Part shown: positions 1 to 64,000 of the stretch, in pieces
Layout of the letters: each line of letters opens with the position of its first letter
Numbering within the stretch: the stretch's first letter is position 1
Origin: an uncultured Gammaproteobacteria bacterium
Lineage (GTDB): Bacteria; Patescibacteriota; Patescibacteriia; Magasanikbacterales; GWA2-37-8
Direction: 5' to 3'
Length of the DNA: 64,000 nt
NCBI GenBank assembly: GCA_964596525.1
Contig: CAZQUL010000001.1
Location: forward strand, 460,830 to 524,829
Program-made: the position numbers and the translations under genes
Notes under the pieces: generated by a model
Database searches by the model: none
What the model was told of the DNA's origin: nothing
The model's input: only the letters and a program-made list of their open reading frames with translations

Positions 1-2806
1 GACTATCAAGAAAGATGCGGCGAGTAACATGGATGAAGGTCTTATCGAAGTCTATAAGCGCATCCGTCCTGGTGACTTGGCCACAGCCGACAACGCCAAG
101 AGTCTTATTTACGCCATGTTCTTCAATTTCGACCGCTACGACCTAAACCGCGTCGGTGTCTATAAATTCGCCACCAAATTCGACTTGCCGCTCACGAGCG
201 AAGATTACGATAAGAAAGAACACCGTGTACTCTCGCCCGAGAAACTCCTGGCCGTGCTCAAAGAAGTCGTGCGCCTCAACGTTTCGCAAGAAGAAGCTGA
301 CGACGTGGACCACCTCGGTAATCGCCGTGTGCGCGCCGTAGGCGAACTTGTGCAGAACCGCTTCCGCATCGGTTTGGCCCGCATGGAGCGCATCGTCAAA
401 GACCGCATGAGCACCCTTGAGATCGACGACGTAACCCCGAACAAACTCATCAACGCCCGCCCGGTGACGAGTGCGATCCGCGAGTTCTTCATGAGTTCGC
501 AGCTTAGTCAGTTCATGGACCAGATTAATCCGCTTGCCGAACTTGAGCATAAACGCCGTCTCTCGGCTCTTGGTCCGGGCGGTTTGGCTCGCGACCGCGC
601 CGGTTTTGAGGTGCGTGACGTGCATACCACCCACTATGGCCGCGTCTGTCCCATCGCCACTCCCGAAGGTCCGAACATCGGTTTGGTTAATCATTTGGCC
701 AGCTTTGCGCGTGTCAATGAATTCGGTTTTATTGAAACGCCCTACCGTAAAGTGCTGCGCGAAGTTGCGAACGATGCCAAACTTACCGAAGGCGAAACGC
801 TCCGCGGTGACGTAGAAGGTATTAAAGACGGCACCAAGATCACCAAAGACATCGCCGCCAAGCTTGCCAAAACCAAACTCGAAAGAATTCCGGTTCGTCC
901 GCGCCTCACGAGTGAAATCGTGTACTTGAACGCTTTCCGCGAAGAAAAAATGACGGCTGCCACAGCCACTACCCGTGTTGATGACAACGGCTACTTCCTT
1001 GAAGAAGTGGTTCCGGGCCGCATCAACGGCAAACCGGGCGTGGTCAAGACTATCGATCTTGATTATCTTGATGTCGCTTCGAGTCAGGTTGTGAGCGTGG
1101 CTACGTCGTGTATTCCATTCCTCGAACACGACGATGCTAACCGCGCCCTCATGGGTACGAACATGCAACGTCAAGCCGTGCCGTGCATCAAGCCGGAAAC
1201 TCCCTACGTCGGTACCGGCGTTGAGCGTGAAGCGGCCATGAATACCGGCCATATCATCGTTGCGCCCGAAGACGGCGAAATTACCGAAGTCGACAGCGCG
1301 CACGTGGTACTCAAAGGCAAAAGCGGCAAAGTCCACTCTTACATTTTCAACAAATTCATCCGTTCCAACGCGTCTACCTGTATTGACCAGCACCCGGCCG
1401 TCGTCATGGGCCAGAAAATCAAGAAAGGCGACTTCCTTTCTGATGGTCCTTCGATCCGCGAAGGCGAAATGGCACTTGGCCAGAATATGCTGGTCGCCTA
1501 CATGATTTGGGAAGGCTTTAACTACGAAGACGCCATCATCATTTCCGAACGCGTCATCCAACGTTCCGATTACTCGTCGGTTCACATCGAGGATTACACC
1601 ATCGACGTGTCCGAAACCAAGCTCGGACCCGAAGTCGTTACTTCCGATATCCCGAACGTCAGCGAAGAAAAACTCAAGAACCTCGATTCCGAAGGTATCA
1701 TCCGCATCGGTGCCGAAGTAAAATCAGGCGATATCCTCGTCGGTAAAATCACGCCCAAAGGCGAAACTGAACTCTCGGCTGAAGAGCGTTTGCTCCGTGC
1801 CATCTTCGGTGAAAAAGCCCGCGATGTGCGCGATTCGTCTTTGTATCTCGAGCACGGCGAACACGGTAAGGTTATCGGTGTGCGCATTTTCTCGGCTGAA
1901 AACGGCGACAAACTCGAACCGGGCGTCATTAAGCGCGTCCAAGTCACCGTCGCTGATTTGCGCAAACTCCAGGTGGGTGACAAAATGGCCGGCCGCCACG
2001 GTAACAAAGGCGTCGTGTCCAAAGTCGTTCCCTCCGAAGACATGCCGTTCCTTGAAGACGGTACGCCCATCGATATTGTGCTTTCCCCGCTCGGCGTTAT
2101 CTCGCGTATGAACCTGGGTCAGATTCTCGAAACGCATCTTGGTCTTGCGGCCAACGCCCTCGGCTACAAAGTCGCTACGTCCGTACTCAACGGCATGACC
2201 GAAGAACAGATCCGCGAAGAACTCACTCGCGCCGGCTTTCCGCATTCGGGTCAGGTACAGCTCTACGACGGCCGCACGGGCGAACCGTTTGAGCACGAAA
2301 CGACCGTTGGTTATAAATACATGCTCAAACTGAACCACATGGTGGAAGACAAGATCCACCAGCGCTCCATCGGTCCGTACTCCCTCATCACTCAGCAGCC
2401 GCTCGGTGGTAAGGCTCAGTTCGGTGGTCAGCGTTTCGGTGAAATGGAAGTCTGGGCTATAGAAGCGTACGGTGCTGCGCATACCTTGCAGGAAATCCTC
2501 ACCATCAAATCCGACGACGTGCCGGGCCGCTCCAAAGCCTACGAAGCGATCATCAAAGGCGAAGACGTTAAAAAAGTTAACATTCCGGAGTCGTTCAACG
2601 TGCTCGTGCGCGAACTCAAAGGTTTGGCGCTCGACGTAACGCTCCTCAAGAAAACCGAATCCGGCGAGTTCCGCCCGCTCGAAGAAGTGAAAGCCGAAGA
2701 AGAGCGCCGCAACCGCGAAGAGGCGGACACGCTCGCCTACGGCGGCGAATGGGGCAAGCAGCTGGAACGCCGCGAGGGTGAGGCTCCGTCCCAACCTCAA
2801 GAGTAA
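1..2806 (+). CDS. rpoB: DNA-directed RNA polymerase subunit beta, C-terminal ~930 aa. The reading frame is open to the window start, so the 5' end lies upstream.
   Basis: ORF 29..2806 is open in frame back to nt 2. Conserved RpoB C-terminal blocks are present, for example GKITPKGETELSAEERLLRAIFGEKA and GQRFGEMEVWA. rpoC starts 26 nt downstream. Confidence 0.96.
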   Translation, partial: TIKKDAASNMDEGLIEVYKRIRPGDLATADNAKSLIYAMFFNFDRYDLNRVGVYKFATKFDLPLTSEDYDKKEHRVLSPEKLLAVLKEVVRLNVSQEEADDVDHLGNRRVRAVGELVQNRFRIGLARMERIVKDRMSTLEIDDVTPNKLINARPVTSAIREFFMSSQLSQFMDQINPLAELEHKRRLSALGPGGLARDRAGFEVRDVHTTHYGRVCPIATPEGPNIGLVNHLASFARVNEFGFIETPYRKVLREVANDAKLTEGETLRGDVEGIKDGTKITKDIAAKLAKTKLERIPVRPRLTSEIVYLNAFREEKMTAATATTRVDDNGYFLEEVVPGRINGKPGVVKTIDLDYLDVASSQVVSVATSCIPFLEHDDANRALMGTNMQRQAVPCIKPETPYVGTGVEREAAMNTGHIIVAPEDGEITEVDSAHVVLKGKSGKVHSYIFNKFIRSNASTCIDQHPAVVMGQKIKKGDFLSDGPSIREGEMALGQNMLVAYMIWEGFNYEDAIIISERVIQRSDYSSVHIEDYTIDVSETKLGPEVVTSDIPNVSEEKLKNLDSEGIIRIGAEVKSGDILVGKITPKGETELSAEERLLRAIFGEKARDVRDSSLYLEHGEHGKVIGVRIFSAENGDKLEPGVIKRVQVTVADLRKLQVGDKMAGRHGNKGVVSKVVPSEDMPFLEDGTPIDIVLSPLGVISRMNLGQILETHLGLAANALGYKVATSVLNGMTEEQIREELTRAGFPHSGQVQLYDGRTGEPFEHETTVGYKYMLKLNHMVEDKIHQRSIGPYSLITQQPLGGKAQFGGQRFGEMEVWAIEAYGAAHTLQEILTIKSDDVPGRSKAYEAIIKGEDVKKVNIPESFNVLVRELKGLALDVTLLKKTESGEFRPLEEVKAEEERRNREEADTLAYGGEWGKQLERREGEAPSQPQE

Positions 2807-2832
2807 TTCCTTAGCGCTTCTAACGAATTCCT

Positions 2833-5800
2833 ATGTTCCAACGCGATCAATTGCAAGCCATGGACTTCGACGCCATCCGCCTCAAACTGGCGAGCCCGGA
2901 TGTCATCAAAGGCTGGTCTTTTGGCAAAGTAGAAAAACCCGAAACCATCAATTACCGCACCCAGAAACCGGAACGCGGTGGCTTGTTCGCCGAAGAAATC
3001 TTCGGGCCGACCAAAGACTACGAATGCCACTGCGGCAAGTACAAGAAAATTCGTTACAAAGGCATCGTCTGTGATAAATGTGGCGTAGAAGTCACCTACG
3101 CGCTCGTTCGCCGTGAACGCATGGGCCATATCGAACTCGCGGCTCCGGTGTCGCATATCTGGTTCTTGCGTTCCGTACCATCCAAAATTGGTTTGGTACT
3201 CGATCTCTCGGCCATGTCGCTTGAAAAAGTGATGTATTTTGCATCCTTCATCATCACCCACGTCGACGAAGAAGCCAAAAAACAGACCTTCGAACTCTTG
3301 CGCCAGGAATTCAAGACCAAACGCAAACAGCTCGACAAAGAGCGCGAACAATCCATCGAACGCGCCAACGCATCCAAAACCTCGGCCGAAGAACTCGAGA
3401 ACGTGGCTAATGAATTCGACCGCAAAGTGAAAGCGCTTGAAACCGATTTCCAGGCCGCGGACAAAGAACTCAAAGAGCTCCAGGTCCTTAAAATTATTTC
3501 CGAAACCCGCTACCAGGAGTTGTCGCTCCGTTACGGCCATCTTTTTGAAGCTGGCATCGGCGCCGAAGCCATCCACAAACTCCTCTCGCGCGTTGATCTT
3601 GAAGCCACGATGCAGCAGCTCACTGACGAGCAGGAAAAATCCAAAGGCGCGCGCCTCGAAGCCATCGTTCGCCGCAAAAAACTCCTTAAGAGTTTGCATA
3701 AAAACGGGTTGCGTCCGGAATGGATGGTACTAACTGTCCTCCCGGTTATCCCGCCGGATCTGCGCCCGATGGTCGCGCTCGATGGCGGCCGCTTTGCTAC
3801 CTCCGATTTGAACGACCTTTACCGCCGCGTCATCAACCGCAATAACCGCCTCAAGCGCCTCATCGAACTCGATGCGCCGGAAGTCATCTGCCGCAACGAA
3901 AAACGCATGTTGCAAGAAGCCGTCGACGCCCTTATCGACAACAACGCCCGCCACTCCAAAACCGTCACCGCTTCGACCGGCCAGAAACGCCAGCTCCGCT
4001 CGCTCGCCGACATCCTTAAAGGTAAGCAGGGCCGTTTCCGCCAGAATCTTCTTGGTAAACGTGTCGACTACTCCGGCCGCTCGGTTATCGTCGTCGGTCC
4101 GCAGCTCAACATCGACGAGTGTGGTTTGCCAAAACGCATGGCGCTCGAGCTCTTCAAGCCGTTCATCATGAGCGACATCATCAAACGCGAACTCGCTCAC
4201 AATGTGCGCAGCGCGAGCCGCTTCATTGAAGCGGAAAGCGACGAAGTGTGGGACATCCTCGAAGAACTCACGAAGAAAACCCGCGTGCTTTTGAACCGCG
4301 CTCCGACGCTGCACCGCCTCGGTATCCAGGCCTTCCGCCCGCGCCTCATTGAAGGTAAGGCCATCCAGCTCCATCCGCTCACCTGTACGGCCTTTAACGC
4401 CGACTTCGACGGTGACCAGATGGCCGTGCACCTTCCGCTTTCCGCCGAGGCCCGCTGGGAAGCTGAAAACCTTATGGCCGCCGAGAAAAACCTCCTCAAA
4501 CCGGCTACGGGTTTGCCAGTCGTTACTCCGAAACAGGACGTCGTACTCGGTTGTTTTTACATGACGAGCTACAACGCCGAAGATACAGGCGATGTAAAGA
4601 AATTCTTCGCGTCCGAACAAGAAGCCAAGCTCGCGTACCGCAGCCGCCTCGTGACGCTCCGCCAGCGCGTCAAGATTTTGCTCTCCCCGGAAACGATGAA
4701 CAAGTTCCCCGAAGGAACGGATCGTTTGGTGGAAACGTCGGTTGGCCGCCTACTCTTCAACGAAATCGTACCGAGCAAAATGCCGTTCTACAACGAGCAG
4801 ATCGACGTGAAAAAACTTTCCAAGGTCATTAGCTTGCACCTCGAATTCTACGGCCAAGAAAAGACCGCCTTCTTCCTCGACGACCTCAAGAACCTCGGGT
4901 TCCGCTACGCCACCCGCTCGGGCTTTTCGCTTGGCATGGAAGACTTCCCGCGCATCGAAGCCAAACCCGAAATTCTCAAAGAAGCTGATAAAAAAGTAGA
5001 AGAAATCGAAGATCAGTATGCTAATGGTTTGCTCACCCAGGCCGAACGCCATGCTGCGATCATCGAAATCTGGACCGGCGCCAAAGATAAAGTCATTGCC
5101 GGTAACAAAACCATCCTCAACAAGAACGGTCCCGTGTATGCCATGATCGATTCGGGTGCCCGCGGTTCCTACGGTCAGCTTGGTCAGGTTATGGGTATGA
5201 AAGGTTTGGTACAGTCGCCGTCCGGTGAAATCATTGAAATGCCGATCAAAGGCAACTTCAAAGAAGGTTTCACGTCGCTTGAATATTTCATCTCTTCGCA
5301 CGGTACGCGTAAAGGTCTTTCCGATACGGCTCTTCGTACCGCCAACGCCGGGTACCTTACCCGCCGTTTGGTCGACGTATCGCAAGATGTCATCGTTGTT
5401 GAAGACGATTGCGGTGAGAACATCGGCGAAGTCTTTACTGTTGAGCAGAGTAAACAAATGGGTGAGAAACTTGCTGACCGCGTGTGGGGTCGCTACACTG
5501 CTTCGGCCCTTAAGCACGACGGCAAAACCATCTTGGAGAAAGGTGAAATTATCGACGACAAGATGGCTCGCGAACTCGACAAAATGGGCGTACAGTCCGT
5601 GCACGTGCGCAGCATCTTGCAGTGCCGTTTGCCCAAAGGCGTCTGCCGCAAGTGCTATGGTTTCGATCTCTCCAACAATAAACCGGCTGAAATGGGTACC
5701 GCTGTCGGCATTATCGCCGCGCAATCCATTGGTGAACCGGGTACACAGCTGACCCTTCGTACTTTCCACGCCGGTGGTGTTGCTGGTGGCGATATTACGC

Positions 5801-6759
5801 AAGGTTTGCCGCGTGTCGAAGAACTTCTTGAAGTGCGCGCTCCCAAACACCAAGCCTTTTTGGCTGGCGTGTCGGGTAAAGTGGAAATTGAAGATGCTGA
5901 AGGTCGTGTGGTTACCAACGAATCCGGCAAGAAGATTTTTGAGGGTCGCGGTGGTCAGAAGATCGTCAAGATCCACTTCGAGGGTCAGGATGAGTTTGCT
6001 GTCAAATTCAAGAAAGAAGACGAAGTATCGGTAAAAGACGGTGCTACCGTAGAAAAAGACCAGGTGCTCGTCGTACGCGGTTCGACCGGCGAAGAAGTGA
6101 AAGCTCCGTACGGCGGTACCGTGAAAGTCACTAAGAACCAGATCGCGTTGGCATACCAAGGCCCGCGCGTCCACGAACATCTTATTCCGCTTGGCTACAA
6201 GATCCTCGTCAAAAATGGCGATGTGGTAGAACGCGGGGATCGTCTGACGGACGGCAGTATCAGCCTCCACGAACTCCATGAATATAAAGGCCGACCGGCT
6301 GTGCAGCGCTACGTACTTGAAGAAGTACAGGCCATCTATTCGTCGCAGGGTCAAAAAGTAAACGACAAGCACGTTGAACTCATCATCCGCCAGATGTTTA
6401 GTCGTGTACTCGTCGAAGACGCCGGTGATACCGAACTTCTCCCGGGCGAAACCATCGAAAAAGCGCACTTCGAATTCAATAACCAGCAGATCAAGAAAAC
6501 GGGCGGCAAAGCAGCTACGGCTCGCGAAATGCTTCTGGGTGTAAGTAAGGTCGCGCTTACGACGCAGAGCTTCCTCTCGGCAGCGAGCTTCCAGGAAACC
6601 GCGCGCGTACTCATCAACAGCGCTTCGACCGGCAAGATCGACTACTTGGACGGCCTCAAGGAAAACGTCATTATCGGCCGCCTCATTCCGGTCGGCACTG
6701 GTTTCAATCAGGAGCAAGAGCTCGACATGAGCGTAAAGAAAGAAGAAACGACTGCGTAA
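2833..6759 (+). CDS. rpoC: DNA-directed RNA polymerase subunit beta'
   Basis: 1308 aa. Zn-finger CHCGKYKKIRYKGIVCDKCGVEV and catalytic NADFDGDQM motif are present. Sits directly after rpoB. Confidence 0.97.
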   Translation: MFQRDQLQAMDFDAIRLKLASPDVIKGWSFGKVEKPETINYRTQKPERGGLFAEEIFGPTKDYECHCGKYKKIRYKGIVCDKCGVEVTYALVRRERMGHIELAAPVSHIWFLRSVPSKIGLVLDLSAMSLEKVMYFASFIITHVDEEAKKQTFELLRQEFKTKRKQLDKEREQSIERANASKTSAEELENVANEFDRKVKALETDFQAADKELKELQVLKIISETRYQELSLRYGHLFEAGIGAEAIHKLLSRVDLEATMQQLTDEQEKSKGARLEAIVRRKKLLKSLHKNGLRPEWMVLTVLPVIPPDLRPMVALDGGRFATSDLNDLYRRVINRNNRLKRLIELDAPEVICRNEKRMLQEAVDALIDNNARHSKTVTASTGQKRQLRSLADILKGKQGRFRQNLLGKRVDYSGRSVIVVGPQLNIDECGLPKRMALELFKPFIMSDIIKRELAHNVRSASRFIEAESDEVWDILEELTKKTRVLLNRAPTLHRLGIQAFRPRLIEGKAIQLHPLTCTAFNADFDGDQMAVHLPLSAEARWEAENLMAAEKNLLKPATGLPVVTPKQDVVLGCFYMTSYNAEDTGDVKKFFASEQEAKLAYRSRLVTLRQRVKILLSPETMNKFPEGTDRLVETSVGRLLFNEIVPSKMPFYNEQIDVKKLSKVISLHLEFYGQEKTAFFLDDLKNLGFRYATRSGFSLGMEDFPRIEAKPEILKEADKKVEEIEDQYANGLLTQAERHAAIIEIWTGAKDKVIAGNKTILNKNGPVYAMIDSGARGSYGQLGQVMGMKGLVQSPSGEIIEMPIKGNFKEGFTSLEYFISSHGTRKGLSDTALRTANAGYLTRRLVDVSQDVIVVEDDCGENIGEVFTVEQSKQMGEKLADRVWGRYTASALKHDGKTILEKGEIIDDKMARELDKMGVQSVHVRSILQCRLPKGVCRKCYGFDLSNNKPAEMGTAVGIIAAQSIGEPGTQLTLRTFHAGGVAGGDITQGLPRVEELLEVRAPKHQAFLAGVSGKVEIEDAEGRVVTNESGKKIFEGRGGQKIVKIHFEGQDEFAVKFKKEDEVSVKDGATVEKDQVLVVRGSTGEEVKAPYGGTVKVTKNQIALAYQGPRVHEHLIPLGYKILVKNGDVVERGDRLTDGSISLHELHEYKGRPAVQRYVLEEVQAIYSSQGQKVNDKHVELIIRQMFSRVLVEDAGDTELLPGETIEKAHFEFNNQQIKKTGGKAATAREMLLGVSKVALTTQSFLSAASFQETARVLINSASTGKIDYLDGLKENVIIGRLIPVGTGFNQEQELDMSVKKEETTA

Positions 6760-6780
6760 AATTCATCGAATAGTTACGAC

Positions 6781-6815
6781 AAAACTCTCCTCTATCGCAG
6801 GAGAGTTTTGTTATG
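6781..6815 (+). terminator. Intrinsic terminator after rpoC
   Basis: 12-bp stem caaaactctcct/aggagagttttg with loop ctatcgc, followed by a T-rich tail. Confidence 0.6.
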
Positions 6816-6938
6816 CCTGGCTTTTTTGCGATCGCAAACCTCTAGATCTAAATCTAGTAGTTACCCCGAGTATATCTTGACGTATGTTAAAAAATATAGT
6901 ACCCAACTGGTGGTAGCCTGCTTGAAACTGAGGAGGGG

Positions 6939-7538
6939 ATGATGCTGGCCAAGAAAGTACTGTGTTTTGGACTGCTTTTTGCTTTCGGGTGTGCTGCACA
7001 GAGCAATGCACTTTCGCCGCGCGAGACCGGTAATATCCGAGATTTGCGGCTACCTGTGCATCTTGTTCACGCTCGTGCTGCATCATCGGACGAGTCGCGT
7101 GAAAATATTCCGGCGACCTGCGATGCGGCCGATGTCGTAATCGCCGCGCATATATTTGATACGCAGGTTAGGAGGCAATTTGAGGGCATCAACACGGATC
7201 TTTATGGGATGCGTGATGCCATTGCTGCACTCAAGCCGGAGGGAGAGAATGGCGCGTGCACCGGCGTTCTTCCGCTCCGCAGAGCGCTGACTGATCTTCG
7301 ATTACGCATGCAGGAGGCCGAAGCCGAGCTTTCTTTGCCGCGCCTGGTGTGCCACGTGGCAGTTCCGCGTCGACTCCTCAGCTGCCTCAAGGCCGATTAC
7401 AACCGGGCAATACGGGCGGCCAACAACACTTCATGCACGAACGCGGCGTTTTCCGAAGATATGACCTTTTCGGACCAAGAAGCACTCTGTTTGCTCGATA
7501 GTTATCCTCGTATTTTTGCCACCATGATCAGTGAATAA
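6939..7538 (+). CDS. Secreted hypothetical protein (199 aa)
   Basis: N-terminal signal peptide MMLAKKVLCFGLLFAFGCAAQSNA. GAGGAGGGG SD precedes the ATG. Confidence 0.6.
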   Translation: MMLAKKVLCFGLLFAFGCAAQSNALSPRETGNIRDLRLPVHLVHARAASSDESRENIPATCDAADVVIAAHIFDTQVRRQFEGINTDLYGMRDAIAALKPEGENGACTGVLPLRRALTDLRLRMQEAEAELSLPRLVCHVAVPRRLLSCLKADYNRAIRAANNTSCTNAAFSEDMTFSDQEALCLLDSYPRIFATMISE

Positions 7539-7613
7539 ACCGTACGCCGCCAGGGAACCCCGGGCGGCTTTGCATTTTAGACAGCGGAGTGTTACGCTCC
7601 CGGCCGAGGAGGG

Positions 7614-8948
7614 ATGCCGATGCCGCACAATATCCGTAGAAGTGAAAATACCTCATATCCGCCCGGTCCGACGGGAAATCTCATCTTCGGACATTTGTTC
7701 CAGATGCGCGAGTACGAAGATTTTTTCCGGCGCGGGTTTGCGCAGTTTCCCAAACTCTTTTCGCTGCGCCTCTTGCACCAACCGACGGTGGTGACAAATT
7801 TTCCACCGTACGTGCAAGAAATTTTGGTGAAGGCGCACCAGATATTTTTGCGGCCCAAGCGTGGTTTGGAGGTGCTTCATCCCATCCTCGGCGATTCGAT
7901 CGTGACAAGCGAGGGAGAGGTGTGGCGTTCGCAGCGCGAGGCCCTTAAACCCGGGTTCCAGCGCTCTTCGCTCGCCGGCCTCCATACGCTCATGGTGGCC
8001 GAAATCGAGCGTCTCATGGACCGATGGGAGGAATACGCGCACCGCAACGTAGCGGTCAATATGCCCGAGGAGATGAGTGCTTTGACCTTTGGGATCTTCG
8101 CTCGGACGCTTCTTGCCATGCCGAATGCCGGTCATCACGCCGGAGTTTTGGCACAGGCCTTCAAGTTCGTGTTTGAGCGGGTGTTTGAGGACTTTCACAG
8201 TCTCTTTATCGAACGCCGGCTGCCAACCGCGCGCAATCGATCGTTCCGACTTTCCAAGACGACTATCGACACCATCATCGATGATCTCTTGGTACAACGG
8301 GCGACGGCGCATTCTAAAGAGCGCTCCCTCATCGATATGCTGCTTGAGCATGGTTTTGCCGAGCGGACGGTGCGAGAGTTGCGCCAGGTGATCGTAACGC
8401 TGGTACTGGCCGGTTACGAAACCACAGCAAATACCCTGACGTGGCTCTGGTATTACGCCGCGCGCTATCCAGAATCGTGGAGCGCTTTACCGGTACTCTC
8501 GAGCGTCAAAAATCCAACCGATGATACAAGCGAAGCGGCTGAACGGTTCATTAACGAGACGCTTCGCCTGCGCACCCCGCTTGCACTCGTGGCGCGCCAG
8601 AGTATGCGTCCGTACGAGCTCGGTGGTTTTCAGCTTAAGCCCGGGACGCTCGTGCTTTTGCCCTTGCGTCTTATCCACCAGCATCCGGATTTTTGGATTG
8701 AACCGGATGCATTCGTCCCCGCACGCTTTACCCGCCCGATCGCGCCGGGTTCGTTCATGCCGTTTCTCCTCGGGCCGCACCGCTGCCTCGGAGCGCAGTT
8801 CGCGCTTGATGAGATGATCCTCACCGCGCTCATGGCCCGCGCGCGTGGTTTCTCTTTTCATCTCTTATCGCCCACCGAGCCGGTCATTGAGCCAGGCCCT
8901 TTTCATCGCCCTAAGCAGCTGTGGGTGAAGATCAAGCGTGGCGTCTAA
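7614..8948 (+). CDS. Cytochrome P450 monooxygenase
   Basis: Heme-thiolate loop FLLGPHRCLGAQFA (FxxGxxxCxG). ExxR motif ETLRLR. Length ~444 aa. Confidence 0.85.
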   Translation: MPMPHNIRRSENTSYPPGPTGNLIFGHLFQMREYEDFFRRGFAQFPKLFSLRLLHQPTVVTNFPPYVQEILVKAHQIFLRPKRGLEVLHPILGDSIVTSEGEVWRSQREALKPGFQRSSLAGLHTLMVAEIERLMDRWEEYAHRNVAVNMPEEMSALTFGIFARTLLAMPNAGHHAGVLAQAFKFVFERVFEDFHSLFIERRLPTARNRSFRLSKTTIDTIIDDLLVQRATAHSKERSLIDMLLEHGFAERTVRELRQVIVTLVLAGYETTANTLTWLWYYAARYPESWSALPVLSSVKNPTDDTSEAAERFINETLRLRTPLALVARQSMRPYELGGFQLKPGTLVLLPLRLIHQHPDFWIEPDAFVPARFTRPIAPGSFMPFLLGPHRCLGAQFALDEMILTALMARARGFSFHLLSPTEPVIEPGPFHRPKQLWVKIKRGV

Positions 8949-8964
8949 CGTTTAACGTCCTTGT

Positions 8965-8988
8965 GCCAGCTTTCCGGCTGGCTTTTTA
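8965..8988 (+). terminator. Intrinsic terminator after the P450 gene
   Basis: gccagc-tttcc-ggctggc followed by TTTTT. Confidence 0.6.
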
Positions 8989-9119
8989 ATAGGTTCTTTG
9001 GCGGCTTCTTTAAAACTTTAGTGCGAAAAACTTGACTCTACCTACGGTTTGTGCCAAGATAAGCCGTTGCCTTGGGTTACGAGACAGCCTTTTTAGTTCT
9101 TTCATTCGAGGAGGTTCCC

Positions 9120-9542
9120 ATGAACAGGATGAACAGGAAGAGTCTTGTTGAGGTTGTTGGGGCACTCTGGACCGGGGGCGCTGCGCTCTACGCCACGATT
9201 CAGGTGCCGTTCCGTGCCAGCCATCCGGGTCTCGACCAGGTAATTACCATCTCTCCGGGAGACGGGCGGTTGTTCCTCTGCGGCGAGCTCACCGCGGAAA
9301 ATGTCGACCTGATGAAACCCGCGGTGCGCGAAGTAGACGGGATGAAGCCTAACGAGCACATCACGTTCTACCCGGAAGAGATCTTCCACATGCTCCGCGA
9401 CCGGCAGAAGGTCGTGGTGTGCGGCTACACGAGCTCGCTGCGCACCGAGCGCGGATTCTTCGCGGTTCTCTGGTATGAAGAGCGCCACACGGAGCGCGGT
9501 GCTATCTTCGGTGGCAAGATCGAGGTCTATAAGCCCGTTTGA
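9120..9542 (+). CDS. Hypothetical protein (141 aa)
   Basis: ORF MNRMNRKS... with GAGGAGG SD 6 nt upstream. No recognisable domain. Confidence 0.55.
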   Translation: MNRMNRKSLVEVVGALWTGGAALYATIQVPFRASHPGLDQVITISPGDGRLFLCGELTAENVDLMKPAVREVDGMKPNEHITFYPEEIFHMLRDRQKVVVCGYTSSLRTERGFFAVLWYEERHTERGAIFGGKIEVYKPV

Positions 9543-9561
9543 TAGGTGCCATCCAGATAAT

Positions 9562-9598
9562 CCCACCGCCTGGTTCGTATGAATCGGGCGGTTTTTTG
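9562..9598 (+). terminator. Putative intrinsic terminator
   Basis: ccgcc...ggcgg stem followed by TTTTTT. Confidence 0.45.
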
Positions 9599-9645
9599 AA
9601 TGCTTCAGTTTTTAAGAAGTGCGTGGTACGATGAGGTAGCTTGAA

Positions 9646-11712
9646 TTGTTGAATAGCGCGGTTATGCCTATCAATTTTGAACGAGGACTCAACCCTGAAC
9701 AGCTTACGGTCGTTACCCACGGTGATGGACCATGCTTAGTTTTGGCTGGGGCGGGAAGTGGTAAAACGCGCGTCATTACCTACCGCGTCGCGTATCTCCT
9801 CGAACAAGGCGTGCACCCGAATGAAATACTCCTCGTGACGTTCACCAACAAAGCGGCCGAAGAAATGAAGCATCGTATCCATCATCTGGTCACGGGGAAA
9901 GAATCGTCTGATCGTAAGAAAATAATTCCCTGGTCTGGAACGTTCCACCATATTGCGTACCGGCTGCTCAGCATGTACGGCGGCGTGCTCGGGTATAAAA
10001 CTATCACGATCCTCGATAGCGATGACAGTGAATCCCTCCTCAAGCTCTGCGTCAAAGAATCTAAGCCTGACTCCGAAGAGCGTTTTCCGTCCCCCAAAGT
10101 TATTGGATCGCTCATTTCGTACGCGGCCAATGCTGAGATAACGCTTGAGCAGGCGATCGATGAAAAAAATCCGGGCTGGTCACAGTTTATCAAACCCATT
10201 AAAACTATCGCCGAGCGCTATGCTATGCGCAAACGCGAAGCCTTCGCCATGGATTTCGACGATCTTCTTGTCAATCTGGTAAAACTACTCGGTGGTGAGC
10301 AGGTTCGCGAGCGCCTCGCCCATCAGTTTCGGTACATTCTCGTTGATGAGTACCAGGATACCAATAAATTGCAGGCCATCATTATCCGCCAGCTAGCGAG
10401 CGTGCACCGTAATGTTCTCGTGGTTGGTGATGATGCACAGAGCATCTACTCTTTCCGCGCGGCCGACATTGAGAATATCTTGCGCTTTGAGGATCAGTAT
10501 CCGGGGGCGCGCGTTTTTAAGCTGGAAACAAATTATCGGTCAACGTCGGAAATTTTGGCTGTAGCGAATGAGAGCATTTCTCACAACATTCATCAGTATA
10601 AAAAAGAACTCAAGAGTCTTGATAAACACGGTCCTAAGCCGGTCATCCGCCCGCTCCTTGACCAGAAAGCAGAAGCCGATTTCGTGGTACGCGAAATTGA
10701 AAAGCTGATCGATGAAGGAGTTAAGCCGTCGGAAATCGCCGTGCTGTTTAGAGCTGCGTTTCATGCGCAGATGCTCGAGCTTGAGTTGACGCGCTCGGGT
10801 ATTACCTATGATTACCGCGGGGGACTCAGGTTTTTTGAGCGTGCCCACGTTAAGGATGTGCTCGCGTATCTGCGCCTTCTTACCAACCTGGCTGACACCA
10901 CGGCGTGGTTGCGTGTCTTGCAGCACGAAGAAGGGATCGGGCCGGTGGCGGCGCAGAAAATCGCGGCGGCCATGAAAAACGTGAATACTCTCGCGGAGGT
11001 GCTCGAAACCGGACGCAAAACCCTGTCAGGCAAAGCGCTGGCCGGATTCGAAAAGTTCGGTGAAGTATGGAATGCGCTTGTTTCCGAAGCAAAACCAGAA
11101 ACGATTATCCAAGAACTTCTTGCCTCGCCATACCGCAGTTATCTCGATGTCACCTTTGTTGATAGTTCCGATCGCATCCAAGATATTGAGCAGCTCAAAA
11201 CGTTCGCGGCGCGCTACGAGAACCTGGCTGATTTTCTCGCCGAAGCGAGTTTGAACGAGCAGTTCGCCAAACCGGATGATGCGGTAAAATCAGCGGCTGA
11301 GCGTATCGTGCTGTCTACTATCCACCAGGCTAAAGGGCTCGAGTGGTCCGTCGTATTTGTCGTCAATCTTTCAAACGGTGCGTTTCCCAACGAGCGCGCG
11401 TTTAAAGAAGGCGGGCTCGAGGAAGAGCGCCGGTTATTTTACGTTGCCACGACGCGTGCCAAAGAGCGGCTGTATTTCACCTATCCGCTCGCAGGTGGAA
11501 ACTTCGGCGACATGCTTACGGTGCCAAGCATGTTTCTCGATGAATTCGACCGCGATTTATGTGACGATTTTTCGCTCCTCAAGAAACCAACCACATCGTT
11601 CCTTGATGATGGCGACGTCACCTATGTAAACGAAGATGAAGAATATGGTAATTCCTCAAAACCGCTTAAAATAAAACCGGGAAGTTTTTTGCGGAGTTTG
11701 GAAGATCTTTAG
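9646..11712 (+). CDS. UvrD/PcrA/Rep-family SF1 ATP-dependent DNA helicase
   Basis: Walker A LAGAGSGKTRV. Blocks LVTFTNKAA and VDEYQDTN. C-terminal UvrD-like helicase domain. Confidence 0.9.
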   Translation: MLNSAVMPINFERGLNPEQLTVVTHGDGPCLVLAGAGSGKTRVITYRVAYLLEQGVHPNEILLVTFTNKAAEEMKHRIHHLVTGKESSDRKKIIPWSGTFHHIAYRLLSMYGGVLGYKTITILDSDDSESLLKLCVKESKPDSEERFPSPKVIGSLISYAANAEITLEQAIDEKNPGWSQFIKPIKTIAERYAMRKREAFAMDFDDLLVNLVKLLGGEQVRERLAHQFRYILVDEYQDTNKLQAIIIRQLASVHRNVLVVGDDAQSIYSFRAADIENILRFEDQYPGARVFKLETNYRSTSEILAVANESISHNIHQYKKELKSLDKHGPKPVIRPLLDQKAEADFVVREIEKLIDEGVKPSEIAVLFRAAFHAQMLELELTRSGITYDYRGGLRFFERAHVKDVLAYLRLLTNLADTTAWLRVLQHEEGIGPVAAQKIAAAMKNVNTLAEVLETGRKTLSGKALAGFEKFGEVWNALVSEAKPETIIQELLASPYRSYLDVTFVDSSDRIQDIEQLKTFAARYENLADFLAEASLNEQFAKPDDAVKSAAERIVLSTIHQAKGLEWSVVFVVNLSNGAFPNERAFKEGGLEEERRLFYVATTRAKERLYFTYPLAGGNFGDMLTVPSMFLDEFDRDLCDDFSLLKKPTTSFLDDGDVTYVNEDEEYGNSSKPLKIKPGSFLRSLEDL

Positions 11713-11814
11713 ATACAAACGAATGATCTTGGTGTTTTTTCAGGCTATGAATTGAACGTGAGTGGTGCGACGTGAAAAATAAAATCAGCACAGCGGTGCT
11801 GATAGGTGCAAGTA

Positions 11815-12756
11815 CTATGAGTTGGGAAGAGTCTCGAACAACTTCTTCCCCAGTTCGGCGAGAAAATCTTTGCCGTACAAACCGTTCTCTAGGTCGCGCT
11901 CCAGAAATTCAGGAAGCGTTTCGTGGCGGGCATAGCGCAATGAGCCGATGCCCCAGGCCAACGCTGCAACCGTATCCGTATCGCCGCCCCAGGCAAGAAG
12001 GCGCCGCATCATTGCCATGAGGCCCGGCTCTTCGGTGAGAAGCGTCAGGACAGCTTGAGCTGTATTGATGCCACTGCCTGGGCCGTTATCTATGACAGGC
12101 GTTCCTGGCCAGCGTTCATGTGGGTTGAACTTCGGGTAGTGCGTTCGCTTCAGGTGTTTCGCCAGATAATCGGGCAATTCGGCGAACGTCGCGTTTTCGT
12201 ATACCGTAAAGTGCGTCATGAGCGCGATGAGTTCTGCTGCGCCGGTTCCGCCCGGTGAATTATGGGTGATGTGTGCATGCTCACGGCTCGCGCGCAGCAC
12301 GTCATTAGCGGTTGGCAAAAGCCCTATCGGTACCGAGCGCATAGCCGCCCCGTTTTTGGTACTGACCGCTTTAAGAGAAAGCAGGCGGAGCAGATGTTCT
12401 CCGGCACTTCGATCATCTGGGTCGCGACGGATTTTATCGAGCATGTGCCGGTAGTACGTGCTGTAACCGCTTCTCGGATCGCGGCGGTACGCCCGGACGA
12501 ACGACGTGACAAATTCACCGCCAGTAGCCGTTTTTCCACATTCAAGAAGAGTTTCGGCCGCCGCGATAGTCATCTGCGTGTCGTCGGTATAGCATCCTGG
12601 CGCACGCTCGGTAAACGTTGGGTGGTGTAGGTAGCGCTCGAAACGAAGCGCTTCCGCTTGATAGCGCTGATCAAATTCAGTCGCGATAGCGTAGGCATCG
12701 CCCATGGCGAGGTGTACGAGAAATCGCGTCTCTATAAAGATCGGTTTAGTTGACAT
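11815..12756 (-). CDS. ADP-ribosylglycohydrolase family protein
   Basis: Family-typical segments GDAYAIATEFD and CYTDDTQMT. Start chosen at MSTKPIF, which has an AAGGAGGAGG SD. The ORF track extends to 12810. Confidence 0.8.
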   Translation of the reverse strand: MSTKPIFIETRFLVHLAMGDAYAIATEFDQRYQAEALRFERYLHHPTFTERAPGCYTDDTQMTIAAAETLLECGKTATGGEFVTSFVRAYRRDPRSGYSTYYRHMLDKIRRDPDDRSAGEHLLRLLSLKAVSTKNGAAMRSVPIGLLPTANDVLRASREHAHITHNSPGGTGAAELIALMTHFTVYENATFAELPDYLAKHLKRTHYPKFNPHERWPGTPVIDNGPGSGINTAQAVLTLLTEEPGLMAMMRRLLAWGGDTDTVAALAWGIGSLRYARHETLPEFLERDLENGLYGKDFLAELGKKLFETLPNS

Positions 12757-12895
12757 GCTTTCCTCCTCCTTATGTGCAGGAACCCTAACAAGGGATTCTC
12801 GGTCTGTCAACGAACATGTTTTTCCAAACGGTCCGTTGCGTGTTTTTAATTTTCCGGTCTATACTACCCTTAGATTATTCTTAATCCCTGTCTAT

Positions 12896-13387
12896 ATGGA
12901 TAAGAAACTCACCAAAGGACTCATTGCCGGCGGTATTATCGGCGGGCTCGTCGCTAGTCTTTTTATGACCAAAAAAGGCAAACAGATCCGGCAGCAGGCT
13001 ATGGATTATGCCGAAGATCTATATGATGAAATGCGCAAACGCGCCGGAGAGCTTAGCGAACTTTCGTGGGATAAATTGGAAGAGGTGGCTAAAACCGTTG
13101 TGAAAGAATACGGTAAAAAGAAAGCCTGGGCCGTTGATGTGCAAGAAGATATCGTTGAGGGCATCAAAGAGCGTTGGTTAAGCTTTAAGGCGGATGAACT
13201 CTTTGATAAAGTCAAAGCGGAATATGCCGAAGCCAAACAGCAGACCAAGGAGAATTTTACCCGTATTGCGGAGGATATCGTTTCCGCTTATGCTGAAGAA
13301 AAGAAAATTGGCGCTCGGGCCAAGAACCAGTTGATGCGCGAGCTGCGCAAGCGCTATGCCGATCTCGCCGATGAGATCAGCGGCTAG
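12896..13387 (+). CDS. YtxH-domain general stress protein
   Basis: N-terminal GLIAGGIIGGLVASLFMTKKGKQIR matches the YtxH signature. The rest is charged and helical. Start placed at the internal ATG MDKKLTK. Confidence 0.7.
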   Translation: MDKKLTKGLIAGGIIGGLVASLFMTKKGKQIRQQAMDYAEDLYDEMRKRAGELSELSWDKLEEVAKTVVKEYGKKKAWAVDVQEDIVEGIKERWLSFKADELFDKVKAEYAEAKQQTKENFTRIAEDIVSAYAEEKKIGARAKNQLMRELRKRYADLADEISG

Positions 13388-13400
13388 CCGTGATACTACA

Positions 13401-13438
13401 TTAAAAAACTGCCGGGCATGCGCTCGGCAGTTTTTTAT
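13401..13438. terminator. Bidirectional intrinsic terminator between convergent genes
   Basis: A-run, then ctgccg-ggcatgcgct-cggcag, then T-run. Confidence 0.6.
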
Positions 13439-13445
13439 AGTACGT

Positions 13446-13748
13446 TTAAACCGCATTGATAACGGTTGTGATGTATTCTTCCACAAGCGGGGTAACGGTT
13501 TTTTCGATCATGGCCTTGAATTCTTCGGCCGAGAAGGTTTTCTCTAAAAAGAGCAGAGCACGATCCGGACGCTTATCTTTAAGAAAGGAAAGTAGGGTGA
13601 CTTTTTCCGCATCCGGCAGCCGGACGGCCTGCTCCACGATAAAGGTGTACATGGTGGTAGTGAGGAGTTCGTCGGCCATTTTTGATTTTTGGTCGGCGGC
13701 GATGGGCAGTTCGGCGAAGAGGGGGAGAAAAGGATTGTTCATAGGCAT
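13446..13748 (-). CDS. Hypothetical protein (100 aa)
   Basis: ORF downstream of sod on the same strand. No recognisable domain. Confidence 0.45.
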   Translation of the reverse strand: MPMNNPFLPLFAELPIAADQKSKMADELLTTTMYTFIVEQAVRLPDAEKVTLLSFLKDKRPDRALLFLEKTFSAEEFKAMIEKTVTPLVEEYITTVINAV

Positions 13749-13758
13749 GCGCTATGCT

Positions 13759-13980
13759 TTAGGCGGCGTAGAGCGAGATGAGTGTGTCGCGGGTAGTTTC
13801 GCTGAGAGCGGTGGTGGAGAGCGGTGCAATTCCGCGGTTGAGTTCCGGTGTCGTGGCGGCCAGGCGGCGGAAGCGGTCTTCAATGAAATCCGCATGGTGC
13901 TTGGCGAGCGCTTCTTTGTTTATTTCTCTCTGCTCTTTCGTGTGTGTACCAATAGTTTCATGATGTCGTACGTGTTCCAT
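13759..13980 (-). CDS. Hypothetical protein (73 aa)
   Basis: ORF immediately downstream of sod on the same strand. Confidence 0.4.
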   Translation of the reverse strand: MEHVRHHETIGTHTKEQREINKEALAKHHADFIEDRFRRLAATTPELNRGIAPLSTTALSETTRDTLISLYAA

Positions 13981-13991
13981 AAGAAATGATA

Positions 13992-14576
13992 TTAGGCGTT
14001 CGAAATGCGGTTATCAGCGACGCTCCAGTCTACGGCCTTCATGAAGGCGGCGATATAGTCGGCGCGTTTGGTGCCGTAGTCAAGAAAGAAAGCGTGTTCG
14101 AATACGTCCATGATGAGAACCGGTGTCGCACCGGCAAAGTGACCGGTGTCGTGTTCGTTCACCCAGACGTTAAAGAGGCGGTCGGCGGTTTTGTCGTAGT
14201 ACATGATGGCCCAGCCGATGCCGCGCATACTCCCGGTTGCCTGGAATTCTTTTTGCCAGTAGTTGAACGTGCCGAAATCTTTTTCGATTTTGGCATGGAG
14301 CGGACTGCCGGAGGCAAGCTCCTTGCCACCTGCCACCATGTTGCCAAAATAGAGTTCGTGGAGGCGCATGCCATTGAATTCCCAGCCGAGGCGGCGTTTC
14401 ATTTCGGCGAAGGCCGGGGTGGTCGCTTGGTCGGTATCGACGAGTTTTTTGAGTTCGTCAGTGAGTTTGTTGGTATTGGTGACGTAGCCTTGGTAAAGCG
14501 TAAAGTGCGTCTCAAGAGCTTTGTCCGAGAAGCCAGGGGTGCCGAGCAGATGGTCGAATTTAAGCGGAGTGTACAT
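13992..14576 (-). CDS. Fe/Mn superoxide dismutase
   Basis: MYTPLKFDHLLGTPGFSDKALETHFTLYQGYV... with DVFEHAF and WNVVNW-type blocks. 194 aa. Confidence 0.9.
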   Translation of the reverse strand: MYTPLKFDHLLGTPGFSDKALETHFTLYQGYVTNTNKLTDELKKLVDTDQATTPAFAEMKRRLGWEFNGMRLHELYFGNMVAGGKELASGSPLHAKIEKDFGTFNYWQKEFQATGSMRGIGWAIMYYDKTADRLFNVWVNEHDTGHFAGATPVLIMDVFEHAFFLDYGTKRADYIAAFMKAVDWSVADNRISNA

Positions 14577-14613
14577 ACGACAGGTGTGTGGCTAGTTATG
14601 AAGTGAATGTCGA

Positions 14614-14641
14614 ACAAAACCGACACCGGGGTGCGGTGTCG
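14614..14641 (-). terminator. Intrinsic terminator downstream of the lipoprotein gene
   Basis: Stem cgacaccg/cggtgtcg, with a T-run on the minus strand (A-run on top). Confidence 0.5.
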
Positions 14642-14654
14642 ATAGTGTAGCATG

Positions 14655-15302
14655 TTACTTGGTGAAGGTGAACGTTTTGAGGATCCGGGTGAAGTAACCG
14701 AGCTGTTCCTGTTCGGCAAGAGCCTGAGGTTTCATGCTGGTTTTGAGTACGTCCCCAATGTAGGAGAGTTTAATGACGAAGGTCTCCGTAGCAGTGCGGG
14801 GAATGTAGACGTATTTCATGTTGATGCCCTCGGCGCCGACATTAAACTGGTAGGCTTCTTTGCCGGCAACGCTTATGACATCCATGAAACCAGCGGGAAG
14901 TGGCGCTTTTTTGGTGAAGGCTTCATACGTCGTGGCAAACGTTGGATTGTCTTTTTTCATGGCATCCATGAGAGACGAGGTGGCACGACGCTGAATTTCT
15001 ACCTGGAACGGATGGGTGTGTTCGTTACCAGGGATGCCTGAAGGGTTGTCGGTAACCGAGTATACGGATTTAAGAACGTAATCATTCGCCGCATCCGCGC
15101 CGGTCGATCCGGTGAAGAGTGTGGCGTGAATGAAGGTGTAGCCGGCATTATTATCAGTCACGCGGGTTTCCAGTTTGCCGGGTTCTTGCGTGGTAGAAGT
15201 GGGGGTAGTAGTGGTTGGGGTGGTGGTAGTACTGCTGCCGCAGCCAGCGCCGCCGACAATGAGTAGAAGGGCGATAAAGCCGACAAGAGGATATGTACGC
15301 AT
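14655..15302 (-). CDS. Putative lipoprotein
   Basis: Signal peptide with LLIVGGAGC lipobox-like cysteine, then a Thr-rich linker TTTTPTTTTPTSTT. Confidence 0.6.
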   Translation of the reverse strand: MRTYPLVGFIALLLIVGGAGCGSSTTTTPTTTTPTSTTQEPGKLETRVTDNNAGYTFIHATLFTGSTGADAANDYVLKSVYSVTDNPSGIPGNEHTHPFQVEIQRRATSSLMDAMKKDNPTFATTYEAFTKKAPLPAGFMDVISVAGKEAYQFNVGAEGINMKYVYIPRTATETFVIKLSYIGDVLKTSMKPQALAEQEQLGYFTRILKTFTFTK

Positions 15303-15349
15303 ACTAAAAGGTTAAGGCCGGCTTGCAGTTGAACCGGCAAGCCGTTGGG

Positions 15350-15940
15350 TTAAATTTTGCCCACCAAATCAAGTCCGGGTTTGAGAGTCTTGGCACCGGG
15401 TTTCCAGTTGGCGGGGCAGACTTCGCCGCCGTGTTCACGAACATATTGGGCGGCTTCGAGCTTGCGAATAAGTTCTGTGGCGCTTCGACCGATGGAGTTG
15501 TCGTGTACCTCATACGCTTTAAGCACACCTTCGGGATCGATGATGAACGTGCCGCGCAGCGCAAGGCCTTCGGCGGGAATATAGACGCCGTATTCGCGGG
15601 AGATGGCACTAGTTGGATCGGCAACCATGGGGAAGGTAATTTTCTTGATGGCCGGCGAATTGTCATGCCAGGCTTTGTGTACGAACACCGTGTCGGTCGA
15701 AACGCTCAAGACTTCGGTGTTAAGGCGTTTAAACTCGGCGTAGTGATCGGCCAAATCTTCGAGTTCCGTAGGACATACGAAGGTAAAATCCGCTGGGTAG
15801 AAAAACACTATAATCCATTTGCCGCGGAAATCGGAGAGCTTCATTTTTTTGATTTTATTTTCGTGAAAAGCCTCGAATGCCAAGTCAGTGACGGTTTCGC
15901 CGATAACAGGATGTTTGTTAATCTGGGCCGTTTGTTCCAT
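15350..15940 (-). CDS. ahpC: 2-Cys peroxiredoxin (AhpC/TSA family)
   Basis: Peroxidatic-Cys motif FTFVCPTEL and resolving-Cys motif EVCPANW. Confidence 0.88.
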   Translation of the reverse strand: MEQTAQINKHPVIGETVTDLAFEAFHENKIKKMKLSDFRGKWIIVFFYPADFTFVCPTELEDLADHYAEFKRLNTEVLSVSTDTVFVHKAWHDNSPAIKKITFPMVADPTSAISREYGVYIPAEGLALRGTFIIDPEGVLKAYEVHDNSIGRSATELIRKLEAAQYVREHGGEVCPANWKPGAKTLKPGLDLVGKI

Positions 15941-16040
15941 ACAGGAGGTAATTAAGAATAGTTTTATAGTGCTAGTGTACGAAAAAAACAGGCGTGCGTC
16001 AATCGTGTCTGTAGATGTCTTTTTGGCTCTGTTAAGCTTC

Positions 16041-16889
16041 TTAGACGTTGAAAAAACGTTTCACTGCCACGCCGATGCCGAAGTTGATGGTGCCGACGAC
16101 AATGCTGATGCCGAGCATTTCCAGGAATCGTTTTTTGAAAGAGATGTTCTTGACTACGCTCGTATAGAAATTGAAGATCGCGATGATGGCAATAACGAAC
16201 GCGATGGTGATGGCAAGGGCTGCCCACGGGTTATGCAAGAAAAAGTATGGTGCAACCAAAAGAATCGTGGTGATGGTGTAGGACCCGCCGGTAACTAAGC
16301 CGGCAATAAGCGGATTGTCATGGTTTCCTTCGCGGGCCGAGAGGTACGATGCCGAAGCCATGGAAAGCGAGGCGGCAAGCCCGGTAATGAGACCAACAGT
16401 CGCGACGAGGCGCGGTTCGGCGAGTGCGAGGGTAAAACCAATAAGGGCACCGGTAAGTTCGATGAGCGCGTCATTGAGACCAAGAATAACGGAGCTCGCA
16501 TATTCAAGTGCGTGGGTGTTGATAAGGCTTAAGAGCTCTTGTTCGTGAGCGTGTTCTTCTTCTACCACTTTGGCGAGTGCCGGGTAGGTGGCCACCAGAT
16601 TGCCGTAAGTGGCCTGCGCGTTTCCCTCGCCCTGCTCCATGAGTTTGAGGCCAAAACTTAAACCAAAAATACGCGCGATGGTCGTGTAGATCGCGATTTT
16701 CAATCGATCTGGTTGCACTTCCTGTTTGGTGATGCTTTTCCAGACTTCGTGATGCCCGCGCTCTTCTTTGGCGATGCGGGCGATGATGGCGGCGTTGTGC
16801 GGATTGGAAGTGAGCTTGGCGAGGCGTTCGTACACGATGCATTCGGATAATTCCGCGCGTTGCAGTTTAAGGAGAGCGGGAGTTTCCAT
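16041..16889 (-). CDS. Ferritin-like (erythrin) domain fused to a VIT1/CCC1 iron-transporter domain (MbfA-like)
   Basis: N-terminal rubrerythrin-like four-helix segment (EERGHHEVW...EEHAHEQ), then about 5 TM helices of the VIT family. Confidence 0.78.
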   Translation of the reverse strand: METPALLKLQRAELSECIVYERLAKLTSNPHNAAIIARIAKEERGHHEVWKSITKQEVQPDRLKIAIYTTIARIFGLSFGLKLMEQGEGNAQATYGNLVATYPALAKVVEEEHAHEQELLSLINTHALEYASSVILGLNDALIELTGALIGFTLALAEPRLVATVGLITGLAASLSMASASYLSAREGNHDNPLIAGLVTGGSYTITTILLVAPYFFLHNPWAALAITIAFVIAIIAIFNFYTSVVKNISFKKRFLEMLGISIVVGTINFGIGVAVKRFFNV

Positions 16890-16894
16890 AGTAG

Positions 16895-17614
16895 TTAGGG
16901 AGAGTTAAGCGCGGTATCGGCTTTGACGATGACGTGCACGACACGGGTTGTAGTTTTACCGCGTTTTTTTTGGGCAACGAAGGTGAGGTTGTTAAGGCCG
17001 TAGGTAAGAGTGAGGGGTACGCGGAAGGAGCGTTTGCTGTCGAGCGTCAATTCTTGGCCGTTGAGGGTGAGTTTGGTGCCGGGCGAGGTGGTGCCTTCGA
17101 CGGTGATGGTTTTTTCGCGGACGATCATTCCGTCTTCGGGACTAACGAGGGCGAGGACAGGCGGCTCGGCGATAGTTTTGACCTGCCAGCCCAAATAACC
17201 AATGAAGAGCATGATTACCGCAGCTACGGCCGCATTACGGATGAAGAGCGACACCGTGGCGCGCGAGAGATTTTTGATGGGTGTCAGGATAGTTTTTTTT
17301 GGTTCATGAGAAAGGTCACTTAATCCTTGTTCATGCAAGAATTGTTCGGCGCACTCTAGGGGGTTGAGTCCAAGTATAGTGGCGTACTGGCGCACGTAGG
17401 CTAAACGGTGGGCGCGCGCTTTGGGGAGTTGCTCAAAACGCCCGGCTTCGAGGGCCTGGATGTACTTGGCGGGAATAACACCGGCAAGTTCGCGGCTTGC
17501 CACCGACCAACCGCGTTCTTCGCGGCGGCTACGAAAAATATCTGGCAGGCGTTCGGGTTTTTTGAGAGGTTTATAGCAGAATACAGCCATAGAAGCACCT
17601 ATTCTAGCGGACAC
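16895..17614 (-). CDS. RodZ-like helix-turn-helix membrane protein
   Basis: HTH (XRE-type) N-terminus, conserved YVRQYATILGLNP-type RodZ block, one TM helix and a periplasmic C-terminal domain. Confidence 0.6.
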   Translation of the reverse strand: MSARIGASMAVFCYKPLKKPERLPDIFRSRREERGWSVASRELAGVIPAKYIQALEAGRFEQLPKARAHRLAYVRQYATILGLNPLECAEQFLHEQGLSDLSHEPKKTILTPIKNLSRATVSLFIRNAAVAAVIMLFIGYLGWQVKTIAEPPVLALVSPEDGMIVREKTITVEGTTSPGTKLTLNGQELTLDSKRSFRVPLTLTYGLNNLTFVAQKKRGKTTTRVVHVIVKADTALNSP

Positions 17615-17702
17615 ATTATCATACGAAGTATAGCCGAAATTTTCAGCACGGGCAACAACATATCCTCGTAATTATAAAATTCGACTGGGGCCAGTCGAAT
17701 TG

Positions 17703-18545
17703 TTAGGGAGTGATGACGCAGGGGAAACGCAGCCTCGTCCCGGGCTTAAACCGGTTGAGCTCTTGCCGCGTGACCGGCTGCCAGATATTATCTTGCCAGA
17801 CCTTCATCTGCGGCGCAGCCACCGAGGGTGTCGTGCTGCAGTGAGTGGCAAGAAGGGCGCGGACGTTATCGCCCTCCTTGAGGGTGTAAACGTTGTTGTC
17901 GGCAGGTGCCACCACAGGGATTTGCGCTTTGTGCACCGCAGGAGCTTGTGGTGCACTCGGCGGCGCTGGGGCCGTCAGCGCTGGCAGGAGGGAAAGCAGA
18001 CGCTCATTGAGCACCTTGAGCTTCTGTGTCTCGCTCTGGAGTGCTGCAGCTCTCTGTTCCAAAGAAACGAAAGAAGCTTCTTGCTGCCGTGCGGTTTTGC
18101 GCGCGCCGCTCACCGTTGCGTAGCTCACAATGCATAGTGCGACGAGGTTGGCTGGTAGCAGGATGAGCGCAAGAAGGGCGCTCGTGCGACGGATCCGCAT
18201 CCAGCGAGGGCTATCGTAAACTTCTTGTTCAGCCATGGCGCGCATGTTGCTTAGCGTGGCACGGGAATCATGAATTTTCGTCGGCCGCTTAGAGCGATCC
18301 GAAATTTGGGTCGCGTCATCTGGAGTTGAGACCAATGGAGCGGTCGATCGGTCGATCGGCGCCGTGGAAATTGGTTCGCGCACGGGGTGGAGTCCGGGCC
18401 GAGAAAGGCCTTGCTCATCTTCTTCCGGTTCTGCTTCCTTGTCTGATGACATGTTTCTATCTGGCCCAAGACCAGCGAAGGTCCTGCGAGACTCTTCGGT
18501 TGCGTCTTCGGTGTCAATCGCGTGCGGCGCTGCATGCTCGCGCAT
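17703..18545 (-). CDS. Hypothetical single-pass membrane protein, possibly with a C-terminal LysM-like segment
   Basis: Acidic N-terminus, TM helix LLALILLPANLVALCIV, coiled-coil stretch, then C-terminal YTLKEGDNVRALLA. Confidence 0.45.
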   Translation of the reverse strand: MREHAAPHAIDTEDATEESRRTFAGLGPDRNMSSDKEAEPEEDEQGLSRPGLHPVREPISTAPIDRSTAPLVSTPDDATQISDRSKRPTKIHDSRATLSNMRAMAEQEVYDSPRWMRIRRTSALLALILLPANLVALCIVSYATVSGARKTARQQEASFVSLEQRAAALQSETQKLKVLNERLLSLLPALTAPAPPSAPQAPAVHKAQIPVVAPADNNVYTLKEGDNVRALLATHCSTTPSVAAPQMKVWQDNIWQPVTRQELNRFKPGTRLRFPCVITP

Positions 18546-18679
18546 TGTTTCCTCCTATTGTTAGGCTGGTTATCCTTTAGCATGGGTAGGGGGGTTTGTC
18601 AATTCCTCGGGCCTTCTTTGACAGTCGCGGGCGCGGTTGTTATGTTTTCTAGAAGAGCTTTACTTCTTACTTATTTTAT

Positions 18680-19546
18680 ATGGACCGTTCGTTTGCCGCC
18701 CTTATGCGGCATTTCGCCGAACGTATGGATGGTCGTGAAGCAGCGCTTCTTGTAGAACGAGTTACCGGTACAGGGCGTGATTGGTGGTACGCTTATCCCG
18801 AAGCTACGTTATCGTGGCGGCAATACGTACACTTGAAATATCTGGTATCGCGCCGCCGCACGGGTGTGCCGCTCGCGTATCTCACGGGCCATAAAGAGTT
18901 TTGTGGCTTGGACTTTGCAGTGACGCATCATACGCTTGTGCCGCGCGCCGAGACCGAAACCATGGTCGAAGCCGCGCTCGAAATTATCAAGAATTGGGGC
19001 GCTGTCCATCCTGAGCGGAACATCGAGCTCATCGACGTTGGTACTGGCAGCGGCTGCATTCCGGTAAGCATTACCAAAAAAACTCCGCACCCGCTCGCAT
19101 TTGTTGGTGCGACGGATATTTCGCGCGGGGCACTGCGCGTAGCTCGCTCCAATGCCGAACAACATACGGTGGCCCTCGAAGCGCGGCGCGGCCATCTGCT
19201 TAAACCGTTTGTAAATCGGTTTGCTGCCGCGAATACCGGTTTTATTATCACCGCCAATCTGCCCTACCTTACTCAAGAAGAATTTTGGGAAGAGGGTAGT
19301 ATACACCATGAGCCATTTACAGCGCTGGTTGCGGCACATGAAGGGTTGGCATTATACGAACAGCTGCTCGTGCAGATACAAAAAATGCGAACGAAGAATC
19401 CGTTTCCGTTCGCAGTGCTTATGGAAATCAATCCCGCACAGTCCAAGCCGTTGCGCGCTCTTGTTGCGCGCTACCTGTCGTCTGGCATCGTTACGACGCG
19501 TAACGATTTGTGCGGGCGTGAACGCATCGTTGTAGTACAGCAATAA
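18680..19546 (+). CDS. prmC: Release-factor glutamine N5-methyltransferase PrmC/HemK
   Basis: SAM motif IDVGTGSGCI, NPPY-type motif ITANLPYL and the HTLVPRAETE block. Confidence 0.85.
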   Translation: MDRSFAALMRHFAERMDGREAALLVERVTGTGRDWWYAYPEATLSWRQYVHLKYLVSRRRTGVPLAYLTGHKEFCGLDFAVTHHTLVPRAETETMVEAALEIIKNWGAVHPERNIELIDVGTGSGCIPVSITKKTPHPLAFVGATDISRGALRVARSNAEQHTVALEARRGHLLKPFVNRFAAANTGFIITANLPYLTQEEFWEEGSIHHEPFTALVAAHEGLALYEQLLVQIQKMRTKNPFPFAVLMEINPAQSKPLRALVARYLSSGIVTTRNDLCGRERIVVVQQ

Positions 19547-19908
19547 AAATCTGCCAAACGCATCACGGCCTCGCGCCGGGCAACCACCTGGTGCGTTGCA
19601 AACGTACGCGTGGTACGCAGGATTTCATGGAGCGAACAGGGGAGAAGGATGGTGCTTTCGGCTAGAGTAAAGGGGCAGTTGCAACGCGCGAATTCCCACT
19701 CCTCGACGAGTCGCACGCGGTCATGAAAGAACTCGACTGATGAGGTAAAAACCAGATGCTGGCCCCGCCCGTGCAAACAAAAAACCGTTTCTTCACCACT
19801 GCTGTCTCTGGCTTGCCAGGAAAGAGAATTGAGGATAAATCCCGGGCAAGGAAGCCTAGGTTCGTGAGAAGCGAAAGCGCGCAGTGTACGTGCTACCATG
19901 ACCGGCAC
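19471..19908 (-). CDS. Hypothetical Cys-containing protein (low confidence)
   Basis: ORF 8 nt downstream of the DUF3048 gene. It overlaps the prmC 3' end by 76 nt. No domain recognised. Confidence 0.3.
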   Translation of the reverse strand: MPVMVARTLRAFASHEPRLPCPGFILNSLSWQARDSSGEETVFCLHGRGQHLVFTSSVEFFHDRVRLVEEWEFARCNCPFTLAESTILLPCSLHEILRTTRTFATHQVVARREAVMRLADFYCCTTTMRSRPHKSLRVVTMPDDR

Positions 19909-19916
19909 TCCTTGGG

Positions 19917-21071
19917 CTAATTGCTGATCTCGAGACGCGTCCCTTGTGGAACCACATGGACCCAGACGAGTCCGGGTACCAATGTAAGCGGCATGCCGGC
20001 ATCATCATACCACATCGTCCGGCCATTTTCTTTTTTCCAGGTGATGTCGAGACGGCGGCCGCGACTCATGACCATCGCTCGGCCGCTGCCTTCGAGCACC
20101 ACTTCTTTACGGTCTTCTTCATCAACGCTCGCGATGCTGGTAAATTGCACGATGATGGTAGTCGCTTTGAGTGTCCCGCTCGCCGTTGTCGAGGTATTTA
20201 CCCCGTTACGGCTCATAAGATACATTCCGTCGGCAATGTCGTAGGTCCAGTCTACGGCATAGCTTCGATTATAGGTTACCGTGAGCGCCCGGGCGGCTGA
20301 AGAGCTTGCGGTAAACGGAGCGAGCGCATCGTAGTCGGTAGCGGAAGAGTACGAAAGGAATTTCCATGGCGTAAAGACACGTTCGGTCGTTTCAGTTTCA
20401 CGCTCAAAGATTTTTTGCCAGGCGGAGCTACTGGTAAACAAATTATGCGGTGCAAATAATTTACGGTTGCGCGAGAAATAATTACCCCAATAAAATTCGT
20501 TAATGTCTTGTACGCCGGCGCCTTTACGAAGCATTTGAAGCGCCTCAGGCGAACCGCCAGAGTGCAGGTAGAGGGGCAGAGCGTATTCGCTTGCAAGAGT
20601 TACAAAATAAGGTCGCGCGCTTCTTATCGGCCCAACGCTTGCTACGCTATCCATGCGGTCAAACACAGCCATATAGCGAGTAAAGGAGCCTTCCACCGGT
20701 ACTTCGTAAACGATACGCGCGCTTTCCAGTCCTTCTTGCGGACGAGCATCCGGATGATTATCGATCATCGCGGTAACGAATCGGCGGGTAGTGGGCGCGT
20801 ACTCTTCGCCACGTCCGTTGAGAGGGTTGAAGTGGCGGAATCCAGCGACAACTGGGGGTATGGTGGTTGTTTCGGGTGTGTCGGTACTAAGCGGCACAGC
20901 CTGGTGGCGCGTAGCGAGGTAGAGCGCGACGATAGCTAATATGGTGCTCGTTGCACCCAAAACAATGCTCGCGATGAGATAAAGTTTTTTGCGGCGTTCG
21001 ATGTCGGTAGAAGATAACATACGATGTAGAGCTTTTTTAAACCGAACCATGGGTAGTATAACACGGACCAT
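19917..21071 (-). CDS. DUF3048 (YerB-like) secreted/membrane-anchored protein
   Basis: N-terminal TM anchor. Family blocks RPQEGLESARIVYEVPVEGSFTRYMAVF and VGPIRSARPYFV. Confidence 0.72.
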   Translation of the reverse strand: MVRVILPMVRFKKALHRMLSSTDIERRKKLYLIASIVLGATSTILAIVALYLATRHQAVPLSTDTPETTTIPPVVAGFRHFNPLNGRGEEYAPTTRRFVTAMIDNHPDARPQEGLESARIVYEVPVEGSFTRYMAVFDRMDSVASVGPIRSARPYFVTLASEYALPLYLHSGGSPEALQMLRKGAGVQDINEFYWGNYFSRNRKLFAPHNLFTSSSAWQKIFERETETTERVFTPWKFLSYSSATDYDALAPFTASSSAARALTVTYNRSYAVDWTYDIADGMYLMSRNGVNTSTTASGTLKATTIIVQFTSIASVDEEDRKEVVLEGSGRAMVMSRGRRLDITWKKENGRTMWYDDAGMPLTLVPGLVWVHVVPQGTRLEISN

Positions 21072-22274
21072 TTAGTCAACGAGAACGAAAAAGCACTTCA
21101 GATAATCACCTTCCACGAACGCGGCGGTTTCCGGATGGTCGATGCCGTGGGTATAGGTTTCAAGAATGCGGACGCTACGTTTGGCGCGGGCCGCGGCCTC
21201 CGAGAGCATGAACCGAAAATCGTGGAGCGTTACATGTGCCGAGCACGATGCAGTTACGAGAATTCCGCCCGGCGGTAGCAGCCGGAGCGCCTGTTCGTTG
21301 ATGGCACGATACCCCACTAGACCCTCCTTAATTTTTCGGCGATCCTTAACAAAGGCTGGGGGGTCGAGAATAATTACATCGTAGGGGTGCGGTGTCGCAT
21401 GCGTAGTGGTGATGAGTTCTGAAAGATAGTCTTTCACGTCGGCCACCTCATAACGGGAAGCTTCGTCTGCAAATCCGTTAAGTGCCATATTTTTTTCGGC
21501 ATACTGCAAGGCGTGCTGCGAAGCGTCCACGCTCGTAACTCTTATGGCGCTCGCCGCGCGGGCATAGACGCTAAAGCCGCCAGTGTATGAGAAGCAGTTG
21601 AGTACGGTTTTGCCGGCAACGTATTTCTGCAAGGCCTGGCGTTTATCGCGCTGATCAAGAAAAAAGCCGGTTTTCTGTCCTTCGTGCACGTTCACGGCAA
21701 AGCGCAAACCGTTTTCGCGAATTTCGATGTCGTTCGCCACTTCGCCGTAGAGCACGCCGGTAACTGATTCTTCGCTCGCGTGAACCGCGGTTCGGCGACC
21801 GACGTCGGAGCGTTCAAAAATGCCGCGTGGGTTTTCTGCGCTGACAAGAGCAGCGATAATTTCTTTTTTCCAACGCGCCATTCCAGGCGTATGGAATTGC
21901 ACGACCAGATAATCGGCGTAGCGGTCTACGATAAGCCCGGGCAGACCGTCATTTTCTCCGTGGATGAGACGATAGGCATTTGTAGTGTCGCTTTGTAACC
22001 ACTGGGTGCGGATGGCGGCTGCAGTACGAATTTTCTCGGCAAAAAACTCCGTGGTTATTTCTTTAACCGGTGCAAAACTCCATAGGCGTACAGCGATCTG
22101 TGAGTATGAATTGAAATACCCGGCTGCCAAAAATATGCCGCGCTCATCGACAAGTTCTACTGGTTCGCCGTGGGGAATGCCATCAGGAATCTGGTGTAGA
22201 GCGCCAGAGAAAACCCAGGGATGACGGCCACGAATCGGGCCGCTTCTTTCAGTACGGACAGTCAGTTGGAGCAT
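21072..22274 (-). CDS. rlmI: Class I SAM-dependent rRNA methyltransferase, RlmI/RlmK-like (PUA + MTase)
   Basis: N-terminal PUA-like domain, LNCFSYTGGFSVYA SAM motif, and the IILDPPAF motif. Confidence 0.78.
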   Translation of the reverse strand: MLQLTVRTERSGPIRGRHPWVFSGALHQIPDGIPHGEPVELVDERGIFLAAGYFNSYSQIAVRLWSFAPVKEITTEFFAEKIRTAAAIRTQWLQSDTTNAYRLIHGENDGLPGLIVDRYADYLVVQFHTPGMARWKKEIIAALVSAENPRGIFERSDVGRRTAVHASEESVTGVLYGEVANDIEIRENGLRFAVNVHEGQKTGFFLDQRDKRQALQKYVAGKTVLNCFSYTGGFSVYARAASAIRVTSVDASQHALQYAEKNMALNGFADEASRYEVADVKDYLSELITTTHATPHPYDVIILDPPAFVKDRRKIKEGLVGYRAINEQALRLLPPGGILVTASCSAHVTLHDFRFMLSEAAARAKRSVRILETYTHGIDHPETAAFVEGDYLKCFFVLVD

Positions 22275-22297
22275 AGAGAAAAGAAAGTAAGAGATTG

Positions 22298-22340
22298 TTT
22301 AAAAACATAACGACCTGCTCGCGGGCAGGTCAGGTCGTTC
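22298..22340 (-). terminator. Intrinsic terminator for the Pro-rich gene, AAACGACC-family hairpin
   Basis: aacgacctg-ctcgcgggcaggt-caggtcgtt, with a T-run on the minus strand. Confidence 0.55.
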
Positions 22341-22347
22341 AAAGGGC

Positions 22348-22959
22348 TTACGGAGCGGGAGGGGGAGTGGGAGGGGACGACTCGGCGGGTGGGGTCGGTG
22401 CCGCGGTGGAAGCTGGGGGCGCGGCTGGCGTGGTCGACGCAGCGTTCTGCTCGGGGGTCGGGGCGGGCGGATCTGCCGGGGCCGGGGTGGCGACCGTCGG
22501 GCAGCTCACGATCCAGGCCGGCATCTGCTTCTTCTGCTCCTTGCCGGGCGGGAGCTTCTTCGTCTCCTGGAGCTCGATCATCTTGAGCTCGCCGAGCCAT
22601 GTGCCGTTCGCGAGGATGTAGATCGAGTTGACCATCAAACCGTCGGATACGGCCGGACGGCTGCCATCGGCGCAGGTGTAGGCCAGATTGTCGCGGTAGC
22701 GCGTAGCCTTGAAGTAGACGAACCGGCCCGGCTCCCACGACTCGAACTCGTAGTCGCGCTTGTCGAGTGCGTCGGAAGCCGTGGTGGGGGTCTTGTTGCC
22801 AGCCTTATCGGTCGTGCCGGTGCCGAGCGGGGCAATGAGCGTGTAGCCCCGGTCGGGCTTGGGCGTTGGTGCTGGCACCTGGGCATGGCTCGCTTGTGCA
22901 GTAAGCAACAGGGCGGAAAGAATGAAGGAAATCAGGTTCTTACTGGTCGATCGGTTCAT
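22348..22959 (-). CDS. Secreted Pro/Ala/Thr-rich low-complexity protein
   Basis: ATG start at 22959 has an AAGGAGGGG SD and signal peptide MNRSTSKNLISFILSALLLTAQASHA. The track's TTG-start extension to 23013 overlaps the promoter -35 box. Confidence 0.6.
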   Translation of the reverse strand: MNRSTSKNLISFILSALLLTAQASHAQVPAPTPKPDRGYTLIAPLGTGTTDKAGNKTPTTASDALDKRDYEFESWEPGRFVYFKATRYRDNLAYTCADGSRPAVSDGLMVNSIYILANGTWLGELKMIELQETKKLPPGKEQKKQMPAWIVSCPTVATPAPADPPAPTPEQNAASTTPAAPPASTAAPTPPAESSPPTPPPAP

Positions 22960-22984
22960 GGGCCCCTCCTTTGCAACAAAAACA

Positions 22985-23013
22985 ATTATGCCTGAAACTA
23001 GCGATTTTGTCAA
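22985..23013 (-). promoter_or_regulatory. Sigma70-type promoter (TTGACA-17-CATAAT) of the Pro-rich protein gene
   Basis: Minus-strand reading: cTTGACAaaa tcgctagtttcagg CATAAT. Confidence 0.55.
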
Positions 23014-23056
23014 GCCTTTAGTGCGTAAAATCCTCTACTGTGCAAGGGTATTTTCT

Positions 23057-23085
23057 TTGACAATTTATGCACGAACGTCTACGAT
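23057..23085 (+). promoter_or_regulatory. Sigma70-type promoter TTGACA-17-TACGAT
   Basis: Lies 47 nt upstream of the 23132 ORF. Confidence 0.5.
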
Positions 23086-23131
23086 GTTGGGGGTCTAAAT
23101 ATACCATCTTACCAAACACCGAGGGTTCATC

Positions 23132-23671
23132 ATGGGTGTTACCTACTGTTACGCTTTTACGCCACTCATCGGCGAAGACGAGCTTGCCACGTTGGTCAAA
23201 AACGACGCTTTCGGTAAACTCTTTTTGGCTCGCGTGTGCCTCACCAAACGAACGTTGCCGCGATTGCCTGGGCGGTCGTTTGTGGCCGGTATGGTCGAGC
23301 AGGGAGAGCTTTTTGGCGAACCGTACGACCGTCCGCTTGTGGATTTCAATCTCGTTTGCACGCTTCGTACTTTCCGTGAGGTCGGGCCGCATCATTTTCA
23401 CTTGACCTTCTCGACCGTACGTCCGGCCGGGGTGCGCGACTGGACATACCTCGGTGGTGAATATTGGAAAGTTTATGCCCGCGGGCACGTTTATTTTTTC
23501 GACGACGGGCATGAACCAGAGGGTCGGCTTATCATTAGCCGCAAAGAAGCTGCTGATTTGTGGCGGACAGAACAGGAATATCTCAGCCTCCGCCAGGAAC
23601 ATCTGAACCGATTCCACACCGAAATCCTAGATTGGTTGTTTCGGCGGAACTACAAAGGGCGTATAGCCTAG
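23132..23671 (+). CDS. Hypothetical protein (179 aa)
   Basis: Preferred over antisense ORF 23018..23617 because it has an upstream promoter and a downstream terminator. Confidence 0.5.
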   Translation: MGVTYCYAFTPLIGEDELATLVKNDAFGKLFLARVCLTKRTLPRLPGRSFVAGMVEQGELFGEPYDRPLVDFNLVCTLRTFREVGPHHFHLTFSTVRPAGVRDWTYLGGEYWKVYARGHVYFFDDGHEPEGRLIISRKEAADLWRTEQEYLSLRQEHLNRFHTEILDWLFRRNYKGRIA

Positions 23672-23693
23672 CCGGTAGTAACCGGCTTTTTTT
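23671..23693 (+). terminator. Intrinsic terminator
   Basis: gccggt-agta-accggc followed by TTTTTTT. Confidence 0.65.
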
Positions 23694-23786
23694 AGCTTGT
23701 TTTAGACATTTTTACATATAAAATTTTTTTCTCCTGCCGATTTTCCTCTTAGTCTAGCCCCGTTTTTATTATCCACACTTGACAAC

Positions 23787-23815
23787 TTGACAAAAATGTA
23801 TTTTTCCGGTATAGT
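23787..23815 (+). promoter_or_regulatory. Consensus promoter cTTGACAaaa-17-GGTATAGT
   Basis: Perfect -35 TTGACA (tandem copy cttgacaacttgaca), 17-nt spacer, -10 TATAGT. No annotated plus-strand gene follows. Confidence 0.65.
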
Positions 23816-23915
23816 TAGACGTTAGTTAGACAGCAAAAACTCGTGGATGGACGCTAGCCTAGGTTCCCCATAGTTTAGCGCCCGTACCACGACAAGCATG
23901 GAGGTATATTGACGG

Positions 23916-24017
23916 ATGGTCTGGCTCCGGCTCGACCTCTCCATCGGTATTATCTTCTTGGTACGGCTTCTGGGGGTTCCCAAAGCCCCCATAATCAACA
24001 AACTCCCCCCGACCTAA
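23916..24017 (+). CDS. Possible 33-aa hydrophobic peptide MVWLRLDLSIGIIFLVRLLGVPKAPIINKLPPT
   Basis: GGAGG lies 11 nt upstream of the ATG. Single predicted TM helix. The stop codon lies inside the terminator stem. Confidence 0.3.
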   Translation: MVWLRLDLSIGIIFLVRLLGVPKAPIINKLPPT

Positions 24018-24050
24018 CCAGTCGGGGGGAGATGATTTTTATACGGTTTT
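24004..24050. terminator. Strong bidirectional intrinsic terminator
   Basis: ctccccccga-cctaaccag-tcggggggag, then atgatttttatacggttttt. On the minus strand it also ends the VanW gene. Confidence 0.7.
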
Positions 24051-26035
24051 TATTCGGTCGGAGCGACGGTATCGATAATTGGCGCGGGCGTGGTGGGTGC
24101 GGTGGCATCAAGTACCGGGTCAGCAGGTGTGGCGGGTCCGACAAGGCAGATCCGTGGCAACGGCCGGTATGAGCTCTCGAAAACCTGTTCGATTTTTTCG
24201 CCTTGGGGCGTGATGCGCGTGTAGACGAAACTGGCGAGCGCGCCGCGGAAGGCGTTTTGACAGTTGCGCGTGCCAGGGGCCATGGTGGGCGAGACGATTT
24301 CTCTGGTCGGGCCGGGGGCTATCCATTTTGAGACTTCGGGATGAGTATAGGAGCCTTTACGACCGTCATCTTTACCCCAGAGCGTAAAGTTAAGAAGTTG
24401 TTTTTTGTAATCAATCTCGGTTTGGAGGAGGAGGAAGTGGCCGGTATCGTTTTTGAATTTGAAGTCGAGTGTCGGTTCGTAGAGTGTGGCATCAGTGCCG
24501 GGATTTTTGTTGACCGGATCGGCGTAGTAGCTCACGACGAGCGAGTGGTTGTGGCGCTCGGTGATCGGCATGGCTGAATTCATGGCCATGCGAAAGAGTG
24601 TCGTGCCGATTTGGCACATACCGCCGCCGACTTCGGGTACGATGCGGTCGCCTTTGATAACCATTTCGGGCAAGAAACCATTGGCCGTGATGTAGGGGCC
24701 TGCGAATTTGTTCGTAGAGAACTCTTCACCCGGAGCAATGAGTACGCCGTTCAAGCGTTTAACAGCGTTGGCGATATTTTTAATACGGTTGGTATGGCTA
24801 TCACGGAAGGTGGAGCTCCCCACGCCAACGACGGTTTCGATACCAAGTCCGTTGACGTCCGCCAGGTACACCCGCGGTGCAACTTCGCCGACTACGAGCG
24901 GAACTAGGATAGAGGATGAGGCCAGTGGGGCATTGATACGCGCGTTGAGTGCGTTGCTTAAAAGTTCGACCGTAGCCGGGTAATCAATGGTGCGGCCCGG
25001 CTGATGCGGTGCGAAATTGACGACACGATTGTCCTCTACGACAAACGTAGCGTCGCGTGCCGGTTGGTTGATTTCAGGTTCGATGAGGGCGCCCATGAGA
25101 CGCTTGAACGATGCTTCGTCGAGAGCAAAGCGCAGCTCGCCGTGTTCGTTTTTAACTACCGTGAGCCATGCGGCGATCTGTTCTTCGGTAATAACCCAGG
25201 TGAGAGTTTTGGGCGGGGTGGTAGTGGCGGTAAACGTAAGGGTAAGCGGATTGGCGATAACGTTGGGAATCGTAGTGGCTAAGGTTTCAATTTCATCCTG
25301 CGTTATCTCGGGAACAATGGCGTTGAAGTGCGGAATAAAAGGTGTGGAAAAAAATTCCGCGCGGCTCACTGTATCGCGTACGTGGGCAATAAAATCACTG
25401 GTTTCGGGCATAAAACCGTTCTCTTCCCGGGTCACGGTGTAGGAAACCGGAATCGTGCTCGTGACGACGATTTTTGCTGGTACACTTTCGTGCGAAGCGA
25501 AGGCGAGGGTGTCGAGGTAGACGGCGGTGAGTGTCGGAGTATCAAGTGTTATGACGGCCGGGGTGGAGCGCGGTTTGACGAGTAAGGTCCATGGCGTAAC
25601 GAGGCGCTTGAGCCACGATTCCTCACGGCCGTAGGCCATAAGCGCTTCTATCGTAGCGTCGATATCGACAGCGACCGGAGTTGTAGTAGTGGCAAGAGGT
25701 ACGGTGATGATGGTTGATGAAGCAGGGTGCATGAGAAGCGGCACGCCCTGTGCGAGAATTTCGCTGTTGTAGTTTGATAAATGACGGCGTAGATCATCGG
25801 CTGTCGAGCCGCCGACCGGCGAAGTGTGGAGGTATACGCCGGGGTAGACTCGTTCATCGTAGCGCGTGACGTAGGCAATGGTTGCACCCACCACAATAAT
25901 AGGCACGCCGATCAGTATGGCGGTCGCGATAAGCACGATGCGCGACGAAAAAAAATCTCGGACCACGACGAATTTTGAGCGTTCCGTGGTTGCGTTCTCG
26001 GACGATGGTTTGTGGGACGGTGAGGAAGTGGGCAT
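24050..26035 (-). CDS. VanW-family protein, membrane-anchored
   Basis: N-terminal TM anchor. VanW core motif GGGMCQIGTTLFRMA. 661 aa. Confidence 0.8.
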   Translation of the reverse strand: MPTSSPSHKPSSENATTERSKFVVVRDFFSSRIVLIATAILIGVPIIVVGATIAYVTRYDERVYPGVYLHTSPVGGSTADDLRRHLSNYNSEILAQGVPLLMHPASSTIITVPLATTTTPVAVDIDATIEALMAYGREESWLKRLVTPWTLLVKPRSTPAVITLDTPTLTAVYLDTLAFASHESVPAKIVVTSTIPVSYTVTREENGFMPETSDFIAHVRDTVSRAEFFSTPFIPHFNAIVPEITQDEIETLATTIPNVIANPLTLTFTATTTPPKTLTWVITEEQIAAWLTVVKNEHGELRFALDEASFKRLMGALIEPEINQPARDATFVVEDNRVVNFAPHQPGRTIDYPATVELLSNALNARINAPLASSSILVPLVVGEVAPRVYLADVNGLGIETVVGVGSSTFRDSHTNRIKNIANAVKRLNGVLIAPGEEFSTNKFAGPYITANGFLPEMVIKGDRIVPEVGGGMCQIGTTLFRMAMNSAMPITERHNHSLVVSYYADPVNKNPGTDATLYEPTLDFKFKNDTGHFLLLQTEIDYKKQLLNFTLWGKDDGRKGSYTHPEVSKWIAPGPTREIVSPTMAPGTRNCQNAFRGALASFVYTRITPQGEKIEQVFESSYRPLPRICLVGPATPADPVLDATAPTTPAPIIDTVAPTE

Positions 26036-26072
26036 ACCCTACGCGTAAAAACTAACCCTCCTGATAATTACG

Positions 26073-26495
26073 TTATTCTTCGACGACGACGAGCGGAATG
26101 CGCGCTTCGCGGCGGGCTTTTTCAAGGCGCACTACGAGTACGCCGTTTTTGTATTCGGCGCGCGCTGATTCTTCGCGCACTTCGACTGGTAAGACGATAG
26201 TGCGTGAAAACGCTCCCCAGAAGCATTCACGGTAAAACGTGGAACTTATTCCGGAAAGTGGAAAATCACGCGTGCCGCGAATGGTGAGAAGGTCGTCTTG
26301 CAGGTGGATGGAGATATGTTCCGGCTTAGTGCCGGCCATGGCTGCTACCACCACCACGTCGTTTTTAATCTCAAAAACATCCACGGCGAGCTGGCCCTCT
26401 TCGTTGGGTTGGGTCCATTCAGGGGTAGAGGGGGTAGTGTCCGCGCGCTCTCCTTCGGGGTTAACGGAGGAAGGGGTGGAAAAATTACGCGTCAT
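26073..26495 (-). CDS. Hsp20/alpha-crystallin small heat-shock protein
   Basis: Alpha-crystallin-domain pattern EIKNDVVVVAAMAGTKPEHISIHLQDDLLTIRG...AEYKNGVLVVRLEK. Confidence 0.85.
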   Translation of the reverse strand: MTRNFSTPSSVNPEGERADTTPSTPEWTQPNEEGQLAVDVFEIKNDVVVVAAMAGTKPEHISIHLQDDLLTIRGTRDFPLSGISSTFYRECFWGAFSRTIVLPVEVREESARAEYKNGVLVVRLEKARREARIPLVVVEE

Positions 26496-26525
26496 ACAGA
26501 ACGGGAAGCCAGGAATATTCAGGTA

Positions 26526-27080
26526 TTAAACCATGCCTGGCTTGACAAAACAATACCGGCAGACGGCACGGTAGGTGTAGGTGCCGTCATCAGGGATGAC
26601 TGAGGGCATGCCTTCAAGGAGTGGTATGTTATCTTTGAGGACCTGGGTGTACATGGCGTCCGGATTCTTGCATGATTCGCACACGGCACGCTTGTAGCGC
26701 ACTTCTTTGGGACCGAGTTCCAAAAGAGAACGCATGGATTCGAACATGCGGCCTTGATAGTCGAGGTCGAGACCAGAAGCAACGACGCGGACCCCCATGC
26801 GCAGGAGCTGCTCGATGACAAGCACTTCATGAGGGGGGAACATGTGCATTTCTTCGATGCCGACGATTTTGCAGCCGTTGCCGAGGATTTCGGTGAGGGT
26901 GTGGATGCGTTTGGCCGGAAGAAGCGATCCGTTGCGCGAGGTGACGTTGGCTTCGCGGACATGGCGCGCGGACTGGTAGAGCGCGTAGGGGAGTGCGGTG
27001 TACTTGAGCGGCGCGAAGAAACTGATGAGATCGTAGCTTTTGCCGCTTTTCATGGGGCCCATGATGACGGTAAGGTCCAT
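26526..27080 (-). CDS. tdk: Thymidine kinase
   Basis: P-loop GPMKSGKS, the VGIEEMHMF block, and C-terminal Zn ribbon CESC...CRYC. Confidence 0.85.
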   Translation of the reverse strand: MDLTVIMGPMKSGKSYDLISFFAPLKYTALPYALYQSARHVREANVTSRNGSLLPAKRIHTLTEILGNGCKIVGIEEMHMFPPHEVLVIEQLLRMGVRVVASGLDLDYQGRMFESMRSLLELGPKEVRYKRAVCESCKNPDAMYTQVLKDNIPLLEGMPSVIPDDGTYTYRAVCRYCFVKPGMV

Positions 27081-27093
27081 AGGGGAGGAGTAA

Positions 27094-27202
27094 AACAGTA
27101 ATCAGTGAATAGAAATTAAAAAATCAAGTTAAGATTTTGGACTTTAATGAATTGAAATGGTTGTAAACGGCTTTGAGAATAATGGGCGTACTGATTACTG
27201 TT
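27094..27202. repeat. Perfect 13-bp inverted repeat (aacagtaatcagt / actgattactgtt) flanking an 83-bp AT-rich spacer upstream of tdk
   Basis: Exact reverse complements at 27094-27106 and 27190-27202. Confidence 0.5.
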
Positions 27203-27261
27203 TGCCGTTCACTTTTTATTAATGAGCACAGAGTATTAAGTACCACACTCACTCAGTTTCA

Positions 27262-28092
27262 TCAACCGCGTTTTTGCAGCGCGATATTAATGCCGAGAAT
27301 GGCGCGGATCGGGTAAAAACGGGCGAGAATTTTACCGAGCTTTCGTGGTAAAAGATAGAGGATTTTTTCGGTCGCGAGAGCGAGAATAAGCGGAATGGGG
27401 AAATAGAATCCTTTGCCGCCGGCAAACAGACGGATGCGGTCAAAGCCAAACGTTTGTGCCAATCGGCGAAGTTCGGCGATGGTGTATTCTTTGAGGTGTA
27501 GACCGGTCGCTTCGTCGTCGAAATGACGTGATACATCATGCGGACCGGAGTGATGACTCGGGGTAATACACACGTACCAACCGCCCGGTTTAAGGACGCG
27601 GGCAGCTTCGCGCAAGTGTTCGGCAGCGTCGTCGGGATGGAAATGTTCGAGCACTTGGTTGGAGAACATGCAGTCGAAGCGGTCGTTTTCAAACGGGAGC
27701 GTGACACCGTCGACGATATAGACCCGGGCATTTTCGGGCAATACGGTTTTTTTGGCTATTTCGGCGGATACTTCCACGGCATCGAGATGAGCTACTTCTT
27801 CGGCGACGATGCGCGAGAGTTCGCCATCACCAGAACCGATTTCGAGAAAGCGCGTTTCCGGCGTGGTAAACCGGCGGATAAGGCGGATTTTTTGCTGTGC
27901 GCGGCGACTGCTTGCGGTGGTTTCTTGGTCCGAGAGCTGGGGGTGGTCGTTTACGCGCTCGAAGAGTTCGTTGTAGACTGCGGAGTAAAGACGTAAACGC
28001 TCGCTCCGCGGCGCAGCGCGTAGTTTAGCGGCTAATTCTTTTTCGATCACGTAGTGGTGGCGGATTCGCTCCGGGGTGCGAAGATCAGGCAT
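27262..28092 (-). CDS. Class I SAM-dependent methyltransferase
   Basis: Motif I LEIGSGDGEL, then a Rossmann-fold region. Confidence 0.75.
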   Translation of the reverse strand: MPDLRTPERIRHHYVIEKELAAKLRAAPRSERLRLYSAVYNELFERVNDHPQLSDQETTASSRRAQQKIRLIRRFTTPETRFLEIGSGDGELSRIVAEEVAHLDAVEVSAEIAKKTVLPENARVYIVDGVTLPFENDRFDCMFSNQVLEHFHPDDAAEHLREAARVLKPGGWYVCITPSHHSGPHDVSRHFDDEATGLHLKEYTIAELRRLAQTFGFDRIRLFAGGKGFYFPIPLILALATEKILYLLPRKLGKILARFYPIRAILGINIALQKRG

Positions 28093-28218
28093 ATGCCGTT
28101 AACATACACTAAAAAGGATAACCGGGGTATTCTAGTGAGTGACGCAGGAAGACGCAAGGGGAAAGGGGAAATCGAGCGATGAGGACTTTGGCTTTAAAAA
28201 TGAGCAATATTTTGCGGT

Positions 28219-29136
28219 ATGACCGATAAGCGACGGGAAGAATTAAAAAAATCGATTACGGCAACGCGAGCGTATTATGGTGTGATGAACCTACCGCTCA
28301 CGTATAACGAAGGATATGGTTGGCTTTGGCAGCCGCCCGCAAACGTAACCTTCGAAGAATATCTTGGTTTTTTGCCTGAAGCAGGTTTTAATACCACGTC
28401 GTCTGCTTTTTTAGTAGACGGCGTAACAACACCGGCACAGACCGAGCGTTTGCGTCATCGTGCGGCCGGGTTGATGCGCTTCATCGCGTGGGTGCCGTTT
28501 TTTCGAGCGGCCTTTGTCTGCAATTCGGTGGGTGCCGAACAAGCGCATGTGGGAAGCGATATTGATCTTCTGGTCATTGCGGCGCCGGGGCGGATCTGGA
28601 CCGTACGGTTTTTTCTTAATCTCATAACCCGTGCGCTCGGCATTCGCACCTACCAGCACCAAGAGGCGGGCAAACTCTGTCTATCGTTTTTCGCGGATGC
28701 GGATCACCTGGATTTTTCTTCTCTCCGGCTGCGTGACGATGACGTGCACTTTATTTATTGGCTCAACCAGATGATGCCCGTGTATGACGAAGACAGCTGG
28801 TTTGAGGGTTTTTATGAAGCAAATGCGTGGGTGCGAAATTTTTTGCCACACATGTCGTCGAAACGAGCGCAACATTTTTTACCGCAGCCATATCGTTTTG
28901 GAAAAATTTTACGGGTTTTAAAACGCGGCTTGGAGAAAATATTCGCCGGAAGATGCGGCGCGTGGCTCGAAAATAAACTGGAACGCGTGCAGCGGCGGAT
29001 TCTTTCGCCAGAACTTCTTGCTAAGGCCGACGATCCCAAAAGTGGCGTGGTGATTAGTTCGGGTGTGCTTAAGTTCCATAGCGGCGACACGCGCGAAAAG
29101 ATATACGCGGCGTGGAAAGAGAAAATGGCTGGGTAA
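28219..29136 (+). CDS. Nucleotidyltransferase-domain protein
   Basis: Pol-beta-type NTase motif GSDIDLLVIA. Confidence 0.55.
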   Translation: MTDKRREELKKSITATRAYYGVMNLPLTYNEGYGWLWQPPANVTFEEYLGFLPEAGFNTTSSAFLVDGVTTPAQTERLRHRAAGLMRFIAWVPFFRAAFVCNSVGAEQAHVGSDIDLLVIAAPGRIWTVRFFLNLITRALGIRTYQHQEAGKLCLSFFADADHLDFSSLRLRDDDVHFIYWLNQMMPVYDEDSWFEGFYEANAWVRNFLPHMSSKRAQHFLPQPYRFGKILRVLKRGLEKIFAGRCGAWLENKLERVQRRILSPELLAKADDPKSGVVISSGVLKFHSGDTREKIYAAWKEKMAG

Positions 29137-29140
29137 GCGA

Positions 29141-29240
29141 TTCGTCATTGCGAGCGTAGCGAAGCAATCCCCTGGCAATACAGAGCCGCTCTACTATCAA
29201 GGGGATTGCTTTGTCGCTGCGCTCCTCGCAATGACGGTGC
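29141..29240 (+). repeat. Nested-palindromic intergenic element, copy 1 of the GTCATTGCGAG family
   Basis: tcGTCATTGCGAGcgtagcGAAGCAATCCCC...ctctactatcaaGGGGATTGCTTtg...CTCGCAATGACgg. Starts 5 nt after the stop of the NTase gene. Confidence 0.85.
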
Positions 29241-29352
29241 TCTTAGGAAAGCAAAAAACCAGCTTGGATGAGCTGGTTTTTCCGCTACCTCGTAGCTTCG
29301 TAAAAGACACGAGGTAGGGGGCGAGGGCGACCGAAGTCGCGCCTCGCCGGGG

Positions 29353-29550
29353 TTAACGGCGCACCGTCCGGTAGGTTATGACGCCGAGGAGGAGGGCGAT
29401 GAGAATGGTGGCGGCAAGGCAGAACACCGCCGTGTCACTGAGCGGCACGTGCGGAAATCTCTCAAAATCCTCCGGATGGGTGATGAAGGTTGTGAGGCTG
29501 CCGAAGATGCCGATAAAGAACGCAACCAGGACTGCAGCGATGAATGCCAT
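29353..29550 (-). CDS. Small 2-TM membrane protein (65 aa)
   Basis: GGAGG SD, two hydrophobic helices, and a family promoter upstream. Confidence 0.6.
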   Translation of the reverse strand: MAFIAAVLVAFFIGIFGSLTTFITHPEDFERFPHVPLSDTAVFCLAATILIALLLGVITYRTVRR

Positions 29551-29644
29551 GGTGTGTGCCTCCGAATATTTGGGGAAATGAGCGTATCAAACGCGAAGTT
29601 TTCGCGGCTGGTACGGTCATTCCATCGTGCGTATTTAACAAATA

Positions 29645-29673
29645 ACTATACCATAAAAACGGGGTTTTGTCAA
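29645..29673 (-). promoter_or_regulatory. Promoter cTTGACAaaa-17-TGgTATAGT (minus strand)
   Basis: Reverse complement of actata...tgtcaa; 17-nt spacer with an extended -10 TG. Confidence 0.6.
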
Positions 29674-29695
29674 GCATCTTTAATCGCTAGATATT

Positions 29696-29728
29696 AAAAA
29701 TGCACTCTTTAATAAAGAGTGCATTTTT
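29696..29728. terminator. Bidirectional intrinsic terminator
   Basis: aaaaa-tgcactcttta-a-taaagagtgca-ttttt, a near-perfect 11-bp palindrome. Confidence 0.7.
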
Positions 29729-29829
29729 AGCGCCGTTTCTCGGTAGACTGCTTTTGAAAAGTACTTGGTACTTGGCAAAAGAAGGGGGTCTACCGAGAAG
29801 GGGTGGTAGAAAGGGAGGGTGAAAAGGTG

Positions 29830-30441
29830 CTACTGGGTGGAGAAGGTCAGGAGCGGGCCTGTGGCGAAGGGCTTATCGGAAGGGCTGGACATCAGCGTCC
29901 ACGACCCTCCGGACTGTGTGCGGTACTTGGCGTTGACCAGGTCGACGCGAAGCGTTTCCTGGGCGTATGAGCCGTCATTGAGGCGCAGGTCCCCCATGAC
30001 GAGCCCAAACTCTGCGGTTTCGCCGGGGTACAACCCTACCCCGAAGTTTGTCTCACCGTTGACGAAGTAGCCGCGGCCACCATTCGGATCCCCGGTGTCG
30101 CCGGCAAAAGCGCCGTTCTGTCTCATGATCCTCCGGATCGAGAAGGAGTTCTCGGTCCGCTCGGCCAGGCTGCCGCTCACCTTGTAGATGAGTCCCAGCT
30201 GCACGCCGGGCTTCGCGTCGCACGACGTGGCCGGCGGAATGGTGATGCGTACCGTATTGACCCCGGCCAGGTCGTGGTAGATGACGTCTTTGGTGCCCAG
30301 GGTCTCGACGTGCTCGAGGATGGGCTGGCAGTTCGGGACGCCGGGAGCGATGTAGGTGTCGGTGGTGTCGCTCTCGGGCAGGCCGCAGGCGTTGGTGGTC
30401 AGGGCGAGAAAGGCCAGGGCGAACAGCGAATTCGTGCGCAT
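29830..30441 (-). CDS. Secreted hypothetical protein (203 aa)
   Basis: Signal peptide MRTNSLFALAFLALTTNACG. GGAGG SD. Family promoter upstream. Confidence 0.65.
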   Translation of the reverse strand: MRTNSLFALAFLALTTNACGLPESDTTDTYIAPGVPNCQPILEHVETLGTKDVIYHDLAGVNTVRITIPPATSCDAKPGVQLGLIYKVSGSLAERTENSFSIRRIMRQNGAFAGDTGDPNGGRGYFVNGETNFGVGLYPGETAEFGLVMGDLRLNDGSYAQETLRVDLVNAKYRTQSGGSWTLMSSPSDKPFATGPLLTFSTQ

Positions 30442-30507
30442 GGTCGGTTCCTCCAGGGATGCGGTTTGTCGATGATCCGGCGCTAATCTTAGCGCTTTCT
30501 GTGTATA

Positions 30508-30536
30508 AGTATACCATATTTTGATGCTTTTGTCAA
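30508..30536 (-). promoter_or_regulatory. Promoter cTTGACAaaa-17-TGgTATACT (minus strand)
   Basis: Shares the 15-mer ttttgtcaagatatg with the promoter at 62048..62076. Confidence 0.6.
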
Positions 30537-30574
30537 GATATGCACGCAGTAGTCTAAAACTGGTTTTTGATATG

Positions 30575-30597
30575 AAAAAAGCGGCCGAAAAGGCCGC
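30575..30597 (-). terminator. Intrinsic terminator (gcggcc-gaaaa-ggccgc) with a minus-strand T-run
   Basis: Perfect 6-bp GC stem adjacent to the stop of the 60-aa ORF. Confidence 0.6.
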
Positions 30598-30780
30598 CTA
30601 GCTGCGTCGCCGTACCAGGCGATGGTGAAAGAAGGTGTAGAGGGCAAACAGGGCGGCGAGCGGGTAGCCGATATAGGGAAAAAGCGGATGTGTGATGATG
30701 CCGTCGGAGCGGAGCGTGCCAACGGTGCCGCCCGTAAAGGCGCCGACTAGGAGAGCGGTACAAATCCGGATAAGGAGCAT
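30598..30780 (-). CDS. Small membrane protein (60 aa)
   Basis: Hydrophobic LLIRICTALLVGAFTGG... with a terminator immediately downstream. Confidence 0.5.
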   Translation of the reverse strand: MLLIRICTALLVGAFTGGTVGTLRSDGIITHPLFPYIGYPLAALFALYTFFHHRLVRRRS

Positions 30781-30892
30781 GGTTCAAAACCTCGCGTGGT
30801 TGTGGTTATCGGGAAGCTCGTTTACTATACTGAGACCGCACCAAAAAGAAAAGCCGCGTCGTGAGACGGGCTCTGGTGGCACTTGTGCTTGA

Positions 30893-31210
30893 TCAGGCGG
30901 GGTAGTTCAGGCTGGGTCGCGCGTCGTCGAAGCGGCAGTGCAGCGTCTTGGGTGGGCGACGGCCGGGTCTCTTCGTTAGATCGGTCTCGATGTCCTCGAG
31001 ATCGACGGCATATTTATCTGCGGCCAGTCGATCGTCGAGCCACGAGAAGAAATCGCGCGGGTCTTTGCCTGCATCAACGGCGGGCTGGAGTTCCTCCTTA
31101 TGCCATTCTTCGTACAGCAGGATCTCTCTCCATACGAAAGGCCATTCCCACGGCCGTTCCGGGAGTTCGACGCTCGATGGGTGCGCGAGAGATATTAGGA
31201 AATAGCACAT
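30893..31210 (-). CDS. Hypothetical protein (105 aa)
   Basis: ORF with a weak SD. No recognisable domain. Confidence 0.4.
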   Translation of the reverse strand: MCYFLISLAHPSSVELPERPWEWPFVWREILLYEEWHKEELQPAVDAGKDPRDFFSWLDDRLAADKYAVDLEDIETDLTKRPGRRPPKTLHCRFDDARPSLNYPA

Positions 31211-31282
31211 GTTTTATTTTCCTCGTTTTTGGTTACAGAGCGTATGAAACACGACGAGTAACTAAACAAGGTACCACATAGT

Positions 31283-32617
31283 ATGCTCAAAGTCAAGCCT
31301 ATCATTTTTATTACTATTCCGACTCTCCTAGTCATCTTATTTTTTTCGCTGCCGTGGCAAACACGGTATATTTTTTCATACGGTACCATCGGTGAGTATC
31401 CGGTCGAATGGCTCACGAGGAGCGTGTACGGAACCGAACTGTTGGGATGGTTGATCGTTATCGGTACGATTGTTGTGCATCGGAATCGGTTGTGTAGTTT
31501 GGTGAGGAGCGTCATTCATCAGTGTAGAAATTTGTGGTTGGGCGTGATAAGCGCGTTGAGCGTGGCCGCAGCTTGTTTGTTCAGTTCATCGTTTGGTCTG
31601 AGCGTTTGGTACGTGGCACGTTTTGTTCTCGTAATTGGAATTATTGCGAGCGTGTATTTTTTTTCCGAAAAAAAGGTCTGGTTCTACCGTGCATTTTTTG
31701 CGAGCGGGGTAGTGCAGGGTATCGTGGCGATCATTCAGTTTTTTACGCAGCAAGTGTGGGCTTCGAAGTGGCTCGGTATGGCCGAGCAGCTACCTTCGAC
31801 GCTCGGTACGGCAGTGATCGAGAATGCAGATGGTCGCTGGCTTAGGGCCTATGGTTCGTTCGGCTGGCCGAACGCGCTTGGTATCTATGTGGCGTTTGTT
31901 CTGATTATAGGATTTATCCTCTTGTCGCAATCCCGCCAAACCCGGCATCGTCTGCTGATCGTTGCGGGCGAGATGATCGTTGCAACGGGGCTTTTTCTCT
32001 CGTTTTCGCGCGGGGCATGGGTAGCGGCCGTAGCGGGAGTCGGGTTGTTTTTTATTGTCCGGTGCCGACAAGAATCGTGGCGCTCCGTTGTGCAAAATTA
32101 TGCGGCAGTAAGCGGAGGAATACTTTTAGTATTCATCGGTTTTTTTGTCGTTAACAAGCCGCTGCTCATCACGCGCTTTACGGCTACAAATAGACTCGAA
32201 AGTCGATCGCTCGCGGAGCGATCTAGCCAATATAAAGAGGCGTTTACTTTGTTTAGGAAACACCCGTGGTTTGGTGTCGGGCCGGGAGCGTACATCGTTG
32301 CTTCCCATGACCGATGGTTCACGGTGGCGCCGCAACCGGTACATAACATATTTGTTTTGTTGTTGGTTGAGTGGGGGGCCGTTCCGTTGGTTTGTGCAGT
32401 ATCTGTAATTTTTAAAAAGGCCTGGCCGTACCGAAAAAAAATTGTACACATCCTTCCGTTTATGGCGGTTGGAGTTGTGGCCGGACTCTTCGATCATTGG
32501 CTTGTGAGTTTGTATAGCGGTCTTGTGACGAGTGCTGCAGTAATCGCGTTTATGCTTCTAGAATTAAAAGAGCCTCGCGAAAAACGCGAGGACTCGGGAG
32601 GGGGTGGCTGGCGTTAA
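31283..32617 (+). CDS. O-antigen ligase / Wzy_C-family polytopic membrane protein
   Basis: About 10-12 TM helices. Signature FSRGAW within the periplasmic loop. Confidence 0.72.
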   Translation: MLKVKPIIFITIPTLLVILFFSLPWQTRYIFSYGTIGEYPVEWLTRSVYGTELLGWLIVIGTIVVHRNRLCSLVRSVIHQCRNLWLGVISALSVAAACLFSSSFGLSVWYVARFVLVIGIIASVYFFSEKKVWFYRAFFASGVVQGIVAIIQFFTQQVWASKWLGMAEQLPSTLGTAVIENADGRWLRAYGSFGWPNALGIYVAFVLIIGFILLSQSRQTRHRLLIVAGEMIVATGLFLSFSRGAWVAAVAGVGLFFIVRCRQESWRSVVQNYAAVSGGILLVFIGFFVVNKPLLITRFTATNRLESRSLAERSSQYKEAFTLFRKHPWFGVGPGAYIVASHDRWFTVAPQPVHNIFVLLLVEWGAVPLVCAVSVIFKKAWPYRKKIVHILPFMAVGVVAGLFDHWLVSLYSGLVTSAAVIAFMLLELKEPREKREDSGGGGWR

Positions 32618-32988
32618 GGTGCCGGGCCGCAGAACAGTTCGGCGGTGCGCGGTGGCGGAAGCTTGTCGGGGTTGGAAAAGTTACCGCCGTTGCAGAGATA
32701 GCTCGCTTCGGCGAGCACGCTCTGGCCGCGCCGGCAGCTCAGGTAGCCGCGCTCACTGTCGCTGCTACTTACGCTCGCGGCTGCCCGCACATTATCTTCG
32801 GCGTTTTTGGCGTACAATCGGCAGTCCAGCTTGGCTGATGTGCCGATTGCGATCGCCTGCGGCGAGTCTTCGCCAGCGATGACGGGTGGCAGGAACCAGG
32901 TGAGGCTCGCGGCCACGATGCCGATAGAAAGAGCTTCGGCAAGCTTGAGGTGCGAATGAATCCGGGTAGTGAGTGAGCGGTTGCGCAT
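32614..32988 (-). CDS. Secreted hypothetical protein (124 aa)
   Basis: N-terminal hydrophobic segment. Convergent 4-nt overlap with the ligase-like gene. Confidence 0.45.
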   Translation of the reverse strand: MRNRSLTTRIHSHLKLAEALSIGIVAASLTWFLPPVIAGEDSPQAIAIGTSAKLDCRLYAKNAEDNVRAAASVSSSDSERGYLSCRRGQSVLAEASYLCNGGNFSNPDKLPPPRTAELFCGPAP

Positions 32989-32999
32989 GACTCTCCTTC

Positions 33000-33521
33000 T
33001 TACATTTCCATGGCGATGAACTCAAGATACCGGCTATCGATCCGGTTTTGCACCAGATCGGCATCCGTTGTGCTGAGAGAAATGAACGGGATGCGTCCGT
33101 AGAGCGCTTTCTCGCCGTGCGCTTCAAGCGGAATGCAGAACAGTTCATGCGCAAAGCTCCCTTTGCGGTAGGCGAGTTTGGTTCCCCAGGGGCAGTCAAC
33201 CGCGATCTTGAATGACGGTCCGGCGCCGAACCATTGGATGTATGCTTCGGCGTATTTGAGAGGGCCGTTTGTTCGGAAAATGCGCGAATTGTGCAGGATC
33301 GGCAGTCCGATCGGCGGTTTTTCGGCCAAGGTTCTGGGTGGTGTCACCGTCTGCGCATCCAGATCCTCAGTCGGTACGAATTCCTCGAGCTTGGCAAAGT
33401 CGTGAATTTTGGTGCTAAACGGCTCCACCATGCCAATCGGCAGGGGTGGCAGCGGGCGCTGGGTAGTTACGCACCCGGTCAGCACGGTAAGGCTGAAAAG
33501 AGCGGTTTTCAATCGATACAT
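33000..33521 (-). CDS. Lipoprotein
   Basis: Start at MYRLK has an AAGGAGG SD. Lipobox LTVLTGC. Confidence 0.65.
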   Translation of the reverse strand: MYRLKTALFSLTVLTGCVTTQRPLPPLPIGMVEPFSTKIHDFAKLEEFVPTEDLDAQTVTPPRTLAEKPPIGLPILHNSRIFRTNGPLKYAEAYIQWFGAGPSFKIAVDCPWGTKLAYRKGSFAHELFCIPLEAHGEKALYGRIPFISLSTTDADLVQNRIDSRYLEFIAMEM

Positions 33522-33656
33522 GGGCAGGTACCTCCTTGGGTTAACTAGCATGCTGGCATACTTATGCACAGTTGTCAATATTATGACGGGATAACTGATA
33601 AACGATGGGGATAACGTTATACACAGCAGTGTGGATAAGGCGGGGAAAAGTTTTTC

Positions 33657-33685
33657 TTGACACTATCGCGTGGTTGGTTAGAATG
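33657..33685 (+). promoter_or_regulatory. groESL sigma70 promoter cTTGACA-16-TAGAAT
   Basis: The -35/-10 boxes lie immediately upstream of the CIRCE-like inverted repeat. Confidence 0.7.
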
Positions 33686-33693
33686 GGGATAAA

Positions 33694-33720
33694 TTATCAC
33701 TCGAAATGCATGAGTGATAA
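33694..33720 (+). promoter_or_regulatory. CIRCE-like HrcA operator TTATCACTC-N9-GAGTGATAA
   Basis: 9-bp perfect inverted repeat with a 9-nt spacer. It matches the CIRCE consensus TTAGCACTC-N9-GAGTGCTAA at 7 of 9 positions per arm. Sits between the promoter and groES. Confidence 0.6.
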
Positions 33721-33747
33721 ATCATGGATTGATCTAGTTGTTGGGTA

Positions 33748-33773
33748 TTAGGAATTAGCACTTTAATTCCTAA
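33748..33773 (+). promoter_or_regulatory. Second inverted repeat in the groES leader (ttaggaatta-gcactt-taattcctaa)
   Basis: 10-bp stem. Contains the CIRCE half-site ttagcact. Followed by the tandem taattactaatatc x2. Confidence 0.4.
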
Positions 33774-33805
33774 TTACTAATATCTAATTACTAATATCTA
33801 GGATT

Positions 33806-34096
33806 ATGCCCACCATCCGTCCCTTGGGTAACCGCGCGCTCGTGGAACCCGTCCAGGAAGAAGAAGTAACCTCGTTCGGGATCGTGCTCCCGGAAACCGC
33901 CGGCAAAGAAAAGAAAGGCCAGGGTAAAATTTTGGCCCTTGGTAATGGTGAAGATCTTGCCAAGCTCAACCTCAAGATCGGCGACATGGTCGTCTACGAA
34001 AAGTGGGGTGGCGAGGAAGTGAAGATGGGGAAGGGGAAAGAAGAGAAGGAATATAAAGTGTTGAATCACGATAAGATTTTGGCGGTCGTTGAATAA
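33806..34096 (+). CDS. groES: Co-chaperonin GroES
   Basis: MPTIRPLGNRALVEPVQEEEVTSFGIVLPETAGKEKKGQGKILALG... 96 aa. Confidence 0.95.
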   Translation: MPTIRPLGNRALVEPVQEEEVTSFGIVLPETAGKEKKGQGKILALGNGEDLAKLNLKIGDMVVYEKWGGEEVKMGKGKEEKEYKVLNHDKILAVVE

Positions 34097-34104
34097 CATC
34101 ATGT

Positions 34105-35881
<1,777 letters not shown>

Positions 35882-36015
35882 GGTGTAGGTCGTAGGTGCG
35901 TGGGAAGTAGAATTTAGATATATCTGCGCATTCCGTTTCCAGGTACATCAAAAAGCAGAAAGAGTTCTCGTTGTGAGAGCTCTTTTTGTTTTGTAGTTAG
36001 CGGGTCTCCTAAACA

Positions 36016-36142
36016 CCGTCATTGCGAGGAACGAGGCACGAGCGACGAAGCAATCCCTCGGTAACTCAGAGTCCGCTCTGATATCAAGGGGATTGCTTTC
36101 CCGATCTAATCGGGACGGGCTGTCGTTCCTCCTCGCAATGAC
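36016..36142 (+). repeat. Nested-palindromic element, copy 3, with a 29-bp internal insertion
   Basis: ccGTCATTGCGAGgaacgaggcacgagcgacGAAGCAATCCCtc...ctctgatatcaaGGGGATTGCTTtc[ccgatctaatcgggacgggctgtcgtt]CCTCCTCGCAATGACaa. Confidence 0.85.
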
Positions 36143-36216
36143 AAGCTTTTTGAGTTCGTATGTGCTTCTATTGACGTGATATTATATTTTGGTTTACAAC
36201 CAGGGCGGAGGTAAAC

Positions 36217-36672
36217 ATGAGAAAGAGGTTGGTAGGTATTATGTGTGGTTTGGCTTTGATCGTTACCGTACCGTTCGTACATGCGGTTGCGCCGGAACGA
36301 CTCCCGGCCAACGCGGTAACGTTGGCGTTGACCAAGCCGCCAACTAAGCTGCCAAATTTTTCCGCCGCGGTTGATCGTTGGCCGCAGGAATCGGTGTGGA
36401 AGCTCTGTCCGCCAGGGCATATCATCGCGGCGTATAACGTGGGTCGACAGCGAGTCGATATCCGGGTGGATCGTCCGGCGCCGTCACGGGTATACTTGGC
36501 CTGTGTAGATGATTACACCGGCGTGCTCAATGTCGCCAAAGTTTCGCGCGTGATGTGCCAAGACCGAGAGGCGAACGTATGGGAATACGTGTGGAAGAAT
36601 CGTCCGTCCAAGCGGTCGTGGAGTAAAGAATACGTCTGTTCGGTCGGTAAGCCGCCGCTGGCGGAGTGGTAA
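36217..36672 (+). CDS. Secreted Cys-containing hypothetical protein (151 aa)
   Basis: GGAGG SD. Signal peptide MRKRLVGIMCGLALIVTVPFVHAVA followed by PERLP. Confidence 0.65.
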   Translation: MRKRLVGIMCGLALIVTVPFVHAVAPERLPANAVTLALTKPPTKLPNFSAAVDRWPQESVWKLCPPGHIIAAYNVGRQRVDIRVDRPAPSRVYLACVDDYTGVLNVAKVSRVMCQDREANVWEYVWKNRPSKRSWSKEYVCSVGKPPLAEW

Positions 36673-36767
36673 ATAGGGTTACTCAGTGCTTTATCCCGCG
36701 CTAGTATTGACAAAGTAGCCGAGGCATGTCTTCTTAATATGCGCCACTACAAGGCGAGGTGCCGTAC

Positions 36768-37274
36768 ATGAACTTTTACAGAGCCCTGAAGATTGCGGTC
36801 ATGGGTGGGTTTCTGGCGCTCTTTGGCGGCGGGGCCGTTTCTCTGGCCAAGCCGAGCGGGCGAGAGCGGCTGCCGAAAGCAATCCTGCTCATCCCTGGTG
36901 ACCCAATTTTTTCGACCTTCACCCATGTGTGCCGGCGTTTCAGCTATTCCATTCCCTTCGTGGGCCCGGATGAGCGCCCGGACTACGGACCGATTTACCC
37001 TGGCCCACACCACACCATGGTGCGCTGCGGCGCGGATGAGAACATTGCCGAATTCTGCTCCCATGCGGTCGAGCGCGGTGAGGACTACGATCCTGACCTG
37101 TGTGGACCCGATTTCGTATCTCGGACTGGCGGCGTACGGATTTTCCCCCAGCTTCCGGCGGCAGACATTCAGTGTGACGGCGTGCTCTTTCGCAACCCGG
37201 AAGTAATCCGTGGCAGGGCGACCCATACCGTCTATGAGTGCCTCCCGTTTCCGGAGATGACCGCGTCGCGTTAG
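36768..37274 (+). CDS. Secreted Cys-containing hypothetical protein (about 168 aa)
   Basis: Signal peptide MNFYRALKIAVMGGFLALFGGGAVSLA followed by RERLP. Preferred over the overlapping minus-strand ORF 36747..37292. Confidence 0.5.
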   Translation: MNFYRALKIAVMGGFLALFGGGAVSLAKPSGRERLPKAILLIPGDPIFSTFTHVCRRFSYSIPFVGPDERPDYGPIYPGPHHTMVRCGADENIAEFCSHAVERGEDYDPDLCGPDFVSRTGGVRIFPQLPAADIQCDGVLFRNPEVIRGRATHTVYECLPFPEMTASR

Positions 37275-37438
37275 TCGACCTGTCGGTTCCAAGCCCTATG
37301 TCCGCATAGGGCTTTTGCAATTTTTAACCTTGTAATTAAGCCATTTTTTACCGAAATGCACTGCTCATATTGACCACCATGCCGTTTATATGGTGTGCTA
37401 ATGCCCAGTTTTCCACCTCTGAAACTGGGAGGTTCGTA

Positions 37439-38071
37439 ATGAGTACAATCGAGATTGGTGAGTTTGAGGCGCTCAAGCGAAGCGTGGGAAATATTGATTT
37501 GATCTTAAGAGGAGAACGGTTTGGTTGCCTGAAGTGCATGGCCATCGCGCATATTGATGTGGTCCGCGATAAGATGGCCGGTGTCAAGAATTTGCAGGAG
37601 GAAACCTGGAATTGCCCGCTGTGCCAGCACGAACTCGCGCGTTTCGGCGTGCCGGAGCTGCGTGGGGTGGGACTCAGCCGCGATCATCTGCTGCGGCTCA
37701 GGCGCCGGCTCCTTCCTGACCAGTCCGTTGTCCAGACGTTCTCCGCCGCTGATTTGGCGGCCGCCCGGCGCGCGATGCGCGAGAATATGCTCGAGGTGCT
37801 TTCGAGCGCCTACGTGGCCTGCTGCCGCTGCCAGATCATTATCAAGGGACGGTCGGTAAATTTTTCTCCCGGCACAGGGCCCAAGAATATCCCTACCGCG
37901 CTATGCCCCGCATGCGAGACTCCGGCCATTCTTCCACCCACCGAGAGTCGAGCGCTCAGCTTCGACCTCGTCGAAGCGCTGCACCAGCGGTTTTTTGTTC
38001 ACCGTCCACCGGTTACGCTGCAAGGGACGTGGAATTACCTGCGCAAATTCTGGAGCTGGCTGCGCGCCTGA
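37439..38071 (+). CDS. Hypothetical protein with two CxxC...CxxC zinc-ribbon-like pairs
   Basis: GGGAGG SD. CLKC...CPLC and CCRC...CPAC. Start chosen at MSTIEIG. Confidence 0.5.
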   Translation: MSTIEIGEFEALKRSVGNIDLILRGERFGCLKCMAIAHIDVVRDKMAGVKNLQEETWNCPLCQHELARFGVPELRGVGLSRDHLLRLRRRLLPDQSVVQTFSAADLAAARRAMRENMLEVLSSAYVACCRCQIIIKGRSVNFSPGTGPKNIPTALCPACETPAILPPTESRALSFDLVEALHQRFFVHRPPVTLQGTWNYLRKFWSWLRA

Positions 38072-38084
38072 AGGAAAGACCTGT

Positions 38085-38116
38085 GGGTCTGGCATATGCC
38101 AGACCCTTTCGTTTTT
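38085..38116 (+). terminator. Intrinsic terminator (gggtctggca-ta-tgccagaccc followed by TTTCGTTTTT)
   Basis: 10-bp perfect stem plus a T-run. Confidence 0.75.
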
Positions 38117-38160
38117 AAAAATTAAAAAAGCGACATACCCCCGAAGGGATGATGTCGCTT
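38117..38160 (-). terminator. Intrinsic terminator for the POT gene (aagcgacat...atgtcgctt) with a minus-strand T-run
   Basis: 9-bp stem. A-run on top, so T-run on the minus strand. Confidence 0.6.
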
Positions 38161-38181
38161 GTGAGCTTTAAGCTCGTCAGA

Positions 38182-40029
38182 TCAAGGCTTGGTCGGCTCG
38201 GTCGACGCGGTGGCGTCGAGCCACCATTGCGACGGCTGGTTCGGCGTAGAAGCAGCCGGAACCGGCGTCACCTCTGTAGAAGAAGCCTTCGCGTTGGTGC
38301 TGCTGTTCTTCTTGATGTCATTCCCGGAAGGAACGACGCTCTTGAGGAAGCGCAGGCTCGCCCAGAGCACCAGGGCCGGCAGGAAGGATGTCACGACCAG
38401 GATCGCGAAGAATTCGTGATTCGGGATCTTGGTCCAGAGCTTGCCGAGCAGCCCGCAGAGGAAATTTCCAATGCAGGTGGAGAACATCCAGACGCCCATC
38501 ATGATTCCCTCACGGCCCTTCGGTGCCATCTTCGTCACGGTGGAGAGACCCATCGGCGACACGTGCAGCTCGCCGAGCGTGATGATGAAGTAGCAGCCGA
38601 TGAGCCAGAGCGGACTCACCTTGCCGGTGTTGCCACCGGCGAGCGAGGCTCCGACCATCACCGCGTAGCTCAGGCCGGTGAGGACCATGCCGATGCCCAT
38701 CTTGGCCGGCGTCGACGGCTCCATCTTCCGCTTCCTCAGGTACGCGTAGAACCGGTTCAGCGGACCCGTGAGGGTCACGATGAAGAACGGGTTCACGGCG
38801 TTGTAGATGAAGGGGCCGACGGTGTACGCCACGACAGGGACGGTGTAGGCGCGGGTGTTGTTGTCCGCCCAGAACGCGAGAACGTTGCCGTTCTGGTGGA
38901 AGGCCATCCAGAAAAATATGATGACCCCGGCCAACAGGCAGATGGCGAGGATCTTCAGGCGGGCGAGGGCGGGGTTGGACTCCTCCTCCTTCTGAACGAC
39001 GAGGTTCGCCGTCAGGTTGGAGGCGGCTCGCTCGAGCCAGGGGCGCGTGGCGAGCGCGATGATGAGAGCGAAGACCATGCCGATGCCTGCGCCGTTGAAG
39101 GCCCAGGTCCAGCCGTAGCGCGTCTGCATCACATCGGCCACGATCGGAGCGAAGAATGCTCCGACGTTGATGCCCATGTAGAAAATCGAGAAGCCCGCGT
39201 CACGGCGCGGATCGCCCTGCAGGTATAGAGCGCCCACCTTGTTCGACATGTTGGGCTTGAACAGCCCGTTGCCGATCACGATGAGCCCCATGCCGAGCCA
39301 CACATGCCACATCGCGCCCTGGCCGAGGGTGAAATAGCCAAGGCCCATGAGCACGATGCCCATGTAGATGGGCTTGTTGCGGCCGAGCCACTTGTCGGCA
39401 GCGTAGCCGCCGCCGAGCGGGGTAAAGTAGACGCCAGCATTGAACACGCCGTAGAACATGCTCGCGTCCGCGGCCGAGAGGTGGAAGTAGTTCTTCAGGT
39501 AGAGGCTGAAGAGCGCGATCATGGTATAGAACCCGAACCGCTCCCACATCTCGATGAAGAAGATGATGTAGAGGGCGCCGGGCTGCTTGGAGTTGTTGCC
39601 TCCGTCGCCAGGGCCACCCTCGGCCACCTTGTCCCACTCTAGCGGATGCGAGCCGCTCTCCGATGTATTTCTGGCGTTCGTGCTCGTCATCATGCAGATC
39701 AGGAGATGCAGGAACGGCGTCGAGCTCGGTTCGATGCGTGAGCAGAGGTTCTGCCAGACGCGCTTGGGGAGCGTCACCAGGAAATCCACAGCAGCCGCCG
39801 TTGAGGCGGTGTGCTCAAACACGAATGTGCTGGCCGTGCGCAAGATGCGCTGCAGTGCCGAGCGACGAAGGAAATCCCCCGCCGCCTGCACCGCCTTGTA
39901 GAGCTTTCCGTCCAGGCAGGCGAAGACAGCAATGAAGGGGGTCAGGAAGGCCATGACGGCCCGCTCGACAGCCTTGCTACCAGCATGCTCGTACGGAAAC
40001 AGGTTAGGGGACAACGTCGTCGCGTGCAT
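38182..40029 (-). CDS. Proton-dependent oligopeptide transporter (POT/PTR2 family) with a ~145-aa N-terminal extension
   Basis: Signature blocks FIEMWERFGFYTM and GGGYAADKWLGRNKPI. 12-14 TM helices. The start at 40029 has an AAGCGGAGGTGA SD. Confidence 0.85.
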   Translation of the reverse strand: MHATTLSPNLFPYEHAGSKAVERAVMAFLTPFIAVFACLDGKLYKAVQAAGDFLRRSALQRILRTASTFVFEHTASTAAAVDFLVTLPKRVWQNLCSRIEPSSTPFLHLLICMMTSTNARNTSESGSHPLEWDKVAEGGPGDGGNNSKQPGALYIIFFIEMWERFGFYTMIALFSLYLKNYFHLSAADASMFYGVFNAGVYFTPLGGGYAADKWLGRNKPIYMGIVLMGLGYFTLGQGAMWHVWLGMGLIVIGNGLFKPNMSNKVGALYLQGDPRRDAGFSIFYMGINVGAFFAPIVADVMQTRYGWTWAFNGAGIGMVFALIIALATRPWLERAASNLTANLVVQKEEESNPALARLKILAICLLAGVIIFFWMAFHQNGNVLAFWADNNTRAYTVPVVAYTVGPFIYNAVNPFFIVTLTGPLNRFYAYLRKRKMEPSTPAKMGIGMVLTGLSYAVMVGASLAGGNTGKVSPLWLIGCYFIITLGELHVSPMGLSTVTKMAPKGREGIMMGVWMFSTCIGNFLCGLLGKLWTKIPNHEFFAILVVTSFLPALVLWASLRFLKSVVPSGNDIKKNSSTNAKASSTEVTPVPAASTPNQPSQWWLDATASTEPTKP

Positions 40030-40405
40030 AGGTCACCTCCGCTTTACTTCAAACTCCTTCATAGCCGGGAAGAGCTGTCCGCTTAGCAGCACTATGCTGC
40101 GTACGGACACCGCCTTCCCGACTATGACTCGTGATCTGAATTGTCAAAGATGTTTCGTAAAAATATCGTGTTGCTCTCTTTGGAGCAACGAGCTACACTA
40201 GCAGTTTTTTGTGCCCAAGTCAAGACCATTTGTGACTTATTTTTATGCTTTTTCACGTTAGCTATGCTCTCCATACTTCAGTAAACGGCGTTTTTACGCA
40301 AGTACAGCGGGGATAAACTATCTAACGATCCTTCATACTCCGTGTGTACGCCTTGTCCGCCCCTTTCTTGCGTGCTACACTAGGCTCATTCTCACTCCTG
40401 TTTTT

Positions 40406-41023
40406 ATGCATATCCAGTGGCTAGGCCAGACGTGCCTCAAACTCCAGACTAAAAATATCGATGAAGATATCGTTACCGTTGTCGATGCGTATCGCCCCAA
40501 AACCGGGGATTTTCCGCGCAACATGACGGTGCAGCTTGCGCTGTTTTCGCGCGGTTCCGAAGGTGCTCTCAGTTCGCTCGGCGAACCCTTTGTCATTGAT
40601 ACCCTCGGTGAATTCGATTGCCGCGGCGTGATGGTCTCTACCTACGGCGCCTCTGATGGAACAGTTCTCTTTAAAATCATGTCCGAAGGCATTGCCGTGC
40701 TGCACGCCGGAGCACTCTCTGTTAAACCCGACGATGCACTCGTCGAAGCACTCGGCAAAGTGGATGTTCTCGTCGTGCCGGTCGGTGGCGGAAAACGGGC
40801 GCTGTCGCCGCAAGATGCCGCCGATTTTATCACTGCCGTTGAACCGCGGATCGTTATTCCCGTTGGTTTTGCTTCTGACACCGACCCGGATGCCGGAGCG
40901 CTCGAAGTATTCCTTAAAACGAGCGGTCTTAAAGCCGACAGCGCCGAAAAGAAAATTATCCTCAAGGCTAAAGACTTGCCGCAAGAAGAAACGCGTCTCA
41001 TGGTCTTGGAAAAAACCGTCTAA
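40406..41023 (+). CDS. MBL-fold (UPF0173-like) protein lacking the canonical His motifs
   Basis: MHIQWLGQTCLKL... N-terminus and the VDVLVVPVGGG...PRIVIPVGF layout typical of COG2220. The HxHxDH motif is not present. Confidence 0.5.
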   Translation: MHIQWLGQTCLKLQTKNIDEDIVTVVDAYRPKTGDFPRNMTVQLALFSRGSEGALSSLGEPFVIDTLGEFDCRGVMVSTYGASDGTVLFKIMSEGIAVLHAGALSVKPDDALVEALGKVDVLVVPVGGGKRALSPQDAADFITAVEPRIVIPVGFASDTDPDAGALEVFLKTSGLKADSAEKKIILKAKDLPQEETRLMVLEKTV

Positions 41024-41063
41024 GACTCTTCTCTGAGCGTTTATTCTGGAATGCGCCGTACTT

Positions 41064-41663
41064 TTGTCTCTTTCTCCCATGTCTCGCGCTGCCAAAAAAA
41101 AGCCGTCTCTTAAGCAGGGTGCTGCCATGCCTTCTTTGATGTTTAACGGATTTATCCCGCGTGAAACCGACACGACTTCGGATGCACACCATAAAAACAG
41201 GGTGCGCGGAGAGGAGTCTTCATCCGAGATGCATCACTCTTCGACTCCGCACCAGCTTTTACCCACCAACAATCCGCCGCCGGCGCGCGGTGCGCGGGGT
41301 GTGCTCTATGCGGCAGTGGCAGTGGTTATGGTGGTTATTATCGGTATTTGGGCGTACGCTTTTCCGGCGCATATTTCGCTTCGGGGCTGGCGCAGCACTT
41401 CGGAGGTGCAACTGTTTTCTACAGCCAAAAACCAGTGGCAAAACGCCTTTGCACCTACGGCGAGCGATACTACAGCTACCAAAGAACGACTGGCCAACAA
41501 TCTCGAAGAAGCGCTTACTATCATGAATAACCAGGGCCTTATCCCGTCTACTACGCCCACTGCTACGCCTACGTCCTCGCCTTCGTTTGCTACCGCCTCA
41601 AGCACAACATCGACCGCGCCTGTCACCTCACCCCCGAATTCCTCCACATCTTCGGTCCGTTAA
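41064..41663 (+). CDS. Hypothetical single-pass membrane protein with a Ser/Thr/Pro-rich tail
   Basis: TM helix VLYAAVAVVMVVIIGIWAYAF. C-terminal low-complexity region TTPTATPTSSPSFATASSTTSTAP. Confidence 0.5.
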   Translation: MSLSPMSRAAKKKPSLKQGAAMPSLMFNGFIPRETDTTSDAHHKNRVRGEESSSEMHHSSTPHQLLPTNNPPPARGARGVLYAAVAVVMVVIIGIWAYAFPAHISLRGWRSTSEVQLFSTAKNQWQNAFAPTASDTTATKERLANNLEEALTIMNNQGLIPSTTPTATPTSSPSFATASSTTSTAPVTSPPNSSTSSVR

Positions 41664-41703
41664 CAGTTTTTCGTAATTTACCCCGTTTTTTACGTACCTT
41701 ACT

Positions 41704-42936
41704 ATGCCTCACGAACGTCACCTTGGTTTTAACGATCTCGGTCTGTCGCCTAAGCTGGTGGAAGTTGTCACCAAGGTTGGCTACACGGTTCCGACTCCTA
41801 TTCAAGAGCGGGCTATTCCGCTTGTCGCCGAACATCAGGATGTGGTGGGTATTGCCCAAACCGGTACCGGCAAAACCCTCGCTTTCGGGCTCCCCATGCT
41901 CCAGAATATTTCGCGCCGCCAGGGGCAAGGACTCGTTCTGGTGCCCACGCGCGAACTCGCATTGCAGGTCCACGAAACGCTCCATAAGATCGGAACGTTT
42001 TTCGGTTTGCGTACCGCGGTTCTCATCGGCGGTGCAGGATTTACGCCCCAAGTTCAGTCACTCCGCAAGAAACCGCATATCATCGTTGCGACGCCTGGTC
42101 GCCTTAACGACCATGTGGAGCGCAAAACCGTTACCTTCGAGCAGATCCGCGTCGTCGTGCTCGACGAAGCTGATCGTATGCTCGATATCGGGTTTGCACC
42201 GCAGATCAAACGCATCTTGAATCTCTTACCCAAAGACCGCCAGACGCTCCTGTTTTCGGCTACGATGCCGCAAGAAATCGCAGAGCTCGCGGCTACGTAC
42301 CTCAAGCATCCATTGCGGGTTGAGGTAGCACCGGCCGGCACCGCGTCCGAAAAAGTAGAGCAGACCACATACCTCGTACCCAAAACCGCCAAAGCCGCGC
42401 TCCTCGAATCCATTCTCACTGACCAAGTCGGCTCGGTCCTCGTATTCACGCGTACCAAATTCGGCGCCAAAAAATTGACTGCCCAACTTATCCGCAAAGG
42501 TTTTACGGCTGCCGAAATCCATTCCAATCGTTCGCTTGGCCAGCGCCGCCGTGCTCTTGATGGATTCAAAAGCGGGGAATACCGCGTGCTCGTCGCTACC
42601 GACATCGCGGCGCGCGGCATTGACGTGAAAGGTATTGCGCTCGTCGTTAACTACGATTTACCCGACAACCCCGAAGATTACGTACACCGTATCGGCCGCA
42701 CCGGACGCGCCGGCCATCATGGCCACGCTATCACCTTTGTTGGTGAAGATGAACGAAGCGACTTAAAAGCCATTGAACGCCTCATCAAAAAACAATTGCC
42801 GCAGCTGCCGCTTCCGCCGCATGTGAGCGTTCCGAAAGCGGAGAAATCTCTCGGTATTGCCGAGAGTCCTTTTCCAGACCGTTACCGAGGGGATCGTCGT
42901 TCGCGGCGCGGTGGGCCTGGGAGACGCCGAAGATAA
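41704..42936 (+). CDS. DEAD-box ATP-dependent RNA helicase
   Basis: Q-motif, AQTGTGKT, DEAD (VLDEADRM), SAT, HRIGRTGRAG. RG-rich C-terminal tail. Confidence 0.9.
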   Translation: MPHERHLGFNDLGLSPKLVEVVTKVGYTVPTPIQERAIPLVAEHQDVVGIAQTGTGKTLAFGLPMLQNISRRQGQGLVLVPTRELALQVHETLHKIGTFFGLRTAVLIGGAGFTPQVQSLRKKPHIIVATPGRLNDHVERKTVTFEQIRVVVLDEADRMLDIGFAPQIKRILNLLPKDRQTLLFSATMPQEIAELAATYLKHPLRVEVAPAGTASEKVEQTTYLVPKTAKAALLESILTDQVGSVLVFTRTKFGAKKLTAQLIRKGFTAAEIHSNRSLGQRRRALDGFKSGEYRVLVATDIAARGIDVKGIALVVNYDLPDNPEDYVHRIGRTGRAGHHGHAITFVGEDERSDLKAIERLIKKQLPQLPLPPHVSVPKAEKSLGIAESPFPDRYRGDRRSRRGGPGRRRR

Positions 42937-42947
42937 TTTTAAGGAAG

Positions 42948-42975
42948 AATCGCTCAAAAAGCGATTTTTTCTTTT
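42948..42975 (+). terminator. Intrinsic terminator after the DEAD-box helicase gene
   Basis: aatcgct-caaa-agcgatt followed by ttttttcttttc. Confidence 0.55.
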
Positions 42976-42990
42976 CTGCGGGGTATCCTC

Positions 42991-43019
42991 TTGACCAAAC
43001 TTTATCCACATGGTACTTT
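42991..43019 (+). promoter_or_regulatory. Promoter TTGACC-17-TGgTACTTT upstream of the PadR gene
   Basis: Family architecture with an extended -10. Confidence 0.5.
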
Positions 43020-43054
43020 GTGTGCAAAGGTAGCATTTATTTAATTATACCCGT

Positions 43055-43399
43055 ATGCAAAGCGCAGATTCGTTTAAAACATCGATGCGGCGGGGGCTTA
43101 TTGAGTACGCGGTGCTCCTCATTATCGCCCAGGGCAAAGTGTATGCCGGGGATATTCTGGAGCTCCTCAAGCGGGCCGATCTCATCGTCGTAGAGGGGAC
43201 GCTCTATCCGCTCCTCAATCGCCTCAAGACGCAGGAACTTCTTACCTACGCATGGGAAGAATCGCGCGAAGGCCCGCCGCGCAAGTACTACAGCCTCACC
43301 GACGAAGGCAAGCGTGCGCTCAAAGATTTTGACGGCACGTGGAATCATTTGGTCTCTTCATTCACCACTTTACGCAGTACCTATGAAAACAACCATTAA
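43055..43399 (+). CDS. PadR-family transcriptional regulator
   Basis: Winged-helix blocks GTLYPLLNRL...EGPPRKYYSLTDEGKRAL. Confidence 0.8.
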   Translation: MQSADSFKTSMRRGLIEYAVLLIIAQGKVYAGDILELLKRADLIVVEGTLYPLLNRLKTQELLTYAWEESREGPPRKYYSLTDEGKRALKDFDGTWNHLVSSFTTLRSTYENNH

Positions 43400-43991
43400 T
43401 GTAACGCTCGGCGGGCAGCTCTTCGTGCTCGAAGAGGATGCTTATCAAGCATTAAAAAATTACCTCGACGAGGTGGAGCGCATTGTAGCGACGTATCCGG
43501 AACGCGCAGACATCATGGCCGACATCGAAGCGCGCTTGGCCGAAGAGCTGAAGCGCTCTGTAAGTGGTGGCGTGGTAACGACCGGCGTTTTGAGCGGAAT
43601 GCTCACGCGGCTTGGCACGCCCGAGGAACTCCGTCGCGAGTTGGGCGGGGCGGAACGCGAAAACGTTGCTGCTTCTTCGTCAGCTGGTTCGAGTTCTCAT
43701 TCTGCCGCGCCGCGCAAGAGCCGCCGCTTGTACCGTGATCCGGATGATCAGATCGTATCGGGTGTATGCTCGGGTATCGCCGCCTACATCGGGGTTGATC
43801 CAACGTGGGTGCGCATCGGTTTCGCGGTCGGCACGCTCGCGTGGGGAGCCGGGGTCTTCGTCTACCTCCTCCTTCTCATTATCGTTCCGGAAGCGAAAAC
43901 GCCGGAGCAAAAAGCCGAGCTCCATGGCGAGCCGCTCCGTTTGGCAGATATTGTAACGAGCGTTCGCAACGCCTTTGAGAAGAAAAAATAA
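43383..43991 (+). CDS. PspC-domain membrane protein
   Basis: LYRDPDDQIVSGVCSGIAAYIGVDPTWVRIGFAVGTLAWGAGVFVYLLLLIIVP is the PspC domain. Overlaps the PadR gene by 17 nt. Confidence 0.75.
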   Translation: MKTTINVTLGGQLFVLEEDAYQALKNYLDEVERIVATYPERADIMADIEARLAEELKRSVSGGVVTTGVLSGMLTRLGTPEELRRELGGAERENVAASSSAGSSSHSAAPRKSRRLYRDPDDQIVSGVCSGIAAYIGVDPTWVRIGFAVGTLAWGAGVFVYLLLLIIVPEAKTPEQKAELHGEPLRLADIVTSVRNAFEKKK

Positions 43992-44076
43992 CCTTCGATC
44001 GAACATCATAAAACCGCTCGGTGAAAGCCGGGCGGTTTGGCGTTACGGATATTCACCGTTTGTTGCGGTGCAGTGT

Positions 44077-44493
44077 TCATTCCCCAAAGAAAAAAGCACG
44101 TAATTTCTTGCGCTGCACCGCGCGCCAGGTAGTGAAGAACACCGGACGTTCAAACGGCGCGGCACGCTCGGCATCAATGCCCATTTTTTTAAACCACTCC
44201 TCGATCCGTTCGGGAGAAGAATGGGCGGGGTCGTATTCGACATTAATAATACCTTCGCTTGTTTCTGGTTCGTAATAGAGCCTGCACACGACAGGCGAGT
44301 GAGGGTTATAGGGAATATGCGCTCGGCCTGCAGCATATTTTTCTTCGAGGAAAAGAATATCGCCATGATACGTAGCCTCTAGTGCAGCGTCGAGCCAGCC
44401 CTTAAAAAAGAAACGGATTATTTTGTAGGGGAAGTCTTTGCCAATAACAAAAACGCCTTCTTTGTTTGCCCAGGAAAGATAGTTTTTGGACAT
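44077..44493 (-). CDS. Hypothetical protein, paralog 1 of a tandem pair (138 aa)
   Basis: Shares I-RF-FKGW...FL-EE...GI..ERA-PF blocks with the adjacent ORF. Confidence 0.55.
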   Translation of the reverse strand: MSKNYLSWANKEGVFVIGKDFPYKIIRFFFKGWLDAALEATYHGDILFLEEKYAAGRAHIPYNPHSPVVCRLYYEPETSEGIINVEYDPAHSSPERIEEWFKKMGIDAERAAPFERPVFFTTWRAVQRKKLRAFFFGE

Positions 44494-44497
44494 ATTT

Positions 44498-44917
44498 TCA
44501 ATTCCTCTCGAGATTCAGAAGCCATTTTTTAAATCTGCTCATGAGCGACTCTGGCTGCGAGATAAAAGGATCTGCTCGCTCAAGTTGTATGCCTAGTTCC
44601 ATGAAAAATTTCTCAGCTTTTTCGAGTTCTTCTCCTTGAGATGAAAGAATAAGCATTTCAAGGATATCTCCGGCCTGATCACCGCTAGTAAGGCCTGGAC
44701 TCTGTGGTTGCATGTAGATATTATCAAGTGTCCATGGTGGGGGAGGTGCACACCTCCCATGTTGATGTTCCTCGAACAAAAAACCGACGCTGTTATGAAA
44801 TTGTTCTTGGAGATGCCTATTTCTCCAACCTTTAAATACAAAACGATAGATACGGACTTCTTTTCGGGCACTCCCTAACGCTGTATAACGATTTCCCTTT
44901 TTTGAGATGAAGAGCAT
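44498..44917 (-). CDS. Hypothetical protein, paralog 2 of a tandem pair (139 aa), low local GC (~43%)
   Basis: IYRFVFKGW...FLFEE...GIQLERADPF. Separated from its paralog by 4 nt. Confidence 0.55.
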   Translation of the reverse strand: MLFISKKGNRYTALGSARKEVRIYRFVFKGWRNRHLQEQFHNSVGFLFEEHQHGRCAPPPPWTLDNIYMQPQSPGLTSGDQAGDILEMLILSSQGEELEKAEKFFMELGIQLERADPFISQPESLMSRFKKWLLNLERN

Positions 44918-45073
44918 AGCGAAGTACTTTTAGCACTACAATACATGGTTCCCAAAATCCCGAGTAGCTTTTACTGTGCATAAAAAACAACAACCGCCTG
45001 GTAAAAAAGCGGTTGGGAGCGGTGGCGGACTTCTTGCTCAGGTGTGGAAAGATTTGTTGCTCGCCGAGCATGC

Positions 45074-45484
45074 CTAGCCGAAGGCTCTCACGCGGCAGTC
45101 GAGTCCGTACGCCGCAATGGCATTTTGGATGCCGGAAATCATTTCATCGCGATAGCGCACGGCGAGATTCTTCTTTTTGGAGGAAAAAACGTGCACTTTA
45201 CAGGTAGGTACGACTCCCTTTTTTAACCAGAGAAGAAGTACGAACGGCCGTTCGACGTGAGAGTTTGGCATGGCGACGACGCCGCAGAAGCCGGTTTCAT
45301 AGAGCGTCTCGGCGCTTACCGTATCGCTGTCCCAGGAAGAGTGGGGCAGGATCTTTTCGCGCACTGCACTCACGGCTTCGATGATGACCTTAGCCGTGGA
45401 TAGCATACGGGCCCGCTCAACGCTCTTCGCGCTCTGTTCGGGGCTGGAAAGGCCTAAAAGATAGCGCATTATTCTACAGAACAT
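45074..45484 (-). CDS. Hypothetical protein (136 aa), first gene of the minus-strand unit containing the paralog pair
   Basis: ORF with AAGGAGG directly upstream. No recognisable domain. Confidence 0.4.
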   Translation of the reverse strand: MFCRIMRYLLGLSSPEQSAKSVERARMLSTAKVIIEAVSAVREKILPHSSWDSDTVSAETLYETGFCGVVAMPNSHVERPFVLLLWLKKGVVPTCKVHVFSSKKKNLAVRYRDEMISGIQNAIAAYGLDCRVRAFG

Positions 45485-45534
45485 CGGGTCCTCCTTTAGT
45501 CTAAGTATGGCATACCTTACTGCTTGACGCCGCT

Positions 45535-45563
45535 GTTGTCAACCACTGAAGCTTCGGCTATAC
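45535..45563 (+). promoter_or_regulatory. gyrA promoter TTGTCA-17-TATACT
   Basis: Good -35/-10 spacing, about 60 nt upstream of gyrA. Confidence 0.6.
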
Positions 45564-45622
45564 TAACCTCACTTTCGCATAAAAGCTGACCTCAGCCAGC
45601 TGATTCTGAAACGTATTTCTTT

Positions 45623-48088
45623 ATGTCCGAACAACCTAAACTTTTTCCGCAGAAAATCGGCACCATCACGCCGACCCCGCTCGTTGATGAAATGAAGCAG
45701 GCGTACCTCGAGTACGCTATGAGCGTCATCGTCGCGCGTGCTCTCCCCGATGTGCGTGACGGCCTTAAGCCCGTACACCGCCGTATCCTCTATGCCATGT
45801 GGACCATGGGCCTTCGTCATGGCGCCAAATTCCGCAAATCCGCCCACGTGGTGGGTGAAGTGATGGCCAAGTACCACCCGCACGGCGACAGCGCCATTTA
45901 CGACTCGCTTGTCCGTATGGCGCAGGATTTTTCCATGCTCCATACGCTCGTCAAAGGCCAAGGTAACTTTGGTTCCATGGACGGTGACAGCGCCGCTGCC
46001 TATCGCTATACCGAAGCCAAGCTCGAAGCGATCGCCGAGGAACTTCTCTATGATATTGAAAAAGAAACCGTTCCGTTTGTCGCCAACTATGACGGTTCGC
46101 ACTCCGAGCCGAACGTGCTTCCGACCAAAGTACCGAACCTTCTTTTAAACGGCACGATGGGTATCGCGGTCGGTATGGCGACGAGCATTCCGCCGCACAA
46201 TTTAGGCGAGCTCTGCGAAGCTGTTACCACCCTTATCGAAAAACCGGAGACGACCATCGAAGAAATTGCCGACATCGTTAAAGGTCCGGATTTTCCGACT
46301 GGCGCCATCGTGTACGGCAAGAAAGACATCTTGAACGCGTACGCGACGGGCCGTGGCGGCGTTGTTATTCGCGCCAAAGCCGACATTAAAGAAACCAAGT
46401 CCGGCATGTTCCAGATCATCGTCTCCGAAGTGCCCTACCAAGTGAACAAAGCGACCCTCATCGAGAAAATTGCCGAGCTCGTGCAGGAGAAAAAACTCGA
46501 AGGCATCAAAGACCTGCGCGATGAGTCGAATAAAGATGGTGTTCGCGTGGTGGTTGAGCTTAAAAAAGACGCGTATCCCAAAAAAGTCCTTAACCAGCTC
46601 TATAATCTTACCGAACTCCAAACCACGTTTCATTACAACATGCTCGCGTTGGTGGATGGCATCCAACCACGCGTGTTGAACATCAAGACGATCCTTGAAG
46701 AATTTATCAAGCACCGCCAGGTAGTGATCCGCAAGCGCACCGAATACGATTTGGCCAAAACCAAAGACCGCGCTCACATTCTCGAAGGTCTCAAGATGGC
46801 GCTCGACCAAATCGACGCGGTTATCAAAACCATCCGCGCCGCGGCCGACAAAGACGTGGCCAAAGCAGATCTTATCAAGAAATTCGGCTTCTCCGACCGT
46901 CAGGCCACAGCCATTCTTGAAATGCGCTTGCAGCAGCTTGCCAACTTGGAGCGCAAGAAAATCGAAGATGAACTCAAAGAAAAACAGGCGCTCATCAAGG
47001 AACTCGAATCTATCCTCGCCTCCGAGAAGAAAATCCTCGGCATCATCAAGCAGGAAACCAGCGATATTAAAACGCAGTTCGGCATGGAGCGTCGCACGCA
47101 GATCGTTTCGCACGGCGTGAAGGAATTCACGGTCGAAGACCTCATCCCCAACGAACCTACCATCATCATCACGACGACCGACGGCTACATCAAACGCGTA
47201 CCGCCGGACACGTTCCGCCAGCAGTCGCGCGGCGGCAAAGGCGTCATTGGTGTCACTACCAAAGAAGAAGAATCAGTGGAGCGCCTCCTTACCACCAATA
47301 CGCACGACAATCTGCTTTTCTTCACCAACCGCGGCCGCGTGTTCCAGCTTCCGGCCTATGAAATTCCGCAGGGTAGCCGCACGGCCAAAGGCCAGGCGCT
47401 CGTGAACTTCTTGCAGCTCGCGCCCAACGAAAAAATTTCCACCATCCTCGCGATGAGCGACATAACCAATTTCAAGTACTTGGTTATGGCCACGCGCAAA
47501 GGCCTTATCAAAAAGACGCCGCTCGAGGATTTCGAGAACGTCCGTCGCAGCGGCATCATCGCCCTCAAACTCAAGCCTGAAGACGGTATGGAGTGGGTGT
47601 GCCCATCGACCGGCAAAGACAATGTGATGATCGCCACCAAAGAAGGCCAAGCTATCCGCTTCGAAGAAGACGATGTGCGTGCCATGGGGCGCGCGGCCGC
47701 CGGCGTGCACGGCATCCGCCTGCACGACAACGACGAAGTGATCGGTATGGACGTGGTTGATCCCAAGAATAAAGCCGTGCAGTTCCTCACCATCGGCGAG
47801 AACGGCCTCGGCAAACTTACCACCATCGACAGCTACAAAGTGCAGGGTCGCGGCGGCAGCGGCATTAAGACCGCCAAAGTCACCGAGAAAACCGGTTTCG
47901 TCATTCATGCCCAGGCGGTAGATACGACGAAAGCGAAAGAGCAGGACATCATCCTCATCTCCGCCAACGGCCAGACTATCCGCGTGCCCTTTAGCTCCAT
48001 TCCTTCGAGCGGTCGCGATACGCAGGGGGTTCGTCTCATGCGCTTCAAAGACGGGGAAGACAAAGTGGTAAGCGTGACGCTCATATAA
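45623..48088 (+). CDS. gyrA: DNA gyrase subunit A
   Basis: Active-site region AAYRYTEAKL and the QRDR-like block HPHGDSAIYDSLVRMAQ. 821 aa. Confidence 0.97.
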   Translation: MSEQPKLFPQKIGTITPTPLVDEMKQAYLEYAMSVIVARALPDVRDGLKPVHRRILYAMWTMGLRHGAKFRKSAHVVGEVMAKYHPHGDSAIYDSLVRMAQDFSMLHTLVKGQGNFGSMDGDSAAAYRYTEAKLEAIAEELLYDIEKETVPFVANYDGSHSEPNVLPTKVPNLLLNGTMGIAVGMATSIPPHNLGELCEAVTTLIEKPETTIEEIADIVKGPDFPTGAIVYGKKDILNAYATGRGGVVIRAKADIKETKSGMFQIIVSEVPYQVNKATLIEKIAELVQEKKLEGIKDLRDESNKDGVRVVVELKKDAYPKKVLNQLYNLTELQTTFHYNMLALVDGIQPRVLNIKTILEEFIKHRQVVIRKRTEYDLAKTKDRAHILEGLKMALDQIDAVIKTIRAAADKDVAKADLIKKFGFSDRQATAILEMRLQQLANLERKKIEDELKEKQALIKELESILASEKKILGIIKQETSDIKTQFGMERRTQIVSHGVKEFTVEDLIPNEPTIIITTTDGYIKRVPPDTFRQQSRGGKGVIGVTTKEEESVERLLTTNTHDNLLFFTNRGRVFQLPAYEIPQGSRTAKGQALVNFLQLAPNEKISTILAMSDITNFKYLVMATRKGLIKKTPLEDFENVRRSGIIALKLKPEDGMEWVCPSTGKDNVMIATKEGQAIRFEEDDVRAMGRAAAGVHGIRLHDNDEVIGMDVVDPKNKAVQFLTIGENGLGKLTTIDSYKVQGRGGSGIKTAKVTEKTGFVIHAQAVDTTKAKEQDIILISANGQTIRVPFSSIPSSGRDTQGVRLMRFKDGEDKVVSVTLI

Positions 48089-48096
48089 AACAAAAC

Positions 48097-48130
48097 AAAA
48101 AACTACCGGTACTTAGTCGGTAGTTTTTTG
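48097..48130. terminator. Bidirectional intrinsic terminator (A-run, ctaccg-gtacttagt-cggtag, T-run)
   Basis: Serves gyrA on plus and the convergent YdeI-like gene on minus. Confidence 0.7.
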
Positions 48131-48131
48131 T

Positions 48132-48371
48132 TTAGGAAGATCCTTTTTCTCGATGCGGGCACCCGGGCCAGCAACATGGCCGGCGCATGCCGCCGCCGAG
48201 TTTCGAGAGCGCTTTCTCAATGCGGATTGCGCGCGTCTCGACTTTTTTGCCCGACGTTACCCAGCAAATCCACTCGTTTTTGGCGAGCGGCGTAATGTCT
48301 TCCCACACGGCGTGCGCCTGGGGGTTAGATGCGAGGGCTTTTTTAAAATCTGCCGGGAGGCTGTGGGCCAT
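48132..48371 (-). CDS. YdeI/OmpD-associated-family small protein (DUF1801-like)
   Basis: PADFKKALASNPQAHAVWEDITPLAKNEWICWVTSGKKVETRAIRIEKALSKL. Start at MAHSL. The 233-aa track ORF runs upstream across the tRNA and is not supported. Confidence 0.6.
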   Translation of the reverse strand: MAHSLPADFKKALASNPQAHAVWEDITPLAKNEWICWVTSGKKVETRAIRIEKALSKLGGGMRRPCCWPGCPHREKGSS

Positions 48372-48392
48372 ATGTTTCCGACATAAATAACG

Positions 48393-48467
48393 TGGTGCTC
48401 TCGAAAGGAATCGAACCTTTATTTTCGGCTTCGGAGGCCAATGTCCTATCCGTTGAACGACGAGAGC
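48393..48467 (-). tRNA. tRNA-Arg (anticodon CCG)
   Basis: The reverse complement folds as a cloverleaf. Acceptor GCTCTCG/CGAGAGC, D-stem GTTC/GGAC, anticodon loop CTCCGAA, T-arm AAGGTTCGATTCCTT, 3' ACCA encoded. Confidence 0.85.
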
Positions 48468-48513
48468 GAATCTATCTCGCTCACTGTAGCGTAAATGGTT
48501 GGGTTTGGCAATG

Positions 48514-48541
48514 AATGATAAACGACCCGTGGGGGCGGGTC
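48514..48541 (-). terminator. AAACGACC-family terminator hairpin after paralog C
   Basis: gataaacgacccg-tggggg-cgggtcg. Confidence 0.5.
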
Positions 48542-48559
48542 GCGAAAGAGTGGGTCGGA

Positions 48560-49177
48560 TTATGTGGACGGCGGCGGAAGCTCGATAAGCACGCAGGAGA
48601 GCTCTCCACCGAGGAGGCGCAGCCGGAGCCGTTCGGCCACCGGGCGCAGTGCCGGAAAAAAGTAGAGTTTGCGCGGCGCACAGGAAGTGCGCAGTATTTC
48701 CACCATCTCCATTTCGATCGGGAGTGCCTGGTCGTACTCCGCGGGCGGGGGATCTCCGGTCCATGGATAGCAGAGGTGGATGCGGTTCGTTTCCGTTAGA
48801 AATCCTTCCAGGTGGTGCGGGATGCTGCGCCATCTCCGGTACGTTGCGCGGTCGATGAGGAGCGTTCCGTCACGGCTGACATCGAGCGCGTACTGGCCCT
48901 CGCGGAATATAACGGCCTCGTGGCGTTTTCTTTGTTCGTTTTCGATGGCGCGTATTGCATTCCCAACCACCAGCCCAATGGGCATAAACCCCAAGCAGCA
49001 GAAAAAGTTGCCGAGCCCAAGGAGCGTAAACACGAAGACTACGACCAGCGCCCACCCGAAGCCGCCCATGATAACGAGCGCTAAGAGCCCGATTTCTGAT
49101 ACCTGCGAGAACGGCTTCTTGATGTGTGCAAGCTGCCCGGCATTCTCTGAACCTTGATACTTTACCAGAGCACTCAT
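48560..49177 (-). CDS. Paralog C of the 2-TM membrane protein family
   Basis: GGAGGAG SD. TM pair, then a soluble domain ending RKLYFFPALRPVAERLRLRL. ATGA start-stop overlap with the upstream 100-aa gene. Confidence 0.7.
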   Translation of the reverse strand: MSALVKYQGSENAGQLAHIKKPFSQVSEIGLLALVIMGGFGWALVVVFVFTLLGLGNFFCCLGFMPIGLVVGNAIRAIENEQRKRHEAVIFREGQYALDVSRDGTLLIDRATYRRWRSIPHHLEGFLTETNRIHLCYPWTGDPPPAEYDQALPIEMEMVEILRTSCAPRKLYFFPALRPVAERLRLRLLGGELSCVLIELPPPST

Positions 49178-49476
49178 CGTTGACTCCTCCGTGCCTGTTC
49201 GGCGGCTATACGGCTCGCTTGCTCGTTGCGGATTTTTTTCACCACGAACGGAATGCAGAATCCAGTGGCGAGAGCGATGGCGAGTCCCACTACCGGGTGC
49301 AATCCGATGAGACCACAGACGATGGCGGTTAGCACATCGCCCCAGAAGAGCGGTGTCACTATACCGAGAGCATACAAGACGCCGAGAGTCAGTTTCGAAA
49401 ACGGGGGAGGGGTGCGCGCGATATCTCGGGTAGCGTCGTGCGTCGTGGTTTGGACTAATGAATTGAAAGAACTCAT
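49174..49476 (-). CDS. Small 2-TM protein carrying the PPP motif (100 aa), co-transcribed with paralog C
   Basis: GGAGGAA SD. RTPPPFSKLTLGV followed by two TM helices. Confidence 0.65.
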   Translation of the reverse strand: MSSFNSLVQTTTHDATRDIARTPPPFSKLTLGVLYALGIVTPLFWGDVLTAIVCGLIGLHPVVGLAIALATGFCIPFVVKKIRNEQASRIAAEQARRSQR

Positions 49477-49515
49477 TATCAGTTCCTCCGTGATCGTGTG
49501 GTGCAGTAATGGATC

Positions 49516-49544
49516 AACATACCACCTCGGTTCTGGCGCGTCAA
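49516..49544 (-). promoter_or_regulatory. Promoter TTGACG-17-TGgTATGTT of the C'-C unit
   Basis: Family architecture on the minus strand. Confidence 0.5.
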
Positions 49545-49582
49545 TTACTGCCGGTTGGGCGTGCGTGGCATAAGTAGGTTTC

Positions 49583-49613
49583 CAAAATTGAAACGACCTG
49601 CCAGGGCAGGTCG
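49583..49613 (-). terminator. AAACGACC-family terminator after paralog B
   Basis: aaattgaaacgacctgcc-ag-ggcaggtcg. Confidence 0.5.
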
Positions 49614-49643
49614 TAAGGGTGAGGAGAACTCGTCTGCAAACGG

Positions 49644-50267
49644 TCAGTCCTTGAGCTCTACGAAATCACACTGCTTCTCGCGGTTACCAAACTCACGCTG
49701 CAGGTCGTAGAGCTCGCGCTGTAACCGCTTGGCGACCGGGGCGAACTCGCTCTGGTAGAACAGCGTGCGCGGCGCGGGCATGTTGAGCAGGAGACGCCAT
49801 AGGTCTCCTTCCATGATCGAAGACCCGTCTGCAGCGCTGTGCCAGAACAGCACGATGTGGGGTTCGTCCGCAGAAGCGAGCTGCTTTTTGTGGAGCGCCC
49901 AGTCCCGAAACGTCTGGTGATCGACCAGGTAGAGCTTATGGGTGAAAGACGCCCGATGTTCTTGGTCAAGACCGTAGAGAACGCTTTGGCCTCGGTGGTA
50001 AGCATCGGCCATGAGCCGGTATAGGTGGTCTTTATAGGCGCGCCAGCACAGGTATATCCAGCAGATCGCCGAAATCGCCACGATGACGTACCCTGCCGTC
50101 TCGTTGGCGATGTAGATGTTGTTGAGGGCGAGGAGAATCTGTTGAGGAACGTAAATCAGGAGTAAGGTGCTGACGGTCCAGATTCCTACATCGAGCAACG
50201 TGCGCGGCGGGGGGGTGAGGCAAAGATCCATTGCCAGATCAGACGGGGTGGGATTCTTGGTTTTCAT
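49644..50267 (-). CDS. Paralog B of the 2-TM membrane protein family (207 aa)
   Basis: LTPPPRTLLDVGIW, two TM helices, then LYLVDHQTFRDW...FAPVAKRLQRELYDL. Confidence 0.7.
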   Translation of the reverse strand: MKTKNPTPSDLAMDLCLTPPPRTLLDVGIWTVSTLLLIYVPQQILLALNNIYIANETAGYVIVAISAICWIYLCWRAYKDHLYRLMADAYHRGQSVLYGLDQEHRASFTHKLYLVDHQTFRDWALHKKQLASADEPHIVLFWHSAADGSSIMEGDLWRLLLNMPAPRTLFYQSEFAPVAKRLQRELYDLQREFGNREKQCDFVELKD

Positions 50268-50392
50268 GCTTCTTCTCCGTTTCGAGTTGAGAATTACCCT
50301 TGTGCGGATGAGTTGTGGATTTACAGTATACGTTTGTTCTTATCAAAGAGCAATCGTGTTCCACCGTAAGTTGAGTTTCACGATAACAGAAA

Positions 50393-50421
50393 ATGATATC
50401 ACTTTTCGTTCGTCAGGTCAA
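50393..50421 (-). promoter_or_regulatory. Candidate promoter TTGACC-17-TATCAT for paralog B
   Basis: Minus-strand reading; implies a 5' UTR of about 120 nt. Confidence 0.4.
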
Positions 50422-50463
50422 TATCAGAGATTGATGTATTTTCCACGGTGTGTAGCTACAGTA

Positions 50464-50489
50464 ATTGAAACGACCCGTGGTGCGGGTCG
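50464..50489 (-). terminator. AAACGACC-family terminator after paralog A
   Basis: gtaattgaaacgacccg-tggtg-cgggtcg. Confidence 0.5.
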
Positions 50490-50514
50490 TGGGGATGGGG
50501 GCGTGGTGAGACGC

Positions 50515-51150
50515 TTACTGCGGCAGTTCGAATATCCGGCTGAAGCGACCGAGGGCCTCGAGCTTCTTCTGGAGGCGCTCGGCGACCGGCTTGAGGTGCG
50601 GCGGGTAGTAGATTTTCCGGCGCGGCATCATCATGAGCCGTTTGGCGATCCGCTGCTCCCGACTTCGATCTTCGATGTTGGCGCGTTCTGCGTGCCACGG
50701 CTCGAAGATGGAGAGTTTGCGGTAGTTGACCTGCTCGTTGAAGAGCTGTGCCGCTTCCATATCGGGACGGAATGCTTCGGAGTCGACGAGGGTGAGCCGA
50801 TCGAAGATGAAGGTCTGGTGCGTGCGGATTCGCTCGCTGAGATAGGGGGCGACCTTACGGATCGCCTCGCCTGCCAGACGTCGCAGGTGGTTCTTCTCCT
50901 CGCGTGTCACGAGGATGTACGGCAGTATGAAGTAGCAGGCGTAGGTGAGAATCCTGAGCCACGGCCACCAGTATGCACCCGCGAGCTTCTTTGTTATTCC
51001 GGTGAAGAGGGCCCAGGGTATGCCACTGAGGCCGCAGATGATCATGATGAGCATGATCCACACGGCCCGCATGAAGAGAGTGCGTGGCGGGGGCAGGAGT
51101 ACGAGCTTGCGGACATCGTCGAAGGTCTCGATTTTTACCAAAGAACGCAT
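50515..51150 (-). CDS. Paralog A of the 2-TM membrane protein family (211 aa from the ATG)
   Basis: CTGGAGGATG SD. LLPPPRTLFMRAVW, two TM helices, then FIFDRLTLVDSEAFRPD...PHLKPVAERLQKKLEAL. The track's TTG-extended start at 51219 overlaps the -35 box. Confidence 0.7.
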   Translation of the reverse strand: MRSLVKIETFDDVRKLVLLPPPRTLFMRAVWIMLIMIICGLSGIPWALFTGITKKLAGAYWWPWLRILTYACYFILPYILVTREEKNHLRRLAGEAIRKVAPYLSERIRTHQTFIFDRLTLVDSEAFRPDMEAAQLFNEQVNYRKLSIFEPWHAERANIEDRSREQRIAKRLMMMPRRKIYYPPHLKPVAERLQKKLEALGRFSRIFELPQ

Positions 51151-51190
51151 CGTTTCATCCTCCAGGTCCAGGGTTTCGGGGTAACGGAGC

Positions 51191-51219
51191 AGCTTACCAC
51201 GCTTTTTGGCGTAAGTCAA
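51191..51219 (-). promoter_or_regulatory. Promoter TTGACT-17-TGgTAAGCT for paralog A
   Basis: Family architecture on the minus strand. Confidence 0.5.
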
Positions 51220-51296
51220 TCTATCCCCTTGCCAAACGCTTTATTCTGCGCTATATTGGCCTCATCACTTAACTTTGTTAGCTTTTGTATTTCTGT

Positions 51297-51578
51297 ATGG
51301 GTCTTCCCGGTCATCGCCGCACATCGTCGCATAAACGTCGCCGCGCGGCTCATTTTGCCCTCACTGAAGGGGCCATGCAAACCTGCTCACACTGCCAGAA
51401 ACCGGTCCGTCCGCACCGCGCCTGCGCTTTTTGCGGTTACTATAAAGGACGTCCGGTGATGGTTACGAGCCGCATGAAGAAACTCGAGCGCGCCAGCAAA
51501 CCGGCCGCTAAAAAGCCAGCTACTCGCAAGAAAAAAGCCGCTGCCACGGAAACGGCTCCCGCCGCTTCCGCCAGCTAA
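51297..51578 (+). CDS. rpmF: 50S ribosomal protein L32 with a Lys/Ala-rich C-terminal extension
   Basis: MGLPGHRRTSSHKRRRAAHFAL...CSHCQKPVRPHRACAFCGYYKGRPV is a zinc-ribbon L32. The 40-aa tail is KKPAAKKPATRKKKAAA... Confidence 0.8.
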   Translation: MGLPGHRRTSSHKRRRAAHFALTEGAMQTCSHCQKPVRPHRACAFCGYYKGRPVMVTSRMKKLERASKPAAKKPATRKKKAAATETAPAASAS

Positions 51579-51603
51579 CTTAATTCCTTGACGTTCTTTT
51601 CGT

Positions 51604-52113
51604 ATGGCCAATCGCCACCTCGCGCGGAGCATTGCCATGCAGTCGCTCTTTGAATGGGATTTTCGCGACCGCCCTACCGCCGCTATACCCGCTATCGTTG
51701 AACACAACATCACCGAGTTCGGTCCGGGTCTCGAAGAAAAAGACTTCGCTCGTTTTCTGGTTGAAGGTGTTATTGAACATCTGCCGGAAATTGACGCGAT
51801 CGTCACAAAATATGCGCCCAACTGGCCGCTCAACCAGATCATGACGGTCGACCGCAACATTTTGCGTATCGGTGTTTTTGAACTGCGTTACTGCAACAAA
51901 GACGTGCCGCCCAAAGTTGCCATCAACGAGGCTATCGAGATCGCCAAAACCTTCGGTGGCCAGTCCTCGGGCCGGTTCGTGAACGGCGTGCTCGGATCAC
52001 TCTATAACGATTTGCAAAAAGACGGCTTGGCGCCGCCACCCACCACGCAGAGTGCTCCCGAGCCGGCACCTGCCGTCCAAGCGGCGCCGGAAGCGGTTGC
52101 TCAACAGGCTTAA
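51604..52113 (+). CDS. nusB: Transcription antitermination factor NusB
   Basis: [52 protein letters not shown]. Confidence 0.85.
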
Positions 52114-52125
52114 CTTCCTCCATGT

Positions 52126-52902
52126 ATGAGTCGAGCAAGCGTCAATCTACTCCCAGAAGTCATTGCTAAAAATTTCAAATCGCTTGAAGAAAAAATCGGG
52201 GTTACTTTTGAACGTCCCGAATGTTTGGTGCAGGCGTTCGTGCATCGCTCGTATCTCAACGAACATCACGATTTTCCGCTCCACCACAACGAACGGCTGG
52301 AATTTTTGGGTGATGCTGTGCTTGAGCTCGCGGTAACTGAATATCTCTTCCACGAATACGCTAACCCCGAGGGTGACCTTACCAATCTGCGCGCCGCGCT
52401 CGTCAATGCGCGTATGCTCGCCGAAATCGCTTACGAAATCGGCATGGAGCCGTACCTCTTTTTGAGCCACGGCGAAGCCAAAGACGCCGGTACCAAAGCG
52501 CGCGATTACATCATGGCCAATGCCATGGAAGCGCTTATCGGCGCCATTTATCTCGACAAAGGTTACGTCATCGCCAATCAGTTTATCACCCGCTGGATCT
52601 TGGTGCGTATTCCGTTCGCGCTCGAGAAACGTCTCGACATTGACGCTAAGAGCCGCTTCCAAGAAGCATCGCAAGAACTCCTCGGTATCACGCCGACATA
52701 TAAGGTTCTCCACGAAGAAGGTCCGGACCATGCCAAGATGTTCAAAGTCGGCGTGTTTCTCGACAAAGAAATGGTGGCGATCGGCGAAGGCATGAGCAAG
52801 CAAGAAGCTCAGACCGACGCTGCTGAAAAAGCCATAGCGGTCAAGAACTGGAAAGTGAAAACCATCGAGCTCATTAAACGAGAACCAGACGGACAGTTGT
52901 AA
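52126..52902 (+). CDS. rnc: Ribonuclease III
   Basis: RNase III signature ERLEFLGDAVLELAVTEYLF and a C-terminal dsRBD. Confidence 0.9.
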   Translation: MSRASVNLLPEVIAKNFKSLEEKIGVTFERPECLVQAFVHRSYLNEHHDFPLHHNERLEFLGDAVLELAVTEYLFHEYANPEGDLTNLRAALVNARMLAEIAYEIGMEPYLFLSHGEAKDAGTKARDYIMANAMEALIGAIYLDKGYVIANQFITRWILVRIPFALEKRLDIDAKSRFQEASQELLGITPTYKVLHEEGPDHAKMFKVGVFLDKEMVAIGEGMSKQEAQTDAAEKAIAVKNWKVKTIELIKREPDGQL

Positions 52903-52992
52903 AACCTACACGCCGAAGTCATCGGAAAGGCTGGGATGGAGAGTGAAATTTTTTTCGCACTCCTTCTCAGCATTTCACTTCTTCGGCCGCAT

Positions 52993-53065
52993 GCGCTCAT
53001 AGCTCAGCTGGTAGAGCAGTTGCCTCTTAAGCAAACGGTCGCAGGTTCGAATCCTGCTGGGCGCA
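52993..53065 (+). tRNA. tRNA-Lys (anticodon CTT)
   Basis: GCGCTCATAGCTCAGCTGGTAGAGCAGTTGCCTCTTAAGCAAACGGTCGCAGGTTCGAATCCTGCTGGGCGCA. Cloverleaf with anticodon loop CTCTTAA. Close to the canonical bacterial tRNA-Lys. Confidence 0.9.
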
Positions 53066-53188
53066 CACGAAAAATCCCGTATCCACCATCTCATTTTTAC
53101 GCTTTATCCGACGTGCACTATTGTATAGACAATTCCATCGTTCGGATGGAAAATGAGGTAGAGGATGCGGGATTTTTTGCAACAATTC

Positions 53189-53260
53189 GCTCCCGTAGTT
53201 TAATGGATAAAATGTCAGGCTTCGAACCTGAAGATAGGGGTTCGATTCCCTTCGGGAGCA
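53189..53260 (+). tRNA. tRNA-Arg (anticodon TCG)
   Basis: GCTCCCGTAGTTTAATGGATAAAATGTCAGGCTTCGAACCTGAAGATAGGGGTTCGATTCCCTTCGGGAGCA. Anticodon stem TCAGG/CCTGA, loop CTTCGAA. Confidence 0.85.
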
Positions 53261-53334
53261 CGCGTGGTGGTGGTCGAGACAAAGAGGTGTCTCGACCTCC
53301 GTCGGAAACAAAAATCCACCTGCCTATTTATTTA

Positions 53335-53811
53335 ATGACTAAACGTATGTTCAAAAAAATCGCTACGGCGATCGCTCTATCCTTTGTGTCCATTTTTGGA
53401 ATGGTTACTTTGGTTCAGGCGCAGGCAGTCGCTGTCGACGGCGGCATTGATGCCGGTTACGGGATGATGGAGAATTTTAGAGAAAATGACAGTGTTCGTT
53501 GTTTGGTCGATGGTCAGGCTGTGCCCTGTCCGGAGCTTGGAGGACATGCGCGTTCCTTTATCGGTGCCGGTCTGTTTTTTACTCTCGTCATTGTCGCTCT
53601 CATGGTGTGGGGTTTGGTGTTCTGGATTCTCATGATTGTCCACGCGGTCAAGAATCCGATCGAGAGTAAAGCGCTCTGGATTTTGATCATGCTTCTCACT
53701 GGCATCCTCGGCGCAATCGTGTACTACTTCGCCATCAAGCGGCCGTTTGAAATGGAGAAAGGCAAGAATTCCATCACGCCGCCAAGTGCGCCGGTGAATC
53801 CAGCGCAGTAG
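53335..53811 (+). CDS. Membrane protein with a PLDc_N-like C-terminal domain
   Basis: Signal/TM N-terminus. C-terminal ALWILIMLLTGILGAIVYYFAIKRP resembles the PLD N-terminal small domain. The track ORF's N-terminus runs across the tRNAs and is not supported. Confidence 0.55.
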   Translation: MTKRMFKKIATAIALSFVSIFGMVTLVQAQAVAVDGGIDAGYGMMENFRENDSVRCLVDGQAVPCPELGGHARSFIGAGLFFTLVIVALMVWGLVFWILMIVHAVKNPIESKALWILIMLLTGILGAIVYYFAIKRPFEMEKGKNSITPPSAPVNPAQ

Positions 53812-53835
53812 TAGGTGTGTAGCTCGTTAGCTCGT

Positions 53836-53882
53836 TAGCACGTTAGCGGTAGTTCCTAACGTGCTACAACGCTAACGTGCTA
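53836..53882 (+). promoter_or_regulatory. 13-bp perfect inverted repeat with a mutually exclusive inner 11-bp alternative (tagcacgttagcg...ctaacgtgcta...cgctaacgtgcta)
   Basis: Three gttag direct repeats, then two ctaacgtgcta copies. Ends 14 nt before the THUMP-MTase ATG. Confidence 0.45.
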
Positions 53883-53895
53883 CCAAGCTCCCTTT

Positions 53896-55086
53896 ATGTC
53901 CACCTGGTTTGTTCTAGGCCGAGAACCGCTTCTTTCATACGCCGAACTCGCGGCGGTTTTCGGTTTTGCGGACGGGGTAGGGGAGTATGCGCCGCCATTG
54001 TATCTGACGGATGAAACGTATGATGATGCGTTCATGAACGAATTGGGCGGTGTCATTAAAATGGGGCGCGAAGTGGCGCGCGCCGTGACCACCGAACAGC
54101 TTGAACCATTTTTGCGAAGTTACTTGGCTGCGAAAGAGGGAAGGGCGCTCTTTGGGTTGAGCGTGTATGTTCATCCAAACGCTCCGTCTGCAGCACGCTC
54201 TCGGATTGCTCTCCCGTGGGTGGTCACGCTCGGCAAGCGCCTCAAGCAAGCGTTGCGCGACGAAGGTGTGTCGGCACGCTATGTGCTTAACGAGAGTATC
54301 GCGTTGTCGTCCGCGAGTGTTGCGAATAACAAATTAGTCGGTAAAGGTGTGGAGTTTCTACTTTTCCTCGATCGCGACGGCACCTGGCGGGTAGGCATTA
54401 CCTCTGCAGTGCAGCCGTTTGCGGCGTGGAGTGATCGCGATTACGGTCGTCCAGGGCGCGATGATTTGAGCGGCATGCTGCCTCCCAAACTCGCACTTAT
54501 GATGATCAATCTGGCCGGTTCGGCCAAAGACGAGGTTTTACTGGATCCGTTTTGCGGATCCGGCACCATCATTACCGAAGCGTTACGCGTCGGCTACACG
54601 CGGCTCATTGGCAGCGATGTGAGTGTTAAAGCCGTCGAAGATGCCGCGCGTAATGTGGAATGGTTCCTCAAAAAACATGCGGATATTTCCGTTCGTCCTG
54701 AGCTCGCGGTCCGTGATGTGCGTAGCCTCAGCGAACATATCGCCCCGGGCTCCATTGGTGCGGTGGTTACCGAACCGTTTTTGGGTAAGCCCAAACGCGG
54801 CCGCGAAGCGCGCGTAGAGCTTGAAGCTGAAATGAAGATGCTTTCCGTGTTGTACGCCGAAGCGCTGGCGGTTATGTATAAACTGCTCAAACCGAGCGGC
54901 CGGCTTGTTATGATCGTGCCGCGGTTCGAAGCTCCTGGCGGAGCAGTGCGCATGACCTCGTTTATGGAAAATGCAAAGCGGATCGGGTTCAAACTTGATC
55001 CGGTGGTTCAAAACGCTGAGCGTCTCGTCTACGCCCGCTCCGAACAGCGCGTCGCCCGGGAAATTTGGCGTCTAAGAAAGGTTTAG
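53896..55086 (+). CDS. THUMP-domain RNA (guanine-N2-type) methyltransferase, UPF0020 family
   Basis: Motif I LLDPFCGSGT and NPPY-like VVTEPFLG. N-terminal THUMP-like region. Confidence 0.72.
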   Translation: MSTWFVLGREPLLSYAELAAVFGFADGVGEYAPPLYLTDETYDDAFMNELGGVIKMGREVARAVTTEQLEPFLRSYLAAKEGRALFGLSVYVHPNAPSAARSRIALPWVVTLGKRLKQALRDEGVSARYVLNESIALSSASVANNKLVGKGVEFLLFLDRDGTWRVGITSAVQPFAAWSDRDYGRPGRDDLSGMLPPKLALMMINLAGSAKDEVLLDPFCGSGTIITEALRVGYTRLIGSDVSVKAVEDAARNVEWFLKKHADISVRPELAVRDVRSLSEHIAPGSIGAVVTEPFLGKPKRGREARVELEAEMKMLSVLYAEALAVMYKLLKPSGRLVMIVPRFEAPGGAVRMTSFMENAKRIGFKLDPVVQNAERLVYARSEQRVAREIWRLRKV

Positions 55087-55108
55087 CGAGCTGCTAAGGG
55101 CTTCTGCC

Positions 55109-55137
55109 TTGACAAATGCATTTGGTTCTGGTATTTT
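55109..55137 (+). promoter_or_regulatory. Candidate rpsA promoter cTTGACAaat-17-TGgTATTTT
   Basis: Family architecture. A second TATAAT at 55148-55153 is an alternative -10 box. Confidence 0.45.
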
Positions 55138-55225
55138 CCAATCATCGTATAATTCTTTAATTAATGCCCATTCGGGCGCTTGGCGCATCTTTAAATGCGC
55201 AGGTTAAGACAGGATTTTTTTTATT

Positions 55226-56365
55226 ATGACCGATAAAAAGCAGGATTTTAAGGCGCTTTTGGCCGAACATTTCATCAACATCCCTAAAGTAGGTGATGTG
55301 GTGAAAGGCACGGTTCTCTCCGTTTCGCGCAACGAAGTGCATCTCGACATTGCCGGCATGACGACCGGTATCGTCCGTGGTCGCGAACTTTTCATTGAAT
55401 CGCGCGAATACGCCAACATTAAAGTCGGCGACACGGTAGAAGCGACCGTTCTCGAACTCGAAAACGAGAACAATGAAATGGAGCTCTCGTTCCGCATGGC
55501 TGGCTTCCAGAAGGCCTGGGACAACATGAAGAAATGGATGAAGGATGGCCTTACGCTTAAAGGTAAAGTGCTCGCTGCCAACAAAGGCGGTCTTATGATG
55601 CAGGTAGAAGCACTCGAAGCCTTCATGCCTGTTTCTCAGCTCAATCCTGACCACTATCCGCGCGTTGCGGGCGGTGACAAGAACCGCATTCTCGAAAAAC
55701 TCCGCGAACTCGCCAACCAGGAACTCGAAGTGAAAGTCATTGATGTCGACGAAAAAGAAGAGAAACTTATCGTTTCGGAGCGTGCTGTGTGGGAAGATGC
55801 CCAGAAGGCCGTGCTCGAATCGTATAAAGTCGGTGACGTGGTGAATGGCGAAATCAGCGCCCTCACCTCGTTTGGTGCTTTCATGAAGTTTGGTGAAGGT
55901 CTCGAAGGTCTTATCCATATCTCCGAGATCGCCTGGCAGCGCATCGATCATCCCAAAGACGTGCTCAAAATCGGTGATAAGGTGAAAGCTCAGATCATCC
56001 AGCTCGACCATTCCAAGATTTACCTCTCCATCAAACGCCTCATCGACGATCCGTGGAAAACGGTCCGCGACCGTTACCAAGAAGGTGCTAAAGTGAACGG
56101 CAAGATTATCAAGATCGAACCGTTCGGCCTCATGGTGAGCCTTGACCGTGACATCCATGGTTTGGCCCACATCTCGGAACTTTCCGATGAGCCGATCACC
56201 AACATGAACGAGAAGTTCAAGATCGGTCAGGAAATGGAATTCGAAATCATGTCGATTGAACCGAACGAACATCGCCTTGGCCTCAAAGTCGCTGGTGTGA
56301 AAGGCAAGAGCGGTCGCCGTCCGCGCCGTGATGCCAAAGAAGAAGCTCCGGCTCAGACCGCCTAA
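55226..56365 (+). CDS. rpsA: 30S ribosomal protein S1 (short four-S1-domain form)
   Basis: Repeated S1 domains (VGDVVKGTV..., VGDTVEATV..., VGDVVNGEI..., GAKVNGKII...). 379 aa. Confidence 0.88.
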   Translation: MTDKKQDFKALLAEHFINIPKVGDVVKGTVLSVSRNEVHLDIAGMTTGIVRGRELFIESREYANIKVGDTVEATVLELENENNEMELSFRMAGFQKAWDNMKKWMKDGLTLKGKVLAANKGGLMMQVEALEAFMPVSQLNPDHYPRVAGGDKNRILEKLRELANQELEVKVIDVDEKEEKLIVSERAVWEDAQKAVLESYKVGDVVNGEISALTSFGAFMKFGEGLEGLIHISEIAWQRIDHPKDVLKIGDKVKAQIIQLDHSKIYLSIKRLIDDPWKTVRDRYQEGAKVNGKIIKIEPFGLMVSLDRDIHGLAHISELSDEPITNMNEKFKIGQEMEFEIMSIEPNEHRLGLKVAGVKGKSGRRPRRDAKEEAPAQTA

Positions 56366-56538
56366 TACAACTTGAATCTTATCCACACGAAAGCCTTTAC
56401 AACGGTTTTTCGGAGGGTAAAATTATCTCAAAGCCATCTCGTTCCCAGCGGGGTGGCTTTGCATTTCGGCTCGGGGCAGGTACCTCCTGCCTGCCCTGGG
56501 TTCGACTGCTTTACTTGCATAACCAAGGAGGTGCTTCC

Positions 56539-56613
56539 ATGCCGCGTTTCGTCAACGCCTTGTGGTACACTGTGTACTACAGTGTATCGAGCCTACGCTC
56601 GTCATCGTTTTAA
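56539..56613 (+). CDS. Candidate 24-codon upstream ORF MPRFVNALWYTVYYSVSSLRSSSF (leader peptide?)
   Basis: AAGGAGG lies 7 nt upstream. Contains the 8-bp palindrome tacactgt/acagtgta. Ends 14 nt before a second AAGGAG SD and the lipoprotein ATG. Confidence 0.35.
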   Translation: MPRFVNALWYTVYYSVSSLRSSSF

Positions 56614-56627
56614 CCAAGGAGATCCCT

Positions 56628-57266
56628 ATGACCATCACGCGTCTTTTCGCCTCGTTGTTTACCGTGTGTGCTTTTGGCGCCCTGGTTCTTGGTGCTGGCT
56701 GTTCCAAAACGCCGACGCCGGGAACCAAGAAACCGATTCCGACCTACACCCAAAAAAGGGTGATTGATCGGGTGGATTGGCCAGCGTCGTCGACCATTAA
56801 TCATGCGGCGCTCGCGGCCATGAAGCCGGAGGAGCGGGCTAAGGTGGCGTTGTCCGGGGTACCGGTTTTGGTGCCGGGGGATGTGAAGCTTCTGGCTGGT
56901 GGTGTCATGATCGAGCCGAATGAGTCCGGGTATGATTTTGGTTCTATCGGCACCGTTGATGGGCTGGATTTTACGATCGGCGCGACGAGGGTAAGCACCC
57001 AGTCCGACGCTCCGGTGCCAGCATACGCACGTGATCCTCAGCGACCTGACAATCGTGCGGTGGTTGGTAACCGCAAGCTGAGTATTGGCCGAATCACCGG
57101 AGATGGTAACGAAGGACCCTGGTCTGCCAGTTGGACCGAAAGCGGTGAAGCGGGGTACACCCTTCTTCTTGAATGCGTTGATGTGAGCGATGCTCGTTGC
57201 AAGGACGATAGTTATCTTAAATCCTTTGTAGCAAGTCTCGTTTATGTTGGCGGAAGCGGTAAGTAG
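56628..57266 (+). CDS. Putative lipoprotein (213 aa)
   Basis: Start at MTITRLF. Signal peptide with LVLGAGCS lipobox-like cysteine. Confidence 0.65.
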   Translation: MTITRLFASLFTVCAFGALVLGAGCSKTPTPGTKKPIPTYTQKRVIDRVDWPASSTINHAALAAMKPEERAKVALSGVPVLVPGDVKLLAGGVMIEPNESGYDFGSIGTVDGLDFTIGATRVSTQSDAPVPAYARDPQRPDNRAVVGNRKLSIGRITGDGNEGPWSASWTESGEAGYTLLLECVDVSDARCKDDSYLKSFVASLVYVGGSGK

Positions 57267-57292
57267 TCTCAAAGAAAAAACAGGAGGTTGTC

Positions 57293-59170
57293 ATGCGTCA
57301 TAAGCTTGCCCTGCTTGCGTTGGTAGGTGCCCTGGTTACGGACTTGGGTGTGGTAAAAGCTCAAACTGAGCCCTTTACCTATTTCCCACCCGGCCATCTC
57401 ATAAAAGAGTCTGGGGCATTCGATCTTAGTACTGGGGTGGAAGATTACGAAGTTCATGCCCCCGACATGCTCTTCCCTCTCAAGGTTACTGCCTTTGCCA
57501 ACTCGCAATTGTTCAGCCCGGGAGGAAGTGAGTATAAGGGGGGTGATGCCACTAAGGGATGGTGGGCCAACCCTCGCAATTTCCGTTATCCCTGGCGTGA
57601 TAACTTTTGCGAATGGCGCGATGATAAGAATCACTGGGTCGAACCTTGTCCTACTCAGTGGGCCCATCAAGGTCAGGATATTCGTGCTCTAACAAAAGAC
57701 AATAAGTTATACGCTGTCGTCGCGGCAGAAGATGCTGTCGTGTGGTGGGCAAGTTCAAAATCGGGTGGAATTGTTTTGCAAACACTCGATCGGGAACGGT
57801 TGTATATGTACCTCCATATGTCGACGACTAAGGTGGTCGACGACAAAGTCGCACAGACTGTCTCTTTGCAGAAGAAGCAGCGGGTGGTTAAAGGTCAGGT
57901 GATCGGTTTCGTTTCCCAAGTCGCCTCTGAGCCTACTAGCGTCCACCTCCATTTTGAGCTCCACAAAAGAAAACGTGGTGCTGATGGCAAGCTTGTGGAT
58001 GCCTGGAGTGCTTACACGCGTGTTTCCCCCTACCTCTCCCTCATCCGCGCCTACGAACGTTTCTTCGGGTCCGAAGGAACGATGCTCGACGCACCCGCCG
58101 TCTGTACGCCCAGTACGTCCCGCTGTGCGCCGCGTGATGAAACCTTCGAAAAAAATACCTACAAGCACTCTGCCCTCATCACCTGCTCCGCCGACGGTAC
58201 CTCCGAAACCCTGTCCTGGTGCCCGGGTGCGACGTGCGGTTCGGCGCAGAGCTGTGGTCCGTCCACCGCTCCGTCTCCGCCACCGCGCGACATGAGTATG
58301 GGTGTGCCCGACATGAGCGCTCCAGAACCTGACCATCCCCGCTACTGCTTCGGCTTTCCACCGCCGCGGATAACGTGGAAGCCCAAGACCTCGTTCGGCC
58401 ATCGTGATGGCTACACCAAGATGCTTGCATACCAAGGTGCAGTGCATGCTGTCGGTACAGACACGACCATGCACGGTCATCGGGTTTACGATCCGGTGCG
58501 TGACGTATGGGACAAAGCGACGTTCATTCCGTACTCCAATCCGGCGTACGCCATCGTTGTTGCCGATGACACGCTGTATATCCCAGCGGCCGTACTGCAG
58601 CCGGTGATGCAGCGCTATTACCCGCTCTCCGATACCTGGGGAACGTTCGGTATGCCCGGGTTCAGCAGTATGCTGCCGCAGTTTCCGGTGGTTGCTGATG
58701 GAACCGCAATCTATCTCCTTAACGGATACGATATGGCGGCGTATAACCTGGCCACCAACACCTGGAAAAACCTAACCGTCATCGACCAGGGACTGGTGGA
58801 TAGCGCTGCCGTGTATAAGGGACAGCTGTTCGTGTTCGGGAGCGAACGGACCTACTATCAAGGTATGGTCCACCGGTTTGATCTTGTGTCTGGCTCCTGG
58901 ATTCAGCTTGCCGGTGTACCGGATAAAATCTGGACTTCGGCCGCGGTACACATAGGGGATACGGTCTGGCGTTTTGGCGGTCTTAAGCCGCGTGGTACCA
59001 TGACCGAACCGGTAAACAGCATCGCGCTTTTCCATCTGCCGACCGGGCAGTGGTGCACCGGTACCGCGTTTCTGCCGGACTGGATGGCTAAGCCTCTTGT
59101 AGCCTTTGCCCGTGGCCGGCTCTACGTGGTGGATGATGACGGCGATTTTTGGGAAGGTACCCCCAACTGA
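57293..59170 (+). CDS. Secreted M23/LytM-family metallopeptidase fused to a C-terminal Kelch-like beta-propeller
   Basis: AGGAGG SD. Signal peptide. HQGQDIRA (HxGxD) and VHLHFELH (HxH) M23 motifs. C-terminal repeats with W and GG spacing typical of Kelch blades. Confidence 0.72.
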   Translation: MRHKLALLALVGALVTDLGVVKAQTEPFTYFPPGHLIKESGAFDLSTGVEDYEVHAPDMLFPLKVTAFANSQLFSPGGSEYKGGDATKGWWANPRNFRYPWRDNFCEWRDDKNHWVEPCPTQWAHQGQDIRALTKDNKLYAVVAAEDAVVWWASSKSGGIVLQTLDRERLYMYLHMSTTKVVDDKVAQTVSLQKKQRVVKGQVIGFVSQVASEPTSVHLHFELHKRKRGADGKLVDAWSAYTRVSPYLSLIRAYERFFGSEGTMLDAPAVCTPSTSRCAPRDETFEKNTYKHSALITCSADGTSETLSWCPGATCGSAQSCGPSTAPSPPPRDMSMGVPDMSAPEPDHPRYCFGFPPPRITWKPKTSFGHRDGYTKMLAYQGAVHAVGTDTTMHGHRVYDPVRDVWDKATFIPYSNPAYAIVVADDTLYIPAAVLQPVMQRYYPLSDTWGTFGMPGFSSMLPQFPVVADGTAIYLLNGYDMAAYNLATNTWKNLTVIDQGLVDSAAVYKGQLFVFGSERTYYQGMVHRFDLVSGSWIQLAGVPDKIWTSAAVHIGDTVWRFGGLKPRGTMTEPVNSIALFHLPTGQWCTGTAFLPDWMAKPLVAFARGRLYVVDDDGDFWEGTPN

Positions 59171-59301
59171 TTTTTCGTAAAAAACCGTGTTTTTAAGCTA
59201 GGCTTACCGAGCCTTGCTTTTTTTAAACAGGGCCTATAGTATACGGAAACGTATTTTGGTTCGGCTCGTAGTGGGCCTTTTGGAGTATTTAGTTTATTTG
59301 T

Positions 59302-61146
59302 ATGCGTGATTTTATCAAGAATTTTGCCATTATTTTCGTTGCGCTTGTTGCAGTTGCTTTTGGCCTTAGCATGCTGAATAGCTACCGCACGACCAAGAAA
59401 CCTGAGTCCGTCGGTATTGCCCGGGTGGTGGAAGAGATCAACGCCGGAGCTGTAGAAAAGATCACTGTCCAAGGCGATGCTATTACTGTTCTTCTCAAAG
59501 ACGATAATGCCCGCGAACAGGTGGCCAAAAAAGAGTACGGCGAATCGTTCGGTGACGTGATGAAAAATTACGGCGTCTCCGAAACTGCCCTTGCGGAACT
59601 GCGCAAGAACAACGCTATCGAAATCAAAGACGAAAGCAGCTGGAAATTTTGGGTTGCTAATCTGGTGCCGGCACTCATTCCACTCATCGCTATCATGGTG
59701 TTCATCTACCTCATGAGCCGGAGCGCCCAGGGCGTTAACAACCGCGCGCTTGGTTTTGGTCAGAGTAATCCGCGCCAGATGGACCCCGAAAGTAAAGACA
59801 AGAAAACCTTCGCCGACGTGGCCGGTGCCAAAGAGGCAAAAGAAGAATTGGTTGAAATCGTCGACTTCCTCAAGAATCCCAAACGCTTCGCCGATATGGG
59901 CGCGAAGATCCCCAAAGGCGTTCTTCTCACCGGTTCGCCGGGTACGGGTAAAACGCTTTTGGCCAAAGCTGTTGCCGGTGAAGCTGATGTGCCGTTCTTC
60001 CACATGAGCGGTTCGGAATTCGTTGAGATGTTTGTTGGTGTGGGTGCTTCACGCGTGCGTGATTTGTTCAACAAAGCTAAGAAAGCTGCTCCAGCCATTG
60101 TCTTCATCGATGAAATTGATGCGGTGGGTCGCCGCCGCGGCGCGGGTTTGGGCGGTGGACACGATGAACGCGAACAGACGCTCAACCAGATCCTTGTTGA
60201 AATGGATGGGTTTGAACCCAATTCGGGCGTCATCATCATGGCGGCCACCAACCGTCCGGATGTGCTCGACCCGGCACTACTTCGCCCCGGCCGCTTCGAT
60301 CGTCGTGTCACGATCGATATGCCCGACATTAAAGACCGCGAAGAAATCCTCAATGTCCATGCCAAAGGCAAACCGCTCGCCGCTTCGGTGTCGCTGCGCA
60401 AAATCGCCGAGCGTACCCCGGGTTTTTCGGGTGCGGATCTCTCAAACCTCCTCAATGAAGCGGCCATCCTCGCGGTGCGCAAAAACATGAAAGAAGTCAC
60501 TGAAAACGAAATTTTGCCGAGTATCGAAAAAGTACTCCTTGGACCAGAGCGCAAGAGCCGCGTTATTTCCGATCATGATAAAAAAGTCACGGCCTACCAC
60601 GAAGCTGGCCATGCCATCGTCGGGTATCTCCTCAAGCATTCCGATCCGGTGCGCAAGGTGTCTATCATCTCGCGCGGGTCGGCTGGCGGTTACACGCTCA
60701 AGATGCCAAACGAAGACAAGCATTATGTTACCCTTGCCGCCTTCCGCGATGACTTGGCCATGGCCATGGGTGGTTACGTAGCCGAGAAAATGATCTTCGG
60801 CGAGGATATGATTTCTACCGGCCCCTCAAGCGATCTGCGCAACGCCACCAAGCTCGCCCGCAACATGGTGACGCAGTACGGCATGAGCACCAAACTCGGT
60901 GCCCGTACCTTCGGACAGCATGACGAGATGATTTTCCTCGGCCGTGAAATCCACGAAGAGCGCGACTACTCCGACAAGACCGCTGAAGAAATCGATGCCG
61001 AAATCAAAGCCCTTCTCACCGAGGCACAAGACCGTGCTCGTGAAGTGCTCACCACCAACCGCGAAAAAATGGAACGCATGGTCGCTGTTCTCATCGAAAA
61101 AGAAACTATCGAAGAAGCAGACATTAAAGCGATCATGGCCGCGTAA
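59302..61146 (+). CDS. ftsH: ATP-dependent zinc metalloprotease FtsH
   Basis: N-terminal TM helices. AAA Walker [12 protein letters not shown]. Zn site HEAGHAIV. Confidence 0.96.
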
Positions 61147-61174
61147 AAAAATAGAAGAAAGAGTCTGTTACGTA

Positions 61175-61350
61175 CCGTCATTGCGAGCGCAGCGAAGCAA
61201 TCCCTCAGTGCTTCGGAGCTCGCTCTGATATCAAGGAGATTGCCCGCCCGGCACGCCGTGCTGCCATGGCGGACGGGCTTCGTCGGTTGCCTCCTCGCAA
61301 TGACGAGTTCTCGGGACGACCTCGTCCCGGCCGAGGCGCAATGACAACAA
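61175..61350 (+). repeat. Nested-palindromic element, copy 4, a compound copy with a 34-bp palindromic insertion and a duplicated 3' arm
   Basis: ccGTCATTGCGAGcgcagcGAAGCAATCCCtc...ctctgatatcaaGGaGATTGC[ccgcccggcacgccgtgctgccatggcggacggg]CTTCGtcg...CCTCCTCGCAATGACgag ... cgggacgacctcgtcccg ... cGCAATGACaac. Confidence 0.8.
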
Positions 61351-61376
61351 TCTCTCAATAAGAAGCTCATAATTAT

Positions 61377-61414
61377 AAAAGCCCGCAGGACACATGGTGT
61401 CGGCGGGCTTTTTG
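61377..61414. terminator. Bidirectional intrinsic terminator (aaaa-gcccgc...gcgggc-ttttt)
   Basis: Serves ftsH (plus) and the convergent secreted-protein gene (minus). Confidence 0.7.
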
Positions 61415-61439
61415 GTTGGTCCTTTCTGCCGCGTGGCGG

Positions 61440-61982
61440 CTAGAGGGGGAAGTCGCTCGCGATCGATGCGTCGTCGGCGACCTTCACGGGTGCGGGCTGG
61501 CTGCGCATCTCGACGGGCGCTTGCCGGCGCAGAGTCACGGTGAACTCGATCGCACCGAGCGTCGACTTGAGCTTGATCGCGCGGTCGAGCACGCCCGGCC
61601 CTGGAGTCAGGTTCTTCACCGGGTCGTCGATGTCCTGGTAGGACAGGACCGCTTCCACGACCGGGCCTTTGCCCCGGTTGCAGAACACCGTGAGCTGTCC
61701 AATGGTATCGTCCACCTGGATTAAGTTGCCGTAGCAGGCGGAGCGCAGGGTGACCTGCCAGCCGTCGCTCGAGACCGAGGCGATGCTGAGCGTTCCCCAG
61801 CCCGAGGGCTCGAAGGAGCTCCGCTCGTTCTGGAAGATCCGCTTGAACCAGGCCGGCTGCTCCTCCACCTTCGGGGCTTCATGGTGCGAGGAGCGGTGGT
61901 GCTTGCGGGCCTCGGCGGAGGGCGGGGTGGACAGGGTGAAGGCGGTGGCGAGAGCGGCGGTGAAAAGAGCGATCTTGCGCAT
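61440..61982 (-). CDS. Secreted hypothetical protein (181 aa from the ATG at 61982)
   Basis: GGAGG SD. Signal peptide MRKIALFTAALATAFTLSTPPSAEA. The track's 62057 start is upstream of the SD. Confidence 0.6.
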   Translation of the reverse strand: MRKIALFTAALATAFTLSTPPSAEARKHHRSSHHEAPKVEEQPAWFKRIFQNERSSFEPSGWGTLSIASVSSDGWQVTLRSACYGNLIQVDDTIGQLTVFCNRGKGPVVEAVLSYQDIDDPVKNLTPGPGVLDRAIKLKSTLGAIEFTVTLRRQAPVEMRSQPAPVKVADDASIASDFPL

Positions 61983-62047
61983 GGTTCCTCCGTTGTGGTC
62001 CAGTACACTCCAGGTCGAATTTTCGGGTCCTGGATTCTCAACGTCAT

Positions 62048-62076
62048 AGTTTACCATAAAAAGGTGGTTTTGTCAA
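62048..62076 (-). promoter_or_regulatory. Promoter cTTGACAaaa-17-TGgTAAACT (minus strand)
   Basis: Shares an identical 15-mer with the promoter at 30508..30536. Confidence 0.6.
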
Positions 62077-62170
62077 GATATGGTAGGAATAGGATATAAG
62101 TATGTAAAAAACGCTTTGTTGAGAGCAAATAAACGCTTTGCCTCTTGGTATAATTTACTTTTGATTAGTC

Positions 62171-62199
62171 TTGACATTCGCCACCACAATACATATAAT
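62171..62199 (+). promoter_or_regulatory. Consensus sigma70 promoter TTGACA-17-TATAAT upstream of nusA
   Basis: Both hexamers match the consensus perfectly with a 17-nt spacer. Confidence 0.75.
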
Positions 62200-62205
62200 T
62201 CTTCT

Positions 62206-62237
62206 CGAAGAGAGTGCTCCTAAGCGCTCTCTCTTCG
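62206..62237 (+). promoter_or_regulatory. 9-bp inverted repeat cgaagagag-N14-ctctcttcg between the two nusA promoters (candidate operator or leader hairpin)
   Basis: Perfect arms. The inner agtgct/agcgct pair is also symmetric. Confidence 0.4.
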
Positions 62238-62244
62238 TTAAACG

Positions 62245-62253
62245 TGCTATAAT
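62245..62253 (+). promoter_or_regulatory. Extended -10 element TGcTATAAT 28 nt upstream of the nusA ATG
   Basis: TGn plus a perfect TATAAT. Confidence 0.5.
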
Positions 62254-62280
62254 TACCTACTACTCATTTTTAAATCTCGT

Positions 62281-63519
62281 ATGGCCTCAGAAATTACCAA
62301 AGCCATTCAAATGCTCTGTGACGAAAAGAAACTTTCGTTCGAAGCCGTGATGGAAACCATCGAAGCCGCGCTCGCGGCCGCGTACCGCAAGGATTTCGGT
62401 AACAAGCAGCAGAATATCAAAGTGAAGTTCGATCCGGAAACCGGCGACATGCAGGCCTGGGACGTTAAAACCGTCGTTGAAGATATTGACGAAGAAACCC
62501 TCACTAAGGCACAAGAAGAAATGACGGCGCTGCGCGAAAAAGCCCGTCTCGAAAACCGCGAACTCACCGAAGAAGAAGTGGCTCATTTGCCGCGCTTCAA
62601 CCCCAAAAATGACATCATGGTGAAAGATGCCAAAGAACTTCCGGCTGCGGGCAAGAAAGTCAAAGTCGGCGACGTGCTCGAAATCCCGCTCGAAATCCCG
62701 CATGCGTTTGGCCGCATGGCTGCACAGACCGCTAAACAGGTCGTTATCCAAAAAGTCCGCGAGGCGGAACGCACCTCGGTATTCGGCGAATTCAAGAATC
62801 TCGAACACACCATCATCCAAGGCACGGTGCAGCGCATCGAAGCGCGCAAGATTTTGGTTGACCTTGGCAAGCTCACCGGCGTCTTGCCGCTCGAGCAGCA
62901 GATGCGCGGTGAGCGGTTCCGTCCGGGTGGCCGCATCAAAGCGTATGTCGTATCGGTTGACATGACCATTCGCGGTCCGGAAGTACTCCTCTCGCGTGCG
63001 CATCCCGACATGGTGAAAGAAGTGTTCAAGCAAGAAATCCCCGAAGTGGCCGATGGCGCCATCGTCATCAAGGGCGTTGCCCGCGAGCCGGGATACCGCG
63101 CCAAAGTGGCGGTCGCAGCCGTCGACGAATCGCTCGATCCGATCGGTTCGTGTATTGGCCAGCGGGGGAGCCGTATCAGCACCATCATCGAAGAGCTGGG
63201 TGGCGAGAAAGTTGATCTCATTGAATTCCGCGAAGACCCGGCTGAATACATCGCCCGTGCACTGGCTCCGGCCAAAGTGGCTAAAGTTACGCTTCATAAT
63301 GTTGAGCATGTGGCGGTTGCCGAAGTGGTTCCTGACCAGTTTTCGCTCGCGATCGGCAGAAGCGGCCAGAACGTACGTCTCGCTTCGGATTTGACCGGTT
63401 GGCGCATCACTGTAAAAGAACAAGGTGGTGCACAAGAAGCCACGAGCGAGGGTGTAGTGAAGGGTGAAGGTTCTGAAACCGAAGAGGTCAAAGAAGAAGC
63501 GAAGGAAGAAAAAGAATAG
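62281..63519 (+). CDS. nusA: Transcription termination/antitermination factor NusA
   Basis: N-terminal domain, S1, two KH domains (GxxG: IGQRGSRI and IGRSGQNV), and an acidic C-terminal tail. Confidence 0.95.
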
Positions 63520-63570
63520 CAAGCGTTTCGTTGAGCGCTAGGTATTTAATGTCTCGCTTTTGATTTACGT

Positions 63571-64000
63571 ATGCTCGGCAATCTTTTCCACGTCGTGCTG
63601 TATCAGCCGATTTTCAACTTGTTTATCGGTCTCTACAACATCATTCCCGGACATGATTTGACACTCGTCATTCTTGTCCTGACCATCATCATCCGCCTTA
63701 TCGTGTCGCCTCTTACGCTCCGCTACGTGCGCGCGCAGCAATCGATGCTTGTCCTTAACCCCAAGCTCGAGGCCATCAAAAAAGAATACGCCGCCGACAA
63801 GCAAAAGCAGGCGCAGGCCATTATGGAGCTCTACAAACAGCACAAGGTGAATCCGTTCACTTCGTGCTTGCCGCTCCTACTGCAACTCCCGATCATCATC
63901 GCGCTTTATCGTGTACTCTCCACCGGCATCGTTACTACCGACGTTGGATCGGTGTTGTACCCATTCGTTTCGAACCCCGGCCGAATCGATACCGTAAGCT
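63571..64000 (+). CDS. yidC: YidC/Oxa1-family membrane protein insertase (5' part; continues past the window end)
   Basis: MLGNLFHVVLYQPIFNLF...KVNPFTSCLPLLLQLPIIIALY is the conserved YidC core. Not in the ORF track because no stop occurs within the window. Confidence 0.75.
   Translation, partial: MLGNLFHVVLYQPIFNLFIGLYNIIPGHDLTLVILVLTIIIRLIVSPLTLRYVRAQQSMLVLNPKLEAIKKEYAADKQKQAQAIMELYKQHKVNPFTSCLPLLLQLPIIIALYRVLSTGIVTTDVGSVLYPFVSNPGRIDTVS

Follow-up and report, generated by a model that had tools for sequence, protein, structure and literature searches.

The question raised by this locus, which lies in a 64-kb stretch of DNA (here, the window), is what is made from a short interval that opens with a near-perfect promoter and closes with an intrinsic terminator. 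The initial annotation had left two products standing side by side, a structured small RNA (sRNA) and a hydrophobic peptide of 33 aa. The analysis reported here indicates that positions 23787 to 24040 of the plus strand are probably the gene of an independently transcribed noncoding sRNA that belongs to an uncatalogued family and acts in trans by binding protein. The RNA family is new; the general category, free-standing structured sRNA, is familiar.

The promoter is of the sigma-70 type and matches 11 of 12 consensus positions in a promoter scan; the tandem cTTGACAa, 17-nt spacer, and TATAGT described initially were all recovered. Only 5 sites with at least 11 matches and a 17-nt spacer were present in the 64-kb window, compared with 0.1 expected from shuffles. 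The second TTGACA of the tandem is the −35 element and the sole copy at a 17-nt distance from the −10 element; the first (23779 to 23784), 25 nt from the −10 element, is probably unused. As judged from sequence features, the 5′ end of the transcript would be the G of a conserved G-U-Y motif, 6 to 8 nt past the −10 element, and the 3′ end would fall in the U run. In most family members the spacing between the −10 element and the G-T-T/C motif is fixed. Because the upstream 179-aa ORF (codon log-odds, 0.17, versus −0.02 for an overlapping minus-strand ORF) ends with a terminator hairpin of its own, the RNA promoter is an independent start. A link between the RNA and this ORF was rejected, as relatives have an unrelated gene at that place. 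The promoter scan found no minus-strand promoter reading into the RNA interval.

At the other end, the stem of the terminator is followed on the plus strand by ATGATTTTTA, with the U run at 24036 to 24040, and the corresponding minus-strand run is UUUGUUGAUU. The same hairpin also scores as a minus-strand terminator, serving the convergent VanW gene (stop codon at 24050), and is therefore bidirectional. The GC hairpin and T run noted initially are thus real, with the correction that the stem has 11 to 12 pairs, 9 of them G-C, rather than 10.

Within the interval, the functional unit was shown to be an irregular hairpin of ~85 nt (23882 to 23966) and not the whole stretch from promoter to terminator. 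The hairpin consists, in order, of stem P1, a one-sided bulge, stem P2, and an apical GGC-tetraloop-GCU, and P2 is closed by the invariant 3′ strand CUUCUUG (Table 1). Two of the pairs that GGAGG forms with the invariant UCUUC, at the base of P2, are G-U. Folding z-scores were −5.8 for the plus strand and −4.1 for the minus strand. Two of the inverted repeats listed in the initial annotation belong to this fold, ccgtacc/ggtacgg as the conserved P1 and ggtc/gacc as the lower part of P3, whereas atggag/ctccat lies outside it, because GGAGG pairs with the invariant UCUUC instead. Counting against this picture, the free-energy minimum in the window is not the conserved fold. In the free fold, 23841 to 23850 in the leader pairs with 23882 to 23891 (the P1 5′ strand and the next two bases), and the resulting leader hairpin competes with P1; the conserved fold lies 6.8 kcal/mol above this minimum (−86.3 versus −93.1 kcal/mol). 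The closest relatives (L001, L003, and L004) likewise have a GGUAYGG “anti-P1” segment in their leaders, and leader length ranges from ~20 to 300 nt across the family. At the site of P4, Magasanikbacteria-type relatives have a hairpin of other sequence (GGAGGGAA..UUCCCUC, GGUCGC..GCGACC, or GUCCCGA..UCGGGAC).

Table 1. Features at and around the sRNA locus, with positions in the window and the basis of each assignment
Feature	Position	Strand	Basis
Upstream 179-aa ORF with own terminator hairpin (23670–23687)	23132–23687	+	ORF list, terminator scan
Tandem CTTGACAA CTTGACAA	23778–23793 (copies 23778–23785, 23786–23793)	+	Sequence, promoter scan
Sigma-70-type promoter	23787–23815 (TTGACA 23787–23792, TATAGT 23810–23815)	+	Promoter scan
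Predicted transcript, ~220 nt	23821–24040	+	G-U-Y motif, terminator scan
5′ leader hairpin, lineage specific	23837–23876	+	Constrained versus free fold
P1 5′ strand, CCGUAC and near-invariant C-A	23882–23889	+	Pairs with 23959–23966; compensatory changes
One-sided bulge, CGACAAGCAU	23890–23899	+	Invariance across loci, folds
Apical arm	23900–23957	+	Covariation, near-constant length
P2	23900–23912 with 23944–23957	+	
P2b	23914–23916 with 23940–23942	+	
P3	23918–23921 with 23934–23937; 23923–23925 with 23930–23932	+	
Apical loop, UCCG	23926–23929	+	
P1 3′ strand, UG and GUACGG	23959–23966	+	Consensus fold, covariation
33-codon ORF, judged a chance frame	23916–24017	+	ATG in 5/105 relatives, no similar peptide
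P4 hairpin (GGGGGUUC...GCCCCC), then A-rich linker	23971–23991	+	Fold, relatives
Bidirectional intrinsic terminator (stem 24003–24031)	24003–24040	Both	Terminator scan
VanW/PG_binding_4 gene, convergent	24050–26035	−	Pfam

Conservation was assessed in sets of different origin. A first alignment contained 105 sequences gathered by a pattern fixing 20 nt; the invariance of the pattern-fixed positions rests not on this alignment but on smaller, synteny-based sets. Among 80 metagenome loci that were chosen by a neighboring VanW gene only, with the RNA sequence ignored, 73 contained the RNA domain, and the RNA was present in 9 of 9 VanW-synteny loci. A genome scan returned at least 119 loci, with ~110 true members among the matches listed. 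The RNA is kept with little change in >180 related loci of the ultra-small bacteria of the Candidate Phyla Radiation (CPR)/Patescibacteria, with at least ~110 species genomes among its holders, and the large branch that holds it comprises Magasanik-, Uhr-, Falkow-, Komeili-, Kerfeld-, Jackson-, and Buchananbacteria. Runs of 23 and 26 consecutive invariant nucleotides persist even in relatives with as little as ~50% identity in VanW, and conservation of the RNA is far above that of the neighboring proteins.

The fold is backed by compensatory changes. Paired cells amounted to 96.7%, compared with 76% in shuffles and 37 to 48% with the partners slid; double compensatory changes numbered 527, compared with 150 in shuffles; and the covariation score was 0.62 versus 0.20. 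In the consensus structure, 16 of 24 base pairs were compensatory. Double compensatory changes were found in 7 of the 9 P1 pairs, with up to five pair types per position, and in 6 of the 9 P2 pairs, and P3 covaries as well; in one relative (L128), even the first near-invariant P1 pair is swapped from C-G to U-A. G-U pairs, two of which are near-invariant, made up 419 of the 2518 paired cells; they would be A-C mismatches on the opposite strand, which favors the plus strand as the RNA strand. The structured standalone sRNA proposed initially is thereby given strong support, with promoter, structured core, and 3′ hairpin/U run kept across these loci. As to the promoter, 94 of 105 homologous RNAs have an upstream TTGACA-type −35 element (at most one mismatch), a 16- to 18-nt spacer (17 nt in nearly all), and TAnnnT.

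Sequence conservation, with ~16 invariant nucleotides, is concentrated in one internal loop. The invariant core of the bulge is CAAGCAU together with the following GG, and CAAGCAUG is identical in all 73 loci, which were picked blind to the RNA sequence; toward its 5′ side (CGA), the bulge varies in length. Minimum-free-energy folds leave the bulge unpaired in nearly all family members shown. On the opposite strand, CUUCUU(G) is kept in 66 to 73 of the 73 loci. The length of the apical arm is nearly constant, the distance from GGAG to UCUUCUU being 49 nt in three sequences counted by hand (the window, L001, and L005). At the tip, GGC/GCU is kept and the tetraloop varies (UUCG, UCCG, UACG, GCAA, and others). 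In the shortest versions, the entire transcript of 125 to 140 nt is one long rod with its 5′ end paired to its 3′ end. Other lineages carry an extra 5′ domain or two copies in tandem, or have the rod located in the clpP 3′ untranslated region (UTR).

VanW lies within the ~8-kb locus, usually as the immediate neighbor, in 87 of the 105 pattern-derived loci. VanW and clpP converge on the RNA gene, which can face either of them and is therefore a free-standing unit; in Uhrbacteria-type loci, the rod begins 17 nt past the clpP stop codon and lacks a promoter. Beyond the VanW/Hsp20/clpP synteny block, no gene recurred near the RNA in the loci examined. The location is not that of a riboswitch or leader, upstream of and co-oriented with a regulated gene: in most loci, as in the window, the gene that lies downstream runs toward the RNA.

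Rfam 15 gave no match to the element, whether in the whole window at gathering score, in the region at an E value of ≤10, or in related loci (19 at gathering score and 16 at an E value of ≤5), in line with the initial statement that the product is not annotatable by homology. Elsewhere, only tRNAs, rRNA, and a group I intron were matched, and no subthreshold family recurred. A literature search on CPR/Patescibacteria noncoding RNA, 6S RNA, structured RNA, and RNA motifs turned up no account of the RNA. Several known RNAs were considered individually. Neither ARAGORN nor Rfam identified a transfer-messenger RNA. The resemblance to RNase P RNA in CR-V (ACAAGCAUGG versus ACAAAACAUGG) and in CR-I is loose, no model matches, and RNase P was dismissed because the likenesses fall in variable positions, with the CR-I-like one in a variable helix, and because a domain of ~85 nt is too small. 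The small signal recognition particle (SRP) RNA (4.5S, ffs; RF00169) is likewise a hairpin rod of ~110 to 140 nt that has an apical tetraloop and, within the stem, an asymmetric loop, and the RNA family behaves like a housekeeping gene as SRP RNA does. In SRP RNA, however, the invariant loop adjoins the tip, whereas here it lies ~25 bp away; the tetraloop is variable and usually of the UNCG type rather than GNRA, and there is no symmetric AGCA loop. Close to the tip, the RNA covaries and lacks conserved unpaired bases of the kind found in SRP helix 8, a helix-8 pattern with three substitutions allowed was found in no locus, and the SRP covariance model in Rfam did not match the element. raiA and OLE RNAs are orphan structured noncoding RNA classes found by comparative genomics; like them, this family is lineage-wide and strongly covarying and has its own promoter and terminator, but it is unrelated in sequence and fold, is a far simpler single rod, and is confined to CPR bacteria with ~1-Mb genomes. 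The Uhrbacteria-type rod, which forms the 3′ end and terminator of clpP mRNA, resembles 3′-UTR-derived sRNAs; unlike these, the RNA has its own promoter in ~90% of genomes, the window included.

RNAs recognized by proteins typically present invariant single-stranded nucleotides on a rod whose length is fixed, and it is because the family has both features that protein binding is the candidate function. The RNA would be made in large amounts and would act in trans as a protein-binding RNA, either a subunit of a ribonucleoprotein or a decoy. The invariant bulge and the flanking G-U pairs may be the recognition site, and the fixed-length apical arm may determine how far from it a second contact, made by the tip, would lie. 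Tentatively, and with slightly more doubt than assent, we take the RNA to be a component or regulator of a new housekeeping ribonucleoprotein of this CPR branch, hence a new class of functional RNA and not an analogue of 6S RNA, SRP RNA, or any other catalogued RNA; in that case, ~1-Mb genomes would be keeping it for something essential to reduced, probably symbiotic cells. Much of bacterial diversity belongs to the CPR/Patescibacteria, which have ~1-Mb genomes and are almost all uncultured, and to our knowledge essentially no regulatory RNAs have been described in them. An RNA that is kept by the same genes in >100 species (at least ~110), with its near-consensus promoter, its ~16 invariant nucleotides, and a covarying rod, is a strong candidate for an important, abundant cellular RNA missed by Rfam 15 annotation. 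The family is well defined: >170 sequences have been aligned, a covariance model has been built, and the targets for mutation are clear. It also offers a handle on how minimal CPR cells regulate transcription or protein quality control and on whether they possess any 6S-type global regulator.

The most specific candidate mechanism, by analogy, is 6S-like sequestration of RNA polymerase. 6S RNA (ssrS; RF00013) is generally a rod with paired 5′ and 3′ ends, a central loop, and imperfect arms, and its 3′ central bubble carries a −10-like recognition element (PMC8876501). A functional 6S analogue would sequester the sigma-70 holoenzyme by mimicking an open promoter. In such a rod, the template-side “5′ central bubble” would correspond to the invariant bulge, and the downstream duplex, unwound in product RNA synthesis, to P1; the invariant CAAG of the bulge and CUUG of the 3′ strand could form a “bubble-collapse” helix; and the GGC/GCU tip, ~24 bp from the bulge, would take the position of the −35 element. 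We consider this unlikely. The RNA fits the published description in its rod, paired ends, asymmetric central loop, and imperfect arms (PMC8876501), and full-length folds of 25 short members showed a closing stem and an apical stem-loop. It is independently transcribed and probably abundant; its promoter is very strong and conserved; conservation clusters around the central unpaired region, on both strands; the apical arm has a fixed length; and CAAG and CUUG are both invariant and mutually complementary. No canonical 6S RNA was found in ~270 kb of these genomes, a sample far too small to be informative. The bubble, however, is one-sided, with 7 to 10 nt on one strand and 0 to 1 nt on the 3′ side in nearly every predicted fold shown, and it could become two-sided only if the G-U-rich base of P2 opened. 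Furthermore, the RF00013 and 6S-Flavo models gave no match in the window at gathering score or even at an E value of ≤10, nor did they match in 35 related loci. The short forms (125 to 140 nt, with an apical arm of ~25 bp) are smaller than known 6S RNAs, P1 has just 8 to 11 bp before the junction in many lineages, and tandem two-domain forms and a clpP 3′-UTR location are not known for 6S RNA, from which the 5′ extensions of some forms are a further difference.

Against a protein-binding role, a simple rod that has a single bulge would be just as able to present a seed for base pairing, and the invariant single-stranded CAAGCAUGG on a stable rod would then recognize a conserved RNA target. A base-pairing regulatory sRNA, to which we give a low probability, is consistent with the predicted unpaired state of this stretch in nearly every member shown and with the existence of 3′-UTR-derived forms, as for many base-pairing sRNAs; the complement, CCAUGCUUG, contains AUG. 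This complement is not enriched in the window, where 9 matches with at most one mismatch compare with 5.1 ± 2.2 expected, and ~1 Mb of related loci contained two exact matches, compared with 1.9 expected. The matches to CCATGCTTG were the antisense strand of the RNA gene itself and that of the clpP A-S-M-G codons; the latter, the active-site codons, gave the sole recurrent 9-mer match, which lies on the antisense strand, so that the sequences are identical and not complementary. Complementarity to 16S rRNA helix 34 was only 10 of 12 in one relative’s 16S rRNA and was not significant. It is rare, moreover, for a seed to be invariant class-wide when the strand opposite is invariant too and the arm has a fixed length.

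A purely cis-acting element at the 3′ ends of VanW and clpP (a bidirectional terminator, an insulator, or an mRNA stabilizer), with no function as a free RNA, is very unlikely. Such an element would fit the constant location between convergent genes, the bidirectional terminal hairpin of the window, and the promoterless Uhrbacteria-type loci close behind clpP. A G+C-rich hairpin with a U run, the mark of an intrinsic terminator, is found at 24003 to 24040 and is also supplied by the rod in many relatives, where folds of many short members place the U run directly after it. A terminator identity does not, however, account for the promoter, the invariant bulge, and the covarying 85-nt domain: a near-consensus promoter, present in 94 of 105 copies, is needless for a terminator; an invariant 9-nt bulge and strand-specific G-U pairs are not what characterizes terminators; a terminator distinct from the rod lies downstream of it in many copies; and the element can face either way with respect to its neighbors.

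Slimmer still is the chance of a ligand-sensing or self-cleaving RNA, in which a small pocket for binding or catalysis would be made up of the invariant bulge and the opposite strand. A simple rod with a single internal loop is the form of some known aptamers, and in this RNA the invariant nucleotides are gathered in one such loop, and tandem copies occur in some riboswitches as they do here. Most loci, however, have no same-strand downstream gene, the orientation to neighboring genes is free, no expression platform is evident, and no Rfam riboswitch or ribozyme family was matched.

The 33-aa hydrophobic peptide gene of the type I toxin kind is virtually dismissed, and on sequence grounds the 33-codon ORF is judged a chance reading frame. 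The ORF does exist as first described, with GGAGG 11 nt upstream and its stop codon within the terminator stem, and its codon log-odds of 0.24 is in the range of real genes, a value that is uninformative at 33 codons. Of 105 relatives, however, only 5 have its ATG at the homologous columns; in the closest relatives, which share the nucleotide sequence, a 1-nt indel interrupts the frame; and a blastp-short search against the RNA-strand ORFs of all relatives matched the peptide only to itself. The conserved short ORF with a kept start codon and ribosome-binding site that marks a type I toxin is thus missing. Both the ATG, which starts inside helix P2b, and GGAGG are base paired in the conserved structure, the latter being the 5′ strand of P2 and not the ribosome-binding site supposed initially. 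A different ATG, the invariant one at the junction of the bulge and P2, is followed by frames that range from 3 to 100 codons (median, 16) and are unrelated in sequence.

The interval between the plus-strand upstream ORF and the convergent VanW gene in the window carries a real, previously uncatalogued structured small-RNA gene that is conserved across a major CPR lineage. It has a covarying structure of defined strand, an independent promoter and terminator, modular use in different genomes, and no coding potential. The flanking genes in the window encode thymidine kinase, Hsp20, and a 661-aa VanW/PG_binding_4 protein, whose closest relatives were from Patescibacteria and Magasanikbacteria and an identical copy of which was found on a 1.34-Mb contig. 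Contigs with 45 to 52% identical VanW proteins shared the gene order TK/Hsp20, VanW, a gap of ~450 to 500 nt, and clpP or a small ORF. In these relatives, this gap contained long nucleotide runs identical to the window (CCCGTACCACGACAAGCATGGAG ... TCTTCTTGGTACGG.TTCTGGGGGTT), and the promoter CTTGACAA-N17-TATAGT/TATAAT was likewise kept. The DNA was far better conserved than the adjoining VanW protein, which points to a functional noncoding element.

A search of a species-representative genome collection with the core pattern ACGACAAGCATGG N18-28 GCTYCGGC returned at least 119 loci, with about 110 true members among the matches listed. The named members among these matches were all Patescibacteria (Magasanik-, Uhr-, Falkow-, Komeili-, Kerfeld-, Jackson-, and Buchananbacteria), which belong to GTDB class ABY1. 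Because the pattern fixes 20 nucleotides, samples chosen by the VanW protein alone were added. The RNA was present in 9 of 9 contigs from exact VanW-protein look-ups, and a covariance model located it in 73 of 80 VanW-anchored metagenome loci, no more than a few hundred nucleotides from the VanW 3' end; most of the seven misses were loci ending at the VanW gene. The window contained one copy (70.4 bits). The CPR-typical order Hsp20-VanW-RNA-clpP was also present in dozens of metagenome-assembled genomes filed as TPA records under the title "uncultured Gammaproteobacteria bacterium" (loci L007, L009 to L012, L017 to L020, and many others); these titles look like mislabels or placeholders.

A MAFFT alignment of 105 sequences, built without a structural reference, gave a consensus in the order P1, an unpaired stretch, P2, inner pairs, and an apical GGC-loop-GCU. 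The initial annotation had called for an examination of conservation and covariation, and compensatory double changes were found in 16 of the 24 pairs, with as many as five different pair types at P1 positions. Standard pairs occupied 96.7% of cells, compared with 76.1% in shuffles and 37 to 48% when partners were slid by 1 to 3 columns; cells changed on both sides numbered 527 (150 +/- 11 in shuffles), and the covariation score was 0.62 (0.20 in shuffles, 0.09 to 0.16 when slid). None of 500 shuffles reached the observed values. The proposal of a structured RNA was thus upheld, the interval also folding more stably than shuffled sequence (z = -5.8 for the plus strand, -4.1 for the minus strand). 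G-U pairs made up 419 of 2,518 paired cells, and two of them were essentially invariant, which assigns the RNA to the plus strand. Individual folds were long irregular hairpins with a one-sided bulge of 7 to 10 nt located ~9 to 11 bp above the domain base.

Coordinates of the RNA gene and adjacent elements in the window
Feature	Position	Strand	Basis or remark
Upstream ORF	23132-23671	+	own terminator hairpin 23670-23687
Tandem duplicate of CTTGACAA	23778-23793	+	sequence
Promoter	23787-23815 (TTGACA 23787-23792, 17 nt, TATAGT 23810-23815)	+	11/12 consensus positions
P1	23882-23889 with 23959-23966	+	predicted fold
Bulge	23890-23899	+	predicted fold
P2	23900-23912 with 23944-23957	+	predicted fold
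P2b	23914-23916 with 23940-23942	+	predicted fold
P3	23918-23925 with 23930-23937	+	predicted fold
Loop UCCG	23926-23929	+	predicted fold
P4 hairpin	23971-23991	+	lineage specific but covarying
Terminator stem	24003-24031		11-12 pairs, 9 G-C, then U-run

Invariance was counted in the 73 sequences from loci chosen by VanW, which are unbiased by RNA sequence. CAAGCAUG was identical in all 73, the following G was present in 70, and the opposite strand C-U-U-C-U-U-G was kept in 66 to 73, while the bulge was variable in both sequence and length over its 5' portion (CACGA). Apical loops differed (UUCG in 22, UCCG in 6, and also UACG, CUCG, CAAG, GCAA, and others), and the GGC/GCU closing pairs persisted despite this variation. 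The near-invariant C-G at the top of P1 was replaced by U-A in two loci (L128 and L186), a compensatory change supporting the P1 register. Bulge CAAG and the 3'-strand CUUG are complementary and could form an alternative 4-bp helix; both are invariant.

The promoter, its tandem repeat, and the terminator described in the initial annotation were all recovered, although the terminator stem, followed by a U-run as reported, has 11 to 12 pairs rather than 10. The 64-kb window contained only five sites of such promoter quality, where shuffling gave an expectation of 0.1. The terminator hairpin also scored in the other direction, as a terminator for the minus-strand gene that converges on it and ends at 24050. 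Upstream, ORFs of 179 aa (plus strand) and 199 aa (minus strand) overlap at 23018-23671; neither had a Pfam match or resembled the gene at the same position in relatives, and codon statistics and the hairpin at its end favor the 179-aa ORF. Given that terminator and the better codon statistics, the RNA promoter is an independent start.

The proposed standalone gene was likewise borne out among relatives: 94 of the 105 members had a TTGACA-type -35 element (one mismatch allowed) and TAnnnT separated by 16 to 18 nt (nearly always 17), and this promoter preceded the core by 27 to about 310 nt. Most family promoters had TG before the -10 element and a conserved G-T-T/C 6 to 8 nt after it, the likely transcription start; this signature may be general for these bacteria or specific to the RNA gene. 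Among the 105 aligned members, the RNA lay between convergent VanW and clpP in either orientation, with VanW inside the examined locus in 87 cases and mostly the immediate neighbor. Its behavior is therefore that of a free-standing module rather than of a leader to some downstream gene.

Several architectures were found. In short-leader forms, the predicted RNA of 125 to 140 nt (separate terminator excluded) is a single rod whose 5' end pairs with sequence after P1, and in several members a U-run directly follows the rod. Magasanikbacteria-type genomes had an additional 5' domain of 150 to 200 nt. Buchananbacteria-like genomes had two tandem domain copies ~120 to 220 nt apart behind a single promoter (loci L016, L019, L052, L070, L098, L108, and L110; e.g., L098:3164-3265 and 3382-3483); in most of them, CAUAGG replaced CAUGG in the upstream copy, and in some its apical loop differed. 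In Uhrbacteria-type genomes, the rod was promoterless and the clpP stop codon lay 17 nt before its start (loci L007, L010, L071, L072, L075, and L115; e.g., L072:2608-2760); rod plus U-run acts as the clpP terminator, and the same RNA thereby takes a 3'-UTR form. The window leader (23821-23881) is short, with one hairpin. In the unconstrained minimum-energy fold, 23841-23850 (CGUGGAUGG) paired with the P1 5' strand and the next two bases (CA); this fold (23841-23891) was 6.8 kcal/mol more stable than that with conserved P1. The GGUAYGG "anti-P1" segment also occurred in the leaders of the three closest relatives (L001, L003, and L004). The alternative pairing may be a real conformational alternative (a switch) or a relic of a degenerate upstream duplicate copy.

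The RNA would be highly expressed and act in trans, presumably binding a protein by way of its invariant bulge and its arm of fixed length. Even with relaxed thresholds, it matched no Rfam 15 family, the 6S models included, either in the window or in 35 related loci, and no description of such an RNA was found in the literature searched on CPR/Patescibacteria. The nearest overall design was that of 6S RNA, likewise a rod closed by its paired ends, with conservation in the unpaired center and strong signals for expression; a 6S-like mechanism is the most specific hypothesis, if an improbable one. The central bubble of 6S RNA is open on both strands, its 3' strand bearing a -10-like element (PMC8876501), whereas the 3' side of the central loop here is 0 to 1 nt; for this reason, and because the 6S models were unmatched, the RNA was not filed as 6S RNA. 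A base-pairing role of the bulge was without support in the limited sequence examined. ACGACAA-GCAUGG in the RNA is similar to the helix 34 3' strand of 16S rRNA (ACGUCAA[AUCA]GCAUGG), but complementarity to the 5' strand, judged at L005 (16S rRNA gene at 21200-21953, ~9 kb from the RNA), extended to only 10 of 12 positions and was not significant. SRP RNA was excluded because both a GNRA loop and conserved loops adjoining the tip were missing, and no tmRNA was found in the window.

The 33-codon ORF of the initial annotation exists, with a codon score (0.24) between real genes and noise that means little at this length, but its reading as a hydrophobic peptide or type I toxin was rejected. Its start sits within helix P2b, the GGAGG taken for a ribosome-binding site forms the 5' strand of P2, and an ATG stood in the homologous columns of 5 of the 105 sequences. 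Compared with RNA-strand ORFs of relatives, the peptide matched only itself, and the closest relatives kept the nucleotides but had a 1-nt indel inside the frame. An invariant ATG at the bulge/P2 junction opened frames of 3 to 100 codons with unrelated sequences.

Four further near-perfect TTGACA-17-TATAAT promoters were present in the window, at 62171-62199 (+), 30536-30508 (-), 29673-29645 (-), and 23013-22985 (-), one of them a 12/12 consensus match. The last falls within the listed start of a 221-aa ORF (22348-23013), a gene that probably begins further downstream, with Met 19 (MNRSTS...). A Magasanikbacteria contig carried a group I intron (Rfam, 79 bits) at L029:3769-4021 (-), ~700 nt from a tRNA gene. 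The invariant RNA 9-mer CAAGCAUGG also occurred in ~11 neighboring clpP genes (L006, L032, L046, L071, L079, L107, L120, L122, L190, L197, and L198), where it is read in the same sense as codons for the catalytic A-S-M-G motif of ClpP (GCA AGC AUG GG); this sharing is probably due to chance, given the conserved protein motif, although clpP usually adjoins the RNA.

What the first reader, a model, noticed from the sequence alone, without database searches (positions are those of the whole stretch)
29141..61350. Family of ~100-130 bp nested-palindromic intergenic elements (GTCATTGCGAG / GAAGCAATCCC arms), 4 same-orientation copies
Copies lie at 29141-29240, 34105-34204, 36016-36142 and 61175-61350. 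Each has outer 11-bp inverted arms GTCATTGCGAG/CTCGCAATGAC and inner 12-13-bp arms GAAGCAATCCC/GGGGATTGCTTCG. The ~30-nt central loop is semi-conserved (cagag.ccgctct.atatcaagggg). Every copy starts 5-135 nt after the stop codon of a plus-strand gene (NTase, groES, groEL, ftsH), and all are in the same orientation. Copies 3 and 4 carry internal insertions that are themselves small palindromes, which looks like MITE-like growth. The elements translate into spurious overlapping ORFs (VIASVAKQSPG... / GDCFVAALLAMT...), so they are easily mis-annotated as proteins. Possible roles: a 3'-UTR stabiliser or attenuator RNA structure, a REP-like element, or a non-autonomous mobile element.
Basis: seen in the sequence. 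Interest (0 to 1): 0.65.

Follow-up and report, generated by a model that had tools for sequence, protein, structure and literature searches.

The report
CGTC-tagged REP-like palindrome dimers
Four hairpin-forming repeats after groES, groEL, ftsH and one unnamed gene in a small candidate-phyla-radiation genome are inverted pairs of a short repeat unit found across about ten bacterial phyla; this is a REP-type repeat, and how it spreads is still unknown.

Summary
The window holds exactly eight copies of one unit, arranged as four inverted pairs at 29144-29235, 34105-34203, 36018-36142 and 61177-61304.

The unit reads (C/T)GTC-ATTGC-GA-[variable G…C-closed apex]-GAA-GCAAT-CC(A/C). It is not private to this genome. 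By record title the hosts span about ten phyla.

Across the family:
- The tag is C or T before GTC in 97% of units, and the tail is CCA in 71%.
- Pairs with tags outside predominate (60 of 71 adjacent pairs).
- There is no target-site duplication.
- Divergent promoter regions are under-represented.
- No transposase recurs nearby.

This matches the CGTC-tagged REP superfamily of Di Nocera et al. 2013, but the body (an interrupted stem and a variable apex) matches none of its four families as far as I could reconstruct them.

Related Magasanikbacteria-like contigs show presence/absence differences at the same intergenic sites.

Best reading: REPIN-like, non-autonomous palindromic repeats, with possible side effects on mRNA. 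"Nested MITE growth" is better explained as the family's variable apex. It is a new variant of a known kind, of moderate interest.

The parts
29143..29236 (+). Dimer 1: two inverted units with tags outside, 8 nt after the stop of the unnamed gene 28219-29136 and before a terminator-like hairpin with a T-run at about 29259-29285
   Evidence: (-52.2 kcal/mol, z -6.8)
29144..29170 (+). Unit 1L, short type: GTCATTGCGAG-CGTAG-CGAAGCAATCC, preceded by the tag base C
29203..29235 (-). Unit 1R, GAGC..GCGA type: GTCATTGCGAG-GAGCGCAGCGA-CAAAGCAATCC
34104..34204 (+). Dimer 2, inside the groES-groEL spacer: 9 nt after the groES stop and 34 nt before the groEL ATG at 34238
   Evidence: (-46.2 kcal/mol, z -7.5)
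34105..34131 (+). Unit 2L, short type (apex CGCAG), with tag T (TGTC)
34165..34203 (-). Unit 2R, with a 17-nt purine-rich apex AAGGGAGGAACGACCGA
36017..36143 (+). Dimer 3: 137 nt after the groEL stop and downstream of a terminator-like hairpin with a T-run at about 35953-35990
   Evidence: -63.4 kcal/mol, z -6.6
36018..36056 (+). Unit 3L, with a 17-nt purine-rich apex GAACGAGGCACGAGCGA
36090..36142 (-). Unit 3R, with a long apex that includes the hairpin CCCGAT-TAG-ATCGGG
61176..61305 (+). Dimer 4: 31 nt after the ftsH stop and before a hairpin with T-runs on both sides at about 61380-61415, shared with the convergent gene 61440-62057
   Evidence: (-63.1 kcal/mol, z -4.6)
61177..61203 (+). Unit 4L, short type (apex CGCAG)
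61235..61304 (-). Unit 4R, with an apex of about 50 nt that is itself a hairpin and a degenerate tail (GGCAATCTCC)
61335..61345 (-). Partial ninth head, GTCATTGCGCC, preceded by a small hairpin; probably a remnant of a third unit

Best explanation
The four elements are inverted pairs of one short palindromic repeat unit: (C/T)GTC tag, ATTGC, GA, a variable apex closed by G…C, GAA, GCAAT, and a CC(A/C) tail. The tags face outward, which Di Nocera et al. call 'head-head' dimers.

Shown: this is a REP/REPIN-type repeat family that is very widely distributed, differs in presence between related genomes, leaves no target-site duplication, and has no transposase linked in cis.

Inferred: the dimer is copied to new intergenic sites through a folded single-stranded intermediate, by an enzyme supplied in trans that is not yet identified. 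The purine-rich strand of each unit would fold using ATTGC/GCAAT, tandem G·A pairs and a d(GCGNAGC)-type mini-hairpin or a Watson-Crick apex.

Inferred, not tested: once inserted after a gene, the -46 to -63 kcal/mol hairpin is transcribed in at least copies 1, 2 and 4, and may protect the upstream mRNA or affect processing.
For: Repeat and fold:
- establish the repeat and its folding.

Unit architecture and spread:
- Isolates as well as MAGs carry it, including Bradyrhizobium, Sphingomonas, Pedobacter, Hymenobacter and Helicobacter rodentium.
- Plasmids of Novosphingobium, Methylosinus, Methylobacterium, Aulosira and Legionella also carry it.

Tag, tail and arrangement:
- In 327 non-redundant units, C or T precedes GTC in 97% and A follows AATCC in 71%.
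- Adjacent pairs are 60 with tags outside, 9 tandem and 2 with tags inside. The spacer mode is 21-25 nt.
- No TSD beyond shuffled expectation was found in 202 dimers.

Genomic context:
- Divergent intergenic regions are depleted: 10 of 85 against 252 of 1175, p=0.037.
- The median distance is 21.5 nt from the upstream stop and 67.5 nt to the next start.

Apex structure:
- 41% of 245 apex variants are significantly self-complementary. A further 43 apex variants (of 285 in all) are of the GAGC-N-GCGA tandem-G·A type.

Presence/absence among relatives:
- The groES-groEL spacer is filled in the window and in L364, and is an empty 35-nt spacer in L121.
- The site downstream of groEL is filled only in the window.
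- The site after the rRNA adenine dimethylase gene (Pfam RrnaAD) is filled only in L363.

The published description of CGTC-tagged REPs fits on tag, AT start, CCA tail, head-head heterodimers, position downstream of ORFs and lack of a transposase (PMC3733652).
Against: - No mobilising enzyme was found. No transposase or nuclease family recurs near units in about 360 loci. The rest of this genome could not be read.
- Alphaproteobacteria, the richest hosts, have few Y1 transposases (PMC6006769).
- Nearest-neighbour DNA folding of the short unit alone gives only -2.7 kcal/mol, with z about 0. The unit fold for short types therefore rests on non-canonical G·A and mini-hairpin chemistry known from the literature (PMC13037366), not on a computation done here.
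- The four window copies are diverged, so there is no sign of a recent burst.
- Flanks in relatives are too diverged to define an exact empty site.
- All six copies in this CPR lineage have the spacer in the same orientation relative to the upstream gene. Three of the four window copies adjoin proteostasis genes. Both points hint at a strand-specific or RNA-level role.
- G·T against A·C mismatches in apex stems number 9:3, which is not significant.
Confidence: 0.6

Rival explanations
1. A selected cis-acting RNA element. The hairpin in the 3' UTR or between cistrons stabilises upstream mRNA, directs processing between groES and groEL, or attenuates read-through. It would have been recruited specifically at chaperone and protease genes.
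For: - Copies 1, 2 and 4 lie between a stop codon and either the next start or a terminator-like hairpin, so they are probably transcribed.
- Three of the four follow groES, groEL or ftsH.
- L364 also has a dimer in the groES-groEL spacer.
- Six of six lineage copies share orientation with the upstream gene.
- Two of the four window copies have G·U pairs on the + strand in the inner arms.
- REPs are reported to act as RNA elements (PMC3733652).
Against: - The closest relative, L121 (GroEL 90%), has a bare 35-nt groES-groEL spacer and no copy in 21.6 kb.
- Copy 3 lies after the terminator-like hairpin of groEL.
- Family-wide, neighbours are unrelated genes (SDR, ABC, amidase, phage structural genes).
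- Orientation relative to transcription is 19:20.
- No Rfam family matches, even at E up to 10.
- The L363 and L364 loci were chosen around groEL, so the groESL association in relatives is biased.
Confidence: 0.2
2. A classical MITE: a deletion derivative of a DDE-type insertion sequence with terminal inverted repeats, moved by cut-and-paste.
For: The element has 11-bp perfect terminal inverted repeats, a size of about 95-130 bp and an intergenic position.
Against: - There is no target-site duplication.
- The 'TIRs' are parts of a unit that also occurs singly or in tandem.
- No IS or transposase with these ends was found in about 360 loci.
Confidence: 0.04
3. A host-factor or single-strand DNA signal. 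The units would serve as structured ssDNA sites, for example for priming, SSB exclusion, or binding by gyrase or a nucleoid protein, and would be kept for chromosome function.
For: - The commonest apex, GC-GNA-GC, equals the d(GCGNAGC) mini-hairpin. That hairpin is very stable as DNA, much less stable as RNA, binds SSB poorly, and occurs at phage and plasmid single-strand initiation sites (PMC13037366).
- The core sequence is strictly conserved across phyla.
Against: - Copy number and positions differ between close relatives.
- Many genomes lack the family, which is unlike an essential signal.
- Di Nocera et al. argue on the same grounds against a general chromosomal role.
- Nothing here tests binding.
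Confidence: 0.08
4. Intrinsic transcription terminators.
For: The elements are stable GC-containing hairpins after genes. Copy 3 is followed by CTTTTTG.
Against: - Copies 1, 2 and 4 have no T-run after the hairpin.
- Copies 1, 3 and 4 each have a separate terminator-like hairpin next to them.
- The terminator scan reports none of the elements.
- Copy 2 sits inside the groESL operon.
Confidence: 0.03

Closest known systems
CGTC-tagged REPs (families CGTC-1 to CGTC-4) of Di Nocera, De Gregorio & Rocco 2013, BMC Genomics 14:522 (PMC3733652). These include Neisseria dRS3 and Rickettsia RPE-4 and RPE-6.
   Same: - An unpaired 5' tag, CGTC or TGTC.
- A stem that begins with AT.
- A CCA tail.
- Mostly 'head-head' dimers with tags outside, often heterodimers, with spacers of 20-100 nt that have complementary ends.
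- A position mostly downstream of ORFs.
- Occurrence in many phyla.
- No associated transposase.
   Different: - The published families have a continuous 8-9-bp stem and a 4-5-nt loop.
- This unit has a 5-bp stem, a conserved GA/GAA purine internal loop, then a G…C-closed apex of 3 to about 60 nt.
- I reconstructed the four published bodies from REP-encoded peptides and from a Novosphingobium plasmid: ATTCCCGC-GAAA-GCGGGAAT, AYYCTGAA-CNTGT-TTCAGRRT, ATCCCCGG-CTTGA-…, and ATTCCGTGG-CTTGA-CCACGGAAT. None is ATTGCGAG…GAAGCAAT.
- Patescibacteria are not among the five phyla listed in the paper.
REPINs mobilised by RAYT / TnpA(REP) Y1 transposases (Bertels & Rainey 2011, PMC3116915; Ton-Hoang et al.; Messing et al. 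2012, PMC3479197)
   Same: - Two inverted REP units plus a spacer form one long hairpin that behaves as the replicating unit.
- There is no TSD.
- An unpaired tetranucleotide sits next to the hairpin foot.
   Different: - The tag is CGTC, not GTAG.
- No RAYT or Y1 gene flanked by units was found in any locus.
- The main host groups are poor in Y1 transposases.
E. coli REP/BIME (GTAG-3)
   Same: - Imperfect palindromes with unpaired purines between the stem and a variable, partly self-complementary apex.
- Pairs in alternating orientation after genes.
- Known effects on mRNA stability.
   Different: The sequence and tag differ. E. coli REPs are confined to enterobacteria, whereas this unit keeps 22 fixed bases across phyla.
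MITEs (for example Correia, ERIC, Coxiella QMITE)
   Same: Small, intergenic, with terminal inverted repeats, hairpin-forming when transcribed, and able to create spurious ORFs.
   Different: MITEs make target-site duplications and derive from an IS. Neither is seen here.
Mini-hairpin DNA d(GCGNAGC)/d(GCGNNAGC) (Hirao and co-workers; review PMC13037366)
   Same: The commonest unit apex is exactly GC-GNA-GC, with N = A, C, G or T. CGTC-1 appears to carry GCGAAAGC at its apex, by back-translation of VIPAKAGI.
   Different: The mini-hairpin is a structural motif, not a repeat family. Its presence here is read from the sequence, and its folding in this context was not tested.

Membership tests
CGTC-tagged REP superfamily (PMC3733652) | Unpaired terminal tag CGTC (variants TGTC, CCTC) | tested here: met
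   Window: six CGTC and two TGTC tags. Family: C 69% and T 27% before GTC in 327 units.
CGTC-tagged REP superfamily (PMC3733652) | Stem begins with complementary A-T pairs at positions 1 and 2 | tested here: met
   ATTGC…GCAAT is present in all units by the search pattern, and in all eight window units.
CGTC-tagged REP superfamily (PMC3733652) | Continuous stem of 8-9 bp | tested here: not met
   There are only 5 Watson-Crick pairs, then GA opposite GAA, then 2 or more pairs. The DNA fold gives (((((.. ((…)) …))))) at -2.7 kcal/mol.
CGTC-tagged REP superfamily (PMC3733652) | Loop of 4-5 nt, of a few sequence types | tested here: not met
   The apex ranges from a 3-nt GNA loop to about 60 nt, with 285 distinct variable cores.
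CGTC-tagged REP superfamily (PMC3733652) | Short unpaired 3' tail fitting CCA | tested here: met
   CCA in 71% and CCC in 22% of units family-wide. The window subfamily has CCC.
CGTC-tagged REP superfamily (PMC3733652) | Predominantly head-head dimers (tags outside); tail-tail rare and head-tail negligible | tested here: met
   60 with tags outside, 2 with tags inside and 9 tandem. All four window elements have tags outside.
CGTC-tagged REP superfamily (PMC3733652) | Body sequence equals one of CGTC-1 to CGTC-4 | tested here: not met
   Figure 2 of the paper was not readable. Bodies were inferred from peptides in Additional file 3 and from pNL2, and none matches. No listed peptide contains HCE, LAMT, ARND or VIAS.
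REPIN-RAYT system | A RAYT (Y1/HUH transposase) gene flanked by the same REPs in the genome | tested here: inconclusive
   None recurs within 1.5-2.5 kb of units in about 360 loci. The 20 window proteins scanned include no transposase or HUH hit. The other 1.28 Mb of this genome could not be fetched.
REPIN-RAYT system | GTAG tetranucleotide at the REP foot | tested here: not met
   The tag is YGTC.
MITE | Target-site duplication flanking the terminal inverted repeats | tested here: not met
   The observed TSD length distribution equals the shuffled one in 202 dimers. The window flanks show none.
Intrinsic terminator | GC-rich hairpin followed directly by a U-tract | tested here: not met
   Copies 1, 2 and 4 have no T-run, and the scan does not report the elements.
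Any Rfam 15 family | Covariance-model match | tested here: not met
   Only tRNAs pass the gathering threshold. Over the three copies in the stretch scanned at E up to 10 (29000-36400; copy 4 lies outside it), only weak chance-level matches overlap an element (SAH, 22 bits against a 37-bit cutoff; mir-1743, 19.8 against 100).

The most novel reading that the evidence does not exclude
The ATTGCGAG…GAAGCAAT unit would be a fifth, structurally distinct branch of the CGTC-type repeats. Its purine-rich strand would fold as single-stranded DNA through a d(GCGNAGC) mini-hairpin stacked on tandem G·A pairs. A conserved, still unidentified enzyme would recognise and copy it. That enzyme would have to be present even in 1.3-Mb CPR genomes and in Rickettsiales, so it would be either a new kind of mobilising enzyme or a housekeeping ssDNA enzyme used for this purpose. 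This would explain why 22 bases stay fixed across about ten phyla without any linked transposase.
Probability: 0.15. Interest if true: 0.75.

Novelty: new variant of a known kind. Interest (0 to 1): 0.45.

Why it matters
CGTC-type palindromic repeats are widespread, but no enzyme that moves them is known; the 2013 survey left this question open.

This finding adds three things:
- It places such repeats in Patescibacteria, a phylum with very small genomes.
- It shows they differ in presence between related lineages there.
- It defines a very widely distributed unit whose conserved purine internal loop and mini-hairpin apex point to recognition of one folded strand.

Small genomes that still gain and lose copies give a short list of candidate enzymes to test.

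On the practical side, the elements generate open reading frames (VIASxAKQS…, …DCFxxLLAMT) and strong hairpins. These can mislead gene callers, assemblers and searches for RNA motifs.

Tried and rejected
- **Fetching the source genome.** Exact GroEL look-ups failed three times, so no genome-wide census or transposase search was possible.
- **Literature search by literal DNA and peptide strings.** It found only primer coincidences.
- **Rfam.** Nothing at gathering thresholds or at E up to 10.
- **Guilt by association for a mobilising enzyme.**
  - In IMG/VR loci the recurrent families are portal, terminase, capsid and tail proteins. These reflect how that collection is chosen.
  - In genome and metagenome loci they are SDR, ABC, glycosyltransferase, amidase and the like.
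  - I rejected all of these as candidates.
- **Search for the window's spacer motif in about 360 foreign loci.** None was found, so the spacer is lineage-specific.
- **Base-precise comparison of empty and filled sites with relatives.** The flanks are too diverged.
- **G·T against A·C asymmetry to separate single-strand from duplex selection.** The count was 9:3, not significant.
- **Nearest-neighbour folding of single short units.** No better than shuffles.
- **GC skew.** There is no clear switch in the window, so it gives no information on a replication-strand bias.
- **Considered and dropped on sequence grounds:** integron attC sites, CRISPR repeats, dif sites, and CIRCE. A CIRCE-like operator does exist, but it lies upstream of groES and is unrelated.
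- **PMC186582 (Rickettsia RPE families).** The paper is not held, so a match to another RPE class could not be checked.

Full report
**1. Observation**

The 11-mer GTCATTGCGAG occurs eight times without mismatch, four on each strand. About 1.5 matches are expected allowing one mismatch, and no shuffle reached eight. GAAGCAATCCC occurs seven times against 1.6 expected.

The eight heads bound four elements at 29144-29235, 34105-34203, 36018-36142 and 61177-61304. A looser scan (two mismatches per half-site) finds no other unit.

Each element folds into one long hairpin on either strand. On the + strand the energies are -46 to -63 kcal/mol with z -4.6 to -7.5.

Of the upstream genes, groES and ftsH are confirmed by Pfam and groEL by homology.

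**2. Anatomy**

The 'outer' and 'inner' arms are the two halves of one unit: GTCATTGCGAG-[variable]-CGAAGCAATCC. Each element is two such units in inverted orientation around a spacer of about 30 nt.

The unit reads as a hairpin:
- ATTGC pairs with GCAAT.
- A conserved GA lies opposite GAA.
- A G…C pair closes a variable apex.

The commonest apexes give GC-GNA-GC, with GAA, GCA, GGA and GTA all seen. A second class is GAGC-N-GCGA, that is, two more G·A oppositions plus GC/GC; 43 of the 285 distinct apex variants belong to it. In 41% of the 245 variants of 7 nt or more, the apex is a significantly self-complementary Watson-Crick hairpin of unrelated sequence.

The extra sequence in copies 3 and 4 lies exactly at this apex position. 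It therefore reflects the family's normal variability and is not evidence for nested transposition.

One caution applies. Nearest-neighbour DNA folding of the short unit alone gives the expected shape but only -2.7 kcal/mol, no better than shuffles. The claim that short units fold rests on published chemistry, not on my computation: d(GCGNAGC) mini-hairpins are very stable as DNA and much less stable as RNA (PMC13037366).

**3. Distribution**

By record title, the hosts include:
- many Alphaproteobacteria (Bradyrhizobium, sphingomonads, Micavibrio, Rickettsiales);
- Gammaproteobacteria and 'delta' proteobacteria;
- Bacteroidota (Pedobacter, Hymenobacter, Chryseobacterium, Rikenella);
- Chloroflexi, Helicobacter rodentium, Zixibacteria, Melainabacteria, Armatimonadetes and Spirochaetes, among others.

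Plasmids of Novosphingobium (at least 40 places in one megaplasmid), Methylosinus, Methylocystis, Methylobacterium, Aulosira, Halomonas and Legionella also carry it. Both dimers and single units occur.

The window itself comes from a Patescibacteria (Magasanikbacteria-like) genome. The 100% GroEL match lies on a 1.34-Mb contig.

**4. Family-wide statistics**

- In 327 non-redundant units from the unbiased scans, the base before GTC is C (69%) or T (27%), and the base after AATCC is A (71%) or C (22%).
- Adjacent units are arranged with tags outside 60 times, in tandem 9 times, and with tags inside twice. The spacer mode is 21-25 nt.
- In 202 non-redundant dimers, the length distribution of flanking direct repeats equals the shuffled expectation, so there is no target-site duplication.
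- Of 85 dimers that could be classified, 52 lie between co-directional genes, 23 between convergent genes and 10 between divergent genes. The background is 706, 217 and 252 (chi-square p=0.036; divergent depletion p=0.037).
- The dimers sit closer to the upstream stop (median 21.5 nt) than to the next start (67.5 nt).
- The short/long unit asymmetry shows no orientation bias relative to transcription (19:20).

**5. Relatives**

I compared contigs representing three related genomes, with GroEL 86-90% identical to the window.

- L121 (90%) has a bare 35-nt groES-groEL spacer and no unit in 21.6 kb.
- L364 (86%) has a dimer in the groES-groEL spacer, with a related spacer sequence but different apexes.
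- L363 (87%) has a different palindrome in that spacer. It carries a dimer after the rRNA adenine dimethylase gene (Pfam RrnaAD), where L121 and L364 have 66-74-nt gaps.
- The site downstream of groEL is filled only in the window.

These are gains or losses at several sites, which fits a mobile or at least unstable element. The flanks are too diverged to define exact empty sites.

All six copies in this lineage have the spacer in the same orientation as the upstream gene. This is suggestive, but the sample is small and partly biased, because the relatives' loci were centred on groEL.

**6. Search for a mobilising enzyme**

I clustered ORFs within 1.5-2.5 kb of units across about 360 loci. In IMG/VR contigs only phage or GTA-type structural genes recur. 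This reflects how that collection is chosen. In genomes and metagenomes the recurring families are common metabolic and transport ones. None of the 20 window proteins I scanned is a transposase or HUH enzyme.

**7. Comparison with what is known**

No Rfam family matches, and literal-sequence searches of the paper library find nothing relevant.

The design matches the CGTC-tagged REP superfamily of Di Nocera et al. 2013 on these points:
- a CGTC or TGTC tag;
- a stem starting with AT;
- a CCA tail;
- mostly head-head dimers with tags outside, often heterodimers;
- spacers of 20-100 nt;
- a position downstream of ORFs;
- occurrence in several phyla;
- no dedicated transposase.

Two defining features are not met: a continuous 8-9-bp stem and a 4-5-nt loop.

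The paper's consensus figure was not readable. I reconstructed the four family bodies from the REP-encoded peptides in its Additional file 3 and from two CGTC-2-type repeats on Novosphingobium aromaticivorans pNL2. None is ATTGCGAG…GAAGCAAT. I therefore treat this as a further, atypical branch of that superfamily and not as a member of a listed family.

**8. Mechanism**

Shown:
- a REP-type repeat;
- a dimer as the repeated module in this genome;
- no TSD;
- variable presence among relatives;
- no cis-linked transposase.

Inferred:
- copying through a folded single strand by an unknown enzyme acting in trans, by analogy with REPIN/RAYT and IS200/IS605 biology;
- strand specificity of the purine-rich fold.

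Possible but untested: effects on the mRNA of groES, groEL, ftsH and the unnamed gene. Copies 1 and 4 lie between a stop codon and a terminator-like hairpin. Copy 2 lies inside the groESL operon. Copy 3 lies beyond a terminator-like hairpin.

**9. Verdict**

This is a new variant of a known kind. Interest is moderate. The element class is known, but three things bear on the open question of how CGTC-type repeats spread: the phylum, the breadth of exact conservation, and the atypical purine-loop and mini-hairpin body.

Noticed in passing
window 33657-33721: A promoter-like TTGACA-16-TAGAAT is followed by TTATCACTC-N9-GAGTGATAA upstream of groES. This is a CIRCE-like inverted repeat (consensus TTAGCACTC-N9-GAGTGCTAA, from memory), which would suggest HrcA control of groESL.
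   Followed up: no
window 34104-34204, 36017-36143, 61176-61305: Three of the four dimers adjoin proteostasis genes (groES, groEL, ftsH). By contrast rpoB, rpoC, gyrA, uvrD-like and nusA in the same window have none. This may be chance or an expression-linked preference.
   Followed up: partly
L363 9887-10000: In the relative with GroEL 87% identical, the groES-groEL spacer holds a different long palindrome (…ggaaggcttggaaagctggggaggctagg…cctagcctcc…) in place of the CGTC-type dimer. The spacer seems to be occupied repeatedly by hairpin elements.
   Followed up: no
L248, L258, L260, L265, L290, L342 (metagenome contigs): Dimers occur in close tandem arrays on some contigs, for example three copies about 100 nt apart in L290 and repeated copies in L342 and the OGCI01… contigs. 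This is unlike the dispersed copies in the window.
   Followed up: no
L366 13567 (+) and 13688 (-) (Novosphingobium aromaticivorans pNL2): A pair of different CGTC-type repeats, CGTC-ATGCTGAA-CATGT-TTCAGCAT-CCA and CGTC-ACCCTGAA-CCTGT-TTCAGGGT-CCA, lies on the same plasmid as one ATTGCGAG-type dimer. Two families therefore coexist there.
   Followed up: partly
L001-L120 (IMG/VR): Many 'viral' contigs carrying the unit encode portal, terminase, capsid, tail-tube and DUF2460-type proteins. This resembles alphaproteobacterial prophage or gene-transfer-agent clusters, so the repeats also sit inside such regions.
   Followed up: partly
window 29250-29356 (-): A weak Rfam match to RNAI (34.2 bits against a cutoff of 47, E=0.0017) overlaps the terminator-like hairpin just after dimer 1. 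It is probably chance.
   Followed up: no
window 52936-53811 (+): A 291-aa ORF overlaps two tRNA genes (52993-53065 and 53189-53260), so it is probably not a real gene.
   Followed up: no

Follow-up and report, generated by a model that had tools for sequence, protein, structure and literature searches.

A tandem pair of divergent paralogous genes from a rare, uncurated protein family in an AT-rich patch near gyrA of a genome recorded as an uncultured gammaproteobacterium

Within the 64-kb stretch of DNA analysed here, referred to below as the window, two small paralogous genes, designated copy B and copy A, are arranged in tandem on the minus strand. The pair lies between a gene encoding a PspC-domain protein, which is convergent with copy A, and an unrelated orphan gene of 136 codons, which adjoins gyrA and is divergent from it. 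The features of the region, in order of position, are as follows.

44011–44038, minus strand: weak hairpin (RNAfold) between the convergent copy A and PspC-domain genes
44077–44493, minus strand: copy A, a 138-aa ORF with a family HMM match and 47.7% GC
44340–45000, no strand: low-GC patch of about 650 bp, comprising the 5' part of copy A, the whole of copy B and the spacer upstream of B
44498–44917, minus strand: copy B, a full-length ORF of 139 aa with a family HMM match and 42.9% GC
44504–44509, minus strand: GAGAGG, the Shine–Dalgarno-like motif of copy A as read from the sequence, within the 3' end of copy B
44981–45015, minus strand: terminator-like hairpin followed by TTGTTTTTTA, in the spacer between the 136-aa ORF and copy B
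45074–45484, minus strand: orphan 136-aa gene, an ORF outside the family of A and B

The three minus-strand ORFs of the original prediction, made from the sequence alone, were reproduced at the same coordinates, and the 4-nt gap that it placed between the two copies corresponds to 44494–44497. The sequence blocks it quoted as common to the pair were found in both copies. Paralogy of A and B was likewise upheld, with 30% identity over 100 aa (BLASTP E 1e-11). Copy A is already present in public gene calls (P0001). Copy B is a real gene that these calls have either missed or truncated: it is uncalled in a contig from a second sample (L001), and in L002 and at NCBI only the C-terminal 71 aa are called (44498–44713, P0003). 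The exact 139-aa sequence of copy B is absent from a collection of 15 billion proteins. Its reading frame is the best of the six by codon log-likelihood, with a score some 1.8 sd under the average for 31 long reference genes of the window, and every invariant residue of the family described below is kept. Over 3 kb, the sole difference between the window and the second sample's contig is an S78N change in a variable loop of copy B (window position 44685). The locus is present in the assemblies SRR11567528 and SRR11567520.

The mean GC content of the window is 53.8%, and 60 long ORFs within it have a GC of 54.7±4.0% and a GC3 of 61.2±8.9%. Copy B is the lowest amongst these 60 ORFs (GC 42.9%, GC3 37.1%). 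Copy A is mildly low (GC 47.7%, GC3 49.6%), while the 136-aa ORF has the native composition (GC 54.3%, GC3 65.7%). GC is not uniform across the window, and the lowest 650-bp segment in the 64 kb starts at 44341 (41.7%, z −3.5). The low GC originally described for the upstream copy is therefore confirmed, although the background is 53.8% for the window or 54.7% for its genes, and not about 57%. The atypical composition does not extend over all three genes, since the 136-aa ORF is native and copy A only mildly low. At a 420-bp scale, the lowest GC of the window (41%) is found at about 61950–62450, seemingly between an ORF on the minus strand (61440–62057) and another on the plus strand (62281–63519), and not at the paralogue locus.

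The same three genes had been described as a single unit, and this was not sustained. A spacer of 156 nt separates the stop of the 136-aa ORF (45074) from the start of copy B (44917), and contains a hairpin at 45015–44991 with a 9-bp stem and a 7-nt loop, followed by TTGTTTTTTA (−12.1 kcal/mol, z −3.08 against shuffled sequences). As a class, terminator-like sites are not commoner in the region than in shuffles (4 found, 2.7 expected). The length of the spacer, the hairpin with its T-run and the native GC of the 136-aa ORF together lead to a reading of one gene plus two genes, and the 136-aa gene is probably a separate transcription unit from B–A. No promoter was identified upstream of copy B, so that some read-through into it from the 136-aa gene could also occur.

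Translation signals differ amongst the three genes. A strong ribosome-binding site, AAAGGAGGA, is present for the 136-aa gene and no Shine–Dalgarno motif for copy B; the GAGAGG of copy A precedes the ATG by 10 nt and lies within the last part of copy B. A Shine–Dalgarno-like motif lies upstream of only about one-quarter of the long window ORFs checked. The 4 nt from the stop of B to the start of A, and the location of the ribosome-binding site of A within B, suggest translational coupling. It is probable that the two genes B and A form a single expression unit with coupled translation, an operon structure deduced from these signals. Beyond copy A, the weak hairpin at 44011–44038 has no clean T-run after its stem; with some uncertainty, it may act as a terminator common to copy A and the convergent PspC-domain gene.

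The 136-aa ORF had been regarded as unannotatable, and there is no match for it, or for copies A and B, in Pfam, NCBIfam or PADLOC. Word-indexed homology searches with the 136-aa ORF and with copy A each returned the query alone. A single-sequence model of the 136-aa protein (pLDDT 75) gave no significant fold match.

On the other side of the pair, at 43055–43991 on the plus strand, a gene for a PadR-family regulator precedes that for the PspC-domain membrane protein, with a possible overlap. A PadR–PspC pairing is also present in loci of metagenome-assembled genomes labelled Bacteroidales, Prevotella, Porphyromonadaceae, Peribacteria and Saccharibacteria; this breadth suggests an old two-gene unit, seemingly unrelated to A and B. 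Relatives of the PspC-domain protein of the window, found in a genome-collection scan, have at most 40% identity (45% over one short segment), and their loci have nothing in common with the window beyond the PadR–PspC pair. Close to A and B there is a second cluster of paralogues, on the far side of gyrA and beside a tRNA-Arg gene (48393–48467). It spans 48560–51219 on the minus strand and encodes three single-transmembrane proteins of 205 aa (48560–49177), 207 aa (49644–50267) and 234 aa (50515–51219), related at BLASTP E 1e-9 and 2e-4, together with a 100-aa ORF with two predicted helices at 49174–49476.

An exhaustive HMMER scan of 1.84 billion representative proteins with a profile of A and B (E<=0.001) recovered 21 proteins, two of which, P0001 and P0003, are encoded in the window itself. 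The 19 other members have lengths of 112–190 aa. Each of A and B has matches to independent members of the family, with E values from 1e-9 to 2e-15; those to P0004 by BLASTP are at 1e-13 and 2e-15. The family HMM matches copy A at E 1e-36 and copy B at E 4e-40 over profile positions 3–136, scores that are partly circular because the profile contained both copies. The motifs of the family are R[YF]IFDGW, GR..P, G.i.ev.Y, PE.IE.F and GI.vHRA[DE]PF.KP...W, represented in copy A by RFFFKGW, GR..P, GIDAERAAPF.RP and a final W. Both copies match the domain over its whole length, carry the F-x-G-W, G-R-x-x-P and G-I-x-x-x-R-A-x-P-F blocks and fall within the range of 110–190 aa. F30 and W33 are invariant in the family, and G32, E52, P61, G105, P113 and F114 are nearly so. 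Judged from the alignment, the conserved residues are structural in character, and not catalytic.

The family, named 'FDGW/HRAEPF' here after its motifs, is rare, patchy in distribution and uncurated, and has so far been found mostly on groundwater metagenome contigs and in Patescibacteria assemblies. The sole named member is a 'hypothetical protein [Patescibacteria group bacterium]', and, of the other members with fetched contigs, most derive from small-filter-fraction metagenomes of Hainich groundwater and similar samples. The window is part of a 1.34-Mb contig, and its organism may, on this indirect basis, also be a Patescibacterium. Amongst the 21 aligned sequences (A, B and 19 relatives), searches of Pfam, PHROGs and PADLOC gave no match of note; the single PADLOC-DB v2 match, to Cas5 (E 0.015), is at chance level. 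A profile search of PDB sequences with the family found nothing, and no profile of a housekeeping family was matched. Homologues were not detected by tblastn of copy B against phages or of copy A against plasmids. The degenerate DNA pattern for GI..[HY]RA[DE]PF.KP was found in no viral contigs, and only in two metagenome contigs that were already known.

The two copies are not grouped in a neighbour-joining tree, which is star-like: the A–B distance is 0.86, compared with 0.73 for A and P0005 and 0.79 for B and P0004. As the tree does not pair them, a sister relationship of A and B rests on two rare residues that they have in common. The D of the FDGW motif and the H of the HRA motif covary within the family: D pairs with H in 12 members, eight have L or V with D or E, and the combination of K31 with E109 is confined to A and B. 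This suggests that the two positions are in contact in the folded protein, and that a single ancestor of A and B already had the swapped charges. Such an ancestor would point to an old tandem duplication instead of two separate acquisitions. A type II toxin–antitoxin pair was also considered for the two genes and rejected; they are paralogues of each other, and no toxin–antitoxin match was obtained in Pfam or PADLOC.

If copy B were a decaying, non-functional duplicate, with copy A as the sole working gene, the omission of B by gene callers would be explained. Besides being uncalled or cut to 71 aa in public data, copy B has a codon-usage score well under the mean of the long reference genes and lacks a Shine–Dalgarno motif, and the only polymorphism in 3 kb between the two samples is non-synonymous and falls within it. 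Decay is nevertheless very improbable. The frame is intact over 139 codons in DNA of 43% GC, copy B outscores copy A on the family profile, and no invariant residue has been lost. The missing Shine–Dalgarno motif is shared with most of the long ORFs checked, and the placement of the ribosome-binding site of A within B fits coupled translation of the two.

An AlphaFold2 model of copy A, built from the 21-sequence alignment (pLDDT 78.5, pTM 0.68), comprises an N-terminal beta-hairpin, a beta–alpha–alpha unit, a long loop of low confidence, a beta–alpha–beta unit and a C-terminal helix. The family protein is thus modelled as one ferredoxin-like alpha+beta domain of about 110–150 aa. Foldseek comparison of the model with PDB and BFVD gave nothing at E<=0.001; the best matches are ferredoxin-like domains of the HMA type (E 0.056). 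The original prediction could not assign the pair to a family, and profiles and structure prediction together have supplied a modelled fold class, but no curated family or significant fold neighbour. Proteins of the family have no signal peptide, and their C-terminal helix is amphipathic. In some members there is a hydrophobic anchor at the N or C terminus, and the charges on either side of it predict a cytoplasmic domain.

In most lineages other than that of the window, a family gene directly adjoins a gene for an exported protein, termed the partner here. The partner gene is immediately upstream in L006, L003/L004 and L010, which belong to one clade, and in L008/L009 and L015/L016. L028 contains two members: in its 176–1930 region, a partner gene (726–1427) lies between them (176–619 and 1484–1930). 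Identity of partners between lineages is only 26–35%, which indicates a linkage maintained in four divergent lineages. The partner has 233–251 aa, with an N-terminal hydrophobic segment ending in Cys, as in lipoproteins, and a C-terminal hydrophobic helix. Four Cys are invariant, as are G-C, F-D-x-H-x-A, C-x-G-x-x-E-S and C-x-C; the C-terminal half is conserved and the N-terminal half variable. There is no match for the partner in Pfam, NCBIfam or PDB, and nothing meaningful in PADLOC. A partner HMM run against a six-frame translation of the 64-kb window found no match. The 136-aa ORF was considered as a diverged copy of the partner and rejected as not homologous (hhalign probability 0.2%). 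Members without a partner occur in the window, L029 and L007, which suggests that family members can function by themselves or together with another factor.

The loci concerned are variable in content. Three members occur in L003, one of them an uncalled tandem copy at 5487–5879 that is 63% identical to its neighbour; this uncalled, full-length member mirrors the missed copy B. At 4715–5879 of L003, an NCBI Patescibacteria assembly, and in the same way in L004, the partner is split over two frames by a frameshift or an assembly error. In one clade, genes for PEGA-domain and giant proteins are situated near the members. Other neighbours include HicB, a HEPN/nucleotidyltransferase pair, methyltransferase, AAA_15/21 ATPases and transposases, which are typical of variable regions. 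In L015, a contig of 963 kb, genes for a PP2C-like phosphatase and two Ser/Thr kinases lie downstream of the partner and member genes (5153–9989), and methyltransferase, AAA_15/AAA_21 ATPase and transposase genes flank them. The designation of the pair as an accessory module agrees with the rare and patchy distribution, the AT-richness of family genes, the recurrence of multi-copy loci and the variable neighbourhoods.

A palindrome, GTGTATAAAG[A/C]ACAC followed by a T-rich tract, precedes each family gene of one clade by 25–40 nt (L003 1833–1847, 5451–5465 and 5961–5975; L006 5973–5987; L010 1002–1016; and also in L004, L005, L011 and L012). It occurs nowhere else in the 29 loci fetched, and its conservation exceeds that of the coding sequences (63–67% identity). 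Possible roles are those of an operator that overlaps an extended −10 box and of a terminator or attenuator. In the window, this palindrome is not present above chance.

Family genes are 4–12 GC points below the host locus in all six of the longer loci examined (L003, L006, L007, L008, L010 and L015), and AT-richness is thus a trait of the family. Such a trait fits a pool of mobile accessory genes. The nearest relatives of A and B are situated on contigs of 41–46% GC, and the low GC of the pair could in part reflect a family-wide bias instead of recent transfer. Neither flanking direct repeats nor mobility genes marking an insertion were found around the pair. Acquisition of A and B by horizontal transfer is most likely.

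The best overall explanation, to which we give about an even chance, is that B and A are an anciently duplicated, horizontally acquired and translationally coupled orphan pair encoding non-enzymatic binding proteins. A gene of this rare family of small proteins would have been duplicated in tandem long ago to give B and then A. Each family member would be a cytoplasmic, membrane-proximal, non-enzymatic binding partner of the lipoprotein-like exported protein, acting as an immunity protein, a chaperone or an adaptor at the inner face of the membrane, and the pair in the window would be an orphan version, its partner missing within the 64 kb. Conservation that is structural only, linkage to an exported protein and the presence of anchors or an amphipathic helix make a binding protein the most economical model. 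A cytoplasmic location is suggested by the predicted topology, and the binding role by adjacency in four independent lineages together with conserved residues of which none looks catalytic. The C-terminal helix of the partner ends the protein, however, and would leave little cytoplasmic surface for binding, which counts against the model.

Under the immunity or defence role originally put forward, A and B would be orphan immunity proteins directed against an exported, Cys-rich lipoprotein-like toxin of neighbours, or part of an anti-phage system. By analogy, an immunity-type role would fit the gene order, with a family gene immediately downstream of that for an exported protein in four lineages, the tandem or multi-copy divergent paralogues here and elsewhere, and the AT-rich composition. 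Conserved residues of structural character only, and neighbourhoods elsewhere with HEPN/nucleotidyltransferase, HicB, AAA_15 ATPase, methyltransferase and transposase genes, are also in its favour. However, PADLOC, Pfam, PHROGs and NCBIfam have no match for the family or its usual partner, the searches of phages and plasmids found no homologues, and the window has no toxin-like gene or enzymatic neighbour. In the partner, moreover, the C-terminal half is the conserved one and the N-terminal half the variable one, a pattern opposite to that of polymorphic toxins, and the protein seems to be anchored at both ends instead of released. On this balance an immunity or defence module is unlikely, and this part of the original prediction was not borne out.

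It is similarly doubtful that the family is a lineage-specific envelope or signalling factor, held at the membrane periphery by its amphipathic C-terminal helix and independent of the partner, for example in biogenesis of surface-layer or PEGA proteins or in a kinase/phosphatase pathway. The proximity of PEGA-domain proteins agrees with this, but is limited to one clade of members that are 65–80% identical and therefore counts as a single observation. The PP2C-like and Ser/Thr kinase genes downstream in L015, the membrane anchors of some members and the partner-free members of the window, L029 and L007 would also be accounted for. Against this, the window has no PEGA, kinase or phosphatase neighbours, and a family of 21 representative clusters is far too rare for a general envelope function.

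A bolder proposal, and a distinctly unlikely one, is that the family and its Cys-rich lipoprotein-like neighbour constitute an undescribed two-gene module, apparently confined to Patescibacteria, of a surface-anchored effector and a cytoplasmic protector or chaperone. If so, ultra-small episymbiotic bacteria could use the module in antagonism towards, or attachment to, their hosts or competitors, and A and B would be orphan protector genes kept against the effectors of neighbours. This would provide a handle on how candidate-phyla bacteria interact with other cells, a field in which most genes lack annotation. Independently of any such role, a protein family without an entry in Pfam, NCBIfam, PADLOC or PHROGs now has a conserved gene partner, and gene calls have been corrected for the missed or truncated copy B and for a second missed copy in another assembly. 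Taken as it stands, the locus is a further example of a hypothetical, lineage-specific family at a variable, AT-rich site, which would not surprise a specialist.

Amongst known systems, the closest likeness in fold is to the HMA domains (2k1r, 1kqk and 1osd), with which the model has an alpha+beta sandwich in common (about 90 columns, TM-score about 0.6 against targets of 72–80 aa, probability up to 0.97). At match E values of 0.06–0.3 and an identity of 13–20%, this likeness is one of fold class only. Unlike HMA domains, the family has no CxxC metal-binding motif or conserved Cys, copies A and B having one Cys each at non-aligned positions, and it adds the N-terminal beta-hairpin, the long variable loop and the C-terminal helix. 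Neither a Pfam match to HMA (PF00403) nor a GMxCxxC loop after beta-1 was found.

The class I chaperones of type III secretion (CesT, SycN/YscB and SpcU) are also small, acidic-to-neutral alpha+beta proteins encoded beside an exported protein, and are amongst the weak Foldseek matches (probability <=0.2, TM-score about 0.25). Family loci, however, have no type III secretion machinery, and the Sec/lipoprotein-type signal of the partner needs no such chaperone.

The immunity proteins of polymorphic toxin systems differ in that the family is not homologous to any curated immunity family, and its upstream partner has no recognizable toxin domain, a conserved C terminus and a seemingly membrane-anchored form. 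An immunity gene directly downstream of a toxin-domain gene was found neither in the window, where an unrelated orphan lies upstream, nor at the partner loci. There are nevertheless several features in common. The proteins are small and have no signal peptide, their genes often lie directly downstream of that for an exported protein, and their conservation is structural and not catalytic; as in orphan immunity arrays, divergent paralogues with AT-rich genes recur in tandem or in multiple copies within variable neighbourhoods.
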